Virus record (IMG/VR): IMGVR_UViG_3300021979_000001
Location: 258,948 to 322,947 of that record
Strand: one strand, 5' to 3'
Length of the DNA stretch: 64,000 nt
DNA from: a virus
Lineage: Duplodnaviria > Heunggongvirae > Uroviricota > Caudoviricetes
The notes under the pieces were generated by a model. That model had not been told where the DNA came from, made no database searches, and worked only from the letters and a program-made list of their open reading frames with translations. The translations under genes and the position numbers were made by a program. Of the stretch, positions 1-64,000 are shown piece by piece. Position 1 is the stretch's first letter. Each line of letters begins with the position of its first letter.

Positions 1-1
1 G

Positions 2-160
2 ATTGGCAGCTTTGTCATTGTCCCAATGGATGATGACGCAAGTTTTGGGGATGGGTTCGAAGTGCATTGTCGGGCAGATGAATTGTTTATTTCTACCGCA
101 CAAGTCACTGATGTATCTATCATTAATGCGAATACTGCAACGAATTTGAGAATTAAATGA
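2..160 (+). CDS. 3' end of upstream structural gene (probable baseplate wedge subunit), partial
   Basis: Open frame ...IGSFVIVPMDDDASFGDGFEVHCRADELFISTAQVTDVSIINANTATNLRIK*; its TGA overlaps the ATG of the giant gene (ATGA at 157-160). Product inferred from context. Confidence 0.6.
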   Translation: MGSFVIVPMDDDASFGDGFEVHCRADELFISTAQVTDVSIINANTATNLRIK

Positions 161-3100
161 CAGAAAAAAGAAGAATTATAGATCAGCTTCCCGTTGTTCA
201 CCAAACAGAAACGTTGCGTAAGTTTTTTGCCGCAACCGCCGATCATTTATTTCAACCTGGTAAATCAACCCCATTCAGTGGATATATCGGGAGAAAACCG
301 TCGTATTTTGATCCATATAAGGATTTTTACGTAACTGAACCAACGGCGTTGCGTCAAGCATACCAGCTTGAACCAGCGATGTTAAGCTACGATTCATCGG
401 CAACGATCAATCAAATTCTCTTTTATGAGGATATGGTTAACAGTATTCGTGCAAATGGCGGTAATATTGATAACCAAAGTCGTTTATTTGATTCTGAATA
501 TTATTCGTGGGCACCACCGGTCGATCTCGATAAGCTGTGTAACCCGTCGCAATATTTCTGGGTTGGTAATCGAGCAGAAATTCCCACAGTAACCATGACA
601 TCACCATCATTAACACATCTTGGTGATGGTATACGCAATCAGTTTGCGATCCCCGACGTTATCCCAGGAATCGAACCTGCCCGCGAACACATCCAGGTAT
701 TTGTTGATGGTAGATCGGTAACCTTTACCCTTGTTTCCGGCGAAGTTGTTACGGACGAGGTGCCAAATTCTGGATCAATGATTACAGTGCTTCGCTACGG
801 TGATCTCAATCTGTTGTTAACTGGCTTACCCAATATTGACCCATCATACTTTACGGATCAAACAACGTATCTAACCAATGGCATGCAAGTGGTTCTGGTT
901 GATGGTGAAACCATGTTTAGTGGTTTCGATATGCAGCCATTTGATGAAATCACGTTACCAAACCTTTTGGAAGGTCAATTCGATATTGGTGAAACACCAG
1001 ATGATGACTATTCGTTCGATCATACGCCATTTGATATTGGATTTGACCAATATCCGTTTGATACCGGAGCAACAAAAGCATACGAATTATCCGGGGTTGG
1101 TGAAGCAATTGCCCTAATCGAAATCGATCTGACCGAAAATCATGAACCGCGATATGTGGTAATGGATCGGGGGGCACGTGATGGCAACCCATGGTCTGCA
1201 AATAATTATTGGGTCCATAAAGACGCCATTTCCTGGGCGGGATCAGTAATATCGTCAAACCAAGCTACTCGCCCGATTATTGAATTTAACGGCAATATGA
1301 AATTATGGAATTACGGTTCACAAAAACTGAACCCGGTTCAATCAACATTATTTGATGATATAACAGTCATATTTGCTGGCGAACCATTAGTTCTTGATTT
1401 CGGTGATTTTATTGGTAATACCGTTTCGCAAGTCCAATTGGATAATCCACCATCTACTGTTATGCTTGATGGCGGATATTCCCCGGTTAATGGGGATCGT
1501 ATCCTTGTGCAAACCGAAACCTACCAAGGAATTTATGAAGCAAAAATATCCACCATTAATGATAATGGTGTGAAATTAATATTAACTTTCGAACTAACCG
1601 ATGATAACGTTGATATTGGTTCGATGGTAATAACCTCAATTGGTAGCTACTGGTATGATGGTGTCGAATGGCTGGCTAGTCAATCATTTGATGCTATTCC
1701 CCTTTTTGATCTGTTTGATGCTAATGGTAACTCTCTTGGTGATCAAAGCGTGTATCCGGGCAGCACATTTGCTGGTAGCCCGGTATTTTCGTATGCAATC
1801 ACCGATACCGCTACAACAGATAGTGTTTTGGGTCTGTCTTTACGTCGTAATGACTATGGACAAATCATGTTTGAAAATCATCTTGGCACTAAATCATATG
1901 AATATGATGGTGGAGCCATTCTTGGTTACAAATATTATCTTAATGATGGTGGTTTTGGTAATATGTGGCATTTGGCCGAAAAGCCAACATCACAAACTGA
2001 AACCGATGGTATTGCAACCATTCCGTTGAATTTGCAGGCAAACCCAGATAATGAAGAAGTAACTTTTATTTCTCGCAACCAGTGGTTCCAGCATTTCAAT
2101 TCAATTTTTGAAAATCAAGATGGATTTACCGGCCAACCATATGCGTCTAACAACTGGCGAGATACGGCAAAAGATTTAAGTCGCGGAACAAGCATTCTTC
2201 AACATCGTTCGCCGATGTTGAAAACAATGTTACTTGCCAGCGATGACCGGTTCGATATTCTTGATGCCATTCGATATGTTGAACAGGAATATAATCGATT
2301 CCGTGCCAAATTTACGCAGAAAATTGTTGATTTGAATAACATCGGGGAATTGGATGAAAATAATTCCGCCGACGAATGGGTAGATGCGATTCTAACATCG
2401 TTGAAAACAAACAAGACAAATGATTTTCCATTTGCGTTTTCATCCATGGCCGGGGATAATAATTTTATTCCGGCAACTCCGGCATCTTTTGGGTTATTGC
2501 AGTGTAGCCGCCCCGCTATTGTAACAGACAACACTTATACCACACCGGTTAATTTGATACGGTGTCATGATGGTAGCTTATTGCCCGCATTTAACGATTT
2601 GCGCGACAACATTATTCTGGCCCTGGAACAGCGCATATTTGACAATATCCCGGATAACTTTAAAGATGAAAGTCGCCCGGTATTTGATATTGCCCAATAT
2701 ATTGAAACCAAGTTTTTCAAACCGGAAACCGGATATACCCGCGCTGAATTTATTTCAATGATCGGCGTTCGTGGGGAACGGTGGGCACAATCCAACAGCC
2801 TTGATTATCGCACCAATGAAAGTTTTGATGAAACCAATCCGTTTACCTGGAATTATCGTGGAACGCTTGACTTGGATGGTGAACAAACACCAGGTCATTG
2901 GCGCGCAATCTATCGCTGGTTTTTCGATACAGATCGTCCGCATTTAACCCCTTGGGAAATGCTAGGTTTTAGTATGGCCCCGACATGGTGGGTTACAACT
3001 TATGGCACCGATTGGAGCCGTAATAACACCACCTTGTGGGATCATTTAGAACAAGGATATATTGCAGCAGGCGAACGGATGGGCATTGATGCTCGATACA

Positions 3101-6100
3101 GCCGCCCCGGACTATCCCGCATCATACCGGTAGATGGATCGGGTAAACTTATTGATCCGATTACTGCCGGAATTTTCCCAACTGCCCCAACCGTGCAACA
3201 AGCACAAAAGGCATGGGTCATGGGGGATCAAGGGCCAGTTGAAAATCTATGGATGCACACGCCGGGATACCGGTATTCCTTAGCTAGTATTGCATATCTG
3301 ATGAAACCGGTTCGCTTTGTGTCACAAGGATGGGATAGCGAAAATTTCAAACTGGTTCATGGATCACAATGGGTTAACGATTCTGATATTCGATCACAAG
3401 TCAAATCATTGTATGTGCATGGTGAATTGCATGATGATGGGCATCGTGTGATACATCTTGGTATTCAGCAATGGATTGCCGACATGATGGTGTCACGCGG
3501 CCAGAATGTGGATATTCTAGGCCAGGCATTGCGTGGAACCGTTGTTCGGCTTGCACATAAAGTGGCTGGGTTCACGTCAACCGATAATATGAGCGTGGTT
3601 GCAGATAACTTTGGTTTGGTGCCAAGTGAAGATATTACAATTGATCTTTATCAAAGCCCATCGATCCGAGAAGAATTTTATAGCGGTGTGTTGATTGAAT
3701 GGGTCGGCACCGGGTGGCGCGTAATTGGGTATGATGCATCTTATCCCGAATTTAAGATGTATGACCCGGATCGCAGTGGACCAAAATATATCATTTCCCT
3801 TGATAATAGCACACAGCCCGTTATCAACCCGTGGCGACCAAATGTGTTTTACACAGCCAACTCGTATGTTGAATTTAATGGATCGGTATATACAAGTAAT
3901 CGTAGTCATACTTCTGGGTCCAGTTTTGAACAGGAATTTTGGACTGCCGCACCAGGTGTTCATGCCTCGACAGCCCCGAAAGTGACAAAATATGGTCGAT
4001 ATACTGATGATATTATTGTCGTTCCATACGGGACTGTATTTGCTACACGCCAAGAGGTTTCAGACTTTATGCTGGGATATGAACAATATCTCATTGCACA
4101 GGGCTGGAAATTTAATGATGTGGATGACAATTCGATTCCTAAAGACTTTACCGCATCAGTCCGCGAATATTTGTCATGGTCACAAGTTCAGTGGGCCGAA
4201 GGAAATTTTGTAACCCTGTCACCGATAGCAGATCGGGTTGTGTTTGAAACAACACATGGGATGATTCTGAACACAGAACGCACATCTAATGGCATTTACG
4301 GTATGGTTAACCGCACCGGGAATGCAATTAATGCCAATGATACGACCGTGACCCGAATTGATGGTAATATCGAAATGGTAAGCCGTTATGGTGACATTTA
4401 TGGTGCGCGTGTTCGTATTAATGAAATCGAACATATTATGGTGTTCGCAAACATCACAATATTTGATGATATTATTTACCAGCCATTATTCAACCTTCGT
4501 CAACCCCGGTTACGCGTGCTTGCGCAACGCACGAGCGATTGGCTAGGACGGTTGGATGCCCCAGGGTATGTTCTGATTGATAATCAAATTACACCTAACT
4601 TCGATAAGCAGGCAGAAGATGTCAGAACGATGTTTGACATCGAACAGGCGGACAATAAGCTGTTGCGTAACCATGCTCGTCATCTAATCGGGTATCAGGA
4701 ACGCAGTTATCTCGATGGTCTGATATTGTCTGACACACAACAGTTCGAATTTTACCAAGGGGTTATTCAGCAAAAAGGTGCGCCTGGCGTATTCAACAAA
4801 TTACAACGGTCCCAATATATCGGGCAGTCTCGTGATTTGAAATTCATGGAAGAATTCGCAATCCGCTTATCACAATATGGGGCGGTCGCATTAAATAATC
4901 GTCTTAGTTTCCAGATCAAGCATTCTGATACACGGCGTGATCCACAAGTAATCCTGTTTGGTAGTGCCGCTGTTCGAGATGACGAAATTAATCTTACCGG
5001 GGATGATACTCGCTGGGTTGATCGGCCAGATGTTATCAGCAACGCATTTAGCCAACGCGACACATTTGATAATGTTGAAACCGATTTACCTACTGCTGGA
5101 CCGGTTCGTTTAACCGAAGTTGATCATACAACATTTAACCGGGACGGTGTATCCAGTCTTGAAATCGGTCATGGCGACCGTATTTGGATTTATGATCATT
5201 TGGGCACTTGGGACGTAGTTCGCGGGTTTTATCCAAGTGTAGATGACACTGAAAACAACGTCACCCATATTGATACTACAGCCGAAGATGAAAACGTAAC
5301 AGGAAGCCGTATCTACTTCGAGAATGCAACTGGGCTTACCAATAACATTATTGGTAAACAAATTGTATTCACAACTGAAACTTATACCACACCCGATCTA
5401 ATTGGGGTTCATGATATTGTTTCTGTTGGGAGTAATTGGATTGAAATAGATAACGGGGATGCTGGATATAATTTTGTCGATAATCCAGAAACGATACCAC
5501 CATCTGTGTTGGTTCTGCATTCAATGCGCGAAACAACGGCCCCAATAATTGATGGTGACCTTTACTACGATACAACCAACGAAGCATGGTTTGTTTCGCA
5601 AGTGGTTTCCGGTGTAAAAACCGTCATTCGAAATCGCCCATTCAAAATGAACTCGGCGGTATTCAAGCACGCCTTGATTTATGACCTTGAAAGTAAGATC
5701 ATTGATCAGCGATTAATGAGTGAACCACTTGTTGTCGATCACTTGAATATCATCGATCCTGTTTCTGGTTTTATTCCTGGAACCGCTGAACGTGAATTAA
5801 CATTCAAAAGTGAATTTGATCCAGCCAGCTATAATACAGGATCAGCGTTAACCCGTCCGGGAATGGCATGGGGTCCAACCCAAGTTGGGCAGTTGTGGTG
5901 GGATATGTCAACCGCTCGTTTTCTTGAAGTGGAAACCGACACTTTTACCGGTGATGTTACCCGTGATTCTGCCGAAATGCTATATCGATCAACATATTGG
6001 GGACAACTGGCACCCGGATCGTCAATTGACGTATATGAATGGGTGCGTTCCGATGTGCCGCCCGCTGATTGGACTACCAATTCCATCACCGACGCCACCG

Positions 6101-9100
6101 GCACATATGAAGGCGAGGTATATGGTGGGCAGGATAATGCCGCATGGGTCGAACGGATGGAATACGATTCCAACCAAGATAAACTGACAACGGTGTATTA
6201 TTTTTGGGTTAAAGGTCGCACAACAACGCCATATATTGCAGATCGCAAAATTGATGCCACCACGGTAGCACGTCTTATAAGCAATCCTGCGGCCCTGGAT
6301 ATTCCATGGATTGCCGCGATTGCACCGAATGCCGTTATTGTTGGTGGTGTGCAGCAATTCCTTAATGATACAGGAACAGTGTTGCAAATTGATCAGCGTA
6401 TCGGTGATCATGACAGCAATACACATGCCCAATATATGCTAATGCGCCCAAATGATTCTCGCTCACTTCCGCCAGAATGGCTATGGAACAAAATGCGGGA
6501 TAGTTTGGTCATGTTTGATGATTATTTGCGGCCTGTCCCTGATACAACATTGCATGTAACCCATCGCACCGGTATTCAACGGCAACCGCGCCAAAGCATG
6601 TTTGATACCGCGAATAATGGCGTTTTAAATGCGAGGCAGTCATTTGTTGGCTATTTGAATTATGTTTTTTCCCAGGATCGGTATCTAAGTATTCGCCCTG
6701 AAATTCTGACTGCATTCGATGCGGTGGATGAACCGGGTGATTATTTGTCATGGTCTAGTGAAGTTTCGGTTACTGTTCCGCCTATGCCGCGACCAGTAGA
6801 TTATGACTATAAAGTGAAAAGTATCGAAGAACGTGATAAACTTTTATTAACCGATGATTTCATTACAGCAATGTCTCGTAATGAAACTCGGCGTGTTCTG
6901 GTTGATGGCCTTAACGATACTTACCCCAATTGGAGCGTTTGGGTATTTGATCCAAATAATGTTGTTGGCCTTCCAGATGCAAATGATGTCGGGTTTGCTG
7001 TTATCATGCTATCTCTGGCAAATGATGTTTATCGTTTGGCGAAAAGTTATGATTATCAAGTTGAAACAATTGTGGATCGAAATGCATTAACCCCCGAAGT
7101 CGGTGACCGCGTATTAGTCAATGGCACAAAGGATACTGGATGGTTCTGGACGGTCTATGCATATGCGCCTGATCACGAGGATGCCGATGCAAACGGTTAT
7201 GTGTTATCACGTTGGCAGCAATTCGATTGTAATGATTTTTGGGAAGCGGTTGATTGGTATGCAGCCGGATATGGTGTGAACGATGCCCCGGCTGTTCATT
7301 ATCCATCCTTGTCCGCCCGAAATGCTGCCGAAGGTCAAGAACCGATTAACACATTTGTCCAGGTAGACAATGATGGATCGGGAAATTGGGCTTGGACCAA
7401 ATTTGAAGATGGCTTCTGGAATGTCGTTGGGGCTGGTAATGCGACACTTAAACTATCGGATGCATTTTATGATGTTTCTCGTGAGTTGGTTGGTGTTTCT
7501 GCATTCGATGGGGACAAAGTATCTAACCGAGACGGTAGCTTTGAACTTCGTGTCATGATGGACCAGTTACGGGCTGTAATTTTGACTGATTTGGAAATCA
7601 ATCAAACATTTTTCAGTATGCTTCACTTCATCCATTCGCAACAGGATCAGGTGGATTGGGTGTTCAAGACATCATTCTTGTCCGTTGGCGGATACAACGA
7701 ACCATTGATACAAACACCGGTAGAACAACCAGACAACACCCAGGATTTACTTGATTACATCGATGAAGTGAAACCATATCGGGTAAAAACACGTGATTTT
7801 GTTCGATCAATGACACCGAACCGGGATGATGCACTTGTGCATGTCACCGATTTTGATAAACCAATTTATTATGATTCGGCTCTTGGTCGGTATCGTCGTC
7901 TTGATCCATCAAAACCTGTTGACCTGGAAATTCTGACAACCCGCCAACCATGGAAAGATTGGTATGATGCGTTGATCAATAATCCCGAATTATTGCGCAA
8001 CGTCAAAGGTTCGATCAAGTTTGACCGGGTTACCGGGGATGATCAACCAACGTATTCTATCATCACAAGTGGTGATATGCTCGATACCCCAGATATGGTC
8101 ATCGAAGGCAGTGATGCAGATGATGCAGAATGGTTAATCAATCCGAATGCAAACGATTTGCGGCTACGTGATCCACATGCAAGTGGTCATCCAGAAGAAT
8201 TGATGCCTATTAAAAGCAATGATGGGCTATCTATCATTGTTAATTCCGAAGGGACAACCGGCAACCCGGATCATATCGTTCGTGTGTTTGATACAACATC
8301 AAGCATGGGTGATACCGCAAAACTAAGTATGGGTAGTATCCCACAAAGTTCTGATGCAGTTGCCGTGTTCCGTGATGGCATTCGTGCAACAGAACTCGAT
8401 GATTACACTATTGATCATTTTAATCGAGAAGTTACCGTTAATCTTGATTATGGTTCGGATCGTGCATCTCGAATTGTTATTCATTCGATGACATCCGGTG
8501 GAGCAACCGCTGTTGATGAAGAACATTATTACAATTTTGACGTTGATCTCAATTTTGAACTTGATACCGAGCCAAACGGTCGTCATGTTATTGTAATGGT
8601 TAATGGAGAAGAAGCATCTTATACAATATCTGGGACAACAGTAACACTGGATCATACCCCGGAATTGAATAGCGATGTTATGATTACCATGTTTGGGTAT
8701 GGTTCAAACTTTGATGTTCCCGAAGTCGGTTTTGATCAGGCCCCGTTTGATCAAACAGATGTCGTATTGGATGACTCTGAAATACGTGTTTACGTTGAAG
8801 ATTTAACATATAACGCAAACCAAACCTGGACCCTCGCTCACCCAAGTGACCAGCATGGTCCCGAACATGCAACGACGATAGTTGAAGTCGATGGTTTGCG
8901 CATTATGCCACCTGAAACGCATTATGTGAATATCACGTCTCAATTCCGCGTCATTGAACTTAACCGGAAACCAGATGATGTTAATAACATCGTAATCTGG
9001 ATTAATGGCGAACAGTATTCCGGTGGAATTGCGTATAATTCTGAATGGTCATCTATTTCAGATTTAATGTCGGATGACAACGTAACCGATAGTTTTGCCG

Positions 9101-10326
9101 TGTATGATCACTATCTGGTATGTGTTGACATGTCTATCCAGGCATATGTTATCGCAACATTGGAAGAAGATAACGATTACACTGTGAAAAATGGGGTTCT
9201 TACCATTGTTCCAAATGTGTCCAATGCAAATAACATCAAGGTGACAACATTCACCAATAATCAATTGATGTTTATTAAAACGGTCACATTCTATGGTAAT
9301 AATACAACGGAAATCAAATTTGACTTGGGTGTTGATGACGATCACGTATGGGCAAATAAAAATGGATTGTTGATTAATCCATCAATTGATTTTGGCACAA
9401 AGTTGGAGACATTAGGATTTGATCAACATGGGTTCGATACCCGTGGATTTGATGATGCGGTTGCCGATCCGTCATTAGTTTTCCCGGTTGCACAAAAATT
9501 CGATGACCGATTTGTGTTCACTACGTTTGGTGGCGTTGATGCCCGCAAGGCTAAATCATGGCTGACTGCGACAACTACCCCGACAAATAGTCGTATGACG
9601 CCTATTGTTCTGAAATCTGATTTCGATGTCGTTGGGTTTGATACTGAACCATTTGATTCTCCGGTTCGGGTTCGTGCCCAATCTTCACTAGGGGTTCGTG
9701 GTGTATTCCACATGAATAATACGTGGGAAACAGTATCCCTTGATGATTCAACTGCGATGACCCTGGTTAATGATTTGGACGATGATGCGAATGAAATTGT
9801 TGTTCGTGGCAATCCATTCAATATTTCACCAAAATTGTTAACAGAATATCCGTTTACCTTACCTTCTAGTGAAGGTGCGGGTGTAATCTGGATCAACGGC
9901 GAACGCATCGAATTTTTTGATTTTGATGTTTCCGGGGATACGTTCATTCTGACCGAATTGTGCCGTGGCACCCATAATACCCGTCTGGGGAATGAACAGC
10001 GCATTTCAACCATGGTTGCCGCAGATGGGGTTCAAACGACATTCACGTTGGAAAATGCATCCACCACATTACCGTTAGACATCGCAGTTATTAAAAACAC
10101 GGTAGACGGTAGTTCTGGTCAAGTTGTTTTTAGCCCAGTGTCATTGACTTCTGGGGTAGATTACAACGTAGTGCAAAATGGGAATAATATTGATGTGACC
10201 TTGGTTGATATTCCAGAAAACGGAAATTATGTCAGTCTCGCGCAAACAATTGGATATTCTCATTTGGCGGGGTCACTCGTTTATGATGGTTATCCCATAA
10301 TTAAGCGAGGTCAAGTCATCGCATAA
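157..10326 (+). CDS. giant virion structural protein (baseplate/tail-associated), 3389 aa
   Basis: Uninterrupted 10-kb ORF in a structural-gene context. CBM5/12-like motif WRPNVFY...VEFNGSVY...HTSGSSFEQEFW, repeated beta-rich 'V.VNG' modules and G/P-F-D repeats. Confidence 0.8.
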   Translation: MTEKRRIIDQLPVVHQTETLRKFFAATADHLFQPGKSTPFSGYIGRKPSYFDPYKDFYVTEPTALRQAYQLEPAMLSYDSSATINQILFYEDMVNSIRANGGNIDNQSRLFDSEYYSWAPPVDLDKLCNPSQYFWVGNRAEIPTVTMTSPSLTHLGDGIRNQFAIPDVIPGIEPAREHIQVFVDGRSVTFTLVSGEVVTDEVPNSGSMITVLRYGDLNLLLTGLPNIDPSYFTDQTTYLTNGMQVVLVDGETMFSGFDMQPFDEITLPNLLEGQFDIGETPDDDYSFDHTPFDIGFDQYPFDTGATKAYELSGVGEAIALIEIDLTENHEPRYVVMDRGARDGNPWSANNYWVHKDAISWAGSVISSNQATRPIIEFNGNMKLWNYGSQKLNPVQSTLFDDITVIFAGEPLVLDFGDFIGNTVSQVQLDNPPSTVMLDGGYSPVNGDRILVQTETYQGIYEAKISTINDNGVKLILTFELTDDNVDIGSMVITSIGSYWYDGVEWLASQSFDAIPLFDLFDANGNSLGDQSVYPGSTFAGSPVFSYAITDTATTDSVLGLSLRRNDYGQIMFENHLGTKSYEYDGGAILGYKYYLNDGGFGNMWHLAEKPTSQTETDGIATIPLNLQANPDNEEVTFISRNQWFQHFNSIFENQDGFTGQPYASNNWRDTAKDLSRGTSILQHRSPMLKTMLLASDDRFDILDAIRYVEQEYNRFRAKFTQKIVDLNNIGELDENNSADEWVDAILTSLKTNKTNDFPFAFSSMAGDNNFIPATPASFGLLQCSRPAIVTDNTYTTPVNLIRCHDGSLLPAFNDLRDNIILALEQRIFDNIPDNFKDESRPVFDIAQYIETKFFKPETGYTRAEFISMIGVRGERWAQSNSLDYRTNESFDETNPFTWNYRGTLDLDGEQTPGHWRAIYRWFFDTDRPHLTPWEMLGFSMAPTWWVTTYGTDWSRNNTTLWDHLEQGYIAAGERMGIDARYSRPGLSRIIPVDGSGKLIDPITAGIFPTAPTVQQAQKAWVMGDQGPVENLWMHTPGYRYSLASIAYLMKPVRFVSQGWDSENFKLVHGSQWVNDSDIRSQVKSLYVHGELHDDGHRVIHLGIQQWIADMMVSRGQNVDILGQALRGTVVRLAHKVAGFTSTDNMSVVADNFGLVPSEDITIDLYQSPSIREEFYSGVLIEWVGTGWRVIGYDASYPEFKMYDPDRSGPKYIISLDNSTQPVINPWRPNVFYTANSYVEFNGSVYTSNRSHTSGSSFEQEFWTAAPGVHASTAPKVTKYGRYTDDIIVVPYGTVFATRQEVSDFMLGYEQYLIAQGWKFNDVDDNSIPKDFTASVREYLSWSQVQWAEGNFVTLSPIADRVVFETTHGMILNTERTSNGIYGMVNRTGNAINANDTTVTRIDGNIEMVSRYGDIYGARVRINEIEHIMVFANITIFDDIIYQPLFNLRQPRLRVLAQRTSDWLGRLDAPGYVLIDNQITPNFDKQAEDVRTMFDIEQADNKLLRNHARHLIGYQERSYLDGLILSDTQQFEFYQGVIQQKGAPGVFNKLQRSQYIGQSRDLKFMEEFAIRLSQYGAVALNNRLSFQIKHSDTRRDPQVILFGSAAVRDDEINLTGDDTRWVDRPDVISNAFSQRDTFDNVETDLPTAGPVRLTEVDHTTFNRDGVSSLEIGHGDRIWIYDHLGTWDVVRGFYPSVDDTENNVTHIDTTAEDENVTGSRIYFENATGLTNNIIGKQIVFTTETYTTPDLIGVHDIVSVGSNWIEIDNGDAGYNFVDNPETIPPSVLVLHSMRETTAPIIDGDLYYDTTNEAWFVSQVVSGVKTVIRNRPFKMNSAVFKHALIYDLESKIIDQRLMSEPLVVDHLNIIDPVSGFIPGTAERELTFKSEFDPASYNTGSALTRPGMAWGPTQVGQLWWDMSTARFLEVETDTFTGDVTRDSAEMLYRSTYWGQLAPGSSIDVYEWVRSDVPPADWTTNSITDATGTYEGEVYGGQDNAAWVERMEYDSNQDKLTTVYYFWVKGRTTTPYIADRKIDATTVARLISNPAALDIPWIAAIAPNAVIVGGVQQFLNDTGTVLQIDQRIGDHDSNTHAQYMLMRPNDSRSLPPEWLWNKMRDSLVMFDDYLRPVPDTTLHVTHRTGIQRQPRQSMFDTANNGVLNARQSFVGYLNYVFSQDRYLSIRPEILTAFDAVDEPGDYLSWSSEVSVTVPPMPRPVDYDYKVKSIEERDKLLLTDDFITAMSRNETRRVLVDGLNDTYPNWSVWVFDPNNVVGLPDANDVGFAVIMLSLANDVYRLAKSYDYQVETIVDRNALTPEVGDRVLVNGTKDTGWFWTVYAYAPDHEDADANGYVLSRWQQFDCNDFWEAVDWYAAGYGVNDAPAVHYPSLSARNAAEGQEPINTFVQVDNDGSGNWAWTKFEDGFWNVVGAGNATLKLSDAFYDVSRELVGVSAFDGDKVSNRDGSFELRVMMDQLRAVILTDLEINQTFFSMLHFIHSQQDQVDWVFKTSFLSVGGYNEPLIQTPVEQPDNTQDLLDYIDEVKPYRVKTRDFVRSMTPNRDDALVHVTDFDKPIYYDSALGRYRRLDPSKPVDLEILTTRQPWKDWYDALINNPELLRNVKGSIKFDRVTGDDQPTYSIITSGDMLDTPDMVIEGSDADDAEWLINPNANDLRLRDPHASGHPEELMPIKSNDGLSIIVNSEGTTGNPDHIVRVFDTTSSMGDTAKLSMGSIPQSSDAVAVFRDGIRATELDDYTIDHFNREVTVNLDYGSDRASRIVIHSMTSGGATAVDEEHYYNFDVDLNFELDTEPNGRHVIVMVNGEEASYTISGTTVTLDHTPELNSDVMITMFGYGSNFDVPEVGFDQAPFDQTDVVLDDSEIRVYVEDLTYNANQTWTLAHPSDQHGPEHATTIVEVDGLRIMPPETHYVNITSQFRVIELNRKPDDVNNIVIWINGEQYSGGIAYNSEWSSISDLMSDDNVTDSFAVYDHYLVCVDMSIQAYVIATLEEDNDYTVKNGVLTIVPNVSNANNIKVTTFTNNQLMFIKTVTFYGNNTTEIKFDLGVDDDHVWANKNGLLINPSIDFGTKLETLGFDQHGFDTRGFDDAVADPSLVFPVAQKFDDRFVFTTFGGVDARKAKSWLTATTTPTNSRMTPIVLKSDFDVVGFDTEPFDSPVRVRAQSSLGVRGVFHMNNTWETVSLDDSTAMTLVNDLDDDANEIVVRGNPFNISPKLLTEYPFTLPSSEGAGVIWINGERIEFFDFDVSGDTFILTELCRGTHNTRLGNEQRISTMVAADGVQTTFTLENASTTLPLDIAVIKNTVDGSSGQVVFSPVSLTSGVDYNVVQNGNNIDVTLVDIPENGNYVSLAQTIGYSHLAGSLVYDGYPIIKRGQVIA

Positions 10327-10346
10327 CTACGTCGATATATTTCAAT

Positions 10347-10385
10347 AAAAAAGACCGGGTTGTATTTTCAGCCCGGTCTTTTTTT
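10347..10385 (+). terminator. rho-independent terminator
   Basis: AAAAAAGACCGGGTTG-TATTTT-CAGCCCGGTCTTTTTTT after the giant gene. Confidence 0.85.
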
Positions 10386-10443
10386 ATATCCAACGTTAAT
10401 AGGTAAATAAATAGATAAAACCAAGTTTATAGGCGTTTAATTT

Positions 10444-11136
10444 ATGACGATGGAAAGCACATACATCCAAACAATTGATCATATGTCAATTAATGACACC
10501 GATACCGGAGAAGCAATTGTCAGCAAACGTGGTCATTCACCACAAAATACGGATTCTTATGCAAGTATTCGCGCAGAAGGACATGTTTTAATTACTGATT
10601 CGGTATCCGGCGAAGTTATTCTTGATAAGAAAAATGCCATTCACTTTGAGAATTTTGCCGAAGCAATTGCGTTATGTATGGCTAATCGCCCGAAAGGCAA
10701 TATTCATGAAATGGTATTTGGTAATGGGGGATCAACGGTTGATGGAACTGGCGAATTGACATATTTTTTACCTAACACCACCGGGCAAGATTCAACATTA
10801 TATAATCCGACATATTCAAAAGTAGTTGATGATAATAGTCCGTTGAATGCAGACAAAACCAAAAACAATATTCGGGTTCAGCACACGCAGAATACCACAT
10901 TTGCGGATATTTTGATTACATGCACCCTTGATTATGGTGAGCCATCTGACCAGGACATTACGGATGATGCGGTAAATATGTCAGGAAAATATATTTTTGA
11001 CGAAATTGGAATTAGGTCGTTTGATACTGCAACAGGTAACGGGCGACTATTAACTCATGTAATATTTCATCCAGTTCAAAAATCACGAAATAGATCATTT
11101 GAAATTCTATATACAATACGAATTCTAATGGGCTAA
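10444..11136 (+). CDS. virion structural protein (baseplate/tail-fibre connector-like)
   Basis: 230 aa; C-terminal FDEIG...LLTHVIFHPVQKS.NR..EI.Y.IRI pattern typical of phage tail/baseplate proteins; TAAATA upstream (10402-10413). Confidence 0.65.
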   Translation: MTMESTYIQTIDHMSINDTDTGEAIVSKRGHSPQNTDSYASIRAEGHVLITDSVSGEVILDKKNAIHFENFAEAIALCMANRPKGNIHEMVFGNGGSTVDGTGELTYFLPNTTGQDSTLYNPTYSKVVDDNSPLNADKTKNNIRVQHTQNTTFADILITCTLDYGEPSDQDITDDAVNMSGKYIFDEIGIRSFDTATGNGRLLTHVIFHPVQKSRNRSFEILYTIRILMG

Positions 11137-11282
11137 TCATTTATTAATTTAGGTATATCGGAACTTAGTATGATATAAACAGTATATTAGTTTCGATATT
11201 GATATTTAATATGTGAATAAACACTAAATACAATTATTACCCGAAACAATTAAAAAGACGGGATAGGAGATTTTTTAAACCG

Positions 11283-12329
11283 ATGTCTTATAATATTCAA
11301 AGAACCGATGGCACTTCACTTGTAGAAGTTATTAACAAAAGTATCGATACAACCACATGCCCGATTGGTTTTATTGGGTCTGGTGCAGTTGCATTTGGTG
11401 ATACCCTTAATGAAAATCAGTTTCATATTCTCGAAAATTTTGCAAACACAACCTCCCCAGCCGTAAACCCACCCACTGGTATGCTTTGGTTTTCAAAAAC
11501 TGACCAGAAATTAAAAGTGAATATCGGCACACCGGATTCGCCAGATTGGGATTCTCTCGGTGGTGTGACTGTTTCCGGCACCGAACCGTCAAACCCAACC
11601 CCAGGACAACTTTGGTATGATCAAACAAGTAAAGCCCTGATGGTCTGGGACGGATCGGTTTGGAAACCAATTGGTGGGTCTTATACGATCACAACCGATG
11701 GAGCGGGCACAGCAACAATCAATATTGGTGAACACAATCTTGTTGCCTGGATTTCCGGGGAACAAATCATTGGTGTGGTCAGTGATAGTGTTATTGCGGC
11801 GGGCGATTTGCCATCCACGATTTCGATTGAAGATATTATTTTCACGTTTGCCAGCCGTTTTCCAAATGGTATCCGCGCCGGGATCACTCTTGCGTCGGGT
11901 GCAGGTTACGTTCTTGGCGGGACTGCCATTCAGGCTCAATATGCCGACGTAGCTGAACGGTATATGACCACTGAAATACTTATGCCCGGTGATGTCGTTA
12001 GCATTGACGTTATGGGCGACGGTGAAGTTTGCCGTTCAAGAGTGAATAATGACTTTAACGTGTTTGGTGTTATTTCAACCAATCCTGGCATCGAACTTAA
12101 TTCCACTGCCGGTGATGATAATACACACCCATATGTGGCCTTATCTGGTCGAACTCCATGTAACGTTATTGGCCCCGTTAAAAAAGGTGACCGATTGGTT
12201 TCATCTGATACACCAGGTTACGCGATGGTTAACAACGATGCAGATTATCGGGCCGTGATTGGTCGCGCACTACATTCATCATCAACTAGCGAAAAGAATG
12301 TAATCGAAATTGTAATTGGATTAAAATAA
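11283..12329 (+). CDS. tail fibre-like protein with C-terminal YADxAE (chaperone/autoprocessing-like) domain
   Basis: N-terminal NEN.FH.LENFA and P..G.LW(F/Y) repeats; C-terminal AQYADVAERY...GVISTNP...VALSGRTPC.VIGPVKKGD. Confidence 0.7.
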   Translation: MSYNIQRTDGTSLVEVINKSIDTTTCPIGFIGSGAVAFGDTLNENQFHILENFANTTSPAVNPPTGMLWFSKTDQKLKVNIGTPDSPDWDSLGGVTVSGTEPSNPTPGQLWYDQTSKALMVWDGSVWKPIGGSYTITTDGAGTATINIGEHNLVAWISGEQIIGVVSDSVIAAGDLPSTISIEDIIFTFASRFPNGIRAGITLASGAGYVLGGTAIQAQYADVAERYMTTEILMPGDVVSIDVMGDGEVCRSRVNNDFNVFGVISTNPGIELNSTAGDDNTHPYVALSGRTPCNVIGPVKKGDRLVSSDTPGYAMVNNDADYRAVIGRALHSSSTSEKNVIEIVIGLK

Positions 12330-13265
12330 ATGGCATATGCAAAAAGTTCAGTAATTAGTGCAGCAGACATCAAAGGGTTTCAAGATCGTGTCATGAAACT
12401 TTGGGGTCAAGGCACGGGTGATTACGGATACGGACAGACTGGCTATGAAAGTAGCCCGGTCCCGGTATCTGGTGGTGTAATCGACGCCCAAACATTTCGT
12501 GACATGCGCGATGCCTTAAATGTGATGATCCAGCATCAAAACAACACTGTTCCGACTGCATTGCCACCATTGTCAGTTCTGGAAGTGGGTGATGTTGTAA
12601 CAGCACATGAAAGTGATGCCCCATCCAATAATGCGTATGATTTGAACTCGGTTATTTCCCAGGCAGAAACAAACCGGTTCGTTGGTGATAGTTCGTCTAT
12701 GGTGCTGGAAAGTTCGGTAGAAACTGTGGTTCATACCGGTAACTGGTCAGATACGATCACCACCGTTATTGATTGTGAATTTGCGTCCGAAGATGCGGCA
12801 AGATATTTCTTTAATACTGGCGGTCAAATTCGCATGCGATTTTTACATCCAAACGGGACATCAACACAAGACGATGATTGGCGCGATATTTTTACCAATA
12901 AAGTTGGCACCCTAACGTTTGGAACCCATTTTACATCAAATACCGGCACAACAAATGCTTCACTCGCATCGGTTGGTTATTACGAAATGACATCCGCAGA
13001 CAAAGTGATTTATAATGGCGCAAATATTGGTTCGGGTGCCTATACTGTTAATGACTTGATGGTTTATGCATCTTATCAAAATTATACCGGGGTGCGTGGC
13101 GCAAAAGGAACAACCGTTCGCTTCACAATCAGCATGTTTGACCAGCATACTAACGTATATAGCGACGTTGTTGCATCTGGCACGAGCGTTAAATTTGATG
13201 TATACCGGTCATCCACATATTTTCCAGTGGCATCGCCTGTTTTCAGCATTGTTGATCCTCTTTAA
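12330..13265 (+). CDS. tail/virion structural protein
   Basis: 311 aa directly after the fibre gene; GxGDYGYGQ and ARYFFNTGGQIR motifs; Thr/Ser/Gly-rich. Confidence 0.6.
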   Translation: MAYAKSSVISAADIKGFQDRVMKLWGQGTGDYGYGQTGYESSPVPVSGGVIDAQTFRDMRDALNVMIQHQNNTVPTALPPLSVLEVGDVVTAHESDAPSNNAYDLNSVISQAETNRFVGDSSSMVLESSVETVVHTGNWSDTITTVIDCEFASEDAARYFFNTGGQIRMRFLHPNGTSTQDDDWRDIFTNKVGTLTFGTHFTSNTGTTNASLASVGYYEMTSADKVIYNGANIGSGAYTVNDLMVYASYQNYTGVRGAKGTTVRFTISMFDQHTNVYSDVVASGTSVKFDVYRSSTYFPVASPVFSIVDPL

Positions 13266-13347
13266 TTATTTCAAAATAATATAGACTTTAAAGGCCCTGG
13301 AATGTTATTTTTGGTTTACCAAAATTTCAGAATAGGGCCTTTAAATT

Positions 13348-13701
13348 ATGAACACTGATGATCGCCTAGATAAAGCACTGGATCACGCAAATTACGTGTC
13401 ATCACTGACAAATCAGCTTAAAGCTGCGTGGCTTAAAACCGAAACAAAACTGAACTATGCAGTCAATGGTGGAATATTTCCGATCACCATGGAATTGATC
13501 AGTTTTGTCGATTGTTTGATCCGAGCCGGGCACACTGAAACGATTCTGTTCGATAATAAAAACAGACCAATCAAAATCCAAAACCTTCCCGATTTTTATG
13601 CCGAAATAATGTCATTGTATCACGAAACCGCAAATGGTTATTACAATGATTATGAAAATGTGCGCAAATCACGTAATGTTGCAAAGGTGGTTGGCCTATA
13701 A
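13348..13701 (+). CDS. hypothetical protein (first gene of the enzyme cluster)
   Basis: 117-aa ORF whose stop overlaps the next start (TAATG). Confidence 0.7.
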   Translation: MNTDDRLDKALDHANYVSSLTNQLKAAWLKTETKLNYAVNGGIFPITMELISFVDCLIRAGHTETILFDNKNRPIKIQNLPDFYAEIMSLYHETANGYYNDYENVRKSRNVAKVVGL

Positions 13702-14600
13702 TGACTTCTCGTGGTTTTCTTATGTTTGCCCATAATAATGACCAAGTGCATTATGGGGCTATTGCATTATGTAACGCGCTGATGATTAAACATAATCTTG
13801 AAAATTCAGATGTATGTTTGATCACCGATGAAAGCACTATTCGCGAAATCAAAATCAGATGTGGTGAAGAAATGTTCGAAAAGGCATTTGACCATGTTGT
13901 GATTGATGATAGCAAAAACCGAAAGGGAAATACACAGGAACGTAGGTTTAATGACACACGTCATACCAATCATGATCTATTGTGGTATAATCAGTCTCGT
14001 GTAAATGCATTTAATTTATCCCCGTTCGACGAAACAATCCTGATTGATTGTGATTATCTTGTCATGAATAACATGTTTGATAAGGTGTGGGGAATTGCGG
14101 ATGACTATCTGATTAATAAACACGTCGTTACCCTGGAACATAAGTCAGCGGATGCTGTTGATCAACGATTATGCCCAACTGGTATACCGATGTATTGGGC
14201 AACATGCGTGTATTTCAAAAAAACCGATGCCGCTAAACTGCTATTTGATTTGGTAGAGCATATTCGTAATAACTATGAATATTATCAGTTTTTGTATGAT
14301 TTTTCCGGGGTTGTGTATCGGAATGATTATGCATTTTCAATTGCAATTCATATTTTGAACGGTTTTACGGAAAACAACGACAATGCATTCCCAACACCTT
14401 ATATCCTTACCAGTTTTGATTGTGACGATATTCATTCGATACCAAATATTAATGAAATCGTGTTCTTTGTTAACAACACAACAGAACAATGGAAATTTAT
14501 GGCACATCGAACAAAAGATTTGAATGTCCATATTTTAAACAAATTCGCAATTGATCGACAGGTTTCTCGCATAATTGAACTGTATGGTAAAACACAATGA
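13701..14600 (+). CDS. glycosyltransferase-like protein (GT-A fold, GT8-like)
   Basis: VCLITD, FDHVV, SPFDETILIDCDYL (DxD), YRNDYAFSIA. Confidence 0.65.
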   Translation: MTSRGFLMFAHNNDQVHYGAIALCNALMIKHNLENSDVCLITDESTIREIKIRCGEEMFEKAFDHVVIDDSKNRKGNTQERRFNDTRHTNHDLLWYNQSRVNAFNLSPFDETILIDCDYLVMNNMFDKVWGIADDYLINKHVVTLEHKSADAVDQRLCPTGIPMYWATCVYFKKTDAAKLLFDLVEHIRNNYEYYQFLYDFSGVVYRNDYAFSIAIHILNGFTENNDNAFPTPYILTSFDCDDIHSIPNINEIVFFVNNTTEQWKFMAHRTKDLNVHILNKFAIDRQVSRIIELYGKTQ

Positions 14601-15469
14601 ATAGAACATTTGAACGTGATCGGGGATTTGTCACTTTTGCACAAAATGGACAACATGACTACTTAAAAATGGCATATGCCCTGGCCCTTAGCATTAAAGC
14701 AACACAGTCCAATTATGGACATTTGTCAGTGTTTATTACCCCCGGTATGACAATTCCTGGCAAATACAAAGAAGTGTTTGATCATGTCATTGATATTCCA
14801 TGGGGTGATGAAGCCGAATGGGCAGACTGGAAACTGCAAAATGAATGGAAAGCATATCACATCACACCGTATCGGGAGACAATCAAACTCGATGCCGATA
14901 TGCTTTTTACCAGTGATGTATCAAGCTGGTGGGATTATATGGCAGTTCAAGATGTATGCATGACAACTAATACAAAAACATATCGAAACGAAGACATAAC
15001 AAGTGATTTCTATCGCAAGGCATTTGTCGCAAATAATCTACCAAATGTTTATACCGCGTTTATGTATTTTAAATATAGTGATCTCGCACAGGAAGTATAT
15101 CAACTGGCCGAAAATCTGTTCCATTATTGGAATGAATTATCGTTTAAGTATCTCGATGATGCCGAAACCAGACCTGACCAACCATCAACGGATATAGTCT
15201 TCGCTATGGCGGCTAAAATGGTTGGTGAGCGACTTTGCACGGTTTCTAATGGGGTAGCACCATCTTTCGTTCACATGCGCTCCAAGGCGCAGAAATGGCC
15301 GTTAAAAGGATATACCGAAATCTGGACAGATCATGTCCCGGTAGGTTTAACGGACGATTTACAACTAAAAATCGGTCGCCATCGACAAACCTTACCGTTT
15401 CATTACCACATTAAGTCATTTTTGACGGATGATGTGATTAAAACATATGAAAAAGCATTGGGTATTTAA
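14597..15469 (+). CDS. glycosyltransferase-like protein (GT-A fold, GT8-like), paralog of the preceding gene
   Basis: YLKMAYALALSIK, FDHVI, TPYRETIKLDADML (DxD), PSFVHM, PFHYH. Confidence 0.65.
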   Translation: MNRTFERDRGFVTFAQNGQHDYLKMAYALALSIKATQSNYGHLSVFITPGMTIPGKYKEVFDHVIDIPWGDEAEWADWKLQNEWKAYHITPYRETIKLDADMLFTSDVSSWWDYMAVQDVCMTTNTKTYRNEDITSDFYRKAFVANNLPNVYTAFMYFKYSDLAQEVYQLAENLFHYWNELSFKYLDDAETRPDQPSTDIVFAMAAKMVGERLCTVSNGVAPSFVHMRSKAQKWPLKGYTEIWTDHVPVGLTDDLQLKIGRHRQTLPFHYHIKSFLTDDVIKTYEKALGI

Positions 15470-16440
15470 TGTCTAAATATATAATCGTCACGGATGACCA
15501 CAATACTACCGATGATGTTATGCAAAAATCGGGTAAAATTTATTTCAAACCGCCATTTGGTGAAATCGTTGCCGTAAGTGGGCATGATGATAAAATTTTA
15601 TCGGAAAAATATGACAGCATCACAGTTGATAACGAAACAATCACAAACTTTCATAATGGCAGTCTGCAAGTTGAGGATTTTTTAGTTAGAACGACATTGG
15701 AATCACCCGATCAACCGGTATTGATACAGAGTCGATGCGTTATTACCGTTATTCCTGGCACCAGTTTTACCGAGATGGCACATGAGATGCCTGATACCAT
15801 GATCACGGCACGAACTTCCATTGATCGTGTAACGCGGACACTCGTGGTTAATATCGAAACCAAGTTTGAAATCGCCACGGATGCAACCAAAGATCAAACC
15901 CTTGTTTTATTCATTACCAAAGGCGATGATATTACCCAATTGTTCGCACAAGTGAAAGTATCATTGCTCGAACTTGCACGAGAACGATGGGTTGCTGTCC
16001 CGTTGCCCGTTGCCAAACTTCCCGAAAATTTAACTGTTTTTTACAAAGACATCATTGAAGGGATGTGGTTCGATGCAACCGAAACAGCCGGACATCGTGC
16101 CCGTTTGCCTATTGGTAGCATGGCAAAGGTAAAAACGTTTGAACGCGCACAGGTGCATCCTGACTATCCAAGTGTTGTAGCAACGATTTCTGACAATGAA
16201 TTAACGATCACAAAATATCTAGGTGGTGGTGCCCCAATATTATCAAACATCAAACAAATTCCAATTTTGATTACTGAAAAAGGTAACGCAGATAAAATAT
16301 TTTTTTCTGCTATCATTTCAAAAAAAGAAATAGACGGTGATGATCCTATTTCGTTAAAAGTAAAAAATATTCCAAATCGTTTTGATTTGGTTTCATTACC
16401 AATTTTCCACAATATGGTTATAATCGATGAAAACATTTGA
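15469..16440 (+). CDS. hypothetical protein with an internal two-domain repeat
   Basis: 323 aa, translationally coupled; LFITKGDD...LP.NLTV resembles ILITEKGNAD...IPNRFDL. Confidence 0.65.
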   Translation: MSKYIIVTDDHNTTDDVMQKSGKIYFKPPFGEIVAVSGHDDKILSEKYDSITVDNETITNFHNGSLQVEDFLVRTTLESPDQPVLIQSRCVITVIPGTSFTEMAHEMPDTMITARTSIDRVTRTLVVNIETKFEIATDATKDQTLVLFITKGDDITQLFAQVKVSLLELARERWVAVPLPVAKLPENLTVFYKDIIEGMWFDATETAGHRARLPIGSMAKVKTFERAQVHPDYPSVVATISDNELTITKYLGGGAPILSNIKQIPILITEKGNADKIFFSAIISKKEIDGDDPISLKVKNIPNRFDLVSLPIFHNMVIIDENI

Positions 16441-17317
16441 TATTACTGAATTTGATTTATTTTTACTGTCATATGATGAACCGAATGCAAATGAAAACTG
16501 GTCCCGATTATTGGAAATTGCCCCGTGGGCAGAACGTATTCATGGCGTCAAAGGGTTTGATGCAGCACATAAAGCAGCAGCAAATGCTAGTTCAACGGAC
16601 TGGTTCATCACCGTGGATGCGGATAACGTGGTGCGCCCCGAATTTTTCAACCTGAAAATCGATCTGGATGTAGATGCAACACCAAATCGGTGTTTCTCGT
16701 GGAATGCTGAAAACAAAATCAACGGGTTAATGTATGGCAATGGCGGACTGAAACTTTGGTCTAAACAATTCGTGATGAATATGCTGACCCATGAAAACGC
16801 AAAAGATAGCCAAACCTCGGTGGATTTTTGTTGGGAAACCGATTATGTGCAGAAACCGGAAACATATTCCGATGTGTATAATAATGGGTCGCCTTACCAG
16901 GCATACCGAGTTGGTTTTCGTGAAGGTGTTAAACTATCGCTTGACCGTGGACATCGGATAATGCCATCAGACATGACATCAAAGTTGCATCCTTTGAACA
17001 TGCGGAACCTTCGTATATGGGGATCAGTCGGGGCAGATGTTGAAAATGGCGTGTGGGCAATGTATGGTCTACGCAATGGATTAATGCATATGTGTAATAT
17101 GACATGGGACCACACCAAAATTATTGACTATGCGTGGTTTGACGAACATTGGAAAACTGCCGGGTTCGATAATATCATTGATCCCAATTCTGAACTATAT
17201 GATCGAATGGACGAAATGGGTGATGACATATTTAAACAAACCAAAATTTATATGCCATTACTTGGACAACGGGAATCGTCGTTCTTTCGGGAAACATACG
17301 CGCTACGTAATATTTAA
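16427..17317 (+). CDS. glycosyltransferase-like protein (GT2-like)
   Basis: FLLSYDEP, RIHGVKGFDAAHKAAA, WFITVDADN (DxD), YGNGGLKLW, AYRVGFREGVKL. Confidence 0.7.
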   Translation: MKTFDITEFDLFLLSYDEPNANENWSRLLEIAPWAERIHGVKGFDAAHKAAANASSTDWFITVDADNVVRPEFFNLKIDLDVDATPNRCFSWNAENKINGLMYGNGGLKLWSKQFVMNMLTHENAKDSQTSVDFCWETDYVQKPETYSDVYNNGSPYQAYRVGFREGVKLSLDRGHRIMPSDMTSKLHPLNMRNLRIWGSVGADVENGVWAMYGLRNGLMHMCNMTWDHTKIIDYAWFDEHWKTAGFDNIIDPNSELYDRMDEMGDDIFKQTKIYMPLLGQRESSFFRETYALRNI

Positions 17318-17368
17318 AATGCTGGAAATATCAGACATTATTCACTTAACAGGTATGAAATTATTAAA

Positions 17369-18826
17369 ATGACAAATGTTCCTGACAATATCGCCGGTGA
17401 CGGTGTATTTGACGACATCAATGGCGACTTGAAAAGTGATTATATGTCCGATGCCGAGCATATGGCAAAAAAGCTGGATACTGTGTCATCTAGCTTTTGT
17501 CTTGCCAAATGGACGCAAGTGTCTATCCATTTAACAAATGGACATACCCAGTCGTGCTATCATCCGAAAATTCATCCCATTCCGCTTGACGAACTGAAAA
17601 AAAGTCCATCCGCATTGCATAATACCTGTTTTAAAAAAGAACAGCGTAAAAAAATGATTGATGGGGTGCGGCCCGCCGAGTGCGAATATTGTTGGAAATT
17701 TGAAGATACTGGACATTTGTCAGACCGTCATTATCGGTCTGGTGAACCATTTGCCGCACAACGTTTTGATGAAGTGGTTGCAGCAAAATGGGATGCTGAT
17801 TTTACCCCATCTTATGTTGAAGTAAATTTCAATCAGGCATGCAATCTTAAATGTTCGTATTGTTCACCGCATTTATCGTCATCCTGGCAAGCTGAAATAG
17901 ATCAGTTTGGGCCTTACCCAACATTGGTCCCGCATAATAGTATCGATGCCTTGCGATCAAAAAATATGATGCCAATTCCAAACCGTGAACACAACCCGTA
18001 TGTTGACGCATTTTGGGAGTGGTGGCCCGACCTATATACAGAATTGAAGGTATTTCGCATGACCGGCGGGGAGCCGCTTATGGATAAAAATACATACCGA
18101 GTGATGGATTGGATCATTGATCATCCTAAAAAAGATTTGGAATTGTCCATAACTTCCAATTTGTCGGTTGAACCCGCACTTTGGAAAAAATTCATATCCA
18201 AACTAAATGAAATTGATAAAGATCGTAAAGTAGATCACTTTATGCTTTTTGTGTCGGTTGATAATTATGGAGACAAAGCAGAATATATTCGAAACGGTTT
18301 AGATTTCAATCGGCTTAAAGCCAATGTTGTTGATTATCTTTCAACCGTCAAACATGGATCATTAACATTCATCGTGACATATTCCTTGTTTTCCGTTTTT
18401 GGATTTCGTGATTTCCTAAAATGGGTGTTGGAATTGCGCGCCCAGTTTAGCGATACCCGTCAAAAAATTTGGTTTGATACCCCGGTTCTCGATTATCCAG
18501 CATGGCAATCTGTTAAAATGCTACCAAAAGAACATTGCCTCTATGTTGAACAAGATATTTCGTTCATGCAAAAGAACCTGGAAACCCGAGACCATCGACT
18601 AAAAGGGTTCAAAGACTATGAGGTAGCAAAGCTAAAACGAGTGCTTGACCAAATGCAGCAACATATGCCAAAAGAGCAGATGAAAAAAAATATGGTAAAT
18701 TTTTATCGTTTTTTTTCAGAGCATGACCATCGGCGTAATACCGATCTGCTTAACGCATTTCCTGAATTACAGGATTTCTGGCAAGAATGTGTTCTGTCTG
18801 ATTTGGAGTTAACCAATGAAAAATGA
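17369..18826 (+). CDS. radical SAM enzyme with N-terminal Twitch-like auxiliary cluster (rSAM-1)
   Basis: CNLKCSYC (CxxxCxxC), TGGEPL; N-terminal FCLAKW...SCYHP...ECEYCW. Confidence 0.9.
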   Translation: MTNVPDNIAGDGVFDDINGDLKSDYMSDAEHMAKKLDTVSSSFCLAKWTQVSIHLTNGHTQSCYHPKIHPIPLDELKKSPSALHNTCFKKEQRKKMIDGVRPAECEYCWKFEDTGHLSDRHYRSGEPFAAQRFDEVVAAKWDADFTPSYVEVNFNQACNLKCSYCSPHLSSSWQAEIDQFGPYPTLVPHNSIDALRSKNMMPIPNREHNPYVDAFWEWWPDLYTELKVFRMTGGEPLMDKNTYRVMDWIIDHPKKDLELSITSNLSVEPALWKKFISKLNEIDKDRKVDHFMLFVSVDNYGDKAEYIRNGLDFNRLKANVVDYLSTVKHGSLTFIVTYSLFSVFGFRDFLKWVLELRAQFSDTRQKIWFDTPVLDYPAWQSVKMLPKEHCLYVEQDISFMQKNLETRDHRLKGFKDYEVAKLKRVLDQMQQHMPKEQMKKNMVNFYRFFSEHDHRRNTDLLNAFPELQDFWQECVLSDLELTNEK

Positions 18827-19295
18827 GATGAACATTAAGCTATCAGACCGATTTACTTGCGGATATACAAAGGGTGAACTTTGGCAAACCGAAATAAAAA
18901 AGGTTGCATCCACCGTTAAATGCGAAATGGTCTTACCAGAAGATATTGAGGTAAGAACAACACACCCGAACCAGCTATATTTTGTTCACGAATATTATGG
19001 ACCAATCGGCGAAACTCATTTGTCGTATTCAAGCGACATTACATCGAACAGCCATTGCTATTATTCATATCAACCGGCAATTTATGCAGCATGGTTAGTC
19101 AAGTCTATTATTAGCAAGGCAGGTAACAATATACCGACATTACGGACGGATAAAGGCGTAGCATCATTTTGTGATAATTACCCAACCCTCCAAAGCTATT
19201 ACATGTATATACTTCAACCCTCGATTGAAGATGAATTGCTGCGTTTAGTGTATATTCGAAATACCTATGGAGGTATAATAGATCGTGTCAATTAA
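18816..19295 (+). CDS. hypothetical protein
   Basis: 159-aa ORF overlapping its neighbours in the operon. Confidence 0.55.
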   Translation: MKNEMNIKLSDRFTCGYTKGELWQTEIKKVASTVKCEMVLPEDIEVRTTHPNQLYFVHEYYGPIGETHLSYSSDITSNSHCYYSYQPAIYAAWLVKSIISKAGNNIPTLRTDKGVASFCDNYPTLQSYYMYILQPSIEDELLRLVYIRNTYGGIIDRVN

Positions 19296-19683
19296 CTGTA
19301 ATCAAAAATTTCACCTATTGCCACCAAAAACAATAATAGTAACCAAATCATATGCAACCAATGTGGATAACACAATAGAAAATATAGCAAAACAATATAA
19401 TATCGAACTCATTGAAACACCATTATATACAAAGTGTGTGGATCATCGTGATAATAAAATCATGAAACGGAGTGAATTAGATATTGACATTATACACTAT
19501 TCGTTTTCACCAGGACTATCGTTATTGGGATATTGGTTTTATCATCGTGTTTCTTTCGATGAAGAACTAAGTTTTAGTGAATTTTATATTGAATACAAAG
19601 AAAACATGCTAAAACAAGATCGATTACTTACTATGGTTGAATTAAGATCGAATTTTTTTGATTACATTTCTATATACGGGTGA
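19285..19683 (+). CDS. hypothetical protein
   Basis: 132-aa ORF with GTG start, preceded by GGAGG. Confidence 0.55.
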   Translation: MSINCNQKFHLLPPKTIIVTKSYATNVDNTIENIAKQYNIELIETPLYTKCVDHRDNKIMKRSELDIDIIHYSFSPGLSLLGYWFYHRVSFDEELSFSEFYIEYKENMLKQDRLLTMVELRSNFFDYISIYG

Positions 19684-19691
19684 TAAAATAA

Positions 19692-21041
19692 ATGCCAAGA
19701 CAAGACAATGAAACGTATGATGAATATCGAAAGCGGATTATTGATCCAATTTCAAAATCGTTTTGTGCGGCCAAATGGTATAATGCAACAATTTGGCTTG
19801 GATCAGGGATGACCACTTCGTGCCATCATCCATTACCACATAAAATTGATCCCGACTTAATTAAAACCAACCCAAAATTATTGCATAATACTCCACAGAA
19901 GAAAGAAGCCCGCCGCCAGATGCAATGCGGGGAACGTCCCGGCGAATGCGATTATTGCTGGAAAGTTGAAGATATTAACCGTGGTAATGTATCAGATAGA
20001 ACATTCAAAACCGTCATTTATGATGATGATGATATTAAAACAATCAGCACAATGCCGATTGATCAGGATGTTGATCTGAAAACGCTTGAAATTTCATTTG
20101 ATCGGGCGTGCAATCTTGCGTGTTCGTATTGTAACCCGGCGTTTTCAACGACTTGGGTGCGTGACATTAAAACAAATGGTCCCTATACTGATTTGGTAAC
20201 CGACGGACGGGGGCATTTCAATCACTCTCACGATTCTTCTCAATTATTCAAATTCACCGAACCAAATCCATACATAACTGCATTTTGGGAATGGTGGCCT
20301 GATTTATCAAAATCACTAATGGAATTGCGGGTAACCGGTGGTGAGCCAACCATGAGTGGTGATTTTTGGAAGTTGTTGAATTGGTTTGTTGAAAACGAAG
20401 GATCACATATCCGGTTTGCGACGAATACCAACCTATGTATGAAAGATGAATTGTTAGATCGTTTGTTAATCGCCGCTGATAAAATTAATGATTTCCAAAT
20501 TTATACCAGCAACGAATCATCCGGTCAGATGTCTGAATATATTCGGGATGGATTAAACTGGGATACATGGGTTTCTAATTTTGAACGAGTGGCGGAAACC
20601 GGTAAAATACAATTAAGCATGATGATGACAATTAATGCATTATGCTTATATGGCCTGCCCGAATTTTTAGATCAGCAAATGATTTGGAAACAAAAATACG
20701 GAAAAGATTATCCATGTTTTTCTGTTAATATTTTGCGTTTCCCAAGTTTTCAAAGTGCGTTAGTTCTTCCCGAAGAATTGCGCATGGAACGCAAAGACGC
20801 CATCGCAAAATGGTATTCGGCCAATAAAGATAGCAAACTATTGCATGAGTTTGAACGTGCGCAATTGCAACGTCTTATTGATTACTTGGATGTGGTTAAA
20901 AGTCCACACGAATTGGCAGCAGATAGAAATCTGCTCGAACGCGATTTCAAACGATTTTATGAACAGTATGACAAGCGCCGGGGAAAAAACTTTATCGAAA
21001 CCTTCCCGGCATTAGCTGATTGGTATAATGGCATCGCATGA
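19692..21041 (+). CDS. radical SAM enzyme with N-terminal Twitch-like cluster (rSAM-2)
   Basis: CNLACSYC, TGGEPT; FCAAKW...SCHHP...ECDYCW. Confidence 0.9.
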   Translation: MPRQDNETYDEYRKRIIDPISKSFCAAKWYNATIWLGSGMTTSCHHPLPHKIDPDLIKTNPKLLHNTPQKKEARRQMQCGERPGECDYCWKVEDINRGNVSDRTFKTVIYDDDDIKTISTMPIDQDVDLKTLEISFDRACNLACSYCNPAFSTTWVRDIKTNGPYTDLVTDGRGHFNHSHDSSQLFKFTEPNPYITAFWEWWPDLSKSLMELRVTGGEPTMSGDFWKLLNWFVENEGSHIRFATNTNLCMKDELLDRLLIAADKINDFQIYTSNESSGQMSEYIRDGLNWDTWVSNFERVAETGKIQLSMMMTINALCLYGLPEFLDQQMIWKQKYGKDYPCFSVNILRFPSFQSALVLPEELRMERKDAIAKWYSANKDSKLLHEFERAQLQRLIDYLDVVKSPHELAADRNLLERDFKRFYEQYDKRRGKNFIETFPALADWYNGIA

Positions 21042-22375
21042 CAGATTATCGAAAATTCAAAAAGGAAGTCATGGACCCGGTATCCGATACCTTTTGTGCG
21101 GCCAAGTGGTTGAACTCAACCATTTGGCTGAATCAGGGATCAACTGCGTCATGCCACCATCCTGCTATGCATAATATCGCGGTGGATGCGCTTACGAATA
21201 ATCCGGCAGCACTGCATAACACCGATACCAAGAAAGCCGCCAGGGCAGAAATGATGGCCGGGAAACGCCCATCAGAATGTGACTATTGTTGGCGGGTTGA
21301 GGATACGGATACCACCGCAATATCTGATCGGACATTCAAAACATTTCAATTTTCAAAATTCGATATAGATGCAGTGGTTCAATCACCGGATCAAAATCAT
21401 AATCCCAAAAGTCTTGAAATCGCGTTTGATCGGGTATGTAATTTTGCATGTTCATATTGTAGTGCAACATTTTCTACCACGTGGGCACGCGATATTAAAC
21501 AAAATGGCCCCTATAAAAATCATACAACCGATGATCGCAAGCATTATCAAACAGACGCACCATGGGCGCAACCATATCTACACGATGATGACAATCCTTA
21601 CATCACTGCATTTTGGAAGTGGTGGCCCGATCTAGCAAATGATTTGGATGAAATTCGAATCACTGGTGGCGAACCGTTAATGTCAACTAGTGTTTGGAAA
21701 ATGTTTGACTGGTTTGAAACACATCCCGATACATCTATGCGACTGTCCATTAATACAAACCTTGGTGCCAAAGATAGTATTATCAAACAGTTAATCGATA
21801 AATCCAAAAACATATCGAATTTGAGTATTTACACATCGTGTGAAGCATATGGTAAACAGGCGGAATATATTCGAGATGGCCTTGATTATTCAGCATGGCT
21901 CAATAATATGAATTTGATTGGGGAAACATCCAATATTTCATTAAATGTCATGATGACGATTAATGCGTTGTGCTTATTTTCAATCACAGATTTTCTGGAT
22001 GATTTGTGTATCCTGAAATCTAAATTTGGAAAAAGCCGTGTGCTGTTTTCGGTGAATATCATGCGATACCCACAATTTCAATCGATAGACGTTCTTCCTG
22101 ATGATTTTAAACAATTGAAATCAACCGAAATTCAGGCATGGTTAGATAATAATTCACAACATTTGGTTGATTTTGAACGTTCACATGTCGAACGACTGAT
22201 TAAACAACTACAAATTGTGAATAAATATGATAGAACTGATTTAATACATGATTTTAAATCATTTTTTTCAGAATATGATATTCGCCGTGGGAAATCATTA
22301 GAAACTGTTTTCCCATTAATTGGGACTGTTATTAATGACAACGACAACAAAAACAATATCGGATTTATGGAATAA
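21038..22375 (+). CDS. radical SAM enzyme with N-terminal Twitch-like cluster (rSAM-3), close paralog of rSAM-2
   Basis: CNFACSYC, TGGEPL; FCAAKW...SCHHP...ECDYCW; shares FSTTWxRDIKxNGPY with rSAM-2. Confidence 0.9.
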   Translation: MTDYRKFKKEVMDPVSDTFCAAKWLNSTIWLNQGSTASCHHPAMHNIAVDALTNNPAALHNTDTKKAARAEMMAGKRPSECDYCWRVEDTDTTAISDRTFKTFQFSKFDIDAVVQSPDQNHNPKSLEIAFDRVCNFACSYCSATFSTTWARDIKQNGPYKNHTTDDRKHYQTDAPWAQPYLHDDDNPYITAFWKWWPDLANDLDEIRITGGEPLMSTSVWKMFDWFETHPDTSMRLSINTNLGAKDSIIKQLIDKSKNISNLSIYTSCEAYGKQAEYIRDGLDYSAWLNNMNLIGETSNISLNVMMTINALCLFSITDFLDDLCILKSKFGKSRVLFSVNIMRYPQFQSIDVLPDDFKQLKSTEIQAWLDNNSQHLVDFERSHVERLIKQLQIVNKYDRTDLIHDFKSFFSEYDIRRGKSLETVFPLIGTVINDNDNKNNIGFME

Positions 22376-23186
22376 TTTAGTTGATGCTAATTATGCCAAC
22401 AAGATAACCAGATGGTGCCCTAGTGATGATGAAAATAGGTTCATAGCAGAAGGAAACTATTATACCGAAAATAGTTTTGATTACCGGTATAATAGTCATG
22501 GTTTTCGCTGCGACACGTTTGATAATCATCCATATGATGCCCGTATTATTTTTATTGGATGCTCAATCACGTTTGGGTGTGGTGTCCCTGTAACTGACAG
22601 TTTCGGGTATCAAGTTATCAACAAATTTCGATCTGATGATAACTTACATATTCCATATTGGAACCTGGCGCATTGTAGTAAAAGCATTGATTATATCGCC
22701 AGAACATTGACAAAATTTGTTCCAGTAATAAAACCCGATCTGGTGATTATTATTTCCCCTCCGGCACATCGTCGTGAAGTATTTGTCCCAGATAAAGATG
22801 AACCAGATAAAAATTATTTGCATGATTACATAAATGTAGATTATCTACCAAATCCGCAATTCGGCAAACATATTATTGAAGTTCATAACGCAGATAATGA
22901 TCAAATGAATTACGTGCGAAACATGGAATTAATTCACAATGTCATGATGGCACATAATAGTGATTATTTGTGGGATAGTTGGGACATGTATCAAGAATAT
23001 CATGGTCTGTCACCATCAATCATGAATCAACGCATTAACAGTAAATTTGATTTTAGATTAGAGCCTCGCGCCCGCGATGGGTTACATCCTGGAATTAATG
23101 TCCATACCCAATATGCAAAGAACTTATACAACGAAATAAAACCAAAAATATTGCATATAGCACGTAAGAAACAACACACTAAATAA
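22335..23186 (+). CDS. SGNH/GDSL-fold hydrolase or acyltransferase-like protein
   Basis: YRYNSHGFRC, IFIGCSITFG (block I), WNLA (block II), RDGLHPG (DxxH); ATG at 22335. Confidence 0.7.
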   Translation: MTTTTKTISDLWNNLVDANYANKITRWCPSDDENRFIAEGNYYTENSFDYRYNSHGFRCDTFDNHPYDARIIFIGCSITFGCGVPVTDSFGYQVINKFRSDDNLHIPYWNLAHCSKSIDYIARTLTKFVPVIKPDLVIIISPPAHRREVFVPDKDEPDKNYLHDYINVDYLPNPQFGKHIIEVHNADNDQMNYVRNMELIHNVMMAHNSDYLWDSWDMYQEYHGLSPSIMNQRINSKFDFRLEPRARDGLHPGINVHTQYAKNLYNEIKPKILHIARKKQHTK

Positions 23187-23215
23187 GAGAATAACTGAAT
23201 AGAGTAAATTGTCCC

Positions 23216-23317
23216 ATGCTACGGTTTTTATTATTTCCATATCATTATTTTGCATCAATAATCAAACGTCATAATCGTATTCGTCAACTCAAAAAACGTG
23301 ACCCGTTTATTTACTAA
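23216..23317 (+). CDS. 33-aa peptide MLRFLLFPYHYFASIIKRHNRIRQLKKRDPFIY (not in the ORF track)
   Basis: ATG at 23216; TAA at 23315-23317 overlaps the carbamoyltransferase ATG (TAATG coupling). Confidence 0.75.
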   Translation: MLRFLLFPYHYFASIIKRHNRIRQLKKRDPFIY

Positions 23318-24777
23318 TGCTTTATTTAGGAATCACATCATTAGGGCATGATGCATCTGTTGCCGTAGTTGAAGATAATGAAATTATCTTTGCCGGACAT
23401 GCTGAACGCTATTCTCGGATTAAAAATGATGGCAATATCAATCAAGCATTACTGGATGATGCGTTATCAGGTAGATCGCCAGATAAAATCATATGGTATG
23501 AACAGCCATTTATAAAAAAATCACGTCAATTTTTTTGTGGTCAATGGGATGGATTAGCGGTTCAACGGGTTAAAAAACATTTATCATTATTTGGGTTAGA
23601 CCAAATACCGGTTGAATACGCGGGGCACCATGAAAGTCATGCCGCTGGTGGATTTTATACCAGTTCATTTGATGATGCCACCATCGCGGTAATTGATGCT
23701 ATTGGCGAATGGACAACAATTAGTATTTGGCAAGCGGATTATACCGGAATGTTCCTCAAATGGTCGCAACGGTATCCGCATAGCATCGGATTGCTTTACA
23801 GTGCAATGACGCAACGCTGTGGTTTTAAACCAAACGAAGAAGAATATATAATGATGGGCATGGCCGCATTTGGGGATGATCGTTATACCGATTTGATAAA
23901 ACGCGATTTCATTAAAGATATGTCCGGGCCTGCATTTTCATTAAAAGAGAATGTCCATAGAGGCATAAAATGGTGGAAACCTGAAATAACAAATGTCGAA
24001 CACCTGGCCGCAAGTATGCAATCTATTACCGAAGAATATTTGTGCAATCTGACCAAATGGATTGCAACTAATCTTCCATCAAAAAACTTGATATTGTCGG
24101 GCGGAGTTGCCTTAAACTGTGTTGCCAATAGTCAGATTGCAAAGCAGGGAACGCATGATGAAATTTGGATCATGCCCAATCCAGGCGATGCGGGGTCGTC
24201 GTTAGGGGCGATTGCTGCATCAACATACCAAAAACTCAATTGGAAATCTCCATATTTGGGACATGATATTAACCGTGATCCTGATATTGACGGGGCAGTG
24301 CAGGCATTGGTTTCTGGGGAAGTCATTGGGTTTGCCAACGGTCGAGCCGAATATGGCCCGCGTGCATTAGGAAACAGATCATTATTAGCTGATCCACGGG
24401 GCGATAAATGCAAAGATCGAGTAAATCGGTTAAAAAAGAGAGAAATGTTTCGTCCGTTTGCCCCAGTCATAATTGAATCAATGGCAAATATTTATTTTGA
24501 CATGCCGGTTAAATCAAGCCCATATATGCAATTTGTTGCGAAAGTAAAGCGTCCTGATTTATATCCTGCTATTACACATAAGGATGGGACCGCTAGGGTG
24601 CAAACGATCCGTGCTGATCAAAATCCAATCTTTTATAAATTGTTAGAACAATTTTATAATGAAACCGGATGTCCTATGCTTCTTAATACCAGCTTGAATA
24701 TCAAAGGACAACCTTTAGTGAATACCTGGGAAGATGCATTATCATTCCAGAACCATTACTCGGTGCCGGTTTTCTGA
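23317..24777 (+). CDS. O-carbamoyltransferase (NodU/CmcH/TobZ family)
   Basis: HDASVA, ERYSRIKND, HHESHAA, DAIGE, SGGVALNCVAN, GDAGSSLGA, EYGPRALGNRSLLADP, KKREMFRPFAP, DGTARVQT, LNTSLN. Confidence 0.95.
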   Translation: MLYLGITSLGHDASVAVVEDNEIIFAGHAERYSRIKNDGNINQALLDDALSGRSPDKIIWYEQPFIKKSRQFFCGQWDGLAVQRVKKHLSLFGLDQIPVEYAGHHESHAAGGFYTSSFDDATIAVIDAIGEWTTISIWQADYTGMFLKWSQRYPHSIGLLYSAMTQRCGFKPNEEEYIMMGMAAFGDDRYTDLIKRDFIKDMSGPAFSLKENVHRGIKWWKPEITNVEHLAASMQSITEEYLCNLTKWIATNLPSKNLILSGGVALNCVANSQIAKQGTHDEIWIMPNPGDAGSSLGAIAASTYQKLNWKSPYLGHDINRDPDIDGAVQALVSGEVIGFANGRAEYGPRALGNRSLLADPRGDKCKDRVNRLKKREMFRPFAPVIIESMANIYFDMPVKSSPYMQFVAKVKRPDLYPAITHKDGTARVQTIRADQNPIFYKLLEQFYNETGCPMLLNTSLNIKGQPLVNTWEDALSFQNHYSVPVF

Positions 24778-25250
24778 TTAAGAATTTTTATAAATTCTTG
24801 CACCCATTGGTTAACACGCGGACGACATGATTTCATGCTTTCACGATGATCACGATTATTAAAAAAGATTTCATCATGTTCATGTGGTGGACCATGCCAC
24901 TCCGACCAGCCATATTTGTTTTCTTTATACCCAATAAAACCATCAGCGTCATATTCGTTTTGAAATCTAACAACATCATTTGCGTCAATATTCAAATCAA
25001 TGATCTGTCCATTTAAGATAACGTATTGATGTTTTTCATTTCCAGCCAGTTTCCCACCAAATACTTTTTGTGCGAACATAGAAGTGAACTTACACGAACC
25101 ACTTAGGTCATCTGGGGCAAAATCACCACGTTCTTTGCTGCGTTCTTTCCATTTTTCAAACACGAAGTCCTTAGCCAATCGCAAATTATCAGGGGTTGCC
25201 GATATAGGTAAGGTAACGTTATGTTGTTCGAATAAATCTTGATACCGCAT
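24756..25250 (-). CDS. putative papain/transglutaminase-like protein with capsid-targeting-like N-terminus
   Basis: Starts MRYQDLFE; spaced Cys-His-Asp (GSCKF...HQYV...IIDL). Confidence 0.5.
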   Translation of the reverse strand: MRYQDLFEQHNVTLPISATPDNLRLAKDFVFEKWKERSKERGDFAPDDLSGSCKFTSMFAQKVFGGKLAGNEKHQYVILNGQIIDLNIDANDVVRFQNEYDADGFIGYKENKYGWSEWHGPPHEHDEIFFNNRDHRESMKSCRPRVNQWVQEFIKILNQKTGTE

Positions 25251-25254
25251 ATTC

Positions 25255-26283
25255 TTAACTGGGCCTTACCATAATTTCTATTATTCCGAAATCATCATCG
25301 GTTTTATTTTCCAATGATTTTCCGATAACGGACCCTGGCACTAAGTCATATCCCGCTGCCGAAACACCAACGCCATATGCCGGGGCAGTCACAATCGGAT
25401 CACCTTTTTTAACCGGTCCAACAACCAGACACGGAACCCGACCTACGAGCGCAACATATGGGTGCGTAATGTCATTCCCCGCATTTTTATTCATTTCCAA
25501 TGCTGGATTTGTTGAAATAACCCCAGCAACACATGGGTCCATGAAGTTTTCAGTTACGGTAATTTCTTTATTGCCGCCAATGACAACAACTGTTCCTGGC
25601 AAATATTCACTATCCGATTCGTATCGTTCCGCAACGTCGGCATATAACGCTTGAATTGCGGTCCCAGAAAAAGTTGTTGCATACATAGTCGCAAACGTCG
25701 CACTAGATGATCCAATGTTGATTGTGTTTGCTGCATTGGGCACAATATCACCGCTGATCGTATCGCCGGATTTGCTTACTTTGCCACCAATCTGATTTGA
25801 AACAGTGGTAGCAAAATTTGGATCATCACCAAGAGCCTGTGCCAATTCGTTTAAGGTATCAAGGGTTTCCGGTGCAGAATCAACCATTGCACTGATTGAA
25901 TCATCGACATATGTTTTTGTCGCAAATGATGTATTAATCGTCGTTGATATTGCAACATTTGATGAACCATCAAATGAAACTGATCCGGTTACATCCCCGG
26001 TTAGTGAAATCGCACGACTGTTTGATAATGTTAGGGCACTATCAGCTTCAAGCCCGGAACCATCCCCGTCAACAGTTTTTAATTTTGTAAGAATTTCATT
26101 TGCAGTGAGGGTAGAACTGGTTAATGCACCAATTTGTGCCGCAGTTACACTGTGCGGGTTGGATAGATCACTGATATGATCATACGTATCATTAAAGTTA
26201 TTGTTAACTTTGCCAATTACTGACCGAAGGGTATCACCATCTGTTGTCCCCGGCGTCCCTGCATTAATAACTTGTTTAGTCAT
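25255..26283 (-). CDS. tail fibre protein with C-terminal YADxAE domain
   Basis: INAGTPGTTDGDTLR N-terminus, APETLDTLNELAQALGDDPNFATT fibre motif; C-terminal domain paralogous to 11283-12329. Confidence 0.8.
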   Translation of the reverse strand: MTKQVINAGTPGTTDGDTLRSVIGKVNNNFNDTYDHISDLSNPHSVTAAQIGALTSSTLTANEILTKLKTVDGDGSGLEADSALTLSNSRAISLTGDVTGSVSFDGSSNVAISTTINTSFATKTYVDDSISAMVDSAPETLDTLNELAQALGDDPNFATTVSNQIGGKVSKSGDTISGDIVPNAANTINIGSSSATFATMYATTFSGTAIQALYADVAERYESDSEYLPGTVVVIGGNKEITVTENFMDPCVAGVISTNPALEMNKNAGNDITHPYVALVGRVPCLVVGPVKKGDPIVTAPAYGVGVSAAGYDLVPGSVIGKSLENKTDDDFGIIEIMVRPS

Positions 26284-26316
26284 AATATTAATATCACCTG
26301 ATAAAACCTGTGATAT

Positions 26317-26324
26317 TATTTATC
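26317..26324 (-). promoter_or_regulatory. late-type promoter GATAAATA
   Basis: T4-late-like core 34 nt upstream of the tail-fibre start codon. Confidence 0.6.
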
Positions 26325-26332
26325 ATGGGTAG

Positions 26333-26354
26333 TTCACGGGGTTTCCCCCGTGAA
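26333..26354 (-). terminator. GC hairpin, probable terminator
   Basis: TTCACGGGG...CCCCGTGAA right after the 2H gene stop; weak U-tract. Confidence 0.55.
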
Positions 26355-26355
26355 T

Positions 26356-26718
26356 CTATTTGAAAATCATTGGAGTCATCGTAACATTGACCCGTGGGAT
26401 TGCTTCCCAGCCATGATCCGAAATAAGTTTATTGGAATCGACGGGCTTGAACCCGGCTGACCGATCCAAAGACCAGGTAATATGATATATTTTGCCATCA
26501 TCCCGTAGCCTTGTCCCGTCAACGCTTACAATCAGTGCTTCAATACCGGCATCATCACATGCATACCCACTTACATATGTATTTGCCATTGGTGGCAAAA
26601 CTGAATTTGCACCAAACTGATATGTTACATGATGTGCAACCACGTCGGGGAACTTTGGTGGAAACATCGCAAGTAATTTCTGTTTTTCCAATTCTGGTAA
26701 CAAATATCCAGTATACAT
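26356..26718 (-). CDS. 2H phosphoesterase superfamily protein
   Basis: Two HxT motifs, AHHVTYQF and IYHITWS. Confidence 0.65.
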   Translation of the reverse strand: MYTGYLLPELEKQKLLAMFPPKFPDVVAHHVTYQFGANSVLPPMANTYVSGYACDDAGIEALIVSVDGTRLRDDGKIYHITWSLDRSAGFKPVDSNKLISDHGWEAIPRVNVTMTPMIFK

Positions 26719-26729
26719 TTAGCCCATCC

Positions 26730-27203
26730 TCATGTTGTTGGTATTTTTCCATCCAATACATAAACCACCGGACGGAAATTGATTGCGGTTTCTTCAATAA
26801 TTCCCGAAATAATTTTCCATGATCCGTTTGCCAATCCGGCACCAATCAACGGAAACGCCACCCGATCATAACTTTCATATAATCGAGCATGTTCGTTAAT
26901 TTTATATAAACATTGCCGAATACCGGTGTAATTAGCATATACAACAGTTGGATCACGGCCATAATTTTTCTGTGTAACCGCATTAATAATCGTGGGTCCA
27001 CCCATCGGGTGAACCATAGTAATCGTTCCAACTTTTAATTCCCCAAGATCATACGCGGCTCGATAAACATCATATGCAATCGGCCACCTTTCACGAATCA
27101 ATTTCGCAATTCCACTTTTCATCACCCCGTGTGAATTACATCCGTGACAAATAACGTTTTCAGACGATGATAATAAATCGCCCTTGAAATATTGAATTTC
27201 CAT
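26730..27203 (-). CDS. macrodomain protein (Poa1/T4 Tk.4-like, ADP-ribose processing)
   Basis: KGDLL, ICHGCNSHGVMKSGIAK, INAVTQ, FPLIGAGLANGSW. Confidence 0.9.
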   Translation of the reverse strand: MEIQYFKGDLLSSSENVICHGCNSHGVMKSGIAKLIRERWPIAYDVYRAAYDLGELKVGTITMVHPMGGPTIINAVTQKNYGRDPTVVYANYTGIRQCLYKINEHARLYESYDRVAFPLIGAGLANGSWKIISGIIEETAINFRPVVYVLDGKIPTT

Positions 27204-27276
27204 AATATCCTATCGTTTGTAAATGTTTAAATATTATTGATATTGTGTTGTTGCTGCCATTAAGGGATACATTGAT

Positions 27277-27555
27277 CTAATGTAGGACCGCATACATTGC
27301 TCCTATTACCAGACCCGCCGAAATAAACAGAATTGCCACAATACCCCTCGCCACGTTCCGATACCGATTAATATCACCCATAATCTTGATCGGGATTAAT
27401 GATATAACCAGCATTGAAACAATAAACAGGATTGACACAATACCCACCATCATGTCCCGATACTGGTCAATATCATCCATAATCTTGATCGGGATTAATG
27501 ACAAAATCAGTATTGAAATAATGGATAGAATTGTCAGCAAATACACTACCATCAT
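27277..27555 (-). CDS. small membrane protein with 33-aa tandem duplication
   Basis: Hydrophobic; SLIPIKIM.DI..YR repeated; identical 24-mer at 27379 and 27478. Confidence 0.6.
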   Translation of the reverse strand: MMVVYLLTILSIISILILSLIPIKIMDDIDQYRDMMVGIVSILFIVSMLVISLIPIKIMGDINRYRNVARGIVAILFISAGLVIGAMYAVLH

Positions 27556-27653
27556 CCAATCCCCTAATCACCCTGAAACAACAACATCAATCAATGAAAC
27601 ACTAAAATCATATTAATAAAGTTTACAATAATTAGTTTCATTCATATCGTGGT

Positions 27654-27821
27654 TTAGATGTCATCTTTGTTATATTGTTGTAACCGATCCATCAGATTGG
27701 ATGCTTTGGTCATATATTCTTCCCAAAAGAATTCAACATATTTTTCGCCTTTTTCAAGCGCCACAAGTTCTTTTGCCAATTCTTCAATTGATATTGAAAT
27801 GATTAATTTATTGCAGACCAT
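27654..27821 (-). CDS. hypothetical 55-aa protein
   Basis: MVCNKLIISISIEELAKELVALEKGEKYVEFFWEEYMTKASNLMDRLQQYNKDDI read from the sequence. Confidence 0.5.
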   Translation of the reverse strand: MVCNKLIISISIEELAKELVALEKGEKYVEFFWEEYMTKASNLMDRLQQYNKDDI

Positions 27822-28027
27822 AAAACCAATGCCTTAAAATTTTTGAATAACATACTAAAATTATATGAAAAAATCAATTTAAAAAAAGAAAACTTTTTTT
27901 GCAAAACAGAAAAAAACTATTGCAATCAAATCAAGTATCGTGCATAAATAAACGTGTTGGAGCAATCACGCACAACATGATACTCCCGGATGTCGAGGGT
28001 ATCATCTATTATCGATGGAGGTCATCG

Positions 28028-29086
28028 ATGTCAAACTACGACTACCTTGTTTTTATTGGGCGGTTCCGCCCGTTTACGTTGGCGCACCTCGAAGTTATCA
28101 GGGCCGCGCTCAAAGAAGCCGACAATCTGATCATGATTGTGGGTTCATCATTCTCACCCCGGACCACTCGGAACCCGTTTACTTTTAACGAAGTCAATGA
28201 TATGATTTCGTTGAGTTTAAACCCCGATGAACGGCGTCGGGTTCATATCACCCCCTTGGCCGATTTTATGTATGCCGATCATCTTTGGGTCGAACAAACC
28301 CAGAAAATTGTTGGCATGTATGCTGGGGAAAACAGCAAAGTTGGTCTGATCGGCCATCAAAAAGACTATTCGTCTTATTATCTGAAAATCTTCCCGATGT
28401 GGAGCAACGTCAACGTTGCAAACTATCGTGGGATTAATGCGACTGCCGCCCGTAACGGCTATTTCTCCAATATTTCTAAAGAATGGTTGCATGCTGCCGA
28501 AGACATGTTACCAACCGCTGTGATCGAATATCTCTCGAAATGGCGCGATGGTGAAGCATTTGCCGACATGATGGAAGAATACGATTTCATTCGGCAATAT
28601 CACATCGAATGGGGAAAAGGCCCGCATATGACTGCGGATGCCATTGCCATTCAGGCAAATCACATCTTGATGGTTAAACGCGGCAATCGGCCAGGAAAAG
28701 GGCTTTGGGCCTTCCCTGGTGGGTTTTTGGACATTGATAAATCTGAAACCCTTGCCGAAGCCGCCATTCGGGAATTGAAAGAAGAAACAAACATCAATAT
28801 TCCCAACGGCGCATTACATGGCTCTATGAAGTTGAGCCGGGTGTTTGACTCGCCAGACCGCGACCCACGTGGCCGGATTATCACGTCTGCCCATTTGATT
28901 GACCTTGACCACGAAGTTACCCGGTCATTGAATAAAACCGGCACTGCTGGTTTGACAGAAATTAAACCGGGCAGCGATGCCGCCCATGCCGAATGGGTTC
29001 CATTGTCGAGCCTTTCATCGGAAACCATGTTTGCTGATCATTGGCACATCCTGCGCGCCATGATGAATGCATACAAAGCAAATTAA
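28028..29086 (+). CDS. nadM: bifunctional NMN adenylyltransferase / ADP-ribose pyrophosphatase (NadM-Nudix)
   Basis: FIGRFRPFTLAH (HxGH-like), RNPFT, INATAAR; Nudix box GGF.D..ETL.EAAIRELKEET; RDPRGR; GGAGGT SD before ATG 28028. Confidence 0.9.
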   Translation: MSNYDYLVFIGRFRPFTLAHLEVIRAALKEADNLIMIVGSSFSPRTTRNPFTFNEVNDMISLSLNPDERRRVHITPLADFMYADHLWVEQTQKIVGMYAGENSKVGLIGHQKDYSSYYLKIFPMWSNVNVANYRGINATAARNGYFSNISKEWLHAAEDMLPTAVIEYLSKWRDGEAFADMMEEYDFIRQYHIEWGKGPHMTADAIAIQANHILMVKRGNRPGKGLWAFPGGFLDIDKSETLAEAAIRELKEETNINIPNGALHGSMKLSRVFDSPDRDPRGRIITSAHLIDLDHEVTRSLNKTGTAGLTEIKPGSDAAHAEWVPLSSLSSETMFADHWHILRAMMNAYKAN

Positions 29087-29133
29087 CCTGTGTGGACGGG
29101 AAGTCCGCCACACGTAACAAATGGAGAAGTTCC

Positions 29134-30516
29134 ATGTTTAACAATATTCTTCTGAATACCGATAGCTACAAATCCAGTCACGCCTATCAATACCCGCCAA
29201 ACACCACACACGTTTACAGCTATATCGAAAGCCGTGGTGGCAAGTGGGATCATGCCGTTGTGTTCGGCCTGCAAATGTTTCTCAAAGAATATCTGACCAA
29301 ACCTATCACCCAGGCGATGATTGACGAGGCCGAAAGTTTCTGGCAGGCACATGGTGAACCCTTTTATCGTGAAGGCTGGCAGCATATCCTCGATGCGCAT
29401 AATGGTTATTTGCCGGTTGAAATCAAGGCCGTGAATGAAGGGACGGTGTTGCCGACACACAATGTTATGTTGACTGTTGTCAATACCGACCCTAAATGCT
29501 TTTGGTTGACATCGTTCCTTGAAACGGCAATCCTGCGGGCGGTGTGGTATCCGACCACGGTGGCGACCAATTCATGGCATTGTAAACAGGTTATCAAGAC
29601 CTGGCTTGACAAAACATCAGATGCCCCGGAACAAGTTGCATTCAAATTGCACGATTTTGGCGCGCGCGGTGTTTCAAGCCTGGAAAGTGCCGCCATTGGT
29701 GGTGTCGCCCATCTGGTCAATTTCATGGGCACTGATACTGTTTCCGGTGTTTTGGCCGCACGGACATATTACAACGAAGACATGGCCGGTTTTTCTATCC
29801 CTGCCGCAGAACATTCAACCATGACTGCTTGGGGCCGGGAAAATGAGGCGACCGCGTATCGCAACATGATCCAGCAATTCGGGGGTGATGGAAAACTGGT
29901 CGCAGTTGTCTCTGACAGCTATGATCTTTTTAATGCTGTTGATAAAATCTGGGGCGAGGAACTGCGTCAGGAAGTTATCGATAGCGGGGCTACCATTGTT
30001 GTTCGCCCTGACTCCGGTGACCCAAAAACCATCCCGGTTGAATGTGTCATTCGTCTTGGTGAAAAATTTGGCTATAGCCTGAATGACAAAGGATACAAAG
30101 TCCTTCCATCGTGCGTTCGGGTTATTCAGGGAGATGGCATCAACTTCGATACCATTGGTATTATCCTGAAAAATCTGGCCGACGCCGGATGGGCGGCGGA
30201 TAACATCGCGTTTGGCATGGGCGGCGGTCTGTTGCAGCAAATTGATCGCGATACCCTGAAATTCGCAATGAAGTGTTCCGCCGCCAAAATCGACGGAAAA
30301 TGGGTTGATGTTTACAAAGACCCAATCACTGATCCCGGTAAACGTAGCAAACGTGGTCGCCTCGGGTTGGTTCTGCTGGACGGTATGTATCAAACTGTTT
30401 CCGAAGATGCCACCGGCCAGGATGATAATCTGTTGATCCCGGTTTATCGCAATGGAAAGCTACTGCGCGACTTGACTTTCGCTGAAATCCGCGAACGGGC
30501 AACCCAAGCCCTGTAA
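29134..30516 (+). CDS. nadV: nicotinamide phosphoribosyltransferase (NAMPT)
   Basis: TDSYKSSH, YIESRGG, LHDFGARG, SIPAAEHS, VSDSYD, RPDSGDP, IQGDG, FGMGGGLLQ, KDPITDPGKRSKRG; GGAG SD before ATG 29134. Confidence 0.95.
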   Translation: MFNNILLNTDSYKSSHAYQYPPNTTHVYSYIESRGGKWDHAVVFGLQMFLKEYLTKPITQAMIDEAESFWQAHGEPFYREGWQHILDAHNGYLPVEIKAVNEGTVLPTHNVMLTVVNTDPKCFWLTSFLETAILRAVWYPTTVATNSWHCKQVIKTWLDKTSDAPEQVAFKLHDFGARGVSSLESAAIGGVAHLVNFMGTDTVSGVLAARTYYNEDMAGFSIPAAEHSTMTAWGRENEATAYRNMIQQFGGDGKLVAVVSDSYDLFNAVDKIWGEELRQEVIDSGATIVVRPDSGDPKTIPVECVIRLGEKFGYSLNDKGYKVLPSCVRVIQGDGINFDTIGIILKNLADAGWAADNIAFGMGGGLLQQIDRDTLKFAMKCSAAKIDGKWVDVYKDPITDPGKRSKRGRLGLVLLDGMYQTVSEDATGQDDNLLIPVYRNGKLLRDLTFAEIRERATQAL

Positions 30517-30544
30517 CACTTCCCTACAATAAAAACGACAAAAT

Positions 30545-30581
30545 GAAAACCCCTCGAACCACATGCGTTCGGGGGGTTTTC
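30545..30581 (+). terminator. rho-independent terminator
   Basis: GAAAACCCCTCGAAC-loop-GTTCGGGGGGTTTTC after nadV. Confidence 0.75.
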
Positions 30582-30620
30582 CATGACATAAATAAACATG
30601 CATTATGGATATATTATGTT

Positions 30621-31022
30621 ATGGACCAACCAAATAGAATTAGACTTCGCGGTATACCTTCACAAAAATACAGTAAATTTGTTGCGGCATTGTCTGCCGT
30701 GACATCCGATCACCCATTAAACCCAAACGCCAAATTAGTTGGGCCAGAAAATGACCCTACTGGATGGGTGGTAATTAACCGATCATCATATCCCCAATCA
30801 GCAAATATATCTGAAATAGTTTCAATTAGCCCTGGTGGCGGAAACAAATGTTTGAAGATGATTATTGAGTTAGCAAATCGATATAATATTCGATTAACAT
30901 TGACACCAAAACCAATTAATCATGGCACATTAACCAAACCGCAACTCATACAATGGTATAAACGGAATGGTTTTATTATGCTGGATAATGGCACAATGAT
31001 GTATACACCGACAACTGATTAG
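30621..31022 (+). CDS. GNAT acetyltransferase-like protein
   Basis: ISPGGGNKCLKMIIELA...LTL...LIQWYKRNGF; CATAAATA at 30587-30594; likely start MDQPN. Confidence 0.6.
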   Translation: MDQPNRIRLRGIPSQKYSKFVAALSAVTSDHPLNPNAKLVGPENDPTGWVVINRSSYPQSANISEIVSISPGGGNKCLKMIIELANRYNIRLTLTPKPINHGTLTKPQLIQWYKRNGFIMLDNGTMMYTPTTD

Positions 31023-31564
31023 CCGACGAACGGCCAATCCGCTTTATTGTTGTTAACTTCGGTGATGCGAGTTTTCCAATCTTCTTTATTCAGGGTAATC
31101 GTGTCATCATGAAGAAAACCGTATACCAAATCGGTTTCAGTAAACGGTAACCGAACGATATTACACAAATGCGTGTTAAACGATTTCTCGTTTTTGGTTG
31201 TAATGTAAGCATTACCGTTTGGCAATACACCACTTAGTTTACCAATCTGTAATATGTTTGGCCCAGTATCATTAATCCAACTTTTATATTGATCCGTGCC
31301 ACGAAATATAACGGCATCACCAATTTTTGTTTCGCGCCAGGTTGCATCAGGATAACCAGATAATGGCATTTGTTCCAATGACAAAACCGAAAACGATTTT
31401 ATTCTGGGTTGATCATACCACAAAAAGGTCAGTTTATGCTCGTTGAAATTAACCTCGATAATTTCACTGGGATCGATCAAGATATTGTTTGGTTTTGCAA
31501 TTACAGCCAAACCGGGTTTTTTGCCGTAATAATGTCCAAACAAAAATTGTTCTAACGGTTTCAT
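31019..31564 (-). CDS. hypothetical protein
   Basis: 181-aa ORF. Confidence 0.6.
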   Translation of the reverse strand: MKPLEQFLFGHYYGKKPGLAVIAKPNNILIDPSEIIEVNFNEHKLTFLWYDQPRIKSFSVLSLEQMPLSGYPDATWRETKIGDAVIFRGTDQYKSWINDTGPNILQIGKLSGVLPNGNAYITTKNEKSFNTHLCNIVRLPFTETDLVYGFLHDDTITLNKEDWKTRITEVNNNKADWPFVG

Positions 31565-31627
31565 CTAACCATATATCCCTATCATAGTTCCCGATTCAAA
31601 ATTTACATAGTTGTGAATAACCGATTG

Positions 31628-32332
31628 TCAGGTGACTGTAGCCGATTCAAAATTTATCATTACCCGATTTAAACAAAATTTACGCAGTTGTGAATAAACG
31701 GTTGTCAGGTGAATGTAGTATGTAGTTGGCAATGTGTCGTCAACCATTTTATATAACATGCGATATGGCACTGTTTTTTCTTCATCTGAAATATTAATGT
31801 CAAATACAAGCATAGACCGGGCGGGATCAAATAAGCCGAGGTTGGCTAAACTTGAAGAAATTTCTAAACAAATCGGAAATTTCTTTTCAGAAATACACCG
31901 ATCATTGAGAAAATTAGATACGCTTTTATCAATCGGAATTCCAGTAAAAGAAAATTCCCATTCATTAAAATAAGTTAACACATATTTTCGGCTATTGGGA
32001 TATATATGAGAGGTATCAATGAGTTTCAATGTGATACCATCATATACGCCATCTACACCAAAATAAGTAGCATTGTAATTGTAGTTTTCTTTGTTTTTGT
32101 CGAAAACCACGTTAATGCCATTATTCCGCCGATATTTGTTCACAATGAATTGTGAATACCATACCAATTCGGAAATGGTAAATAATGATACATTTAATTG
32201 TTTAGAATATTCGTTTATATACCATTTAAACGCATCTGTTGAGATTTCAAATGCGTTATGCTGTAATTGACGTTTTGCCCGTTGTTCAATGCTTGCGAGT
32301 TTATTTGTCAAGGTATTATAATCAATCATCAC
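31628..32332 (-). CDS. hypothetical protein
   Basis: 234-aa ORF coupled to the kinase gene. Confidence 0.6.
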   Translation of the reverse strand: MMIDYNTLTNKLASIEQRAKRQLQHNAFEISTDAFKWYINEYSKQLNVSLFTISELVWYSQFIVNKYRRNNGINVVFDKNKENYNYNATYFGVDGVYDGITLKLIDTSHIYPNSRKYVLTYFNEWEFSFTGIPIDKSVSNFLNDRCISEKKFPICLEISSSLANLGLFDPARSMLVFDINISDEEKTVPYRMLYKMVDDTLPTTYYIHLTTVYSQLRKFCLNRVMINFESATVT

Positions 32333-32841
32333 ACAAATACGTCATAAATATATGACGCCTCCCCCACTTGCACTGGTTCATAAATGGATTTCAAATAATC
32401 TATATAACCTAACGGGATATATGAACCCGTAGATTTTCCTCGCTGTGTCAATCGGGATAATAGCACGTTTGTTTCAATGTGAAACGAATAAATGCAGGTG
32501 ATATAATCCGGGGCCAGATTTATCCATTTATGTCGATTGTTATAAGACAAATTTTGAGCATCAATGATAATGTTTTCTTTATTTTTTACGGCAGTAATGA
32601 ATTTGGTAATTGCATCCTCGGTGAACGCTTTATCTTCGTTAACGATAAAATTGTTGTTCTGCGGCTCGGGACGGATAATAACATGCGGCCCATAATCATG
32701 AATGCGTTTATCACACCAATTTGTTTTACCTGATGTTGGCATACCAACCAAAACAAACAATTTGGGTCGGGTTGATTCCGGCAACACGGATGTCGTAGTC
32801 GCATCAATTGCATCAATCGGTTCATGATTCATTTTATTCAA
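32329..32841 (-). CDS. P-loop kinase (AAA_33 / polynucleotide-kinase-like)
   Basis: LVGMPTSGKT (Walker A), IIIDAQNL, RxxxR lid (SRLTQR). Confidence 0.75.
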   Translation of the reverse strand: MNKMNHEPIDAIDATTTSVLPESTRPKLFVLVGMPTSGKTNWCDKRIHDYGPHVIIRPEPQNNNFIVNEDKAFTEDAITKFITAVKNKENIIIDAQNLSYNNRHKWINLAPDYITCIYSFHIETNVLLSRLTQRGKSTGSYIPLGYIDYLKSIYEPVQVGEASYIYDVFV

Positions 32842-32912
32842 CAGATCACTATCTTATTCGCCAAAACATATACCGATAACGGGTATACCATAATTTTACA
32901 TCCATACAAAAG

Positions 32913-32940
32913 AAAAACGCCCCAAAATCAGGGCGTTTTT
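32913..32940 (-). terminator. rho-independent terminator
   Basis: AAAAACGCCC-loop-GGGCGTTTTT. Confidence 0.7.
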
Positions 32941-32995
32941 AAATTTTGTTCTGAAACACGATGCGTAGTTCCAACCTGTAGTGTCGGGTTGTGCA

Positions 32996-34213
32996 TTATT
33001 TGGTAATAACCTTCAACTTTGCCCGGTTGACCACCGTTTGTTTCACGCCTTTGAACACTTCATGTTTTTTGATGGTTGCAGCCATTTCAAACCGGGCATG
33101 GGCGGCGATGCCTTGCGGAGAACTAGCAAACCACGTGACCAGATTTCCATCGTCAGTGATGAATTTGTAAAGATAGCTGGTGCCATAATATCCAGAAATG
33201 ACCGTTTCTGAAACCAAGGTCACCGTTTCAGCCAGACGCGTGATATTCGGTTTTTTCTTGTCGGCAAAACCAACAATGTATTTGCTGTTCGAGAAATCAT
33301 ATTTCTTCGCAGCTTTTCCCGGAATAATTTTGGTCATATAAATGCCAACGACCGACGCCATAGTGCCCATTGCGCGATGGGGGATATGTGTTTCATCGAT
33401 CATAACATTTACGTTATGCTCATAATCGCTCAACGTTTCTTTAGTTTTCACGGATTGTTTAAACCAGGCGATTGCATCTTCTGCCATATCAAAATCACAA
33501 TCTTGAGGAATATCCGGTTCTTTATTCCGAGCATCATAAATATCGAGATAGTTGGAAAATGCATCATTGGCCGTGCTGGTCAATTCTTCGTTGTCGTATG
33601 CTTTCGCGCCGGAAACCCAGCCATAATGACGTATCATGCATGCAACATGTGCAAGGTATTCATCCAACGGGAATTGGCAGTATTCCATGCCCGGTTCGGT
33701 GTCGTTCCAATCTTGGGACAGTGCGTCCATATCTTCGAAATATGACGCCAAGCCAGGCAGATTGTGACCGAGAAAATCTTTCAGGCACGACGAACCAACC
33801 TGCTTATATTCGCCGGTTTCCTCGTTCATCAGAACATACGTATTCCGACGATACCGATTGATGTTGCAATGTTCACAGGTGCAACCAGATGTGCGATATT
33901 TTTCAGGAATCGTTTTACCCGGAATAGACCGGATAACATTGCGATCATCTTTATAGCTGTCAATGCTCGCAACGAACTCCCAACCCGAAAATTTCAGGTC
34001 ATACACTGTAACATGGAAATGGTGCATGCGCACCCAGGCGTTTTTAACTTCAACCAATTCCCACCCCAACGGGATCGCGAGGATCGGCTCACCGATGATC
34101 TTCTCCGCTTTCTTGCTAACTTTTGCAATAGCAGCTTCAAAATCCGCAACGCGGTGTGCAGGAATGAAGTAATCAACCCGTCCGGTCGTTCCATACTGAT
34201 TAATCATAATCAT
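32996..34213 (-). CDS. conserved phage protein with Zn-binding motif and C-terminal OB-fold-like region
   Basis: CEHC...QVGSSCLKDFLG; C-terminal YKF...GNLVTWF...ATIKKH..FKGVKQT.VNR. Confidence 0.65.
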   Translation of the reverse strand: MIMINQYGTTGRVDYFIPAHRVADFEAAIAKVSKKAEKIIGEPILAIPLGWELVEVKNAWVRMHHFHVTVYDLKFSGWEFVASIDSYKDDRNVIRSIPGKTIPEKYRTSGCTCEHCNINRYRRNTYVLMNEETGEYKQVGSSCLKDFLGHNLPGLASYFEDMDALSQDWNDTEPGMEYCQFPLDEYLAHVACMIRHYGWVSGAKAYDNEELTSTANDAFSNYLDIYDARNKEPDIPQDCDFDMAEDAIAWFKQSVKTKETLSDYEHNVNVMIDETHIPHRAMGTMASVVGIYMTKIIPGKAAKKYDFSNSKYIVGFADKKKPNITRLAETVTLVSETVISGYYGTSYLYKFITDDGNLVTWFASSPQGIAAHARFEMAATIKKHEVFKGVKQTVVNRAKLKVITK

Positions 34214-34342
34214 TCCCTTTCATCGTATGTCTTGGTTAATGATCACAATATACCAGACAACAATAATTTTTCAACAAAAAAAACACATATTATGCATTTT
34301 TTTTATTTGTTTTATTATGCACATTAATCAAACTGATAAATA

Positions 34343-34927
34343 ATGAAGACAAACCGATTGGACCGTATGACGATGATTGACCATCCATATTTTCATGACC
34401 AGCATCCCGTAATATTGGATGAAGAAAGCTATAAAAGCATTATTGCGGATATTACGAAGAATAATGTTCCCGGCAGTATCGTCAATAATTTGCCGCACAA
34501 AGATTGGGCACCATTGATCAAATTTGTTCGTTACGTTACTTATAGCGGAAGCACATTCAAATTCTTTGTGCCAAATAAGTATAATGGTTGGCACACATAT
34601 ATTCAGTTTCGGAAAGAACAATGGCTTGAACAGATTAATGACAGAAGCCTAAACGCTAATGAAGTTGCGCGGCTTATGTTATGGTCCGGGGATATTTTGG
34701 TTCATTGTCCTTGCCCCAGTTTCAAATTCTGGGGTTTCCAATATATTATGACGCAGCTTGATTCCGCGATCATCCCGGAAAAACGGTATCCCCATATTCG
34801 CAACCCACAATTACATGGGGTATGTTGCAAACATCTGAACAGAACGTTAAAAGTTCTTCCCTTTTATCTTGGGGATATTGCGCGGGCTGTTTCTGAAACC
34901 AGAAAAGTAATTGATAACACGATTTAA
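34343..34927 (+). CDS. SWIM-type zinc-finger protein
   Basis: HCPCPSF...CCKHL; GATAAATA at 34335-34342 (true start may be a downstream Met). Confidence 0.7.
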   Translation: MKTNRLDRMTMIDHPYFHDQHPVILDEESYKSIIADITKNNVPGSIVNNLPHKDWAPLIKFVRYVTYSGSTFKFFVPNKYNGWHTYIQFRKEQWLEQINDRSLNANEVARLMLWSGDILVHCPCPSFKFWGFQYIMTQLDSAIIPEKRYPHIRNPQLHGVCCKHLNRTLKVLPFYLGDIARAVSETRKVIDNTI

Positions 34928-35292
34928 CCCTGGCACGAACCGATGACCTTGAAATTATTTTCGAATTTCAAGGCATCTTCCTTTGACCGGAACATAAGGA
35001 ATGAATTTCCCCCCAATCCTTCAACCAGCATTTTATCGATTTTCGGATAATATGGGTCCGTAAACTGATTGCCCATATAAAAATCATCCCCGATTTCCAT
35101 GAACAACCAGTCAGTCAATTCTTGCTCAAACATAAGAGCATCCATGCGCTTATGCCCCGTGAGCCAAATACGATATACATACACATTTGCGTCAAATGTG
35201 ACATAGGTGATGCCAAATTTACCAGGGTAATTGTCAGTTTCATAAGGATTGCTCAAAATGATTCCCCTGTTATTAAAATGACAACAGCCCAT
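34924..35292 (-). CDS. hypothetical protein
   Basis: 122 aa; C-terminal LMFRSKEDALKF motif. Confidence 0.55.
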   Translation of the reverse strand: MGCCHFNNRGIILSNPYETDNYPGKFGITYVTFDANVYVYRIWLTGHKRMDALMFEQELTDWLFMEIGDDFYMGNQFTDPYYPKIDKMLVEGLGGNSFLMFRSKEDALKFENNFKVIGSCQG

Positions 35293-35446
35293 TTGCTGAC
35301 ATCACAAATATAATAGCAATTATCGCAAAAATAGCAAGTATTCCTTTTGCGTGGTCAACGACCAACCCAAGACAAACAAAAATACATGCGAATGGCATCA
35401 AAATTGATGCTGAAATAACCATTAGTATCGTCCCAAAATGAAACAT
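35273..35446 (-). CDS. small two-helix membrane protein (57 aa)
   Basis: MFHFGTILMVISASILMPFACIFVCLGLVVDHAKGILAIFAIIAIIFVMSANGLLSF read from the sequence. Confidence 0.45.
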   Translation of the reverse strand: MFHFGTILMVISASILMPFACIFVCLGLVVDHAKGILAIFAIIAIIFVMSANGLLSF

Positions 35447-35510
35447 GGCTCATTCCTTCATATAACTATTAAAGAAATAAACCATGTTTTAAAATTATCG
35501 TCAACTGAAA

Positions 35511-36686
35511 TTATCGTTCCGGTGCGGTATAAACAATGACCGAACCACGACTTGTATTATCCCCAGAAGCACCAATAGCCGCAATATTCCCGTCAAGTGT
35601 TAATGAAATCGCATCGTTTGTGCTAATTAATCCACTAAACGTATCCACCGCAGACCATTTAATGCCCTGTGCATTCACAAAGACATGCCCCGAATTGCTG
35701 GTTGCCCCGGCAATAACGACCGATCCACTACCATCCGTTCCAACCGCACCATTAAATGATTTCGCATCCGGTGGTGTTACGTGGGTAAGAAGTTTCCAAG
35801 TTAAGCCGGTTTTACGATAAATCCAAACAGTATTAGAAAACCCGTCACCAACGAACATTGTGTCGTTGGTAAGTTTGGAAATAGCAATATTAATTTGTGA
35901 TAAGGAACTAGCATTTCTAGTAAATGTTTTATAAACTTCATATGTTGAACCGTTTAACGAATAAATATAAATGGTGATTTCATCTGACCCGGTTTTCGAA
36001 GTTGTTACGACCGTTGATCCATCATCAGTCATCTTAAGACGATACCCCATTTGTGCCCCAACACCTTGATATGGGTTTTCAATAAATTGTCGCTGTCCCC
36101 AAGTTGAACCTATTTTTGTATATGAATATAATGCACCATACTGATATGATCCACCGTATGTATTTGATCCGACAACAACACGTAACCCATCCGCAGACAT
36201 GGCAACAGTTACCCCAAATCGTTGCTGGTTTTCTCTATTATCTGGTGACAACGTTGCATTTAATGACCACGTTGTTCCATTAGTTGTCCGATACACATAC
36301 GCCGCACCACATGGGGTATTGCTCACGGATGCACCACTACACCCAATAACAACATCATTACCATTATATGAAATTGAAACAGATATACCAAAATAGGCAT
36401 TACTAAACCCCTGTGGGTTATCAATGCGTTGTTTAAACTGCCAGGTAGACCCATTCCATCTATAAATGAACGCCTCGCCTCGGTTAGATTGATATTGTGG
36501 GGCACCAACGACCATTGTTGAACCATCCCCAGATATTGCTGTTGCCGCACCAAACCGGCTAATGGCCTGATCACTTGATAACACCTTCACCGATGACGAA
36601 TTTGACCAGTCATATTTCAACAATACCGGTGCGTTCAATCGCAAATTATTAAATGTCGGAAAAATACCTCGGACCGAAATTCCCAT
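35511..36686 (-). CDS. FG-GAP-repeat beta-propeller protein (possible virion adhesin)
   Basis: Repeats FG.(S/T)VA(I/M)S.DG...VVGA...G.(A/V)Y(I/V)Y; AATAAATA upstream (36721-36728). Confidence 0.8.
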   Translation of the reverse strand: MGISVRGIFPTFNNLRLNAPVLLKYDWSNSSSVKVLSSDQAISRFGAATAISGDGSTMVVGAPQYQSNRGEAFIYRWNGSTWQFKQRIDNPQGFSNAYFGISVSISYNGNDVVIGCSGASVSNTPCGAAYVYRTTNGTTWSLNATLSPDNRENQQRFGVTVAMSADGLRVVVGSNTYGGSYQYGALYSYTKIGSTWGQRQFIENPYQGVGAQMGYRLKMTDDGSTVVTTSKTGSDEITIYIYSLNGSTYEVYKTFTRNASSLSQINIAISKLTNDTMFVGDGFSNTVWIYRKTGLTWKLLTHVTPPDAKSFNGAVGTDGSGSVVIAGATSNSGHVFVNAQGIKWSAVDTFSGLISTNDAISLTLDGNIAAIGASGDNTSRGSVIVYTAPER

Positions 36687-36855
36687 CTAAAACCCCATAA
36701 ATTAAATTTAAACGTATTTGTATTTATTGTCGTTTAACCTATTCTTAAGTGCGCAAATAATACCAATGGCAAAATATGCCCGTATTACTGCATTATGTAA
36801 TTGAAAATATAACCAAAATAATGTATAGCTATACTTTTGAACATGGATAAAATCA

Positions 36856-37632
36856 ATGACCAAAACAATTGTCGGATGTGGATCATCCAATACGTATGGT
36901 GACTACATGCCCGATGGTGATGGGAATTTCAGAAAAAGTAGCAAGATGACATGGCCGTTCCACTTGGCGTCTGCGTTGGGAATGAATGTTTATCTATCTG
37001 CGATTCCTGGTCAGTCTGCATCAGCCATATTGCGTAATGCAGTTAAAGATGCACTCCATGTTAAGCAAAACGGGGGAGAACCCGTGGTTGTTGCCATACT
37101 GGTTGGTTTGGATCGAACAGAACTGATCCACAATAATTGTTGGATCAATATCGGTAATTGGTTATTACCCAAAAAATTCAAACCATCGCTGATTAGTATT
37201 GAAACCAACCCGGTATCATATTTCACCGAAGTGCATTATAGAGTCCGGGAACGTATCCAGAATTATTACGATTTATACCGGTCAATATTGATGCTTCAAT
37301 GTGTATGCATGCAAAATAATATCCCATGGATGATTGCACAAACATCAAAAAACGAAATAGTTGATGACAGTTTATTGGATATTGAACTGAAACAGCTTGA
37401 TCCGCATCGTGAATTTACATGGTCATTGCGACCGTATTACGATCAGGTAGATCATTCCCGGTTAATGATAAATGAACCATTGAACATACATACCGGAAAA
37501 CATGATTTTAATTATATCACGACAAATGATGGTAGAAGTTACCCATGCGCAGAAGCCCATAAATCATGGGTAGAATGCGCAGTAATTCCTTTTATGCAGG
37601 CGAGTATGCCAGAACTGTTTAACGACGTGTGA
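36856..37632 (+). CDS. SGNH-fold-like protein
   Basis: GCGSSNTYGD, TWPFHLA, AIPGQS; C-terminal YPCAEAHKSW (Tyr where HP is usual). Confidence 0.55.
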   Translation: MTKTIVGCGSSNTYGDYMPDGDGNFRKSSKMTWPFHLASALGMNVYLSAIPGQSASAILRNAVKDALHVKQNGGEPVVVAILVGLDRTELIHNNCWINIGNWLLPKKFKPSLISIETNPVSYFTEVHYRVRERIQNYYDLYRSILMLQCVCMQNNIPWMIAQTSKNEIVDDSLLDIELKQLDPHREFTWSLRPYYDQVDHSRLMINEPLNIHTGKHDFNYITTNDGRSYPCAEAHKSWVECAVIPFMQASMPELFNDV

Positions 37633-37696
37633 GGGACCAAAAAACGCACACAGAACATGATAAATAACCGTATACTGTAGTGTGTGGGTTGAAAAA

Positions 37697-38497
37697 ATGC
37701 CAAATAATGATTTAAATGAATACCGGAAATTACCAACTGATCACATGCAAGGGAATGATCAGGATTATAAAATAATAAAACATCTTATTAATCTGCCCAA
37801 TAAAACGATAGAGAACCCTACGACTGCGAAAAATATAAAAAAACGTATTAGACAATCGTTATCAGCACATGGCCTTGATCGCACAGATCAAGAATATGTA
37901 GATCATTTATATAAGTTAATTGTCCAGGCGGCGGCACGGCGGCACGAGGCCCAGTTACGAAGTGATAAAACAAACAACATTGACCCTCTCTTAAAAAATC
38001 GCGAACAACGGATAAATCATAACACCAAGCAGAAATCAGCGCAGAACTACCACATGATTCGTCAGGCACGAAAAGATTATATTATTGAATTGATTAACCA
38101 AACCAAAATGTGTCCCATCTTTTCCCACTGGTCAACCGATGATCAATCAATAGTTTTGTTTGCGTTTGAAAATGGCGGTGCGACGGTTGGGAAGCAGCAA
38201 GGTGCATTAGCAACACTATCCGCCATTGAAACCGCAGTAAAGGAACGCGACTGGGATGTAATTCATGTCAGCAACAACCATGGTATTAAAGATAGTTGCT
38301 ACATCAAAGTTCCAGGGGGCGACATTGTTCGAGTTTCGAATCATGAATTACCTATCACCCACGAACGATTACACCACCATGATCAAAATAATGGCCCGAC
38401 ATGGGCAGGTGAAATCATTGTGGATGATTGGTTACACCGATCAATCGAAAGTTATATGTCAGAAATTCGTGACATTAGTCTACATGAGTTTTCGTAA
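37697..38497 (+). CDS. hypothetical late protein
   Basis: GATAAATA at 37659-37666; C-terminal SCYI...VRVSNH. Confidence 0.6.
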   Translation: MPNNDLNEYRKLPTDHMQGNDQDYKIIKHLINLPNKTIENPTTAKNIKKRIRQSLSAHGLDRTDQEYVDHLYKLIVQAAARRHEAQLRSDKTNNIDPLLKNREQRINHNTKQKSAQNYHMIRQARKDYIIELINQTKMCPIFSHWSTDDQSIVLFAFENGGATVGKQQGALATLSAIETAVKERDWDVIHVSNNHGIKDSCYIKVPGGDIVRVSNHELPITHERLHHHDQNNGPTWAGEIIVDDWLHRSIESYMSEIRDISLHEFS

Positions 38498-38507
38498 TTT
38501 TATCATT

Positions 38508-39116
38508 CTATAGTTTCGAAATATCCAGACGGTCATAATCATCTATCGTCAATTCGGATGATCCAAGTTTTTTAACCGATCTGATGATTTTCGGGTTTAA
38601 AACAACGATTACGTGTGATGATCCCATGAAATAATCGTTAACTTTGATGTAATCAATGCCATGTTCGATCAGCCATGTTCTAAAATACAATGAAAACTTT
38701 CCATATAACAGGTTGTCACCACTAACAATATTCAGATAATATATATAAGACATGCTAGCATCATCGTTCAAATTGCGATTGTTAAATTCCAACATATATT
38801 TTTTGTAATAAGTTTTTTTGTATTTCTTAATGAAATCAATAAAATCACGAACCGGTATTTTATTTGTTTCAGATTTGAATGAAGCATCAATATATACTTC
38901 ATATAATGCACGGGAACCTTTGCTATATTGTTTGGCAATTTCTAGTGAATCGGTCAAATATAATCCTGGCCCCAATGCGGCATTATTTTTTTTACTTGGT
39001 TTCATTTCATAGAATGTATGTTCAAGACCCTTTCCCCCGTGCCATAGTTTAACCCAATTGGCTTTATCACTATCATCAAATTCACGCAAAAAATTGGCAA
39101 CGTCTCTATTACTCAT
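38508..39116 (-). CDS. ADP-ribosyltransferase-like protein
   Basis: LWHGG...LGPGLYLTDSLEIAKQYS...LYEV...GIDYI...IVVLNPKII (PARP-like H-Y pattern); CATAAATA upstream. Confidence 0.55.
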   Translation of the reverse strand: MSNRDVANFLREFDDSDKANWVKLWHGGKGLEHTFYEMKPSKKNNAALGPGLYLTDSLEIAKQYSKGSRALYEVYIDASFKSETNKIPVRDFIDFIKKYKKTYYKKYMLEFNNRNLNDDASMSYIYYLNIVSGDNLLYGKFSLYFRTWLIEHGIDYIKVNDYFMGSSHVIVVLNPKIIRSVKKLGSSELTIDDYDRLDISKL

Positions 39117-39147
39117 TGTTAATAAACCATTATTATGTATGTATAGA

Positions 39148-39170
39148 TATTTATGATAAAACCATAAATA
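39148..39170. promoter_or_regulatory. back-to-back divergent late-type promoters (CATAAATA on each strand)
   Basis: Minus-strand CATAAATA at 39148-39155 and plus-strand CATAAATA at 39163-39170, between divergent genes. Confidence 0.6.
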
Positions 39171-39198
39171 AAAAGAATAGTTTGAGTATATTTTTAGA

Positions 39199-39669
39199 AT
39201 GGAAATTTTATCACGTTATCGGAAAATTGCACTTGATTTCGATGGAACCTTATTTGACGGCCCAGCAAGTGAATATTTGCAAGAATATGTTGTTGATAAC
39301 CAGGACAAGTCATACGGAATTGTTACATTTCGGGATGACCGAGCATCTGTTATGCGTGATCTTTCTGCAATGGGTCTTTCACCGAACTTATTTGCAACAA
39401 TCATAACAATGCCAAGAAAGATGGCAATTGATTTTGAAGCAGAAACGACGATGCGACGACATGCGGGATTACCGTTATTAGCAACGGTATCATCAGATCA
39501 AATGTTTCCGACTGAACATAAGTATGTCATGTGGAAAGGTTTTGTTTGCATGAAAATTGGAGCATCGGTCTTAATTGACGACCTGCCTTGGGCGGTTAAA
39601 CCTGGATGCACCCGGTTTAATATCGATTATGTTGATGTGGCATCACTAAAAATACCAGCCTATACGTGA
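39199..39669 (+). CDS. HAD-superfamily phosphatase
   Basis: IALDFDGTL (motif I), IVTFR (II), K (III), LIDD (IV). Confidence 0.75.
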   Translation: MEILSRYRKIALDFDGTLFDGPASEYLQEYVVDNQDKSYGIVTFRDDRASVMRDLSAMGLSPNLFATIITMPRKMAIDFEAETTMRRHAGLPLLATVSSDQMFPTEHKYVMWKGFVCMKIGASVLIDDLPWAVKPGCTRFNIDYVDVASLKIPAYT

Positions 39670-39715
39670 ACCTTCATTAAAAAGGAAGATCAACATTTGC
39701 CATATTCGCGTTACA

Positions 39716-40078
39716 CTATTCTTTAACGCGAACCAACATAACAACACCGTTGTCGTAATCAATTAAACAATTAATTAGACCATTAAATTTTTCGTTTAGT
39801 TTAATGTCAAAATCATTAAAACGTTCAAATGTTTCGCAATCAAACATTAGAATTTTCTGTTTATCATCATTGGAAATTGGCAAATGCGCCATTTCCCAAT
39901 CATCCATATCATACGCTTCCATTTCTTCATCTAGACCCTCGAAACCAATGGCATCCCAAGTTTCGCAATCTAAATCATCAAACGATAAATCAGGAATCAT
40001 ATTTAAGTATGAATCAACAATATTATTATTTGGCACATTCGTAATGATAGCGATAAGAATATTGATAAATTCACGCAT
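39716..40078 (-). CDS. acidic hypothetical protein
   Basis: 120 aa, Asp/Glu-rich, starts MREFINIL. Confidence 0.55.
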   Translation of the reverse strand: MREFINILIAIITNVPNNNIVDSYLNMIPDLSFDDLDCETWDAIGFEGLDEEMEAYDMDDWEMAHLPISNDDKQKILMFDCETFERFNDFDIKLNEKFNGLINCLIDYDNGVVMLVRVKE

Positions 40079-40112
40079 ACAACGGTCCTGATAACTTATC
40101 TATTAATAAATT

Positions 40113-40204
40113 TGGCGGGTGGGGTGGGATTTGAACCCACGGTTCGCCTCACGACGAACGACAGTTTTCAAGACTGTTGCAATAAGCCACTCTGCCACCC
40201 ACCC
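40113..40204 (-). tRNA. tRNA-Ser(UGA)
   Basis: Acceptor GGGTGGG/CCCACCC-G-CCA, anticodon arm ACAGT-CTTGAAA-ACTGT, long variable arm, TTCAAAT T-loop, encoded CCA. Confidence 0.95.
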
Positions 40205-40219
40205 GTTGTATGGTGTGTT

Positions 40220-40309
40220 TGGAGGAAAGAGAGGGATTTGAACCCTCGAACCGGTTTCCCGGTTAACGCGATAGCAACACGCCGCAATAAGCCACTCTGC
40301 CACCTTTCC
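40220..40309 (-). tRNA. tRNA-Ser(GCU), atypical
   Basis: Acceptor GGAAAGG/TCTTTCC-T-CCA, anticodon arm GCGTG-TTGCTAT-CGCGT, long variable arm; D-arm identical to the neighbouring tRNA. Confidence 0.85.
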
Positions 40310-40377
40310 TCGTCAACTAACATTTATTTATCATCCAATATAATATCGGTCAATAAAAAACATCATTCATCAATACA

Positions 40378-40767
40378 TTATTGTTTATGTTTGTTCTGAT
40401 ATTTCTTCCACTTATTAAACGAACCATATGTTTTGAAACTAAGACGATATTCAGCTAACTGGATGCGTTCTTCAAGTTTTCTATCTAATTCCTGTAGCCT
40501 TAGTTCGAAATCAGTAAATTCAATGGTGTCTTTGTTTGCCTTTCTCTGGTTGCAATCATGACATGCCGCAACAGTGTTTTTAACCGAATGATATTTAACT
40601 TTTGATATTGGGATCACATGATCAACCGTAGCCTCTGATCGAGTGATTTTTTCACCACAATAGACACAACGGTTATTTTGTTTTTCAAGATTTCGTTCGC
40701 GATCAAGTTTATAAAAAACATGATCTACCAAACTCATTCTTTTGCGACGGGTTTTAGTTTTATTCAT
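40378..40767 (-). CDS. HNH endonuclease
   Basis: CVYC...ATVDHVIP...N..AACHDCNQRK; immediately upstream of the tRNA pair. Confidence 0.85.
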   Translation of the reverse strand: MNKTKTRRKRMSLVDHVFYKLDRERNLEKQNNRCVYCGEKITRSEATVDHVIPISKVKYHSVKNTVAACHDCNQRKANKDTIEFTDFELRLQELDRKLEERIQLAEYRLSFKTYGSFNKWKKYQNKHKQ

Positions 40768-40834
40768 AATGACATATCCTTTGTAAGTTAATGTCTTATT
40801 ATAGCAAACCACGCCGCATCAAATCAATTTATCG

Positions 40835-41332
40835 TCACCCCGAAGCATGTGAAAATATTTTCGATGCCCAATTGCATGCATCTTTTTTGCTGTAGAATAA
40901 GAAAGTAACCCACCACGATTCTAATTTGTGAGTGTTTACATGCGTGTTTGAATATGCGTTAAATTGGTATGCTTCATCGATCTTAGATTCATATGCCACC
41001 ATTTCGTCCAGGGACGACACATAACTCGGCATAAGGTAATCAATGATCGCCAACGTTTGATCACAGGAAAAATAAAGACCAGTCAGTTTGCAAGAAATTA
41101 CACCGGATGTCTGACTATCAATTGAATCTATTTTCACGCCATATAATTTTCCAGCATGAAGCTGTTCAGGAAAAATAACAGCGGATGAATAATTCTGCAT
41201 CAGATCAATTTTTTTCTGAAACAGCGATGCATGTTGCGGGGCACTTGATAACACCCGAAGCACACGATATTCATCGGAATATGTGTTTTCGTTGAACCGA
41301 ATTGCTGACATTGCTAATTCTACCACCCCCAT
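40835..41332 (-). CDS. hypothetical protein
   Basis: 165 aa; C-terminal FLFYSKKDA motif. Confidence 0.55.
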   Translation of the reverse strand: MGVVELAMSAIRFNENTYSDEYRVLRVLSSAPQHASLFQKKIDLMQNYSSAVIFPEQLHAGKLYGVKIDSIDSQTSGVISCKLTGLYFSCDQTLAIIDYLMPSYVSSLDEMVAYESKIDEAYQFNAYSNTHVNTHKLESWWVTFLFYSKKDACNWASKIFSHASG

Positions 41333-41811
41333 GTCGCCGAAATATGATTTTTTATAAATTTTTCTGCATCACGTTCTTTTGCAAAAAAATATTGTGCCAT
41401 GGTGTATGTCTTTTTCGTTTCCCCTGGGTTGGAAATAATCAATTCTACTTCACGAACTTTATTGTTGTGTTCGATTATGCTTGCCTGTTCCGGTGTTATT
41501 GACTTGCATTCGGGATTGGTTGTGCCAATATTGTTTACATGAAAATACACGGATGATGCCCGCACGAAGTCGATTTTACTAATCGAAAACATCGGACAAT
41601 GTAATACTCCCGTTGGAACATTACACATATATAACGTATCGTGTTTTTTGAAATGTTCTAAAAACACAACTAATGACGGATACGTAGTCTTGGTGTATAT
41701 CTTATGACTATATAATCCCCACCAATCATTGCCGGTCAGTTTGAGACGAGCGGAATCAGATTGACTTATTTTGTTTTGCGATTTATTTCGCGTTTTCATT
41801 GCGCGGGTCAT
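41320..41811 (-). CDS. hypothetical protein
   Basis: 163 aa; C-terminal YFFAKERDAEKF motif. Confidence 0.55.
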   Translation of the reverse strand: MTRAMKTRNKSQNKISQSDSARLKLTGNDWWGLYSHKIYTKTTYPSLVVFLEHFKKHDTLYMCNVPTGVLHCPMFSISKIDFVRASSVYFHVNNIGTTNPECKSITPEQASIIEHNNKVREVELIISNPGETKKTYTMAQYFFAKERDAEKFIKNHISATWGW

Positions 41812-42034
41812 TTCGCAAGTCTTTCTTTAGTTTGTTAACAAAATTACGCAAACCACGTGGAAACGGATTGTAATTCCCGATCACCGTGCTTTGGTCACCG
41901 CACCAATCACAACGCTGTTCATTTCCATCCCATTCATGATGACATGATTTACATTTTCTGTGTTCCAAAGAATATACCCCAATTGCCAAAGTTAAAACAT
42001 TTACGGGGGATGATTGCATCCCCCGGTTTTTCAT
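41783..42034 (-). CDS. small zinc-ribbon protein
   Basis: CKSC...CDWC. Confidence 0.55.
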   Translation of the reverse strand: MKNRGMQSSPVNVLTLAIGVYSLEHRKCKSCHHEWDGNEQRCDWCGDQSTVIGNYNPFPRGLRNFVNKLKKDLRNDPRNENAK

Positions 42035-42046
42035 TATCTGGATTAT

Positions 42047-42427
42047 TCACAAAACCAATTTGGTGAAACCGACTTCATCAACAACAAAAAATTCGGCATT
42101 ATGTTCAATGATGTCGCCCACCGCAGTTGAACGATGGGCATATTTTTTCCCATCAATTGTGACAACGGGTTCAACCAATGTTATTTTATCATCAGTTGAC
42201 ATTGACCAGGCCGTTTCCATGTTTTGAGTCAAAGCATATGCCAACTCAATATCGTCGGCAGCGACCGTTGCCATTTTGGTATATCCACCACCAATGAACA
42301 AATCTGTGGCAGCTTGTCGCCGAGCAATGCTTTCTGCATCCAATGTGTTGATTGCCGTAATGGGATCAGTAATTCCCAACCGGGTTTCGGTTTCGACATC
42401 ATCTGCAATATGATAAATGATAAACAT
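42047..42427 (-). CDS. YodL-like domain protein
   Basis: C-terminal HRSTAVGDII...FFVVDEVGF resembles the YodL-type RSxSVGD...GF motif; sigma70-like TTGACG-17-TATAGT upstream. Confidence 0.5.
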   Translation of the reverse strand: MFIIYHIADDVETETRLGITDPITAINTLDAESIARRQAATDLFIGGGYTKMATVAADDIELAYALTQNMETAWSMSTDDKITLVEPVVTIDGKKYAHRSTAVGDIIEHNAEFFVVDEVGFTKLVL

Positions 42428-42499
42428 AGTATTTGTTGTCTTCTTCCTAAGTGTTGTTTCTATATTTTACTATATGGTTTAAAAATATTTTCGTCAACA

Positions 42500-42534
42500 A
42501 AAAAAGCGATGTCGTGATCAATGACATCGCTTTT
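42500..42534 (-). terminator. rho-independent terminator
   Basis: AAAAGCGATGTC-loop-GACATCGCTTTT with T-tract on the minus strand. Confidence 0.75.
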
Positions 42535-42681
42535 CCGGTTCGGTAGATATGATCCGATCCTACCCCTAAAATCGGCTACCAAGATGTAATCTTAACATTA
42601 AACTTCGAACAACAGCGACCCGGCCTTGGTGTGTGGGCATTGCGCAATGTCCACCCAATATAGAATATGGTTCAAGTGTTT

Positions 42682-42710
42682 ATTATATAATGAACCACAA
42701 TCCATATCAA
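42682..42710 (-). promoter_or_regulatory. sigma70-type promoter
   Basis: Minus strand TTGATA-17 nt-TATAAT. Confidence 0.6.
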
Positions 42711-42773
42711 TCAAAGCAATCATATCTGAACAACGAAAATATAACTCATGCCCATGTCCGATGCAAGTTATTT

Positions 42774-42953
42774 TTACCCACCATCATAGTTTCTTAACTC
42801 GGAATTGCACGCCCCACATACGACAGTTCCATCCTGCCATATTGGATCATAATTGGTAATTTTCGGTTTGGTTTTATCCAAATCGCATTCAAGTTGGGCA
42901 ATGTGTTTTTGCATAATAGCAATTTGTCTGCGTAATTTATTAATGTCATCCAT
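42774..42953 (-). CDS. 59-aa coiled-coil/CxxC protein
   Basis: MDDINKLRRQIAIMQKHIAQLECDLDKTKPKITNYDPIWQDGTVVCGACNSELRNYDGG read from the sequence. Confidence 0.55.
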   Translation of the reverse strand: MDDINKLRRQIAIMQKHIAQLECDLDKTKPKITNYDPIWQDGTVVCGACNSELRNYDGG

Positions 42954-43002
42954 ATTTTTTACTCAAACGAATTGAGGCGGGCACGACACCCGCCTCGATA
43001 AT

Positions 43003-44178
43003 TTAAACGATGTAATGTGGGACGATTTTTGAATCACTCACGACGATTGGACTGTCATCTTGTTCGCGAATGACCATACCACACGCGGTTTCGCCAACAC
43101 ACCATGATCCAATCACAATATAATGGTTATCAATGTGTGGGACATTAACCCGAGCCTGGTATATATTGCGAGATCGATACCCGGCATCATGACTTTCAAT
43201 CACACCGTCCGGTGACACCATCTTAATATTTGCTCCTTCCCGTGCAAGTATCGGTTTTGCGACATAATTATCCCCCAGTTTGTCTGGGCTGAAATATGCC
43301 GGTAGCAAATTCGGATGATCCGGGAACAAATCCCATAACACTGCCAATATCGCTTTGTTGGATAATAATGCTTTCCAAATTGGTTCCAGGAAACCGATAT
43401 TCGCATTAACGAGAGCATCACCAAATTCTTCGGCAAACATCCATTCCCACGGATATAGCTTATCCAAAAACCGGATCACAATGTCGTCTTGATCAACAAA
43501 TTCACCATCTTCGGTAAGACCGATCATATTAATCGGGACATGCTTAACCTTAATGCCCCCTTGCATGGCAAGTTCCATGTAATATTCAATGTGTTGGCGT
43601 TCTTCTGGTGCATCATGAAATGACGTAAAATGCAAGATAGCCCCTTCTGGCATCAAATCACGAATCCGGGAATACCGATCAATCAATTCTTCGTGTAAAC
43701 TGTTAAATTGATCTGCATCGGGATGCACGTCGTTTTTCCACATCCACTGGATAACACTTGTTTCAATTGCGGTCGTTGGGGTATCACAATTGTATTCAAG
43801 CATCTTTGGTGCGGTTAATTCCGGGCGGGATGGATCGAATAATAAATCAAACCGTCCTTTGATATATGGATCATTTCGTTCCCAGGATTCAATGATCATC
43901 GGGCGAAACTTTTCTGGAATTTCGAAATTATCCATCAAATGAGGATTTTTGACAATGTGGGCAACCGCATCCAAACACCGTTGGTGCAATTCTTCTGTTG
44001 CCGCTTCAATTGTTTCAATTTCCGGTAATGAAAACGAATATGAAACCGTTTCATCCCAATAGCATCCGTCATTCCCAATTTCGGTTGATGGATGAACGCC
44101 GAAAGAATGATAGGTCAAACCTTGATCTTCAACAATTTGAACCCAATCATTTCGGGCCAAATGGGTGTCGCGCTTCAT
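43003..44178 (-). CDS. glutathionylspermidine synthase family ATP-grasp ligase (YgiC-like)
   Basis: YWDE..Y.F, GRFDL, KMLEYNCDTPT, QFNSLHE, KLYPWEW, EPIWKALLSNKAIL..LW..FPDHPNLLPA, KP..REGAN, IGSW. Confidence 0.92.
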   Translation of the reverse strand: MKRDTHLARNDWVQIVEDQGLTYHSFGVHPSTEIGNDGCYWDETVSYSFSLPEIETIEAATEELHQRCLDAVAHIVKNPHLMDNFEIPEKFRPMIIESWERNDPYIKGRFDLLFDPSRPELTAPKMLEYNCDTPTTAIETSVIQWMWKNDVHPDADQFNSLHEELIDRYSRIRDLMPEGAILHFTSFHDAPEERQHIEYYMELAMQGGIKVKHVPINMIGLTEDGEFVDQDDIVIRFLDKLYPWEWMFAEEFGDALVNANIGFLEPIWKALLSNKAILAVLWDLFPDHPNLLPAYFSPDKLGDNYVAKPILAREGANIKMVSPDGVIESHDAGYRSRNIYQARVNVPHIDNHYIVIGSWCVGETACGMVIREQDDSPIVVSDSKIVPHYIV

Positions 44179-44246
44179 CTATTAAATCCCCACATTAAAT
44201 AAAAATGTCAGGACAAAACACCATCCTGACACAAATGCTGTTCAAT

Positions 44247-44738
44247 TTACGCACCAACCGAAAATGATCGTCCAGTTGATCCAAACCCACCACGAGAAAC
44301 TGACCGTGCCCCGGTCACAGGGGTGGTAGCCCGCGAATTGGTTGATGTGAACGTGTTTCCATTCTTACCGAAATACACCGGACTTGATGTATAATAAGAG
44401 GATGAATCGCGTGTCATACGTCCCATCATATAACCCATCCAGATCGGCAAAAACACCGATCCACCACCGGACGATGCCTGCGTTTCACACTTGCCCACAC
44501 CAAATTGGTTTTCGCATTCTTCCTTTTTGGAAAAAGTTGGCGCAGATTTCTGATGTTGTTCCTTTGCTGATGCCATCATATTTTTGCATGTCGCTTCCGG
44601 GTAGTAGTGAGAACAACTGTCCACATCACTAAAGGTGTTTGGTTTCCGGTCATCCTGGCATGCACCCAACGACAACGCGACCAAACTGACCGTGGTGAAC
44701 GTAATAAATTTCATACTTTTTGTTTGTTTCATGATCAT
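44247..44738 (-). CDS. DUF1190 (YgiB-like) lipoprotein
   Basis: Lipobox LGAC, AP.F.....CE..FG...C, F.P...GYMMG, SRGGFG C-terminus; upstream of the YgiC-like gene. Confidence 0.85.
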   Translation of the reverse strand: MIMKQTKSMKFITFTTVSLVALSLGACQDDRKPNTFSDVDSCSHYYPEATCKNMMASAKEQHQKSAPTFSKKEECENQFGVGKCETQASSGGGSVFLPIWMGYMMGRMTRDSSSYYTSSPVYFGKNGNTFTSTNSRATTPVTGARSVSRGGFGSTGRSFSVGA

Positions 44739-44845
44739 CTCAAAAAGGAGGTTGACGAAGCAAAAATACTAGCATTGCAATATTATGGTTGTCAATTTTT
44801 ATATGTGATGCAATTTAATACCCACATATTGTCGCCATATTTTCA

Positions 44846-44853
44846 TATAAATA
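44846..44853 (+). promoter_or_regulatory. T4-consensus late promoter TATAAATA
   Basis: Exact TATAAATA with only 5 nt between it and ATG 44859. Confidence 0.7.
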
Positions 44854-44858
44854 TCCGT

Positions 44859-45236
44859 ATGGAAAACTTATTTTTATCGCTTACAGCGAACCTAACAGAA
44901 CACCTTCTTCCTTGGTTAACCATATTATTGTCTATCACCATATCGTTATTGGTAAAAGACATGATTTCGGCCATTTCCAAAGGAATCATGTTTCGTATGA
45001 GCAGTCATTTCAACGAAGGTGACATCGTGTATCTGGACGGAGAAAAGGCAATCATCGTTAACATGGGACTATTTCAAACCGTGTTTTCAATCGATGGGCC
45101 ACAAGGTAAGGTATGGCGAATAGTCCCGAATGATCGAATTTCGTTCCTTCGCCTGGATCGTATAATCGATACAAAACCAGGATCAGATGAAATTGTCATC
45201 ACTCCCCTGTTTGATAAAAATACCGACCAAAAATAA
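44859..45236 (+). CDS. small membrane protein with MscS-like beta domain
   Basis: One TM helix, then FNEGDIVYLDG...I...GLFQT...IVPN (MscS F..GD.I...G...I....T...PN pattern). Confidence 0.6.
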   Translation: MENLFLSLTANLTEHLLPWLTILLSITISLLVKDMISAISKGIMFRMSSHFNEGDIVYLDGEKAIIVNMGLFQTVFSIDGPQGKVWRIVPNDRISFLRLDRIIDTKPGSDEIVITPLFDKNTDQK

Positions 45237-45266
45237 AAAGACCGGCTGTTACACCGGTCTTTTTTT
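45235..45266. terminator. bidirectional terminator
   Basis: AAAAAGACCGG-loop-CCGGTCTTTTT between convergent genes. Confidence 0.8.
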
Positions 45267-45297
45267 ATTTCGTAAGTAGTCCGTTTTCTTCGTAGAC

Positions 45298-45741
45298 TTA
45301 AGCCTCGTGTTTCTTATAACTTGCTTTACGTGCCTTTGTCAACCCGGTTTTAATTCCCCCAACCAGTTTCGCGTGTTTATTTTTGTCAAACTCCGACGAT
45401 GCCCGAATTTCAGCCAAGGCAGCAACATATGCGCCAACTTTGGTTGGACGAATGTGATTTGGACGATTACCCAAATTCCATTGCTCGCGACACACCGGAT
45501 CAGGAACCGGCAATAACTTCCCCTTGTTGTCGATGGAAAGATATTTAATCCGCTTGTATGCAGTGACAACTTTATAATTGCCACCCCGCCGACACCGAAC
45601 GGATTTGACTTCATAACTCACTAATTCAAACGTCGGTGATTCCTTGTCCTCGTGTGAACAATTTTCATCCCACCACCGAGAATCTTCATCAAAGCCAAGA
45701 TACCATTCAACTTCGTAAAAAATGTCCCCTTTCTTATCCAT
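45298..45741 (-). CDS. hypothetical protein
   Basis: 147-aa ORF. Confidence 0.6.
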   Translation of the reverse strand: MDKKGDIFYEVEWYLGFDEDSRWWDENCSHEDKESPTFELVSYEVKSVRCRRGGNYKVVTAYKRIKYLSIDNKGKLLPVPDPVCREQWNLGNRPNHIRPTKVGAYVAALAEIRASSEFDKNKHAKLVGGIKTGLTKARKASYKKHEA

Positions 45742-45905
45742 AAATCAAACCTTTTCAAAATATTATCATAATGCATATTCATAAGATAACATTAAAAATA
45801 AAAACAATCAACTATTTTTTTCATTGTGGTGTTTATAATATCAAATATATCGGGTTCAGTAATGATAAATACTGTTATAATTTCTAAATTATATGGGTTT
45901 ATAAC

Positions 45906-46418
45906 ATGCGCGAACATATCAATATTGTTAAAGGTTTACATAACACCAAATCAACATTGGATGAAAAAAGAGCCAGGCGGTCAAAAAGAAAAACCCGCCG
46001 GAAACAGAAAACCGCGTCGTTGGTGTATCCTTATGTTGGGGCATGGTATGGTTATAATGACGATACCGGGTTTGATGGTGGAGATGTGTCAGAAGACATT
46101 GATGCCAGTGTTATGGGCGTGATTGATGAAGATCGTAACCCAATGCCGGTTTTTTATGGTTCGGATGATTCTGACATCAATGGTTGGTTTTGCAATGATC
46201 GGCAGTTTGCAGTCGAGTGTGGTAGTAATGTGTCATCCCATTATATTAAAATGGCAAAACCCTATGTAATAGAAAATCCTGGCTTGCAACATCCAATGTT
46301 AACCGGGGAAGACCCAGTGCCGATGTTACAGAACCAAGGATATGATGGGATTATTGTAGCGGGGAATGGGTTGATAAATTATTATGTATTTGACAGTTCA
46401 CAAATAATCAACATCTGA
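45906..46418 (+). CDS. basic-patch protein with degenerate ART-PolyVal-like domain
   Basis: MREHINIV...LDE, KRARRSKRKTRRKQK, NPMPVFYGS...WF...A...YIKMAKP...GYDGII...YYVFDSSQI; GATAAATA at 45864-45871. Confidence 0.55.
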   Translation: MREHINIVKGLHNTKSTLDEKRARRSKRKTRRKQKTASLVYPYVGAWYGYNDDTGFDGGDVSEDIDASVMGVIDEDRNPMPVFYGSDDSDINGWFCNDRQFAVECGSNVSSHYIKMAKPYVIENPGLQHPMLTGEDPVPMLQNQGYDGIIVAGNGLINYYVFDSSQIINI

Positions 46419-46419
46419 A

Positions 46420-47415
46420 CTTTGCAATTTTTGCAATACGGTATCGGTATATACACAAAGCCGAAGGCCGGTAACAACCAACCTTCGGCTATTTGGCCCG
46501 TGTCTTCAATACTGTTCGGGTTACAGCTTTATTTTTTTATTTAATAGTTCATTTTATTTTTGACATTTGATCCCCGACGAAACTATTATGATCGAACATA
46601 CGCATAAGGAGTAACAGGGGCGACTCCACCCCAAAAATTTAGACCAGAAAACGAGACTGGGATAAATGATAGTGCAATCACCAAGCCGTCGATCCCCTCG
46701 ATCAGTAAGGGTGATGGCAGCCGCTTGACAGAAGAATGCGAAAGCCGTTCTGTAAAAAGGCACCACGAAAAAGATGGCAATATGTCTTACAATTTGACAA
46801 ATGCCTGCATGCATCGTCCCCCAATGGCGTAATGCATGTGCTTGATACTTTTAAATCCAATATTTTTATCATAACCGTTTGGTCGCAATAAAATTTACCG
46901 GATTGGCGCTGGATGTGTAATTCCCAGTTACCTTTCTCTTGTAGGTGAAATTGACCGGAGTAGGGCGGCTACACGCTGGTTTCGGGAAACCGCCAGCTTC
47001 ATCTATAAACGATGATCACCGCTAATTGGGTTGGCAATGTGACTCAAGATGTCATATCTCCAATAGTCTCCCCTGTCTAACAAATATTTTTTCCCATGGT
47101 TCTATTACTATGGATAAATTTTTGTTAGACAGGGGGGCTAAAATATTGACGTGATCTAAGATATTGAATCAAACAATAGTTTTAAGATAATTGTTATCAA
47201 ACAATAACATTATTCTTCCAAAATGGCATAACGAGTGATGATAAAATCATTGCGATTTCAAGAGCAATGATTTTAGATAGAACGAGTTAAATGCCTAGTG
47301 GGGAATGAAATGAGTGTTCCCGTAAGGGAATACGAATGAAATTTCACGCTACATAATAATAAAAAACACACAGAAACAATCCATGTGTTTTAATTGGTCT
47401 TTTTTATGGATGTCT
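46420..47415 (+). ncRNA. ~1-kb structured non-coding region (candidate large ncRNA and/or replication origin)
   Basis: No credible gene; many stems (46459-46490, 46685-46718, 46728-46753, 47070-47135, 47242-47275, 47298-47347), with G-T wobbles favouring the + strand. Confidence 0.5.
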
Positions 47416-47838
47416 TTACTCAAAGACAAATTTAATTAGTTCTGCATAATCACCAGGTAATTCAAATCGACTTGATGATTCATCTGAATCAATCCATACT
47501 TCTCTTGCTGTTCGGACCAATGGCAAACATTTCTTCCAAGCCAATTTTATGTCTTCGAGTTTTCCTTCAATCATTAATTCGCGATCAGATCGCCAATTGG
47601 GATGCACTATACGAACCCATCCAGCACTAAACATTGTTGGATAAACTGTTAATGAGTTATTTCCCGTGATTTTTGGAACACCTAATTCCCCAGAATGTTC
47701 TTTAGCCCATGGTATATGCTGTTCTTCTTCTACCGGGTAAATTTTTTGCTCTTTTGCGTTAATCCAGGCACCATATGCTTTTGTGTTGAAGCTATACTCA
47801 AAGAGCAATGACGGATTAAACAATTCATAAATATTCAT
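47416..47838 (-). CDS. hypothetical late protein with capsid-targeting-like N-terminus
   Basis: MNIYELFNPSLLFE; GAWI...H...GWVRI; GATAAATA/AATAAATA at 47867-47881. Confidence 0.6.
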   Translation of the reverse strand: MNIYELFNPSLLFEYSFNTKAYGAWINAKEQKIYPVEEEQHIPWAKEHSGELGVPKITGNNSLTVYPTMFSAGWVRIVHPNWRSDRELMIEGKLEDIKLAWKKCLPLVRTAREVWIDSDESSSRFELPGDYAELIKFVFE

Positions 47839-47872
47839 CAGAAAATCACCAAATAATAATTTTGTTTATTTA

Positions 47873-48355
47873 TTATTTATCTGGTGATTTCCATTGTGTT
47901 TTCCGATGTTTCTTCCATGACCGTTGTGGTCTTCTGAAATTATCATCCCATGCGGTGGGTAAATTGGTATAATTTCGTTTGGCACGCTGATATGCCGGGT
48001 CCGATTTACGTTCAGATTGTGTTGATGGATACCGAAGCCATTTGCGTAAGGGTAGTTTTCTCCCTGTATTTGGAACAGGATATTTTCTAAACTTATTTTT
48101 AGATTCAATCATATCCCGTTTGTGGGCTTTAAATGCTTTGTCCGTAAAAACATGAACCGATACAAACGTATGCGTATGATCATAAATTTGCCATGTTATA
48201 TATTCGTCATCATCCATTGTTGCAAAATATTGAATTTCATTTGGATACTTTTTAAAAAAATTTGATATTATATCAAAGGTGAATGGCCCTTGCACCGTGG
48301 AACCGGTAACATGCTGAAAATAAAATACTTTTTTGTTTGGTGTAGTATTAATCAT
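47873..48355 (-). CDS. hypothetical protein with basic C-terminus
   Basis: 160 aa; RAKR...LPTAWDD....QRSWKKHRKTQWK. Confidence 0.6.
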   Translation of the reverse strand: MINTTPNKKVFYFQHVTGSTVQGPFTFDIISNFFKKYPNEIQYFATMDDDEYITWQIYDHTHTFVSVHVFTDKAFKAHKRDMIESKNKFRKYPVPNTGRKLPLRKWLRYPSTQSERKSDPAYQRAKRNYTNLPTAWDDNFRRPQRSWKKHRKTQWKSPDK

Positions 48356-48616
48356 TGTGCAAAAACTTTCGATGTCTAATATTTGTGAAAAAGAGACAAA
48401 CTGTAATGATTTTTTACCGGGGTGGCAACTGTATTAATATGCAGTGTGATACATGTTCCAGCTACCGGACCCTGGGACGATAGATATTTATCGTTTTATA
48501 TTGTTGGGAGGATGGCGTAATATCTTCAAAAATCATATAATTATGGCTTGTAATAATAGAGAAACCGTGCAAAAATATGGTGGTAATTTCATTTTATCAT
48601 GTAAGGATAACATGCA

Positions 48617-48742
48617 ATGGATTTTGATAATCCGTTTATTACTGTGATCGCTATTGTTGCGTTTGTATTGATTTTGGTCGCGCATGTAGGTTATCTGCTG
48701 AAAGTTGGTTTCTTGGTGTCGTCATTTTTTTTCGTGAGGTAG
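48617..48742 (+). CDS. small membrane peptide (41 aa)
   Basis: AAGGA SD; MDFDNPFITVIAIVAFVLILVAHVGYLLKVGFLVSSFFFVR. Confidence 0.45.
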   Translation: MDFDNPFITVIAIVAFVLILVAHVGYLLKVGFLVSSFFFVR

Positions 48743-48746
48743 TGAT

Positions 48747-49298
48747 ATGCGGGCGATTATGCTTGTAGTAATGGTAGCCTTAGCCAGCGTGGCAAGTGTC
48801 CCCGCAATGGCACTAGGTAATAACCAGAAAAATCTTGGCATAGCGGGATCAATGGATTCCGCCGTTGTTGATATGTGTGAGCGCATTAATTATAAAGGTT
48901 GGTATTGTTTAGATGTCCGTGCCGTTCAGATTTCAATATATCACGAATATTGGGAATGGATGAAAAATCATTCAGCAACCGTTGATGATTACGTCAACGC
49001 AAAAACTGAATGCATTGATCTGTATGGTGAGAATGCATGTTTAGCCTTTGATGACGGGATTGATGACTTTCTTGTCAAATTTTTCCGACATGAAGGACGT
49101 TGGATGGCGGTTGAAGAATATGACCACCAACATACGGTCTGCGAACAAAACTTTGGTAAGGCATGCGCTGAATTTAACGAATATCGAAAATATGCCGGAT
49201 CACCTCGGCCTGCAATGTCGTGCGGGACATATCGAAGCACCGACGGCAAAATATACACCAAAGCGATTAAGTCGGAACAATGTGACCCACCACGATAA
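48747..49298 (+). CDS. secreted Cys-rich protein
   Basis: Signal peptide (..VPAMA), GAGG SD; repeats CIDLYGENAC / CEQNFGKAC. Confidence 0.6.
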   Translation: MRAIMLVVMVALASVASVPAMALGNNQKNLGIAGSMDSAVVDMCERINYKGWYCLDVRAVQISIYHEYWEWMKNHSATVDDYVNAKTECIDLYGENACLAFDDGIDDFLVKFFRHEGRWMAVEEYDHQHTVCEQNFGKACAEFNEYRKYAGSPRPAMSCGTYRSTDGKIYTKAIKSEQCDPPR

Positions 49299-49311
49299 TA
49301 GAGAAACATAA

Positions 49312-50517
49312 ATGATTTTTTGTCCTTCTCCCTGGCATTCGATTCTAGTCGATTGGAATGGGGATGTTTCCCCGGATCGCCATTTTGGCACCAAAATCGG
49401 GAATATTTTTGATCAAACTATCCCTGAAATGTGGGGAAGTGACGTGATGCAACGGGTTCGGGCATCAATGTTGAACAACACGTTTCCTGAACAATGCCAT
49501 AGATGTCAATCTAAAGAACAGGCAGTCGGTGCATCCCGTCGCACGTTTTTTCATGACGTATTGGTGCCAATGCTGGAACCGGGCTTGAAATATGAAACCA
49601 ATCCAATTCCAGATATTCGATTTGTTGAAATTAATCCAACAAACGTTTGCAACCTTAAATGCAGAATGTGTTCCGGGGAAGATTCAACTGCATGGTTGAA
49701 GGATGAAATGGCTCTTATTTCACAAGGGCTGGATTTTCGTTTCAATTCCAAACTTGGGTATCGGAAAGCACCAAAGGGATTGTTGGATCGATTGTTCTTA
49801 CATCCAGAATGTTTCCGTAATCTACAATATATTAATATCAAAGGTGGTGAGCCATTTAAAGATGAAGAATGCTTTGCACTTATGGAAGCATTGATAGATA
49901 TTGGTGTTTCACACAAAGTTGTTCTTGATTTATCTACTAATGGCACGGATGTTGATCACCGAATTTTTGATATTGCCACAAAGTTCAAAGAGGTGAAATT
50001 ACACATTTCCATGGAAGCAACCGGGGAAATGTATCAATATATGCGTGGTGGTGAGCATTTTACGATTGCTGATCTCGAACGAAATGTTGCGGAATTTTCC
50101 AAAATGGAAAACACTCGAATTATTTTTGCAACTGTTTTGTGTGCTTACAATATTTTCGAAATCCCGAGAATTTGGAAATGGTTCAACAATATTCGAAAAG
50201 AAAATCATGAAATTTATTTCACCAATGTCGTTGCTGATCCAAAATATCTAGCACCCGCTGTGATGCCGTTAGAAGCACGTAGAGAGGCATTGGAGGAAAT
50301 TATTGACGCCAATATACCGAACCGCCTACACGAGCCACACGGCCCGATTATGGGGGTTAACGGCATAGTAAATGGTCTTGGAAAAGAAATATTGGATGAT
50401 ACCGAGAGAAAATTGTTATTTTCTCGATTATATGCCTTCACGATTGCATTGGATAAACTTCGTGGTGAAAGTCTTTTATCGGTAGAGCCAAGGTTTAAAA
50501 AATACCTGGTCAAGTGA
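49312..50517 (+). CDS. radical SAM enzyme with N-terminal SPASM/Twitch-like domain (rSAM-4)
   Basis: FCPSPW...IGNI....I.E.W...CHRC; CNLKCRMC; KGGEPF; STNGT. Confidence 0.9.
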   Translation: MIFCPSPWHSILVDWNGDVSPDRHFGTKIGNIFDQTIPEMWGSDVMQRVRASMLNNTFPEQCHRCQSKEQAVGASRRTFFHDVLVPMLEPGLKYETNPIPDIRFVEINPTNVCNLKCRMCSGEDSTAWLKDEMALISQGLDFRFNSKLGYRKAPKGLLDRLFLHPECFRNLQYINIKGGEPFKDEECFALMEALIDIGVSHKVVLDLSTNGTDVDHRIFDIATKFKEVKLHISMEATGEMYQYMRGGEHFTIADLERNVAEFSKMENTRIIFATVLCAYNIFEIPRIWKWFNNIRKENHEIYFTNVVADPKYLAPAVMPLEARREALEEIIDANIPNRLHEPHGPIMGVNGIVNGLGKEILDDTERKLLFSRLYAFTIALDKLRGESLLSVEPRFKKYLVK

Positions 50518-50522
50518 CGATG

Positions 50523-50554
50523 AAAAAAGCCGGGGGAAATTCCCCGGCTTTTTT
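50523..50554. terminator. bidirectional terminator
   Basis: AAAAAAGCCGGGG-loop-CCCCGGCTTTTT between convergent genes. Confidence 0.85.
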
Positions 50555-50555
50555 A

Positions 50556-51065
50556 TTAACATTCATTGATAAGGCCCCGAACCCGATCCAGTTCTTCGTT
50601 GGAATGTTGCGTTCCACCATCGTTGAACGCCAGATACCATTCGAGAACTTCTTTTCGGGTTTTAAGGGTTCCGATACGAATTTTCAGGGATAAGTTCAAT
50701 GACCACAACGTGTCAAATTCCGACGCTTTATGTCCGAAGGCAAGAACGTCATCCCGCATGAATTCGCGGATGGCCGTGATACGTTGCAGACCATCAACGC
50801 ATTGGAGTGTTCCTTTGAAAGAACCCATCCAATTCGGGTGATTGAAATATACATTTTTTCCACTCTCCCCGCCCCGCATGACATATTCAAGATATTTGGT
50901 TTTTTGTTCCTGTGACCATACGTGCCCACGTTGGAAATCAGGATTTAACTCAATCTTGATGTGGTCAGTGTTGTATTGCCCCAACCACCGTTCCAAATCT
51001 TTCCAGGATACATCGACTGCATAATTTGCGGTAGGGAATTTTGGGATGCTGTCAAATTTAATCAT
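50556..51065 (-). CDS. DUF262 / ParB-like (GmrS-type) domain protein
   Basis: LNPDFQRGHVW and VDGLQRITAI (QR..W and DGxQR motifs). Confidence 0.8.
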   Translation of the reverse strand: MIKFDSIPKFPTANYAVDVSWKDLERWLGQYNTDHIKIELNPDFQRGHVWSQEQKTKYLEYVMRGGESGKNVYFNHPNWMGSFKGTLQCVDGLQRITAIREFMRDDVLAFGHKASEFDTLWSLNLSLKIRIGTLKTRKEVLEWYLAFNDGGTQHSNEELDRVRGLINEC

Positions 51066-51165
51066 AACGCATAAATTCCTTGTTTATATTAAATTATGTA
51101 TTTCACATGTTCGTATATTACACCATAAAATAAATAATGTCATCACAAAATAAAGAAAAACTGAT

Positions 51166-52257
51166 ATGCGAATATTTGAAATTGAAACGTTGGATGCTCC
51201 AAATTCTCAAAATATCAATAAAAACAAAGCGTTTGATGCTTGGTTTGGTAATAGTAAAATACGAGATAAAAATGGAAATCCACTTCAAGTATATCATGGA
51301 ACGAACTCTGATGCTGATTTCATGGAATTTACCCCGGTGCGTAGTGGGAGTCCAGATGTCGGATATTATTTCACACGAGATTCGGAATATGCATCCGGGT
51401 ATGCGACTGCATTTAGCAATAATTTGAACAATGCTAGAATTGTCCCGGCATATCTTTCCATACAAAACCCATATTTTTGCATATTAAAACCCAATGGAAT
51501 TAATGGTTTCGATGATACTGCCAAAACAAAATTGATAAAGCAGGGATATGATGGCCTTGTTGTTGGTCTTACCGAATATGAATACGAAACCGGGTCCAGA
51601 AGTATACAAGATGATGCATCAGAAATTGTTGCATTTAAACCAAATCAAATTAAATCAATATTCAATTCAGGGTCATGGAAACAAGATACAAAAAATATTT
51701 CAGAAACATCAGCAATATCAGAAGCAAAAAACGTTGGTATACTTTATCACTTTACTGATTTGCATTCTGCCTGGGCCATATTAGAGGATAAGCAATTAAA
51801 AATAGGTGATACCGAAGGATCATTCCTGGCGTCTGGTGGTGGTTTTACAGTTACACATCCAAGAACACATATTAGTCTTACCCGTAATCCTCGTTTGCAA
51901 CGATTGGGTGAAAATTATCCATGGGGTCCAGTTCGTATTGTGCTGGATGGCGATAAATTATCACAAAAATATAAAATAAACCCGTATCAAGATCAAATAC
52001 ACGGTATCACCCGACATGAAAACCAAGCAGAAGAAATGATTGCGAACCACGTTGTTGATATTACTGGGTGCGTGGTGCGGGTTGATTTTAATATTTCTGA
52101 ATATATAACTAGATCGAACGATTTTGAAACATGGGTATCCATGCCAGACGATGACTCAAAAAAGAAATATATTCAACTTAGTAAAGATGACGCACAAATG
52201 TTCGTTAAATATATCAAATCACTTGGATATGATATTAATGTGGTGAAGAAATTTTAG
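51166..52257 (+). CDS. two-domain ADP-ribosyltransferase-like protein (ART-PolyVal-like plus a second H-S-E-type domain)
   Basis: FDAWFGNSK..D.NG.PL.VYHGT...GYYFT...YA..Y...YLSIQNP...GYDG...EIVAF.PNQIKS; then LYHFT...ISLTR...EE. Confidence 0.65.
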   Translation: MRIFEIETLDAPNSQNINKNKAFDAWFGNSKIRDKNGNPLQVYHGTNSDADFMEFTPVRSGSPDVGYYFTRDSEYASGYATAFSNNLNNARIVPAYLSIQNPYFCILKPNGINGFDDTAKTKLIKQGYDGLVVGLTEYEYETGSRSIQDDASEIVAFKPNQIKSIFNSGSWKQDTKNISETSAISEAKNVGILYHFTDLHSAWAILEDKQLKIGDTEGSFLASGGGFTVTHPRTHISLTRNPRLQRLGENYPWGPVRIVLDGDKLSQKYKINPYQDQIHGITRHENQAEEMIANHVVDITGCVVRVDFNISEYITRSNDFETWVSMPDDDSKKKYIQLSKDDAQMFVKYIKSLGYDINVVKKF

Positions 52258-52326
52258 TCAAATAATATATTTGACACATGTTAATAATATTGCTATTTTA
52301 AATATAAACATATGTGGGTATAAAAA

Positions 52327-52716
52327 ATGTCAGTAGAAGATGCAGTCTATCAACTTCATATTGCGGTGAAAGAAGGCAAAGTCGATGCAAGCACCGCCCA
52401 TAATATTGAGAAGGTGATTTCCGCACCAGTTGGATCAACCGTATACATTGTCCCAATTCGGTTCTGGGAAGAAAAAGAACCGTATTTAGGGACAGTTGTT
52501 GATCCGGTATACGGAAGCGACTATCGTTTTTTGATGGTTAAACCGGAAGACGACCACAAAATGTATTTTGACACTAGTCGCCTTTTCTTGACGAAAAAAG
52601 AAGCACTTGCTGAAATTGAAAAAAAGAATAAAATTCGTCAGGAAAAAGAGGACAAAGAAATTGAAAAATTGTTGAATAACATTTTTAAGAAAAAAACAAT
52701 AAAAAAACCGGGGTAA
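52327..52716 (+). CDS. hypothetical protein
   Basis: 129 aa; LFLTKKEA. Confidence 0.55.
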   Translation: MSVEDAVYQLHIAVKEGKVDASTAHNIEKVISAPVGSTVYIVPIRFWEEKEPYLGTVVDPVYGSDYRFLMVKPEDDHKMYFDTSRLFLTKKEALAEIEKKNKIRQEKEDKEIEKLLNNIFKKKTIKKPG

Positions 52717-52730
52717 ACCCCCGGTTTTTT
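52700..52730. terminator. bidirectional terminator
   Basis: AAAAAACCGGGG-loop-CCCCGGTTTTTT. Confidence 0.8.
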
Positions 52731-52746
52731 ATTGTCTCATATATTA

Positions 52747-53271
52747 TTAAAAATGATCTCCGCCTTTCAGCGCAAGGATCAGACGGTTTGTTGCAGCGTA
52801 GAGAATTTCGGATCGCAGGTATGCATTATCGAGCAATTTTTTAATCGCATAGTTGATACCGTCATTAACGGTTTTTGCGCCAGATGCATGTCCAACCGCG
52901 ACCGTATATGTGGCACCGCGTTCATAAGGCACATCAAACGCCGCGATCCATACCTTGTATGGATACTTATCAACCGTCTCACGATTTTCAAACCCGTCAA
53001 TGATTGATTTTTCAACAACGAGTAGCCCGTAAATTTCACCGGCTTCGTTGGTGAAAGTCACATGATCATTTTCCAATGCATGCCAGCGGTTGTTCTGCCG
53101 AATAATCAATTCGTTTATGTAGGGTTGCATTACCTCCATGACATCTTGCGAGGAGAACGCATTCCCCGAGTTCCGATCATAAAGATATTGTTGAAGTGCT
53201 GATACGCGATCAGCGCGTATATTCCCTGTAATAAGGTCATTGATTGCCAACCATTCGGTATTCCGGCGCAT
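52747..53271 (-). CDS. hypothetical protein
   Basis: 174-aa ORF, AAGGA SD. Confidence 0.6.
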   Translation of the reverse strand: MRRNTEWLAINDLITGNIRADRVSALQQYLYDRNSGNAFSSQDVMEVMQPYINELIIRQNNRWHALENDHVTFTNEAGEIYGLLVVEKSIIDGFENRETVDKYPYKVWIAAFDVPYERGATYTVAVGHASGAKTVNDGINYAIKKLLDNAYLRSEILYAATNRLILALKGGDHF

Positions 53272-53429
53272 GTTGATTTCCTTAATACTAATTGTTTAAC
53301 CAATAGTGCATTGTCCATAAGCCAGGACTATAACAATAAAAACAATGATGAAACAACGTGATTTCATGACCTGATCATCGTTTCTACCGTGATTATAAAC
53401 AGATAATATATATTAATCAATCGTTTTCA

Positions 53430-53645
53430 TTATTCACCTTCGCTGCTAAAATTCATTTTCTGCATGTCAACAATATCCTGAATAAAATAGACATTACCAT
53501 GTTTATCTACACATAAATTAGCGCCTACATATGGATGTGCCAGGGTCATGTTATTATTACGACATGCTTCTTCCATATGGTATTTGGAAAAATGGAAGCA
53601 GAACACGATCATAATAATGGCGAGTATGACAATTAAAAAACGCAT
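53430..53645 (-). CDS. small membrane-anchored protein
   Basis: N-terminal hydrophobic helix, two Cys. Confidence 0.5.
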   Translation of the reverse strand: MRFLIVILAIIMIVFCFHFSKYHMEEACRNNNMTLAHPYVGANLCVDKHGNVYFIQDIVDMQKMNFSSEGE

Positions 53646-53783
53646 TCACACGATTTTTGATCTTCTGTTTCATCTAACAGTCGCAACTTATTTTCCTTTC
53701 ATAATACTTTTGTTTCAACAAACAAGAATATAACTGTAGTTATATCAACATACGATATTTCACATAGTGTGATAAATAATATC

Positions 53784-54587
53784 ATGAAAATATCAGATTT
53801 TATATCAGAAAATATAATTGTTAATGAGTATATTGAAACAAACCATGTGTTCAATGCTGCGTTACAAACTGCATTCCAGGTGATGTCCATTCCGTTGTTT
53901 GATGGGCACAAAGAATCATGGCCGCAAGAAATGGCTTTACATTTTGAAACCAATTTTACTGACCTGGCATCGGATATAAGTTCCGATATTTATAAATCAG
54001 TTAGAGTTGAGTTTAAATTTGATAATTTTTTTCATGGTATGTTTAACATGAATTATAACGAGAACAATGATGAACGAGTGGGAACGATCACTATTTATCT
54101 CGATGAAAACTTATTTTTTGGTCATAAATATATCCATTGGGTATCTTCCTCGAAACTGATCAAACATATCGCACAAAAAATTGCTGAAATATTCACACAT
54201 GAATATTTTCATTCAGAACAGAATAGTCGTAATATTAAACGTAACGGGAGTTTTAACAAATATCGATCATCAAAATTGACAACAGACGTTATGTCAATCA
54301 ATGATGACAATTCCAGTTATAGAGCATATTTGGCAGATGTGCGTGAATTGCCAGCACAAGCATTGACTGCTGCTCACGCTATGGTCAAATTCTATGGCTC
54401 TGTGGAAAATGCACTGAATATGTTTAGTTCAAATCAATTTGCAAAACTTGTAGAAGACGTTAAGCAGAACATTGAATTGAATATGATGTGGGTGTATTTT
54501 TCCTGGATTAGAAAAACATCCGACGGAGATAAGTTCTTTAAACTGTATGTGAAAAACATCATACTGCATTTGCAACATATGATGTGA
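53784..54587 (+). CDS. zincin-like metallopeptidase with capsid-targeting-like N-terminus
   Basis: MKISDFISE; FTHEYFHSEQ (HExxH) with downstream Y....RE..A.A; GATAAATA at 53771-53778. Confidence 0.65.
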   Translation: MKISDFISENIIVNEYIETNHVFNAALQTAFQVMSIPLFDGHKESWPQEMALHFETNFTDLASDISSDIYKSVRVEFKFDNFFHGMFNMNYNENNDERVGTITIYLDENLFFGHKYIHWVSSSKLIKHIAQKIAEIFTHEYFHSEQNSRNIKRNGSFNKYRSSKLTTDVMSINDDNSSYRAYLADVRELPAQALTAAHAMVKFYGSVENALNMFSSNQFAKLVEDVKQNIELNMMWVYFSWIRKTSDGDKFFKLYVKNIILHLQHMM

Positions 54588-55005
54588 TACTATCGTTAAA
54601 TAACGAATCCTTCAAATAATATAAAATATTTGGTTCATATGCCAATAAGGCAAACTCACCATTATGATACGAACCAAAATATGCCTGAATAAAATAGTCG
54701 GAATTATCATATCGTTTTTTCAAAAACGATATATTCGAGAAATCATGTGTGCTATCATTACAGATTATATTAACGCTATTTTCATTTATATTGCACAACA
54801 ATGAGAACTTTTTTGATACTGGGAAATCATGATACCATACCCCAGCGGTTCTGGTAATTGAAATCATATCAAATAACCATTTGGATTTGGATTTATTTGT
54901 ATGCCCGAATGATGCTGTTTGTCCCATACAACATAACATTATGTTATGTATAATCAAACTATCGTCATCTGAAAAATCAAACAATTTATTCAACGAACTC
55001 GCCAT
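54559..55005 (-). CDS. hypothetical protein
   Basis: 148-aa ORF. Confidence 0.5.
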   Translation of the reverse strand: MASSLNKLFDFSDDDSLIIHNIMLCCMGQTASFGHTNKSKSKWLFDMISITRTAGVWYHDFPVSKKFSLLCNINENSVNIICNDSTHDFSNISFLKKRYDNSDYFIQAYFGSYHNGEFALLAYEPNILYYLKDSLFNDSITSYVANAV

Positions 55006-55036
55006 AGTGGTTTATCAAGGGTGTGATGATGCGGTC

Positions 55037-55447
55037 CTATGATATGGGAGGTTCAATTAACCCATCAAAAAAATCGACAAATGATATATGGGATTCAAAT
55101 GTATAGAGGGCGTTAAATGTTGATGCGATATATTTCATATCACGACGAATACAAATACTAATAATTTTATATGATTTGGTTAAAAAGTCATATGACAGAA
55201 ATGAGTATTCTTCCAACATTCCCAAAATACTGAATATACTTTTAATAGCAACTATTTTTTTATTCGTTATGCCGTAAATTGTGTAAGTAAAAGTTCCATT
55301 ATCAAAATTGACTTTTCTGGAATACTGCTTATTGTATAGATCGATGTTTGCGATAAAAGTATAAGCATCGGTGTTCCATAAATCACCATTTATAGTGTCA
55401 GAAATTGATTTGATTATTAAAATATTCTGGTCGCTACACTTTTTCAT
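55037..55447 (-). CDS. hypothetical protein
   Basis: 136-aa ORF. Confidence 0.5.
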   Translation of the reverse strand: MKKCSDQNILIIKSISDTINGDLWNTDAYTFIANIDLYNKQYSRKVNFDNGTFTYTIYGITNKKIVAIKSIFSILGMLEEYSFLSYDFLTKSYKIISICIRRDMKYIASTFNALYTFESHISFVDFFDGLIEPPIS

Positions 55448-55653
55448 TTTTATGTTCGTTATGCGGCGATATTCGTTTTAACGTCGATTTTCCGGTGCGA
55501 TTTTTGCACAGTAATTGGGATGGTTTTGGTGATGGCATCAGTCTGATCACACAACCGGATTTTCGGTTCCTGGATGCGGACATCAAACATTTCGTGGGTG
55601 ATGGCAACAGACGGGCACACGATCATCTTACGTCTCTCACAACGGTGGGGAAA

Positions 55654-55730
55654 TGGCGATCCCTGCTGGATTCGAACCAGCAACCTACAGATTAGAAGTC
55701 TGTTGCTCTATCCAGTTGAGCTAAGGGACC
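55654..55730 (-). tRNA. tRNA-Arg(UCU)
   Basis: Acceptor GGTCCCT/AGGGATC-G-CCA, anticodon arm ACAGA-CTTCTAA-TCTGT, GGTTCGAATCC. Confidence 0.95.
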
Positions 55731-55805
55731 GTATTAAGATGAACATAGTTATTTGTGAATTTAATGTCAACATTATTATTTATGATGACGCCAAAAACGT
55801 ATATA

Positions 55806-56057
55806 TCACATCATGATACATACATGTTGCTGACCGGTTTTCGGATGAATGGCGATAAAATGCCCGGTATCTGGATCGAGCCTGATAACGCAATCCAGCA
55901 CTTCATTTTCATCGTTGAAACGGGCTTTGGTCATATCATACGTTGGATTGGCCCAATATGTCGGATATACCGGTGGTCTGATTTCAGACATCGTGTCCGT
56001 TGTGTTACTAAATGTCTGTTTAATATGTTTCAGGAACGAGACTGCGAATCGTAGCAT
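55806..56057 (-). CDS. hypothetical protein
   Basis: 83-aa ORF, GGAG SD. Confidence 0.5.
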   Translation of the reverse strand: MLRFAVSFLKHIKQTFSNTTDTMSEIRPPVYPTYWANPTYDMTKARFNDENEVLDCVIRLDPDTGHFIAIHPKTGQQHVCIMM

Positions 56058-56079
56058 AATGACTCCGTTATGTTTGGGA

Positions 56080-57186
56080 TCAAAATAATTCAGAATACCG
56101 TAACTGCGCCATGATCATATCGCGTTCATTTTTGAAATACGCAGCTACTAATGTAGTCGGATGTGGGAGAAATATAGTGCGACTGCTATAATAATCCCCA
56201 TCTACTGTATGTCTAATAATATTAGGTGACAGCGTGTGAGTTACTCTGTTCATTAAATCCGAATAGATGAAGGCAGACACATGATCGAACTTAAACTTTT
56301 CTGTATATTTAAAAGTAGTAACAGCACCGTCGAGTTTGAAAATAGATGATGCTAATGCATCGTTGTCTCCTAATAAGTTATAATTAGTTTTAAAGACTTG
56401 GTAAAAATATTTATCATAATAATTAATATTGAAGTCAAGTTTATATGGAAATTTCTTAAATAATATTTCCTCGGTTATTAAACATTCGGTTAATACATTA
56501 CGAATATTTTCTTTATGTTCGCTATTTTCCATGTATAAATTATTGTCATATAAAACTATTATTGTTTTATTCTTTTTAGCATATGATTTTAAACCTTGAA
56601 TATAAGAATAGGCGCAGGATAATGTAACCGAATCGTTATCGTTTACCAGTGTAATGTATTCCGAACAATATTTCAATGCATGTGCTGGTTTACTATGGTG
56701 TGATGCTATATCCCTATACTGATGAAATCCATATAACCGTGATTTGGTAATATTGGAATGTTCTCTATCATTGCCATCATAGACCAGTTTTATACCATAT
56801 GGTAGAAATATATGGTTGGTTGATACATTTGTGTCTTGTTTAACCATAGACCACACACCATTGCCGGATACCGTGTCGATTTGGCTACAATACCATTGTA
56901 ATAAGGTTAAGTGATCAGATACCGTTAAATGAATTGGCGTATTCCCAGTGAATGGGAAGTTAGTTCCATGCATTTTAAGCAAAGCAATTTGATATGGGTA
57001 AAGTATATTATTAATGTTAGAGATAAAATTAAATTCATTTTCATTATATCCAAGAGAAATTTTTAGTTTGTTTGAAAGTTTTCTAAACATCCCTACTGAA
57101 ATTTTTTCCCCTACATAACTGGCTACGTAATATTCGTTACGCCCGTCATTATTAAAAACCATATGAAAAGTAGTGGTATCTGTCAT
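56080..57186 (-). CDS. paralog-family protein A
   Basis: NNILYP...FPF, YAKKN...LYMEN, C-terminal YFKNERDMIMAQL. Confidence 0.7.
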   Translation of the reverse strand: MTDTTTFHMVFNNDGRNEYYVASYVGEKISVGMFRKLSNKLKISLGYNENEFNFISNINNILYPYQIALLKMHGTNFPFTGNTPIHLTVSDHLTLLQWYCSQIDTVSGNGVWSMVKQDTNVSTNHIFLPYGIKLVYDGNDREHSNITKSRLYGFHQYRDIASHHSKPAHALKYCSEYITLVNDNDSVTLSCAYSYIQGLKSYAKKNKTIIVLYDNNLYMENSEHKENIRNVLTECLITEEILFKKFPYKLDFNINYYDKYFYQVFKTNYNLLGDNDALASSIFKLDGAVTTFKYTEKFKFDHVSAFIYSDLMNRVTHTLSPNIIRHTVDGDYYSSRTIFLPHPTTLVAAYFKNERDMIMAQLRYSELF

Positions 57187-57189
57187 TGA

Positions 57190-58176
57190 TTAATCTTCCA
57201 ACAAAAAATGAGAAAATTTCACATTAAACATCACGGAATCTTCAATGGTTTTAAATAACATATAACCATGTATATGAGAAATCTTAACAAAAATAATGTC
57301 GTGGTTGCTTAATTGCTTTATATTATCACTGTCAATCATTGAATAATATTCAACCAGGTGCAAGCTGGTATCATTGAGTGTAATACCGTTTACTATAATA
57401 TTATTATGTTCGATGATATGTTGTGTTATTTTAGCAAAACATGAAACCGACATATCTAATTTATAAGGATAACAACTAATCAAGTTGTTAATATGATTCG
57501 GGTCATTTTCCAGAATATTGACAATATTTTTTTTATGATAGTCGTTTTCTAAATATAGTCTATAACCAGTATCAATAATAAAGGTATGGTTGTTTAATAG
57601 ATAATTTTTAATATTAGTGTTGCTTCTAATCCCCAGGGTAGAAAGGCATGTGTCATTATTGACATAATGTAGATGTGCAGTAATATCATCACAGGTGATA
57701 AATTTATACGATGGGTTTAATACATCATAATAAATTGGGTGAGTAGTATGGGTATCCCAGCTAATATTTGATACAAAATCAACGTTATTTCCGCCGCCAT
57801 GTTCCGCAGTTGTATGAATATAAAGATCAGGTATAGTGCGACGGGCAATAGTCCGCATTATATCCATATTGTTAAAAAAATTTGATTTTGTAGACGGGTG
57901 GGTTCTACTCAATAATATATGATTTAAATCGGGTATCGTATATTGAGATGGTATATAAATACCCATATTATGCAAATATATTATATCTAATGGGTAAATT
58001 ATATTTGAAATATTAATGAGGCTATAATCAAACCTGGTATTAGGGGTTCTACCAATGGTTAATCCAACCCTATTTTGTTCGGAAACAACCGCGTCGATAA
58101 TTACGGTTGCTGGATAATTCGATTTGCATACCGTGTGAACTCCGAAATTGTTAACATGAAGTTCATATTCGGTCAT
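57190..58176 (-). CDS. paralog-family protein B
   Basis: SNIIYP, LYLENDYHKKNI.N.L, YPYKLD, C-terminal LFKTIEDSVMF. Confidence 0.7.
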   Translation of the reverse strand: MTEYELHVNNFGVHTVCKSNYPATVIIDAVVSEQNRVGLTIGRTPNTRFDYSLINISNIIYPLDIIYLHNMGIYIPSQYTIPDLNHILLSRTHPSTKSNFFNNMDIMRTIARRTIPDLYIHTTAEHGGGNNVDFVSNISWDTHTTHPIYYDVLNPSYKFITCDDITAHLHYVNNDTCLSTLGIRSNTNIKNYLLNNHTFIIDTGYRLYLENDYHKKNIVNILENDPNHINNLISCYPYKLDMSVSCFAKITQHIIEHNNIIVNGITLNDTSLHLVEYYSMIDSDNIKQLSNHDIIFVKISHIHGYMLFKTIEDSVMFNVKFSHFLLED

Positions 58177-58252
58177 GCCTGTATCCTTTGGTATAGATAT
58201 TCAACATCAAAATCGGGTAGGCCAATTTAATGCCCACCCGTTTCCGATACCA

Positions 58253-59134
58253 TCATTTTTTATATTTTGCAATGATTCCCTGTAATTCGGTAATCATGTC
58301 GTCAACATCAACATTTTTAGCTACTGCCTGGCTGATCGTTCCATAATGGCTCTCGATGCATTCTAACAACAATGCTTTTATGTTTGCTTCATTCGGACGA
58401 TGCTGCAATGTAGATGTTTCATATAGTCTTGCTAAGTGTTTTTCTTTTTCGGTAAACCAGTCTTTAAGACGGGCCAGTTCCCATTCACCACGACGAATAC
58501 TCTTAAGAATTTCACGACCTTTTTCGATGTCCAGGTCATGTGTTTCAAGAATTTGTTCACATTCTTGCGCCAGACGAACAACATGATATGCAAACTTTAC
58601 ATCATATCCGTATTTCTCGATGCTTTCGGCTCGTTTCGGATTTGAGGAATTAGTTTTGTTTTCGATCTTTGACATCTGGGAATACGCATATCCACTGAAC
58701 TTGTGAAAGGCCCCTTTATGCAGAAACATCTTGCGGTTTTCCCGCAAACGTTCAGATATGGCCGTGCTATGCAGAACCGCACGTCGTGGGGTAAACAAGC
58801 TGTCAATCATATTGGGGTTATTGTCCATGCACAGTTGGAAATAACGCACAATGGAATATACCGAAAAGTCGTATGTTTTATTCTTGCCATTCGGGTCTTT
58901 GATGTGGTGTTGTTGCCATTGACCAAATGTGGGGGTTTGGGTGGCAAACCCCGGTATCTCCCCGGCTGTATGCGGGAACAAAATTGATTTGGGCGGCATG
59001 CAAAACCCATAAATATCGATGTCACTATTATCGTTGGAAACACCGTATGCCACTGATCCCATCATGGTGAGATATAATACGTTGTCATGCAACCAAGAGG
59101 GTGCATTACTGGAAGAAATTATGTTTAAAACCAT
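58253..59134 (-). CDS. DNA pol-beta-superfamily nucleotidyltransferase (RlaP/YcgL-like)
   Basis: GSVAYG.....SDID..G (hG[GS]...DxD), NPN..D.LF, GYA..Q, YD.K.A.H..RL, L..IR.G. Confidence 0.85.
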   Translation of the reverse strand: MVLNIISSSNAPSWLHDNVLYLTMMGSVAYGVSNDNSDIDIYGFCMPPKSILFPHTAGEIPGFATQTPTFGQWQQHHIKDPNGKNKTYDFSVYSIVRYFQLCMDNNPNMIDSLFTPRRAVLHSTAISERLRENRKMFLHKGAFHKFSGYAYSQMSKIENKTNSSNPKRAESIEKYGYDVKFAYHVVRLAQECEQILETHDLDIEKGREILKSIRRGEWELARLKDWFTEKEKHLARLYETSTLQHRPNEANIKALLLECIESHYGTISQAVAKNVDVDDMITELQGIIAKYKK

Positions 59135-59322
59135 TAGTAACCTCTGGTCTGAACAAGGGTTGATACCCCTGGTTGATTGGATATTGTTGCCATTGCCTTG
59201 CTGATTTTTTCATAATCAGCAGCAGAAACGGTGCCGAAATCCATTTCGAAATATGCTTTGCTGTTTGGTGCATTTTTTTCAAAATGATCGATAATTTTAC
59301 GCATGTCATCGTAAGAAATCAT
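59134..59322 (-). CDS. hypothetical protein
   Basis: 62 aa, coupled (TAATG) to the nucleotidyltransferase. Confidence 0.5.
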   Translation of the reverse strand: MISYDDMRKIIDHFEKNAPNSKAYFEMDFGTVSAADYEKISKAMATISNQPGVSTLVQTRGY

Positions 59323-59473
59323 GAGTTGGGTGCCTTATCCGTAAACTATTGTGATACGAAAATTATCATACACATGGAGGGAGTGCAATATTTTTGTTCC
59401 ATGGTGTCAATCACGTCTAATATTATTGTTTACACTGCACAAATTGCTGGTATATACTTGATCAAATGTATGG

Positions 59474-60265
59474 TTGATAGCGGGTAGATTGATCGCAATG
59501 GCAAGTAGTTTCAATGACAACATAATCCAACGTAGATTGCTGAAAAAATATTTTAGTGATTTTGGGATCACATTGAGTCGTGACAGACCACTCGATAACA
59601 TCATGATCAAAATGATTAGTGCGGTCTACGCTGATAAAATGAAAACATTTCCATTTGACGTTGATATATACGAAAGTAAAAATTATGATATGCAATCGGA
59701 TGACATCGATCTGTTGCTGAAATGGGTCCAGTCGGATGATTTGAGTTTGCCTAATGGTAAGGTGAAACTTAACGAAGTTTGTATGACAAACTGGGAATGT
59801 AATATTAAGTTATTTAATGCCACCGTTAATGATATACCAAGCATGGTTTATAATGCGGTGGTTAGTTCGGTATATTTTCACGTAAATTATTCGTTAACTC
59901 ATTATATTCAAAAATACGTTATTAATAATAATTTGAAGGCATTAGTAACAAATAGAATAGTATATTGTGATTCTAACAATGCACTTGATCATTTTTGTAT
60001 TAAAGCAAAAGAAACCCATATAATAATAGATGATGTTCCGCATTATACTATCATAATAAAAGATAGGTCGTTGCATAGTTCATATCAACTATATGAAATG
60101 TTATATGATGCAAATTTAACATTTATATCTGCAAATTATTTGGATAATATCGGGTATGAATGTTATGATTTTTTGTCAGATCGATATGATGTCTACATCG
60201 CCGGTGACAGATTATTTTGTAGAACAGAAACGAATGCAGTAATATGCAAACTCCTTTTTGGATAA
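59474..60265 (+). CDS. paralog-family protein C
   Basis: TFPFD, LLLKW, C-terminal LFCRTETNAVICKL; start uncertain. Confidence 0.65.
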   Translation: MIAGRLIAMASSFNDNIIQRRLLKKYFSDFGITLSRDRPLDNIMIKMISAVYADKMKTFPFDVDIYESKNYDMQSDDIDLLLKWVQSDDLSLPNGKVKLNEVCMTNWECNIKLFNATVNDIPSMVYNAVVSSVYFHVNYSLTHYIQKYVINNNLKALVTNRIVYCDSNNALDHFCIKAKETHIIIDDVPHYTIIIKDRSLHSSYQLYEMLYDANLTFISANYLDNIGYECYDFLSDRYDVYIAGDRLFCRTETNAVICKLLFG

Positions 60266-60277
60266 TAGGCAACATAT

Positions 60278-61285
60278 ATGGATATAATACACACCGAAAC
60301 AGTAGTCGATGGAAAACTTTTTAAAATAGACATACAAACTTATTCATCGAGTAAGAAGTATACGCGGGATATATTATCATTTGAAAAAATTGAGAGAACA
60401 TTATTTAATCAATATTACAAGAATAGTTTGTTATTTCATATATTTTATGAAAATGATCATACTTCATCGATTGTTTCTAACGATAACATAATATATCCTT
60501 GTATGATTAGTTTAAACAATCGACATCATATGTTTGACAATTCAACGTTTCCGCTTAAGTTTGATGATTTTCGTCCTGATATTGGGTATAAATTGTTACC
60601 AGAACATATCGCATATTTGCGAATATGGGCTGTGTTAAAAAATGATATGGATAATGATTGGCAATTTGTTGATCCATTACAAACCCCTATGGAACAGGTA
60701 ACAATAACCGAGTATGTTCCCGAATGTGGTTTGCTTAATATGTCCGATAATTATCGCCTGGCGGGCGACTGGTTTAATGATGAAGTTCTTAATTCTGTTA
60801 TCAAATTGCCGAATACATTAATAATGGGAAGTGCGATAAACGATGACAAAAACATATTTTTTATGGCAATTGATAAGTTTGCCAGGAAGAATAAAATTAA
60901 AATTATTCATCATGACCATCAATTTATTCTTAATAATAATAGCGAAAAAGATTTAATAACAATTATTACCAGACAGTGGAAATCAATAGAGAGAATAGAA
61001 AAGAAATTATCCAAACAATCATGGTGTTTTTCACGGAAAAATATTAAAATAAAGGATATAAAAGATAAGTTGAACGTTTTAAATGAGGTGAACATTAATT
61101 ATTATTATTTGGCATATGAATCGAATACATATGCACATATGATATTTGGTTATTATCCAGTAATATCTGAAAAGATTAAAAATGCTGATATTGTGTTGTT
61201 TGATAACGGGAACAGTGTTAACATTCGAATTCGCGATGCCGAAACGGCAGTAATGATAAAATTAACCATGCAGGAAATATTATGA
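60278..61285 (+). CDS. paralog-family protein D
   Basis: DNIIYP...FPLK, IDKFARKN, C-terminal IRDAETAVMIKL. Confidence 0.7.
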   Translation: MDIIHTETVVDGKLFKIDIQTYSSSKKYTRDILSFEKIERTLFNQYYKNSLLFHIFYENDHTSSIVSNDNIIYPCMISLNNRHHMFDNSTFPLKFDDFRPDIGYKLLPEHIAYLRIWAVLKNDMDNDWQFVDPLQTPMEQVTITEYVPECGLLNMSDNYRLAGDWFNDEVLNSVIKLPNTLIMGSAINDDKNIFFMAIDKFARKNKIKIIHHDHQFILNNNSEKDLITIITRQWKSIERIEKKLSKQSWCFSRKNIKIKDIKDKLNVLNEVNINYYYLAYESNTYAHMIFGYYPVISEKIKNADIVLFDNGNSVNIRIRDAETAVMIKLTMQEIL

Positions 61286-62247
61286 CCTATAACCCCAATG
61301 AATTTGTCTTTTTTTTAGATGATACGTATTTTTACGCCGTTATTGTTGATAAAAATGCTGTCATTCTACCACCAAGTATTGATGTGGATCAAAATATTAA
61401 AATGACGAAAGATCATGGTATCGCTGGTCTTCCTTATTATACTGAAAATGCTATATATTTTAAAGATACGGACTGCTACAATAAGAGTTTAATGACGCCG
61501 GTTAACATTATGCGGTTTAAAGCAGATTTTACACGCATACATGACTTTCCGATAAAGTTATTAGATGATGCTGGTGTCAGTTACGATGTATCAGAAGTAA
61601 CAAAAAATGCAATATTTATATGGGTATATCTGTATAATAAACTTACGGAAAATAACACAGTAAAAATATTTTATAAATCAGACGATGGGACAGGAGAAAC
61701 ATATAAACCGGTTATGTCCAGTTTAACCATGGTTAAACGCGATACTAAAATCAAAAATGGTCTATATGAGATTTTACGTTATAATCATTTTGCATTTACT
61801 ATGCCTTATACTAGATCATATGAAAAACGAGAGATATATAATAATTTGCCAGTAACACCGTATAAAATTAATATTACTGATTACTTAGCCGAACCAGTAG
61901 ATGCGCAAAAATCAACATTTGATTATGGACCTAAAAGTAAATTAATGACCGATCAAATGTTTCAGAGCATGGATGAATTTGCCAAGAAAAATGATACAAG
62001 CATTTTCATATATGAAACTGGTGATATTTATTTGGAAAAATCATTATTTTCTGATTTCAAAATGGATATACTTGACAAGTTGTGTGATGTTGAAGATTTA
62101 TCCAATAAAAAAACATGTTATGAAATAAAACATCAAGTAAACAAAACTAAAACTCTAACTAATAGTTTTCCGAAAAAGGTTTTTCTTATAAAGAATGGTA
62201 TCTTAAAAATGGCAAAGTTTGTTCAAGATATTTTCAGAAATATTTAA
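61282..62247 (+). CDS. paralog-family protein E (possibly frameshifted near its 3' end)
   Basis: FPIK, AIFIW, MDEFAKKN...IYLEK; -1 frame open from 62166 to 62318. Confidence 0.65.
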   Translation: MTYNPNEFVFFLDDTYFYAVIVDKNAVILPPSIDVDQNIKMTKDHGIAGLPYYTENAIYFKDTDCYNKSLMTPVNIMRFKADFTRIHDFPIKLLDDAGVSYDVSEVTKNAIFIWVYLYNKLTENNTVKIFYKSDDGTGETYKPVMSSLTMVKRDTKIKNGLYEILRYNHFAFTMPYTRSYEKREIYNNLPVTPYKINITDYLAEPVDAQKSTFDYGPKSKLMTDQMFQSMDEFAKKNDTSIFIYETGDIYLEKSLFSDFKMDILDKLCDVEDLSNKKTCYEIKHQVNKTKTLTNSFPKKVFLIKNGILKMAKFVQDIFRNI

Positions 62248-62317
62248 ACACATATGATACCGTTAATATTGTAACGAACTGCAATATTAGTTTAATTAGT
62301 TATACCGGAGTTATTTG

Positions 62318-63388
62318 ATGTTTGACATGGTAACAACAACGTTTCGAGTGTTGATGCAACCGATAAACAAAAAAATTTACGTTGATGTCAAACATACTAA
62401 TATTGATTTTCCGAAAAGTTTATATAATTATTTGAATCAAATAATAATTGATACAACAAAGTATGGAGATATTTTAAATGATGTAATGTATGATCGATAT
62501 GACGAATATTATACCTTAACTCCATTGAAAATTGCTGAATTTCGGCAGCACCCTGGAATACACAAATTTCCAATTGACATCACGAATGAACCAGATGCTT
62601 TTTCTGGTTCATTCAAATCGACTTATGGGTATGAAATATCTGTTAAACAAGCGGCAACTATTATTATATGGAATTTGTTTACCAAGCATATGAAACATTT
62701 TCATTTTGAGTTCATGGATCATACCGCAACTGCTATGAAACAAGTTCATTTTTTTAGACCTGAATGCACAACGAGGTGTTTCTGGGTTCGCAATAGTATG
62801 AAAGAAGCCGCAGGAAATTTTTATTATCCTAAAAATGCGGTCAAAATAAATGCCCAAGATTACGGATGTAATGTATCATTCCGTAATTTCAATGTTTTAG
62901 GTGCTAATAATATAACATTAAACCAGTCGAATGATGTCAGTGATGAACTTAATCAACTATGTGTTGATTTAAATACCCAGATCGTCATAGCAGATGGGTA
63001 TATTCACATGGAAAAGAAATATAAACGGAAAATAATGAACTTAATCAATAATAAATGGATTAAAATTAATGATTTGATAAAACATAATATTCATAACGTC
63101 AATATCAAAGTAACGTATGAAAAATACGATGACGTGTTATCCAAATATGAGGATGTATGGAATGATGGCGATATTGTCAACACACAATTAATACATATTG
63201 ATTATTTAAGTTCACAGAACAAACTAAATCGCATTAATGTGGATTTCATCAAAGCCGTCTTACGTCAGGATAATGATGTGTTGATTTTGGTATACACAAC
63301 ATATTACAATCACAGTTGGAGAAAAAATATTCATTTGTTTTCAAAGAATGAATCCATAATTACTCTTTTAAAAATGAGGCTATTATGA
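62318..63388 (+). CDS. paralog-family protein F
   Basis: KFPID, YGYEISVKQAATIIIW, YIHMEK, C-terminal LFSKNESIITLLKM. Confidence 0.7.
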   Translation: MFDMVTTTFRVLMQPINKKIYVDVKHTNIDFPKSLYNYLNQIIIDTTKYGDILNDVMYDRYDEYYTLTPLKIAEFRQHPGIHKFPIDITNEPDAFSGSFKSTYGYEISVKQAATIIIWNLFTKHMKHFHFEFMDHTATAMKQVHFFRPECTTRCFWVRNSMKEAAGNFYYPKNAVKINAQDYGCNVSFRNFNVLGANNITLNQSNDVSDELNQLCVDLNTQIVIADGYIHMEKKYKRKIMNLINNKWIKINDLIKHNIHNVNIKVTYEKYDDVLSKYEDVWNDGDIVNTQLIHIDYLSSQNKLNRINVDFIKAVLRQDNDVLILVYTTYYNHSWRKNIHLFSKNESIITLLKMRLL

Positions 63389-64000
63389 CTAACATGATCG
63401 AATCCCGTATTTTGGTGTCTCTTGATTGTGGTTGGGAACAATATGTCAATGTAAAACATGAACCAATGCAGTTCGATGATGCTTGTTATGATCATTATGG
63501 TCGTTTATCCATTCATTATCTAATTTATGACGAAATCCTGTTGGGGGTTAAATATGACCATTTCGGGGAATGTTATAAAATAACCCCGTATGACGCCATT
63601 AATTTAAAATTGCATCGTGGTAAGTTTCCGTTTCAAATCGATATGGAAACCGATACTTGTCATTACGGTTATAGTATAAGTTGTAACCAGGCCGCAATTA
63701 TTATGGTATGGGATATGTTTGTTCGATATTATAGTGATATTGAATTTCATATAGTCCATGATGTAACGGAACCAATTCGCAGTCACAAATATGTCAAACC
63801 AACCACCATCCCAGGTTGCTATTGGGTTAATAATCATTTTGGCAAGATTGATGGTGGTTTTCATTATCCAAAAAATCCGACCATCATAAACGGGTCAGAT
63901 TATGGATGTTCTATAACATTCGGTATTTGGGAACAAGATGGCCGAAACAATATAACACTTAATAAAAAAAACGAAATCCACGGCCAATTAAATGACCTGG
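63385..64000 (+). CDS. paralog-family protein G, runs off the window end
   Basis: Open from ATG 63385; YGYSISCNQAAIIMVW, FHYPKNP.IING.DYGC, NNITLN closely match protein F. Confidence 0.7.
   Translation, partial: MTNMIESRILVSLDCGWEQYVNVKHEPMQFDDACYDHYGRLSIHYLIYDEILLGVKYDHFGECYKITPYDAINLKLHRGKFPFQIDMETDTCHYGYSISCNQAAIIMVWDMFVRYYSDIEFHIVHDVTEPIRSHKYVKPTTIPGCYWVNNHFGKIDGGFHYPKNPTIINGSDYGCSITFGIWEQDGRNNITLNKKNEIHGQLNDL

Follow-up and report, generated by a model that had tools for sequence, protein, structure and literature searches.

A block of 13 co-directional open reading frames, placed just after the tail-fibre genes in the 457-kb genome of an uncultured phage, appears on balance to encode a soluble cytoplasmic pathway that assembles a sugar decoration from host nucleotide sugars and edits it chemically. 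The block spans positions 13348-24777 of the window, the 64,000-nucleotide stretch of DNA that was analysed, and lies on the + strand throughout. Nine of its 12 junctions overlap, by 1-56 nt each; the other three are gaps of 51, 8 and 29 nt. The mostly overlapping arrangement and the tail-fibre setting described in the first-pass annotation are both borne out, the latter by tail-fibre PHROG matches of TF348 and of a minus-strand gene at 25255-26283. The same annotation proposed a pathway for a carbamoylated, radical-modified glycan. Its enzyme classes are right and its proposal is still the best reading; the reactions, their order, the acceptor and the product are what we infer beyond the observed families, motifs, solubility and gene order, including the three-gene unit described below. 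Hydrophobic segments are absent from all the block proteins (the highest 19-residue hydropathy is 1.55), which are predicted to be soluble. The Epimerase, NTP_transferase and DegT families of nucleotide-sugar enzymes have no match in the window's genome, so that sugar diversity would need editing of host sugars.

The last gene of the block encodes an intact carbamoyltransferase (CT; 23317-24777, + strand, 486 aa) of the TobZ/NodU type, as first annotated. Both Pfam domains are found, Carbam_trans_N at 154 bits (E 7.5e-45; cut-off 24) and Carbam_trans_C at 185 bits (E 1.2e-54; cut-off 27), and the protein matches phrog_1601 (E 2e-103). H104, H105, H108, D127, D291 and the stretch G347-P-R-A-L-G-x-R-S355 (GPRALGNRS) are invariant in 24 sequences; we take these to correspond to the metal-site and YrdC-like adenylate-forming motif residues of TobZ. 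The enzyme would convert carbamoyl phosphate and ATP to carbamoyl-AMP and then O-carbamoylate a sugar hydroxyl. It groups with bacterial sequences in a tree, and actinomycetes and myxobacteria are well represented among its closest cellular relatives, which share 50-60% identity with it.

A 33-aa open reading frame (23216-23317, + strand) upstream of the CT gene encodes a basic micropeptide ending QLKKRDPFIY. This peptide, present in the earlier annotation, is real and conserved. Of the 54 phage loci containing the CT N-terminus, 53 have the peptide, with the motif K-x-D-P-F-I-Y invariant; in bacteria it is encoded directly upstream of CT in 28 of 67 loci. Its stop codon overlaps the CT start (TAATG) in the window and six relatives. 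Between actinomycetes and phages the tail does not vary, unlike the N-terminal half. When 26 of the peptides were compared with Pfam by hmmscan at E up to 10, scattered noise but no family was returned. The copy of the peptide gene in Ralstonia phage RsoM2USA is unannotated.

K288 (22320-23186, + strand; start TTG 22320 or ATG 22335) is probably a divergent SGNH/DUF6071-like protein. Its first assignment as an SGNH protein stands by profile only, through its match to the SGNH/DUF6071-like proteins of relatives: hhalign pairs it with their S212 family (94%, E 1.5e-7) over residues 74-154 only, and members of that family match DUF6071 and Lipase_GDSL_2. Searched against Pfam at E up to 5, K288 itself matches no family; inspection by eye picks out GCS as block I and DGLHP, of the DxxH pattern, as block V. 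By tblastn (E 1e-18 to 3e-21) it is related to Reyranella and Geodermatophilus genes directly upstream of peptide and CT, the Geodermatophilus homologue having a weak Lipase_GDSL_2 match. The link to Pfam DUF6071 (SGNH-like) is thus made by profile and by same-position bacterial homologues, and CT-adjacent partner genes reach the DUF6071 cut-off, among them ORF200 and ORF201 of RsoM2USA as well as genes of relatives and of bacteria. That the SGNH protein acylates is suggested by analogy; in the proposed pathway it may remove or move an O-acyl or carbamoyl group.

Judged from gene order, the peptide, the CT and the DUF6071/SGNH protein form a newly recognised three-gene unit, common to phages, actinomycetes, myxobacteria and proteobacteria. 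The micropeptide would most likely be a small partner subunit of this terminal unit, which in the proposed order would complete the product after sugar transfer and radical editing. The unit is flanked by GT2 genes in Geodermatophilus and Sorangium. In a gammaproteobacterial island its neighbours are a GT28-like gene and an NF033640-like radical SAM that shares 43% identity with rSAM1 of the block; one bacterial locus combines it with methyltransferases and with TruD-like and AsnB-like enzymes. The GT2 neighbours, together with HTVC008M, where CT adjoins a gene annotated as UDP-glucose dehydrogenase, support the glycan reading. Going by descriptions, the sxtI-sxtJ-sxtK-sxtL genes of saxitoxin clusters are comparable in that a CT (SxtI) is accompanied by small accessory open reading frames. 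SxtK, of 54 aa, presumably carries a PFIY tail, and SxtL we take to be a GDSL-type esterase. The next gene in the saxitoxin cluster, sxtL, is tabulated as decarbamoylation (PMC2679770). The phage system differs in that an SxtJ-like membrane protein is absent from the block and its peptide belongs to no Pfam family.

The three radical SAM enzymes of the first annotation are confirmed. rSAM1 (17369-18826), rSAM2 (19692-21041) and rSAM3 (21038-22375), all on the + strand, match NF033640 (N_Twi_rSAM, N-terminal twitch; curated cut-off 170 bits) at 349, 319 and 325 bits respectively, and a genome-wide search with this model recovers the same three block positions. The family, on which no paper was found, has no characterised member; one phage genome contains an expanded set of 10 paralogues. 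The block is distinctive in placing members of the family in a cassette with glycosyltransferases and a CT. Orthologues of rSAM1 in relatives are 46-53% identical and always precede rSAM2; rSAM3 and rSAM2 are paralogues at 47% identity. Among the enzymes of the cassette, conservation is highest in rSAM2, for which at least 598 viral contigs encode a relative, with 55-63% identity in the best 80. In this enzyme C140-x3-C144-x2-C147 and the N-terminal C25, C44, C86 and C89 are invariant in 32 sequences; CX3CX2C and four invariant N-terminal cysteines are features of all three radical SAMs. Pfam SPASM matches fall at the N-terminus of the relatives' radical SAM paralogues. The top Foldseek matches of the rSAM2 model (pLDDT 91) are the RiPP maturases SuiB, SkfB and CteB, with an rmsd of ~13 A for the high-ranking maturases, and the sugar/nucleotide enzymes BlsE, viperin and AprD4 are also matched. 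As the nearest solved radical SAM structures comprise peptide maturases as well as sugar/nucleotide enzymes, the fold gives no pointer to a substrate. In the pathway proposed here the three enzymes would edit sugars through hydrogen abstraction by the 5'-deoxyadenosyl radical, possibly with epimerisation, oxidation, deoxygenation or C-C chemistry as outcome; sugar oxidation is put forward by analogy.

The block could alternatively make a small molecule, a carbamoylated glycoside or nucleoside-like metabolite of the kind known from the biosynthesis of aminoglycoside or nucleoside antibiotics. Aminoglycoside pathways employ TobZ as well as the radical SAMs BtrN and AprD4, and the block resembles such tailoring genes, and TobZ/NodU/CmcH systems generally, in its CT domains and motifs and in the combination of CT with glycosyltransferases and twitch-type radical SAMs. 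The actinomycete and myxobacterial kinship of CT, the bacterial locus with TruD-like and AsnB-like enzymes, and AprD4 and BlsE among the fold matches point the same way. The block CT differs, however: it is phage-borne, its upstream micropeptide is obligatory and a DUF6071 protein is its partner. Neither a core enzyme for scaffold formation nor a transporter or resistance gene is present in the window, and the position after the fibre genes is conserved in most related loci examined, which makes a metabolite of this kind an improbable product.

For the three glycosyltransferases the class first assigned is right, but it is reached by remote homology alone: B299, C290 and E296 have no Pfam match and no single-sequence PDB match. 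The C290 (14597-15469, + strand) family profile matches glycogenin-1 (E 1e-4) only over positions 4-112, and C290 lacks a Pfam Glyco_transf_8 match, so that it is best termed GT8-like. The protein carries D99-x-D101, with D101 and H226 invariant in an alignment of relatives, and is present in 69 of 81 loci; a homologue 33% identical follows a CT in a Clostridia MAG. B299 (13701-14600, + strand; 68 of 81 loci) is a weak paralogue of C290 (E 7e-7). It has no PDB match of its own, its putative GT8 link running only through C290, and D116 and D118 of its DxD motif are both invariant. E296 (16427-17317, + strand) is a putative glycosyltransferase modelled as a GT-A fold with a C-terminal helical domain; D64, D66 and N67 are invariant. 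Its best Foldseek match is A64R of PBCV-1 (E 1.9e-4), at low TM-scores of 0.32-0.43, and the model also resembles the S-glycosyltransferase SunS. At 90% identity the homologues of E296 form at least 8000 clusters; those listed all lack a Pfam domain and, wherever a name is shown, are called 'hypothetical'. The DxD motif is kept invariant across relatives in all three proteins, which would transfer sugars onto an acceptor chosen by the phage.

Glycogenin glucosylates a tyrosine, and this brings in a RiPP-like reading in which the micropeptide is itself substrate or carrier, its C-terminal DPFIY(K) being modified by radical SAMs, glycosyltransferases and CT, for example with a glycogenin-style sugar on its tyrosine. 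In a scaffold version the GT8 enzymes would prime the C-terminal tyrosine of KRDPFIY(K), the radical SAMs edit and CT cap. The near-constant presence of the peptide in phage loci, the maturase matches of rSAM2 and the likenesses of E296 to SunS and of C290 to glycogenin favour such a role. Yet conservation is reversed with respect to most RiPP precursors, in that the tail is the invariant part; the maturase matches have the large rmsd given above; and the overlap of peptide stop and CT start suits a co-produced subunit. On true bacterial chromosomes, moreover, the peptide travels with CT and the SGNH protein, and only one clearly chromosomal case (L094) has a radical SAM of the NF033640 type no more than 4 kb away. 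The peptide as substrate is accordingly doubtful, as is the scaffold version. If true, the latter would be a phage-encoded peptide-anchored glycoconjugate pathway with a CT-peptide-DUF6071 core common to actinomycetes and myxobacteria.

The preferred reading, a soluble sugar-decorating pathway, is supported by the conservation of the cassette. A neighbourhood survey, proposed as a check in the first-pass annotation, finds the block genes together and in order in most of 80 related viral contigs, as p230-TF348-p311-(A)-B-C-E-rSAM1-rSAM2-[more rSAMs]-[DUF6071]-peptide-CT. In RsoM2USA the cassette is split into two halves 92 kb apart, each kept together: p311-A-B-C-x-E-rSAM1 and rSAM2-DUF6071-peptide-DUF6071-CT. 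In the window, the 82-nt gap between p311 and the block contains a 59-nt inverted repeat (13287..13345, + strand) that ends 2 nt before the A117 start codon. This hairpin has an RNA fold of -25.9 kcal/mol (z -5.05; 0 of 200 shuffles as good), and the best sigma-70-like promoter match in the gap is only 9/12. In relatives a hairpin with a U-run lies in the gap after the last fibre-like gene, and a sigma-70-like promoter matching at least 10/12 positions is found there in 26 of 52 loci, versus 5.5% of background windows. By these sequence signals the cassette of the relatives is a transcription unit of its own, with a terminator upstream and a host-type promoter. Co-transcription is thereby lost as an argument for a virion acceptor, and the earlier view that the structural context favours virion decoration is weakened.

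The sigma-70-like promoter of the relatives is of an early type, in keeping with the timing expected of DNA-modifying genes, and all block enzymes are cytoplasmic. T4 glucosyltransferases decorate a modified base in phage DNA, and the glycosyltransferases and CT of the block might do likewise. A phage CT of 63 kDa, of the same enzyme family as the shorter block CT, carbamoylates 5hmC in DNA, RNA and dNTPs (PMC8670742). In that work the DNA-modifying CTs co-occur with ThyA homologues, the hydroxymethylase family, and CTs on unmodified contigs adjoin glycosyltransferases (PMC8670742). The CT of the block has its closest cellular relatives among GT2 genes, and the complete 457-kb genome has no match to the ThyA family (PF00303), the control being positive in 10 of 14 genomes. 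The lack of a dCMP hydroxymethylase noted for the window therefore extends to the whole genome. A ThyA-family gene is also absent in two of five near-complete relatives, and that of the other three is canonical thymidylate synthase-like (PFNVASY, DAHIY, ~350 bits). There was no Tet/JBP match, in a search whose control was likewise silent. Hypermodification of DNA or nucleotides is hence an improbable function.

The early-type promoter of the relatives would equally suit enzymes that act during takeover on host proteins or on precursors of envelope glycans, for instance to block superinfection. Cyanophages and pelagiphages commonly carry Nol-like CTs, in some cases with neighbours annotated as sugar or methyl-transfer enzymes, and a comparable host-surface role has been proposed for LPS-type genes of T4-like cyanophages. 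Toxins that glycosylate host proteins are also known among GT-A-fold enzymes. The block, however, encodes neither a membrane protein nor a flippase, polymerase or lipid-carrier transferase, in addition to lacking hydrophobic segments, and its B-C-E-rSAM1 half stays next to fibre-like genes even in RsoM2USA. A host-directed function is on this evidence unlikely.

For the sugar-decorating pathway favoured here, a phage-made (virion) protein is the tentative choice of acceptor. A small molecule or nucleotide is a less likely acceptor, a host target or surface somewhat less likely again, and the micropeptide itself, DNA or some other acceptor is in each case a slim prospect. PBCV-1, with its A64R, and mycobacteriophage capsid and tail glycosylation offer parallels in soluble glycosyltransferases beside structural genes; the likeness of E296 to A64R comes with the low TM-scores cited. 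We know of no radical SAM or CT in these systems.

Few of the unassigned enzyme sets seen in large environmental phages are as widespread as this cassette. It may define a new kind of phage decoration, with a part in host recognition, defence evasion or immune recognition, and because it contains several radical SAMs of a family without a known reaction, its product would define new enzymology. The peptide-CT-DUF6071 unit is a compact, testable module, and the role of the peptide, once found, would inform many CT-containing gene clusters. RsoM2USA is a cultivable carrier of the cassette.

Four open reading frames of the block were missing from the first-pass annotation: A117, D323, G159 and H132, all on the + strand. 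None has a family match. G159 (18816-19295), H132 (19285-19683) and D323 (15469-16440) have no tblastn match in 81 related loci. D323 is an ORFan, with no profile match to families of relatives and with only itself recovered among 5.8 billion proteins; relatives carry a 118-aa gene in the same slot. A117 (13348-13701), a small protein of unassigned function, is kept by tblastn in 11 relatives and in RsoM2USA, with B299 always next downstream.

The region at 13348-24777 on the plus strand comprises 13 co-directional ORFs, which overlap at nine of their 12 junctions. The first-pass annotation of this block is confirmed with respect to the common direction of the ORFs, their overlaps and the enzyme classes. 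The source record is a single virus sequence of 457,165 bp, rated complete by CheckV, of which the window covers bases 258948-322947, and the nearest isolate to this phage is Ralstonia phage RsoM2USA. Megablast comparison with 50,697 phage records gave no match for the block. The block is best read as a soluble sugar-assembly and radical-editing pathway that is capped by a peptide-assisted carbamoyltransferase (CT) unit. Virus-encoded glycosylation is known, as is tailoring by glycosyltransferases, radical SAM enzymes and CTs; what is new here is a core that combines a radical SAM family lacking any characterised member with a unit of peptide, CT and DUF6071 protein.

The CT, encoded by the last ORF of the block, is of the TobZ/NodU type and carries both Pfam domains, with invariant His/Asp and GPRALG motifs. 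Overlapping its start codon (TAATG) is an ORF of 33 amino acids at 23216-23317. Of the 54 phage loci that include the N-terminus of the CT, 53 encode a peptide of consensus M-x-WLKNL-x-NRIKLEIRYRKKLKELRKRDPFIYK, positioned anywhere from a 3 nt overlap with the CT to 2 kb upstream; where the two are distant, DUF6071 genes intervene. K-x-D-P-F-I-Y is invariant in the phage peptides. The ORF was rejected as a chance reading frame because it is conserved. A search up to 2.5 kb from the CT did not find the peptide in three Kyanoviridae phages (C48C1, S-CAM8 and HTVC008M). RsoM2USA displays an unannotated micropeptide ORF ending in RKQDPFIYK (locus L001, ∼14030-14150, between ORF201 and ORF200), upstream of its CT (ORF199) and flanked by two DUF6071 genes, ORF200 and ORF201, both of which reach the DUF6071 cut-off despite their annotation as hypothetical.

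The likeliest role of the peptide is that of a small partner subunit, as suggested by its translational coupling, its invariant tail and its association with the CT and not with the radical SAM enzymes. A role as substrate or scaffold is less probable. A predicted complex of the CT (as a family alignment) with the 33-aa peptide scored 0.00, which counts neither way on binding. In saxitoxin clusters (PMC2679770), sxtI-J-K-L combine a CT with two small ORFs and with a gene assigned to decarbamoylation; their likeness to the peptide-CT unit is in gene content only, with no sequence match. An SxtK-like label was not adopted for the peptide since Pfam scans placed it in no family.

The unit extends to bacteria. 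The closest cellular relatives of the CT are 50-60% identical over their full length; they come from Reyranella, numerous actinomycetes, myxobacteria and others, and their contigs reach several Mb. In 28 of 67 bacterial loci the CT is immediately preceded by a basic peptide with the ending [KR]-x-DP[FY][ILVM]Y(K), and in most bacterial loci a DUF6071 gene, or one of the type of K288 (the SGNH/DUF6071-like protein of the block), adjoins the peptide or CT. Peptide, CT and SGNH protein thus make up a unit common to phages and bacteria. Neither a Pfam family nor a paper was found for this peptide-CT-DUF6071 unit.

The genes around the unit in bacteria point towards sugar or glycoside chemistry. 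They are two GT2 genes in Geodermatophilus, and a GT2-type gene with an AsnB-like gene in Sorangium. A 2.58-Mb gammaproteobacterial contig (L094) has, in order, an integrase, a GT28-like gene, DUF6071, peptide, CT, a 151-aa ORF, an NF033640-like radical SAM gene whose product is 43% identical to rSAM1 of the block, and a transposase. Bounded by the integrase and the transposase, this island amounts to a miniature of the cassette, carried in a bacterium by a mobile element. A Clostridia MAG locus (L109), with two methyltransferases, a TruD-like gene, DUF6071, CT, a C290-like GT8-type gene, an AsnB-like gene and a xylose-isomerase-like TIM barrel, resembles a locus for a nucleoside or glycoside natural product and has parts in common with the phage cassette. 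Five loci filed as Lishizhenia, Haliscomenobacter, Polynucleobacter and Legionella MAGs (L120, L132, L134, L142 and L158) carry the phage-type peptide and the cassette gene u357, adjoining a CT in four of them; these are probably phage sequences that binning assigned to bacterial MAGs.

The window's own terminal unit of K288, peptide and CT (22320-24777) looks closer to the bacterial type. Its CT shares 60% identity with the CTs of Reyranella and other bacteria, but 47-51% with those of phage relatives. A FastTree phylogeny places it in an eight-member clade, otherwise entirely bacterial (support 0.88), that is separate from the phage-cassette clade (support 0.996). K288 matches its positional counterpart in bacteria with E ∼1e-20, whereas its match to the phage DUF6071 proteins emerges only in profile comparison; it is divergent from, but related to, the SGNH/DUF6071-like proteins encoded ahead of the CT in relatives. 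Because CT and K288 are both nearer the bacterial type (comparison loci L091-L094, L097, L106 and L135), an exchange with a bacterial-type unit is suggested; the tree is midpoint-rooted and does not give the direction of transfer. The 3′ end of the CT gene overlaps by 22 nt (24756-24777) that of a convergent gene of 164 amino acids, a weak YunG-like match, and no terminator lies between the two.

The three radical SAM proteins of the block, rSAM1-3, are mutual paralogues (31-47% identical) and score 319-349 bits against NF033640, an NCBIfam N-twitch radical SAM family with a cut-off of 170. The CX3CX2C motif and four more N-terminal cysteines are invariant among 32 aligned relatives and paralogues, and relatives of rSAM2 are present in at least 598 viral contigs. 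A single-sequence search of the PDB with rSAM2 gave no match, and comparison of radical SAM folds did not tell peptide and sugar substrates apart. No paper on NF033640 was found; its bacterial context was met by chance only, in loci retrieved through the CT.

B299, C290 and E296, the putative glycosyltransferases, have no Pfam match and no single-sequence PDB match. Family alignments were built from relatives for profile searches. The C290 profile matches glycogenin-1 (GT8) with E 1e-4 over the N-terminal half, including the DxD motif, and B299 shows weak paralogy to C290; the B299 and E296 profiles had no match in the PDB. D64, D66 and N67 of E296 are invariant in its family alignment, which fits a DxD transferase. 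E296 has at least 8000 homologue clusters; among those listed, none has a Pfam domain and all names shown are 'hypothetical'. For three other proteins of the block, D323, G159 and H132, the related loci compared gave no match; D323 also had no homologue among 5.8 billion proteins. Their positions (15469-16440 and 18816-19683) are occupied in relatives by other small genes or none. A lipid-linked surface-polysaccharide locus was rejected for the block because it encodes no membrane proteins: a membrane-type segment was found in none of its products.

Gene order is conserved in relatives. The best 80 loci display the order p230-TF348-TF348-p311-(A117)-B-C-(118 aa)-E-rSAM1-rSAM2, followed by three or four N-twitch radical SAMs that are more distantly related, genes of unknown function, between one and three DUF6071 genes, and the CT. 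Matches were found in 68 of 81 loci for B299, 69 for C290, 70 for E296 and 54 for the CT, where many of the loci lacking a match stop short of the gene in question. In RsoM2USA the cassette consists of two halves 92 kb apart, each intact: p311-like, A, B, C, x, E, rSAM1 and an E paralogue at 217-223 kb, and rSAM2, DUF6071, peptide, DUF6071 and CT at 123-128 kb. In the former half the E296 homologue is ORF350 and rSAM1 is ORF349. The homologous region of this phage has a gene named tail sheath by its authors and virion proteins confirmed by mass spectrometry (PMC8504454); the cassette genes go unmentioned in that paper.

Upstream of the block, a gene of 3389 amino acids is followed by a canonical intrinsic terminator at 10348-10386. 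After this terminator and ahead of p230 (region 10348-10415) is GGTAAATAAATAG, a possible T4-type late-promoter-like motif. p230 belongs to a PHROG family of unknown function. TF348 is fibre-like, and its C-terminal domain is also present in a minus-strand fibre gene at 25255-26283. The last gene before the block is p311, whose family profile had no match in the PDB.

In relatives, the gap 3′ of p311 has a hairpin with a U-run. In 26 of 52 loci this gap also has a sigma-70-like promoter with 10 or more of 12 positions matched, and in 17 loci 11 or more are matched; random windows of the same loci reach these levels in 5.5% and 0.8% of cases. The terminator-like hairpins overlap the near-consensus promoter. 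The cassette of the relatives is thus a predicted separate transcription unit with a host-type promoter, probably of the early type. The gap in the window has a 59-nt hairpin at 13287-13345 (−25.9 kcal/mol, z −5.05) that has no U-run and ends 2 nt before the start of A117, the first ORF of the block. Where fibre genes and cassette meet, it may serve as an attenuator, as a processing site or as a translational occluder. The best promoter match in this gap is 9/12, no better than chance; sigma-70-like matches across the window are at chance level (59 found versus 58.9 expected), and no exact TATAAATA is present near the block.

The first-pass annotation had favoured decoration of the virion or host surface, on the basis of the structural neighbours. 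Adjacency to fibre-like genes is indeed conserved, RsoM2USA included, but the separately promoted cassette of the relatives detracts from this argument, and in the window co-transcription of fibre genes and cassette is no more than possible. Its interpretation is supported in part: sugar or glycoside chemistry is favoured by the genes around the unit in bacteria, but the case for a virion acceptor from structural context is weakened.

The alternative, DNA hypermodification by the cassette, is weakened. CTs that modify DNA are published, and these occur together with ThyA homologues; other CTs lie beside glycosyltransferases (PMC8670742). The whole 457-kb genome has no ThyA-family enzyme, so that the missing hydroxymethylase, pointed out earlier for the window, holds genome-wide. 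A ThyA gene is present in three of five near-complete relatives (G001, G002 and G004), on the opposite strand and 5-8 kb past the retrieved cassette locus. As these genes have canonical thymidylate-synthase character, which also speaks against a role in hypermodification, their closeness to the cassette looks coincidental.

Searches of the window's genome for an SDR epimerase/dehydratase, a sugar nucleotidyltransferase and a DegT aminotransferase found none. The genome has ten NF033640 paralogues above cut-off, at 127.2, 134.0, 135.3, 145.3, 203.9, 276.4, 278.7, 280.0, 308.3 and 447.9 kb, as well as three weaker radical SAM matches; besides rSAM1-3, the window has a fourth NF033640 copy at 49312-50517. 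Three tandem E296 paralogues, 31-38% identical, are located at 26568-29064 of the genome. From this combination, the phage appears to use host nucleotide sugars, with radical chemistry as the source of diversification. A weaker radical SAM match at 25063-25599 is near the E296 paralogues, and the genomic segment at ∼25-29 kb may represent a second glycosyltransferase/radical SAM island.

Follow-up and report, generated by a model that had tools for sequence, protein, structure and literature searches.

Late promoters and T4-like N-terminal leaders point to a probable set of head-loaded enzymes in an uncultured giant phage

Why do genes scattered through the accessory region of a giant phage, often facing the opposite way to their neighbours, lie behind a late-promoter-like motif, and why do several of their products begin with similar short peptides? 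An earlier note on this DNA had read the arrangement as a modular system of late promoter, address tag and enzyme, and inspection of our gene calls bears out the arrangement itself. The window, that is, the whole stretch of 64,000 nucleotides that was analysed, is part of the 457-kb genome of an uncultured T4-like jumbo phage, for which we used our own, crude calls of 628 genes and their start codons. We consider it probable that this phage combines late promoters with T4-type capsid-targeting leaders on cargo that is loaded into the head and injected; this modular reading is supported by genes for the machinery, by T4-like leaders, by unrelated cargo and by enrichment of tagged proteins in the virions of the cultured relative Agrobacterium phage Atu_ph07.

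The T4 late promoter has the consensus TATAAATA at −10 and is read by gp55. The ATAAATA core is common to T4 and this phage, and the first base differs: the base before the core is G in 34%, A in 30% and T in 19% of cases, with A in 64% at six nucleotides past the motif, and the promoter here is (G/A)ATAAATA rather than TATAAATA. Genome-wide, ATAAATA is found within 60 nt upstream of 96 of the 628 genes in sense against 17 in antisense orientation, GATAAATA lies upstream of genes 35 times in sense and once in antisense, and 58 of 97 motifs begin at a distance of 31 to 45 nt from the start codon that follows. The strand bias and the fixed spacing therefore mark a real element, probably of late-promoter type, with G or A rather than T as the preceding base. 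Inside the window alone, the motif is in no excess over chance (32 found, 34 expected), nor is exact TATAAATA enriched there (4 against 7 expected). All nine NATAAATA sites listed previously exist, each 5 to 35 nt upstream of a start codon in sense except that at 40325, which lies 15 nt upstream of a tRNA-Ser pair; three further late-type promoters in the region, at 34336, 36721 and 39164, had been missing from that list. Portal, protease and tail-fibre-like genes also lie behind the motif; the tail-fibre-like gene at 25255–26283 is a control within the window that shows structural genes to be marked by it. The predicted late loci are as follows; core coordinates on the plus strand are one base above those of the earlier note.

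24756–25250, minus strand: putative leader MRYQDLFE, then a YunG-like domain; starts 4 nt past the tail-fibre-like gene.
25255–26283, minus strand: tail-fibre-like late gene without leader (PHROGs tail and tail-fibre families, E down to 8e-25).
26317–26323, minus strand: late-promoter-type core ATAAATA, 33 nt before the tail-fibre-like gene and probably serving 24756–25250 too.
30588–31022, plus strand: promoter core (30588–30594) and late gene, likely start 30621 (133 aa), no leader.
34336–34927, plus strand: promoter core (34336–34342) and late gene (34367–34927) with no clear leader and no family match.
35511–36727, minus strand: FG-GAP-repeat late protein without leader (35511–36686) and promoter core (36721–36727).
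37660–38497, plus strand: promoter core (37660–37666) and gene, likely start ATG 37697, not 37682; no family match.
38508–39154, minus strand: leader MSNRDVANFLRE on an ART-PolyVal-like protein (38508–39116), and promoter core (39148–39154).
39164–39669, plus strand: promoter core (39164–39170) and late gene (39199–39669), no leader.
39716–40331, minus strand: promoter core (40325–40331), two tRNA-Ser genes (40113–40309) and an acidic protein (39716–40078).
45865–46418, plus strand: promoter core (45865–45871) and ART-like gene (45906–46418) with leader MREHINIV...LDE.
47416–47880, minus strand: double promoter core (47867–47880) and gene (47416–47838) with leader MNIYELFNPSLLFE and no family match.
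51130–52257, plus strand: promoter core (51130–51136) and gene (51166–52257) with leader MRIFEIE, an ART-PolyVal domain and a second domain.
53772–54587, plus strand: promoter core (53772–53778) and gene (53784–54587) with leader MKISDFISE and an HEYFH motif.

The N-termini quoted earlier are all present. By the promoter-spacing rule, ATG 37697 is the likely start of its gene; the protein would then begin with the leader-like MPNNDLNE, and the spacing would be the usual 30 nt. The core at 53772–53778 is only 5 nt from the ATG, suggesting a leaderless mRNA. As read from these and the other matches, the candidate leader opens with Met, in most cases followed by Arg or Lys; next come an aromatic or hydrophobic residue, an acidic one or Asn, a pair of hydrophobic residues and lastly Glu. 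It is 7 to 20 residues long, and the residue following the Glu is mostly Ser, Ala, Asn or Gly. It comes in two flavours, one MRYxDLFE-like and the other MRxFINIVxE-like, the latter often with a 3- to 5-residue N-terminal extension. Some leaders have no Glu close by, or their sole candidate site very near the N-terminus; MREFINIL (39716–40078, 120 aa), one of the N-termini on which the earlier proposal drew, has neither a hydrophobic-x-Glu nearby nor a promoter of its own and is a weak candidate.

These leaders resemble those of T4 (NC_000866), where IPII and IPIII begin with MKTYQEFIAE, Alt with MELITELFDE and gp24 with MAKINELLRE. In the T4 capsid-targeting sequence (CTS), residues 4 and 7 serve targeting and residues 8 and 10 processing, and gp21 cleaves after L/I-x-E (PMC9026906); the corresponding residues of the leaders are spaced in the same way. 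Our patterns recover IPII, IPIII, gp24 and Alt when run on T4, and a pattern derived from T4 alone is also enriched at the N-termini of this phage. The strict pattern, designed after looking at the data, matches 25 of the 628 protein starts but just 22 of 2842 internal methionines (p = 5e-8), a 5-fold enrichment, although no more than about half of the strict matches in T4 and Atu_ph07 are known head or virion proteins. Whether the leader is commoner behind the motif than elsewhere, a point on which the earlier note had staked its proposal, has a clear answer: genes with their own promoter carry it in 12 of 97 cases and others in 13 of 531 (odds ratio 5.6, p = 9e-5), and by operon the counts are 18 of 152 for late and 7 of 476 for other genes (odds ratio 9, p = 3e-7), so that 18 of the 25 strict matches lie in late operons and 7 outside them.

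The machinery that a capsid-targeting reading needs is encoded in the genome: a gp21-type prohead protease (PF03420, Peptidase_S77, 89.8 bits; genome 224677–225138, minus strand) with its own ATAAATA promoter, a gp23-type major capsid protein (PF07068, 248.6 bits), and a gp55-type late sigma factor (PHROG 12791, E = 1e-69) whose gene adjoins a gp47-like gene, as in T4. In a BLASTP alignment, V-M-E|T of the gp23-type protein stands opposite the T4 cleavage site L-T-E|A.

Behind the leaders we find ART-PolyVal, Amidoligase_2, NUDIX, DUF6513 and YunG-like domains as well as orphans. The predicted set of tagged late proteins numbers roughly 20 to 35, mostly unrelated to each other, of which about ten appear ADP-ribosyltransferase-like; it far exceeds the earlier list and extends outside this region. 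The tagged proteins have 53 to 604 aa and one or two domains each, and in a few two-domain proteins a hydrophobic-x-Glu stands at the domain junction. All ten ART-PolyVal-like genes of the genome have a leader-like start (their products span 110 to 600 aa), and six of them score above the 31.2-bit gathering threshold of Pfam ART-PolyVal (PF18760). As to the domain classes suggested earlier for this region, ART-like cargo is firm for 51166–52257 (80.5 bits), whereas 38508–39116 (25.3 bits) and 45906–46418 (22.9 bits, a degenerate domain with Tyr at the expected His/Arg of the first motif) fall below the cut-off. The ART domain of 51166–52257 matches positions 521–722 of a 1664-position PHROG profile of giant proteins; its second domain begins at about residue 186 and is preceded by I-S-E|A, and in metagenomes this second domain is found either joined to NUDIX or by itself with a leader of its own. 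The Cys-His-Asp protease-like call is a weak lead. The protein 24756–25250 has a YunG score of 22.3 bits (under cut-off), matches to Phage_YunG-like clusters and transglutaminase-like fold leads. For the HExxH peptidase-like protein 53784–54587 the motif is there, and the fold leads to zinc peptidases are weak (Atlas TM scores of 0.37–0.39 to peptidase clusters); this protein has no Pfam or PHROG match, and the search for homologues returned one paralogue only. The late gene taken for a leaderless GNAT (30621–31022) is indeed leaderless, but matches no family, GNAT included, at E up to 0.01.

The patterns, as fixed on this genome, were run out of sample against the virion mass spectrometry list of Atu_ph07 (PMC6102473 Table S5), which records virion association and not head location, cleavage or ejection, and may include contaminants of PEG-purified virions. 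Proteins with pattern R are in virions in 11 of 21 cases against 120 of 789 others (p = 1e-4), those with the type-B pattern in 5 of 7 against 126 of 803 (p = 0.002), and products of ATAAATA genes in 42 of 56 against 89 of 754 (p = 1e-24); 13 of the tagged virion proteins form one paralogue family, and at family level the loose feature stands at 11 of 28 against a 16% baseline (p = 0.003). Atu_ph07 homologues of late-operon genes of this phage are virion proteins in 38 of 59 cases, those of other genes in 15 of 76 (p = 2e-7). The only ART-like protein of Atu_ph07, gp381 (MKWQDLSE), is in the virion list, and gp196, gp394 and gp377, homologues of three tagged proteins of this phage, are all virion proteins; for the window's own tagged proteins, no Atu_ph07 homologue was detectable. 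In its leader, the protein 47416–47838 is similar to Atu_ph07 gp199, a virion protein of the head module.

Virion association would also follow if the N-terminus docked its protein elsewhere, on the outside of the capsid, on hairs or whiskers or on the tail, with neither cleavage nor injection. Many virion proteins of Atu_ph07, which is a 'hairy' phage, are unexplained (PMC6102473; PMC7824862), the 13 paralogues of its largest tagged family, gp53–63, are about 30 kDa in size and lie in a structural cluster, and its data speak to presence in virions only. We nevertheless regard docking at another site as unlikely: the leaders end in the hydrophobic-x-Glu of the protease with a small residue next, their spacing is that of the T4 CTS, they occur in Atu_ph07 and Phosso on head-module proteins adjoining the protease and portal genes, and ART, NUDIX and amidoligase are soluble enzymes, improbable as external fibres. 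The fibre anchoring domains that are known exceed 8 to 10 residues by a wide margin.

A shade less probable still is an expression cassette, in which promoter, 5′ UTR and first codons were spread by recombination for strong late translation and the peptide itself has no function. Promoter and leader do co-occur, on dispersed genes that often run against their neighbours, the leader codons are AT-rich and some promoters abut the start codon, but the leader is absent from the majority of late genes that have this promoter at this spacing, the portal, protease and tail-fibre-like genes among them, and operon-internal genes without their own promoter are also tagged. Moreover, the hydrophobic positions use several residues, the P3 position being encoded by ten different codons, which places conservation at the level of the peptide rather than the nucleotides, and same-type leaders occur in phages of 37%, 38% and 49% G+C. 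Chance and paralogy, with ART paralogues keeping an ancestral N-terminus amid AT-rich intergenic DNA rich in ATAAATA, are largely refuted and hardly credible, for although several tagged proteins are ART paralogues and the window by itself has no more motifs than chance predicts, the strand asymmetries, fixed spacing, enrichment over internal Met, occurrence of the leader on non-homologous proteins and prediction of virion membership in Atu_ph07 all speak against them.

Returning to capsid targeting as the preferred reading, we infer docking, cleavage, head location, ejection and targets for this phage as follows. A gp55-type sigma factor would transcribe the accessory genes late, from (G/A)ATAAATA promoters; the leader propeptide would dock its protein onto the scaffolding core during prohead assembly, by analogy with T4 IPI–III and Alt; the gp21-type protease would then cleave after hydrophobic-x-Glu; and the mature enzyme would be kept in the head and enter the next host along with the DNA. 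There, a cargo in which ADP-ribosyltransferases of ART-PolyVal type predominate, with other small enzymes beside them, could plausibly modify proteins of the host, or weaken defences that depend on NAD or nucleotides, at the onset of infection.

The proposed mechanism is that of T4 and not new; what is new is the scale and the cargo. As with CTS cargo in T4, one genome combines a gp21-type protease and a gp23-type capsid protein with short N-terminal propeptides, in which positions 4 and 7 are aromatic or hydrophobic and positions 8–10 read hydrophobic-x-Glu, and a conserved tag precedes diverse, fast-evolving cargo. The differences are that this phage, known from sequence alone, has about 20 to 35 tagged genes rather than a handful, that they encode mostly enzymes rather than small basic proteins, that the leaders have two flavours, and that the genes are dispersed genome-wide, a predicted late promoter preceding each of them. 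T4 Alt is a head-packaged ADP-ribosyltransferase that is trimmed at its N-terminus by gp21 and injected with the DNA. Like the predicted ARTs and late promoters of this phage, it pairs an ART enzyme with a late TATAAATA-type promoter, and its MELITELFDE start recalls two proteins here that begin MELAELF and MELCELF; the ARTs here, however, belong to Pfam ART-PolyVal and not to the Alt family, and there are about ten copies. Polyvalent proteins (Iyer et al. 2017, as cited in PMC7824862) share the domain vocabulary of ART-PolyVal, NUDIX and GNAT-like domains and a proposed delivery together with the DNA. Whereas a polyvalent protein is one very large multi-effector polypeptide, the tagged proteins here are encoded by separate small genes, each with tag and promoter. 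In phiKZ-like phages such as SPN3US, a protease related to gp21 cuts many head-internal proteins after Glu, and targeting into the prohead is inferred for the propeptides (PMC5694885, PMC10052503). This phage is predicted to share Glu-directed processing and propeptide targeting, but those propeptides are mostly longer than 100 residues with an A/S-x-E motif, whereas the leaders here have T4 length and a bulky hydrophobic P3.

A bolder reading, which we put forward tentatively and as the less likely case, is that, in giant T4-like phages of the Atu_ph07 group, dozens of individually tagged late genes have taken the place of the single polyvalent protein, using a portable head-address tag of 8 to 20 residues in two flavours, with the protease also dissecting cargo at domain junctions. 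In that case the sequence of any such phage would show, through the tag, which effectors it injects, and the two flavours might direct cargo to different copy numbers or different places in the head. That the CTS could be a loading device of general use had already been suspected by specialists on T4 (PMC9026906), and our literature search found no paper describing such an expansion of the tag. The same tags on virion proteins of a cultured relative suggest that a large enzyme kit is probably delivered with the DNA. The same tag rule would account for a fair share of the 102 virion proteins of Atu_ph07 that were reported without a function, and the leaders are natural short tags with which proteins of other origin might be loaded into the heads of jumbo phages. 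Provided that the tag acts as it does in T4, a list of the proteins that this phage injects can be drawn up from the genome, and these would meet the host before any phage gene is expressed; with about ten ARTs as their dominant part, next to NAD-salvage and macro-domain genes, this points to ADP-ribosylation as a first strike on host proteins or NAD-based defence.

In the virus record (457,165 bp, 38% G+C, with the window spanning positions 258948-322947), PF07068 identifies a gp23-type major capsid protein (248.6 bits) and PF03420 a gp21-type prohead protease (89.8 bits; gene at genome 224563-225186). The record also encodes a late sigma factor of the gp55 type, recognized through PHROG 12791 (E = 1e-69; the direct match to T4 gp55 is weak), whose gene adjoins a gp47-like gene as it does in T4. 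These genes, together with the closest cultured phages by capsid protein identity (74% for the Sinorhizobium phage Phosso, 64.5% for the Agrobacterium phage Atu_ph07 and 63% for the PA5oct group), place the virus in the T4 superfamily as one of its giant members. The first 20 kb gave no match in the phage collection by megablast. Every count reported here rests on 628 crude gene calls, for which a codon model was combined with bonuses for ribosome sites and overlaps were removed greedily.

The N termini that the earlier note had listed as capsid-targeting-like leaders are all found in the sequence, one of them (MREFINIL) lacking a cleavage motif. Genome-wide, there are far more leaders than those quoted, in two intergrading types, that is, type A, resembling MRYQDLFE, MRYIDIISE and MKITDLFE, and type B, resembling MRDFINIVSE and MRNFIDIINE, often with a few additional residues ahead. 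The corresponding N termini in the T4 record are MKTYQEFIAE (IPII and IPIII), MELITELFDE (Alt), MAKINELLRE (gp24) and MLKEQLIAE (gp22). Type B reproduces exactly the spacing of the T4 capsid-targeting sequence (CTS), position 4 being aromatic, positions 7 and 8 hydrophobic and position 10 Glu; T4 genetics assigns positions 4 and 7 to targeting and positions 8 and 10 to processing, with gp21 cleaving after L/I-x-E (PMC9026906). The residue following the leader Glu is mostly Ser, Ala, Asn or Gly. Ten different codons occur at P3 of the leaders, which argues that conservation acts on the peptide level; the leader Glu codon is always GAA, which is uninformative because 88% of all Glu codons in the genome are GAA. 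For the gene called at 37682, the probable start is 37697, which gives it a leader of its own. In T4 itself, the N terminus of gp61.1 (a 54-residue hypothetical protein; T4 record 18966-19130), MKTFKEFIKE, closely resembles the CTS, although the gene lies in an early region; we know of no report that this protein is packaged.

A strict leader pattern matches 25 of the 628 N termini compared to 22 of 2,842 internal methionines (p = 5e-8), and a pattern derived from T4 alone is enriched 3- to 4-fold at N termini. Run on T4 as a control, the patterns pick IPII, IPIII, gp24 and Alt among 10 matches, indicating a specificity of about one half. We estimate the number of tagged proteins, those carrying such a leader, at no fewer than 18 and perhaps about 35 for the genome, with 7 or 8 of them between window positions 24756 and 54587. 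The observation made for that region holds, and the set is a genome-wide one, several-fold larger than first seen.

In the window, ATAAATA occurs at the level of shuffled sequence (32 seen, 34 expected). Its placement genome-wide is strongly directional, with 96 sense and 17 antisense occurrences within 60 nt upstream of genes (35 and 1, respectively, for GATAAATA), and in 58 of 97 cases it begins 31 to 45 nt ahead of the start codon. Six nucleotides past the core, at the position where late transcripts of T4 begin, A accounts for 64% of the bases. The motif lies ahead of the genes for the portal, the protease and the tail-fibre-like protein, and 38 of 59 Atu_ph07 homologues of genes in ATAAATA operons are virion proteins, compared to 15 of 76 for other genes (p = 2e-7). 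Likewise, 42 of the 56 ATAAATA genes of Atu_ph07 itself were detected in virions by mass spectrometry, compared to 89 of 754 others (odds ratio 22, p = 1e-24), and in Phosso the motif occurs 42 times in sense and 10 times in antisense. From this placement and the association with virion proteins, we conclude that ATAAATA is the predicted late promoter of this phage group. The T4 late consensus TATAAATA, which the earlier note had taken as the promoter, does not appear to be the element as such: its exact form is rarer in the window than expected (4 compared to 7), and T stands directly ahead of the core less often than G or A. Leaders are indeed more common in late operons (the 152 genes behind an ATAAATA core, their own or shared) than elsewhere, with 18 of the 25 strict matches located there (odds ratio 9, p = 3e-7). 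With a cruder definition of the leader, which requires position 2 to be Lys or Arg and a hydrophobic-x-Glu to end at positions 7 to 14, the counts are 14 of 152 late-operon genes and 10 of 475 others. The omics paper on PA5oct describes sigma-70-like promoters only, and propeptides are absent from it. Two further sets of upstream words, TTAACTTATTTT-like and TTGAATTA/TAATTGAA-like, each precede 16 to 17 genes genome-wide in sense and 0 to 1 in antisense and are candidate early or middle promoter elements.

In four genes, exactly 5 nt separate ATAAATA from ATG, and a late-type core also lies ahead of tRNA genes:

Window 53772-53786: ATAAATA, 5 nt, ATG
Genome 169586-169900, minus strand: gene with 5-nt spacing
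Genome 197738-198067, plus strand: gene with 5-nt spacing
Genome 368418-369584, minus strand: gene with 5-nt spacing
Window 40113-40331, minus strand: late-type promoter core, then 15 nt downstream two tRNA-Ser genes in tandem (GCT and TGA anticodons), then a gene for a small acidic protein

With a spacer of 5 nt, the usual start point coincides with the A of ATG, and the four genes likely give rise to leaderless late mRNAs. The core ahead of the tRNA-Ser pair suggests that these tRNAs may be made late.

The virion proteins of Atu_ph07 were identified by ESI-MS/MS (Table S5 of PMC6102473), in a paper that mentions no N termini, cleavage or propeptides. Using molecular weight together with gene order, we assigned 131 of 140 transcribed rows of that table to open reading frames, including the capsid protein at 43.51 kDa; the other nine, all small proteins, were ambiguous. 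With the strict pattern fixed beforehand on the present genome, 11 of 21 matching Atu_ph07 proteins are in virions, compared to 120 of 789 others (p = 1e-4), and with the type-B pattern, fixed in the same way, 5 of 7 compared to 126 of 803 (p = 0.002). A loose leader feature, counted at the family level, gives 11 of 28 compared to a baseline of 16%. We place weight on these beforehand-fixed patterns and family-level counts and set aside a post hoc pattern, R2, which was designed with the virion list known and whose 19 of 20 matches in virions are inflated by 13 members of one paralogue family (8 of 9 at the family level). The tagged virion proteins of Atu_ph07 include gp199 and gp206 of the head module; gp381, its sole ART-PolyVal-like protein; and gp196, gp394 and gp377, which are homologous to three tagged proteins here, one of them an amidoligase.

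Without their first 20 residues, only some of the tagged proteins are connected by BLAST, and they carry different Pfam domains, indicating that the cargo comprises more than one family. Ten genes contain ART-PolyVal, six with a score exceeding the Pfam cut-off, and all ten have a leader-like start; further tagged proteins carry Amidoligase_2, NUDIX or DUF6513, one is YunG-like, and many are without a family. Among the ART-like cargo of the earlier note, the 45906 copy (window 45906-46418) looks degenerate; the HExxH and Cys-His-Asp protease calls of the note are backed by a motif and weak fold leads, and its GNAT call finds no support. The ART domain of the window matches positions 521-722 of the 1,664-position PHROG 21376 profile, a part of giant proteins in other phages, and its metagenomic homologues frequently have a leader of the same type, others having none. 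ART-PolyVal was not found in Phosso and gave a single weak match in Atu_ph07, so that the ART expansion is specific to the lineage of the present genome. For the protein encoded at 53784-54587, related-locus, word-indexed and full phmmer searches (1.8 billion representatives) returned no relative except its own copy.

The tagged protein encoded at window 51166-52257 carries a second domain, and further features lie in the window:

Window 51721-52254, plus strand: second domain, with the conserved signature LYHFT...DGDKLS...AEE, recurring in metagenomes by itself or as a NUDIX fusion
Window 26730-27203, among ART genes: macro-domain protein
Window 28028-29086, among ART genes: NMN-adenylyltransferase/NUDIX fusion
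Window 29134-30516, among ART genes: nicotinamide phosphoribosyltransferase
Window 50556-51065, minus strand: GmrSD_N (DUF262) domain protein
Window 43003-44178, minus strand: glutathionylspermidine-synthase-like enzyme
Window 17369-24777, plus strand: three radical-SAM proteins in a row and a carbamoyltransferase, downstream of a 3,389-residue protein

I-S-E↓A stands ahead of the second domain. Elsewhere this domain is found on its own, following either MIKLLDLVE↓A or a longer leader with L-H-E↓A at its end, and fused after NUDIX, where V-K-E↓G precedes it. These borders would fit cleavage between modules, though the residues of the Glu motif could belong to the domain. An AlphaFold model of the domain reached a pLDDT of only 62 from 4 sequences. 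With a weak Pfam match to Tox-ART-HYD1 (E = 0.03) as the sole family lead, this may be another, undescribed ART-like domain. The genes at window 26730-30516 form an NAD salvage and ADP-ribose toolkit beside NAD-consuming enzymes. A gene-free 1-kb gap between two tagged genes (window 46419-47416) has a homologue at genome 415227-416088, in opposite orientation (E = 1e-39 by nhmmer).

By analogy with T4, the likeliest order of events is that the tagged genes are transcribed late, that the leader would then dock onto the scaffolding core and be cleaved by the gp21 homologue after hydrophobic-x-Glu, and that the protein would stay within the head and be ejected together with the DNA. V-M-E↓T in the capsid protein aligns with the L-T-E↓A site of T4, suggesting that the specificity of the gp21-type protease is probably conserved. 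Among three rival readings, the weightiest is that the leader is an anchor peptide for another site in the virion, followed by the possibility that it is a functionless peptide within a spreading expression cassette. Chance combined with paralogy carries the least weight.

The loading mechanism proposed here is the same as that of T4, and a review has already proposed the CTS as a means for T4-like phages to load various proteins (PMC9026906). A jumbo-phage survey (PMC7824862) reports many ARTs in this group; a term search of its text gave nothing tying these stand-alone ARTs to a head-targeting tag, and our literature search turned up no description of an expanded CTS repertoire. The new contribution of this work is the cross-check of the tag patterns against a published virion proteome. 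In Phosso, leader-like proteins number only about 6 to 8, including one from the head module. Comparison with Phosso and Atu_ph07 thus makes the tag an old one in the lineage, with an expansion, chiefly of ARTs, particular to the present genome.

Follow-up and report, generated by a model that had tools for sequence, protein, structure and literature searches.

Large structured RNAs repeated along the chromosomes of jumbo phages may mark replication origins

What lies in the longest stretch without open reading frames in this phage DNA, and what could it be for? In the window analysed here (the whole stretch of 64,000 nucleotides), this gap spans 46419-47415 (997 nt) and is locally GC-richer (42-45% GC versus 39% for the window), as was observed in a first-pass annotation that proposed a large structured RNA at 46420-47140. 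Comparison with related sequences confirms that the stretch is a genuine structured RNA gene that is absent from catalogues (Table 1). The proposed bounds need adjustment at both ends: positions 46420-46559 are 5' of the promoter, and at the other end conservation does not stop at 47140, since the unit also takes in a second repeat (47153-47166) and then a downstream tract that extends to about 47345.

Table 1. Features of the RNA gene and its flanks, in window positions
Feature	Position	Strand	Basis or remark
RNA gene as a whole	about 46596-47165	+	bounds narrower than 46420-47140
Terminator-like hairpin, outside the conserved RNA	46459-46490	-	scores as a minus-strand terminator; no paralog counterpart
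Sigma70-type promoter, TTGACA-18 nt-TATTAT	46560-46589	+	11/12 match
Structured RNA core, about 460 nt, repeat X1 at its end	46596-47054	+	alignment of 18 members and covariation
5' H-type pseudoknot, GGAGT/ACTCC and GGGG/CCCC	46608-46632	+	permutation p<5e-5, own versus others' partners
CCAG/CTGG hairpin (CCGG/CCGG in paralogs) and 5' arm of long-range helix	46644-46662	+	
Conserved module GCCGCTYG / AAAGGCAC enclosing a covarying inner stem	46720-46763	+	alignment, covariation
Two-tier helix, TGTC/GACA cap	46774-46806	+	covariation
Hairpin with loop CCCAAT (46820-46825) kissing ATTGGG (47025-47030)	46807-46840	+	p<5e-5
Near-invariant CATAACCGT	46870-46878	+	alignment
TTTACC/GGTGAA helix around variable domain	46894-46949	+	conserved; covariation p=0.15, not significant
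3' multi-helix junction (GGC-GGC/CCGCT; GCTGG/CCAGC with GGGRAACC; TAAA hairpin) and kissing partner	46963-47030	+	
Repeat X1, GACTC-AAGAT	47041-47054	+	covaries with X2, 17 members
Long 3' hairpin, 3' arm ending in a G-run	47049-47152 (main stem 47068-47137)	+	length variable
Repeat X2, GATCT-AAGAT	47153-47166	+	covariation with X1
AT-rich tract, 80% AT over 50 nt	47166-47230	+	base composition
GNA mini-hairpin-like words, AT-GAA-AT variants	47231-47345	+	strict form absent here

The source phage, referred to here as G000, is represented by a 457,165-bp contig of 38% GC that encodes a permuted tmRNA and 20 tRNAs. G000 is a T4-like jumbo phage, with a T4-like major capsid protein that shares 74% identity with that of Sinorhizobium phage Phosso and 64% with that of Atu_ph07. 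Its host is likely alphaproteobacterial, as suggested by its tmRNA tag, a MucR/Ros-like gene and the presence of an RNA family member in a Caulobacter MAG contig. The MucR/Ros-like regulator (C1:59835-60290) is, by eye, common to the phages G040 and G006. Also present are a host-like gene pair of glutathionylspermidine synthase and DUF1190 (window 43003-44738, minus strand) and small ART-PolyVal (ADP-ribosyltransferase-like) proteins (window 45906-46418, 51166-52257 and elsewhere in G000), which are expanded in the phages that bear the RNA. Outside the window, at about 449,000-457,165 and 1-22,000 of C1, the strand skew is extreme (GC skew -0.4), and repeated blocks in this region carry small Gly/Tyr/Asp-rich ORFs on the minus strand.

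Three diverged paralogs were recovered in G000 by nhmmer, at 126 kb (-), 199 kb (+) and 416 kb (-) of C1; they are 51-61% identical and each occupies its own gap, giving four copies in total. Together with further members found via covariance models and patterns, the family comprises 18 members with a median identity of 49% in eight phage or phage-like contigs. Beyond G000 these come from G006 (608 kb, three copies), G040 (578 kb, four), G039 (two), G011 and G041, as well as two metagenome contigs and the Caulobacter MAG contig. Whole-genome nhmmer searches found no member in G008 or Phosso, nor was one found in Atu_ph07 and four other complete relatives. The phages that carry the RNA form one clade, and gene co-occurrence is therefore uninformative. 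One member in G006 (351.7-352.2 kb, L274) is shortened to about 450 nt, lacking the central variable domain and retaining the pseudoknot, kissing loop and 3' cassette described below, and represents a natural minimal version. A 1.46-kb ORF-free stretch with two tRNAs in G000 (C1:352449-353905) is not homologous to the family. Pairs of weakly similar ORF-poor gaps occur in Phosso (422-448 kb) and G008 (67/126 kb and 338/398/400 kb), phages without the G000-type RNA, and could hide another multi-copy element.

Copies recur at syntenic places: in four phages a copy lies between Smr/HAD genes and a DEDD exonuclease, and in three phages a copy precedes spanin-like and DnaJ genes. These are old inherited loci rather than recent insertions. 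Such conservation bears on whether the RNA is a non-autonomous mobile element, with the short repeat X at its 3' end as target-site duplication. Several copies per genome in both orientations would suit an element of this kind, but the loci are orthologous between phages that share only about 48% identity in their core proteins, and the repeats lie inside the conserved unit, where they flank the hairpin alone; we regard this explanation as largely excluded. The exonuclease at the first locus is a stand-alone T7-type DNA polymerase exonuclease domain (RNase_H_2/DEDD; L046:6099-6578, plus strand), found after one RNA copy in the four phages. It was rejected as an obligate partner, as seven homologs occur elsewhere without the RNA nearby and the link is one of synteny. 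A connection to ribosome rescue through Smr and SmpB was discarded as well, since in G000 the SmpB-like gene (L046:5583-6011, 40 kb from the tmRNA) adjoins only RNA copy C, and none turned up in G040, G006 or G039.

Where does the transcript begin, and on which strand? A strong promoter at 46560-46589 places the start of the RNA probably near 46596, and the layout TTGAC-n-18-nAnnnn is found 5' of 14 of the 17 members; minus-strand promoter matches close to the window copy are weak only. The plus strand, to which G-U mismatches in the window had pointed, is also the one favoured by the G-U asymmetry that the 3' hairpin shows in all but one of 17 members. Every stem named in the first-pass annotation was found at its place, but two of them fall outside the transcript: the hairpin AGCCGAAGG/CCTTCGGCT at 46459-46490 is 5' of the promoter and absent from the paralogs, and in TTATG/CATAA the first arm, TTATG, shares bases with the -10 box. 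When folded against shuffled controls, 46420-47140 gives z = -4.7 on the plus strand and -4.0 on the minus strand, whereas the core of the window copy minus its 3' hairpin gives z = -2.0, so that much of the folding-energy signal is due to this hairpin. Covariation is the stronger evidence for an RNA.

For every helix arm, pairing with its own partner was compared with pairing to the partners from other members, in tests that ignore phylogeny in a family of deep divergence. Own partners were favoured (p<5e-5) in the kissing interaction, in five internal helices and in the two stems of the 5' pseudoknot. Several pairings predicted from the window alone are supported across homologs, namely the pseudoknot, two stems (GCTGG/CCAGC and GCATGCAT) and the helix that ACTGGGA and TCCCAGT form over a long range, although the covariation of the last, formed with 46922-46928, is weaker than that of the pseudoknot, internal helices and kissing loop (own partner -19.5 versus -16.9 kcal/mol for other members, p=0.004). 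The kissing pairing is 4-10 bp long and its sequence is different in nearly every member (e.g., CCCAAT/ATTGGG, CTCGACA/TGTCGAG and TTTCGA/TCGAAA). In the 3' junction 88% of cells are paired in register, compared with 29-58% when slid, with two-sided change in 13 of 17 pairs (0/500 shuffles). The GC-GAAA-GC tetraloop that had been singled out is present on a conserved stem, but is itself a variable cap. Two further candidates were rejected for showing no covariation: a second pseudoknot between a GTCY loop and a GRGAT loop (p=0.76) and a stem around the kissing partner (p=0.59).

Does this RNA belong to a known class? Rfam searches of the window and ten other loci gave only tRNAs and chance miRNA-hairpin matches (E<=5-10), and the covariance models of GOLLD, ROOL, OLE, raiA and HEARO did not match. 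BLASTn against phage and plasmid isolates gave no real match, those in CBB and PBECO4 being in coding regions, and exact-pattern scans gave chance matches only. The reported absence of tmRNA, RNase P and group I/II intron hallmarks agrees with Rfam, ARAGORN and inspection of the consensus. ARAGORN was negative for tmRNA here; the tmRNA of the genome, a permuted two-piece molecule with tag ANDNVASNMAVAA, is at C1:160209-160554 (L051), and G006 has a permuted tmRNA too. For RNase P RNA, in addition to the lack of an Rfam match, CR I (GAGGAAAGUCC), CR V (P4) and P1 are absent from the consensus, and other members have not kept an S-domain look-alike seen at 46672-46716. A group I P7 look-alike in the window copy is not conserved either, and group I and group II introns were further rejected on the lack of an Rfam match, the absence of a complement of X in the RNA and the stand-alone promoter. 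A linked reverse transcriptase, as for a retron or DRT ncRNA, is found neither in G000 (no RVT_1) nor among the shared neighbours of the copies. With 18 covarying members, a conserved promoter and no matching Rfam family, the description as an unclassified large phage RNA stands. We found no paper on this RNA or on the replication origins of these 350-600-kb phages in a literature search of incomplete coverage.

The 3' cassette consists, in order, of RACTC-X, a long hairpin with a terminal G-run, a short linker and RATCT-X; the distance between the two repeats, X1 and X2, is 72-148 nt among members. The repeats covary over 17 members (7.5/9 versus 4.5/9 matches, p<2e-5): positions 1-4 of X are the same in both repeats in 16-17 of the 17, yet differ between members, X being AAGAT in the window copy and ATCAGA, AGGTACAG, AGGGC or GGGATG in others. 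The CTC/TCT difference between RACTC and RATCT never varies, leaving a strict 3-nt mismatch in 17/17 members, and the purine preceding it also covaries. A complement of X at a consistent place within the RNA was looked for and none was found, and since X has no partner inside the RNA, its simplest partner is the template DNA strand. We propose that X2 is the annealing site on the template strand and the start of the leading strand. Slippage between nearby repeats could also homogenise X; however, slippage is expected to erase such a mismatch, which persists. With RNA-RNA parameters, X1 is predicted to bind the template only weakly (-6 to -14 kcal/mol), and X2 would pair equally well with the template of X1.

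The same repeats admit other readings. A processed RNA with X1 as guide might direct a protein to AATCT plus X2, in the manner of a TnpB omega-RNA, and this could itself be a means of opening an origin. The strict RACTC/RATCT difference in all 17 members resembles self/target discrimination, and the AAATCY context of X2 is shared with a second RNA family (the Rak2-type, below). We nevertheless consider RNA-guided targeting distinctly unlikely: the covarying purine before the mismatch would not be needed by a protein-read motif, no effector-like gene is found among the clade-specific genes, and the TnpB/Cas12f zinc-finger (PF07282) occurs in G000 only, not in G040, G006 or G039. The TnpB/Cas12f-like gene of G000 (C1:164198-164398, plus strand; 436-aa frame) is 4 kb from the tmRNA. 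Less probable again is a ribozyme that uses the two repeats as sites of cleavage, splicing or circularisation and excises the hairpin; the tertiary structure is of ribozyme scale and the hairpin joins two near-identical junctions, but an internal guide complementary to X is absent, neither Rfam nor inspection reveals the core of a group I or group II intron or of RNase P, and no gene is interrupted. We give very little credence to a template for reverse transcriptase on which the repeats permit realignment (telomerase- or DRT2-like). Covarying direct repeats flanking a template are what realignment needs, but G000 has no RVT_1, no reverse transcriptase is among the shared neighbours, tandem hairpin arrays are absent from the genome, and the mini-hairpins downstream of X2 are on the RNA-like strand and not on the cDNA strand.

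These downstream signals appear to act at the level of DNA. AT content after X2 is 78-86% in the four G000 copies and 50-68% in other members, and we propose that the AT-rich tract is an unwinding element. Family-wide, GC-GNA-GC words within 250 nt number 19 sense versus 0 antisense in their strict form, about six times background and mostly 60-110 nt past X2; in a loose form the counts are 39 versus 9. The strict words belong to the GC-richer members, and the AT-rich G000 has degenerate forms only, with no strict GCGNAGC hairpin in its four copies. Words of the GC-GNA-GC type form very stable DNA mini-hairpins and sit at phage and plasmid priming sites, including those of G4, St-1 and RSF1010 (PMC13037366). 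The RNA-like strand, which carries them, is thus probably used as single-stranded DNA, and we propose that the GNA words are a single-strand initiation signal on the displaced strand.

How are the copies arranged on the chromosome? They are spaced more evenly than random, with p=0.047 in G000, 0.004 in G040 and 0.10 in G006 (Fisher 0.0015). Nucleotide skew, measured at fourfold-degenerate sites and corrected for gene orientation, goes from negative to positive at the copies (keto p=0.0007, 0.021 and 0.033 in the three complete genomes); all four G000 copies show the turn (G-C p=0.0006), while it is weaker in G040 and G006 (the latter two keto values). All 11 copies in the three complete genomes are above the median skew switch, and against an orientation-matched null the p value is 0.003 over 14 loci, although the three loci of G039 and G011, both partial genomes, lack the switch. 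Whichever way a copy is oriented, the skew turns in the same sense, as bidirectional origins would lead one to expect. This skew signal is modest, the windows were picked after a first look and orthologous loci are not fully independent; its p values are supportive, not decisive.

These chromosome-scale patterns bear on the main rival explanation, a free trans-acting ornate RNA that serves as scaffold or oligomer or in host takeover. GOLLD and ROOL, which occur in phages, as well as OLE and raiA, resemble the phage RNA in size, in the density of pseudoknots and kissing loops and in being stand-alone genes; the RNA's several pseudoknots, its own promoter and its phage location fit the class, and some of its words are invariant although unpaired, which hints at tertiary contacts or at bound protein. 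The 3' cassette would then be a processing or termination signal, and the kissing loops possibly intermolecular. In contrast to those four RNAs, however, the phage RNA is evenly spaced, multi-copy, outside tRNA clusters and accompanied by downstream DNA-level signals, and an ornate RNA leaves unexplained the even spacing, the skew switches, the copy-specific repeat without a partner and the strand-specific mini-hairpins. We therefore think it unlikely, although it is the strongest of the rivals.

On balance, if by no means firmly, we favour the reading in which each copy is a ColE1-RNA-II-like primer RNA that marks one of several replication origins. An origin-priming transcript had been suggested from the window alone, and its support is circumstantial, from the spacing, skew, AT tract, mini-hairpins and covarying repeat. 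Each origin would most likely resemble ColE1 RNA II and T4 oriF/oriG in its working, with an RNA fold of its own. Host RNA polymerase would transcribe through X2; the hairpin would loop out the inter-repeat RNA, allowing X1 to anneal to the X2 template strand and nucleate a persistent R-loop, with the copy-specific X making the annealing locus-specific. The RNA would then be cut or trimmed to a 3'-OH within the hybrid, by a phage T4-type RNase H or by hairpin cleavage plus an exonuclease, and the phage polymerase would extend it into the AT-rich tract, while helicase/primase would load on the displaced strand at the mini-hairpins. Genes of G000 read by eye include a T4-type helicase, UvsW, RNase H and polymerase. 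A second fork would start in the opposite direction, as reported for T4. Sequence comparison establishes only that the parts, from the promoter to the mini-hairpins, exist and covary, the later steps being what we infer from them. Counting against the origin reading are the modest skew signal, the lack of strict mini-hairpins in G000, the weak X1:template hybrid with its equally good reverse, and the related phages Phosso, G008 and Atu_ph07, which are without the RNA family.

How close is the likeness to known origins? Masukata and Tomizawa (1990) reportedly described an upstream stretch of RNA II that is identical to a downstream non-template stretch, and in the phage RNA, too, an upstream repeat matches a downstream non-template repeat, so that X1 and X2 are analogous, although not the same in sequence. 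ColE1 (NC_001371) has a G6 repeat at 928 and 1175, 247 nt apart, with GCGTAGC downstream. Its promoter is 550 bp upstream, the hybrid is persistent and helicase is loaded on the non-template strand (PMC5043065). The phage loci share with it a promoter about 550 nt from the putative hybrid site (here 46560-46589, with X2 at 47153), a large folded RNA, a same-strand direct repeat 5' of the origin and a GCGNAGC-type word downstream on the displaced strand. They differ in having 3-4 diverged copies on a phage chromosome where the plasmid has one origin, and, where ColE1 has a G-run repeat, a 6-10-mer that is peculiar to each copy, carries a fixed 3-nt mismatch and brackets a long hairpin; in addition, no conserved RNA I-like antisense unit was apparent, with only weak minus-strand promoter matches near the window copy. 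With the 18-member HMM, nhmmer found nothing homologous to RNA II in NC_001371 at E<=50.

T4 has at least five R-loop origins, each with a promoter plus an AT-rich element (PMC3016281). As is proposed for the phage loci, oriF and oriG are among several origins and combine a promoter, an AT-rich unwinding element and an RNA primer, and some T4 origins are at skew shifts; however, they are about 100 bp long, have no common motif and need no specific RNA sequence (PMC3016281), whereas every copy of the phage RNA has kept the repeat cassette and a covarying fold of 460 nt. As T4 origins need no folded RNA, the elaborate core is unexplained by priming alone. The family belongs neither with ColE1 RNA II nor with the T4 origins, nor does it fall in any Rfam family.

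Is the cassette confined to this clade? A Rak2-type RNA of about 500 nt with its own promoter is present in four copies in PBECO4 and five in CBB, and neither HMM nor covariance model detects core homology with the G000-type RNA in either direction. By inspection, all nine copies carry a repeat, a CCCC/GGGGG hairpin and AAATCY or AAACCC plus the repeat, followed by an AT-rich tract and by mini-hairpins mostly on the sense strand (20:4). Both occurrences of the repeat end in A in every copy of PBECO4, and in G in every copy of CBB. These copies are evenly spaced (p=0.047 and 0.005), with a weak skew (keto p 0.03 and 0.1-0.2; G-C alone shows nothing), and differ from the G000-type in being all co-oriented and in having a repeat that is nearly constant within a genome. 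A generic cassette scan of eight genomes gave 21 matches (10 of 13 G000-type copies, 4 of 9 Rak2-type copies and 7 other sites), and the cassette is also found in 70 more records of cultured enterobacterial phages beyond PBECO4 and CBB.

The 3' end of PA5oct ncRNA004 (L654:417-1035; MK797984.1:246116-246734) resembles the same succession of hairpin, repeat and AT tract. In RNA-seq this 619-nt transcript made up 0.08% of the phage reads early in infection and 0.02% late (PMC7318152). It ends just past a hairpin with GGGGAGGAAATC and a repeated CCGCC, followed by a tract of 83% AT; its match to the Rak2-type HMM has E=0.01, and it failed the cassette scan. Possibly it represents a third family.

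Large ornate RNAs of bacteria and phages are mostly without an assigned function, and our findings add a new family to them. More tentatively, at a strength a little short of probable, we propose that T4-like jumbo phages use evenly spaced origins, each with a large folded RNA whose X1 guide anneals just downstream and primes the leading strand, and that the cassette is common to at least two RNA families whose cores are unrelated or deeply diverged. The presence of the same 3' cassette in cultured enterobacterial phages makes the idea testable without the uncultured phage. Should it hold, a class of large phage RNAs that are now orphans would gain a function, and it would identify the origins of such phages and extend RNA-II-style priming from small plasmids to multi-origin viral chromosomes.
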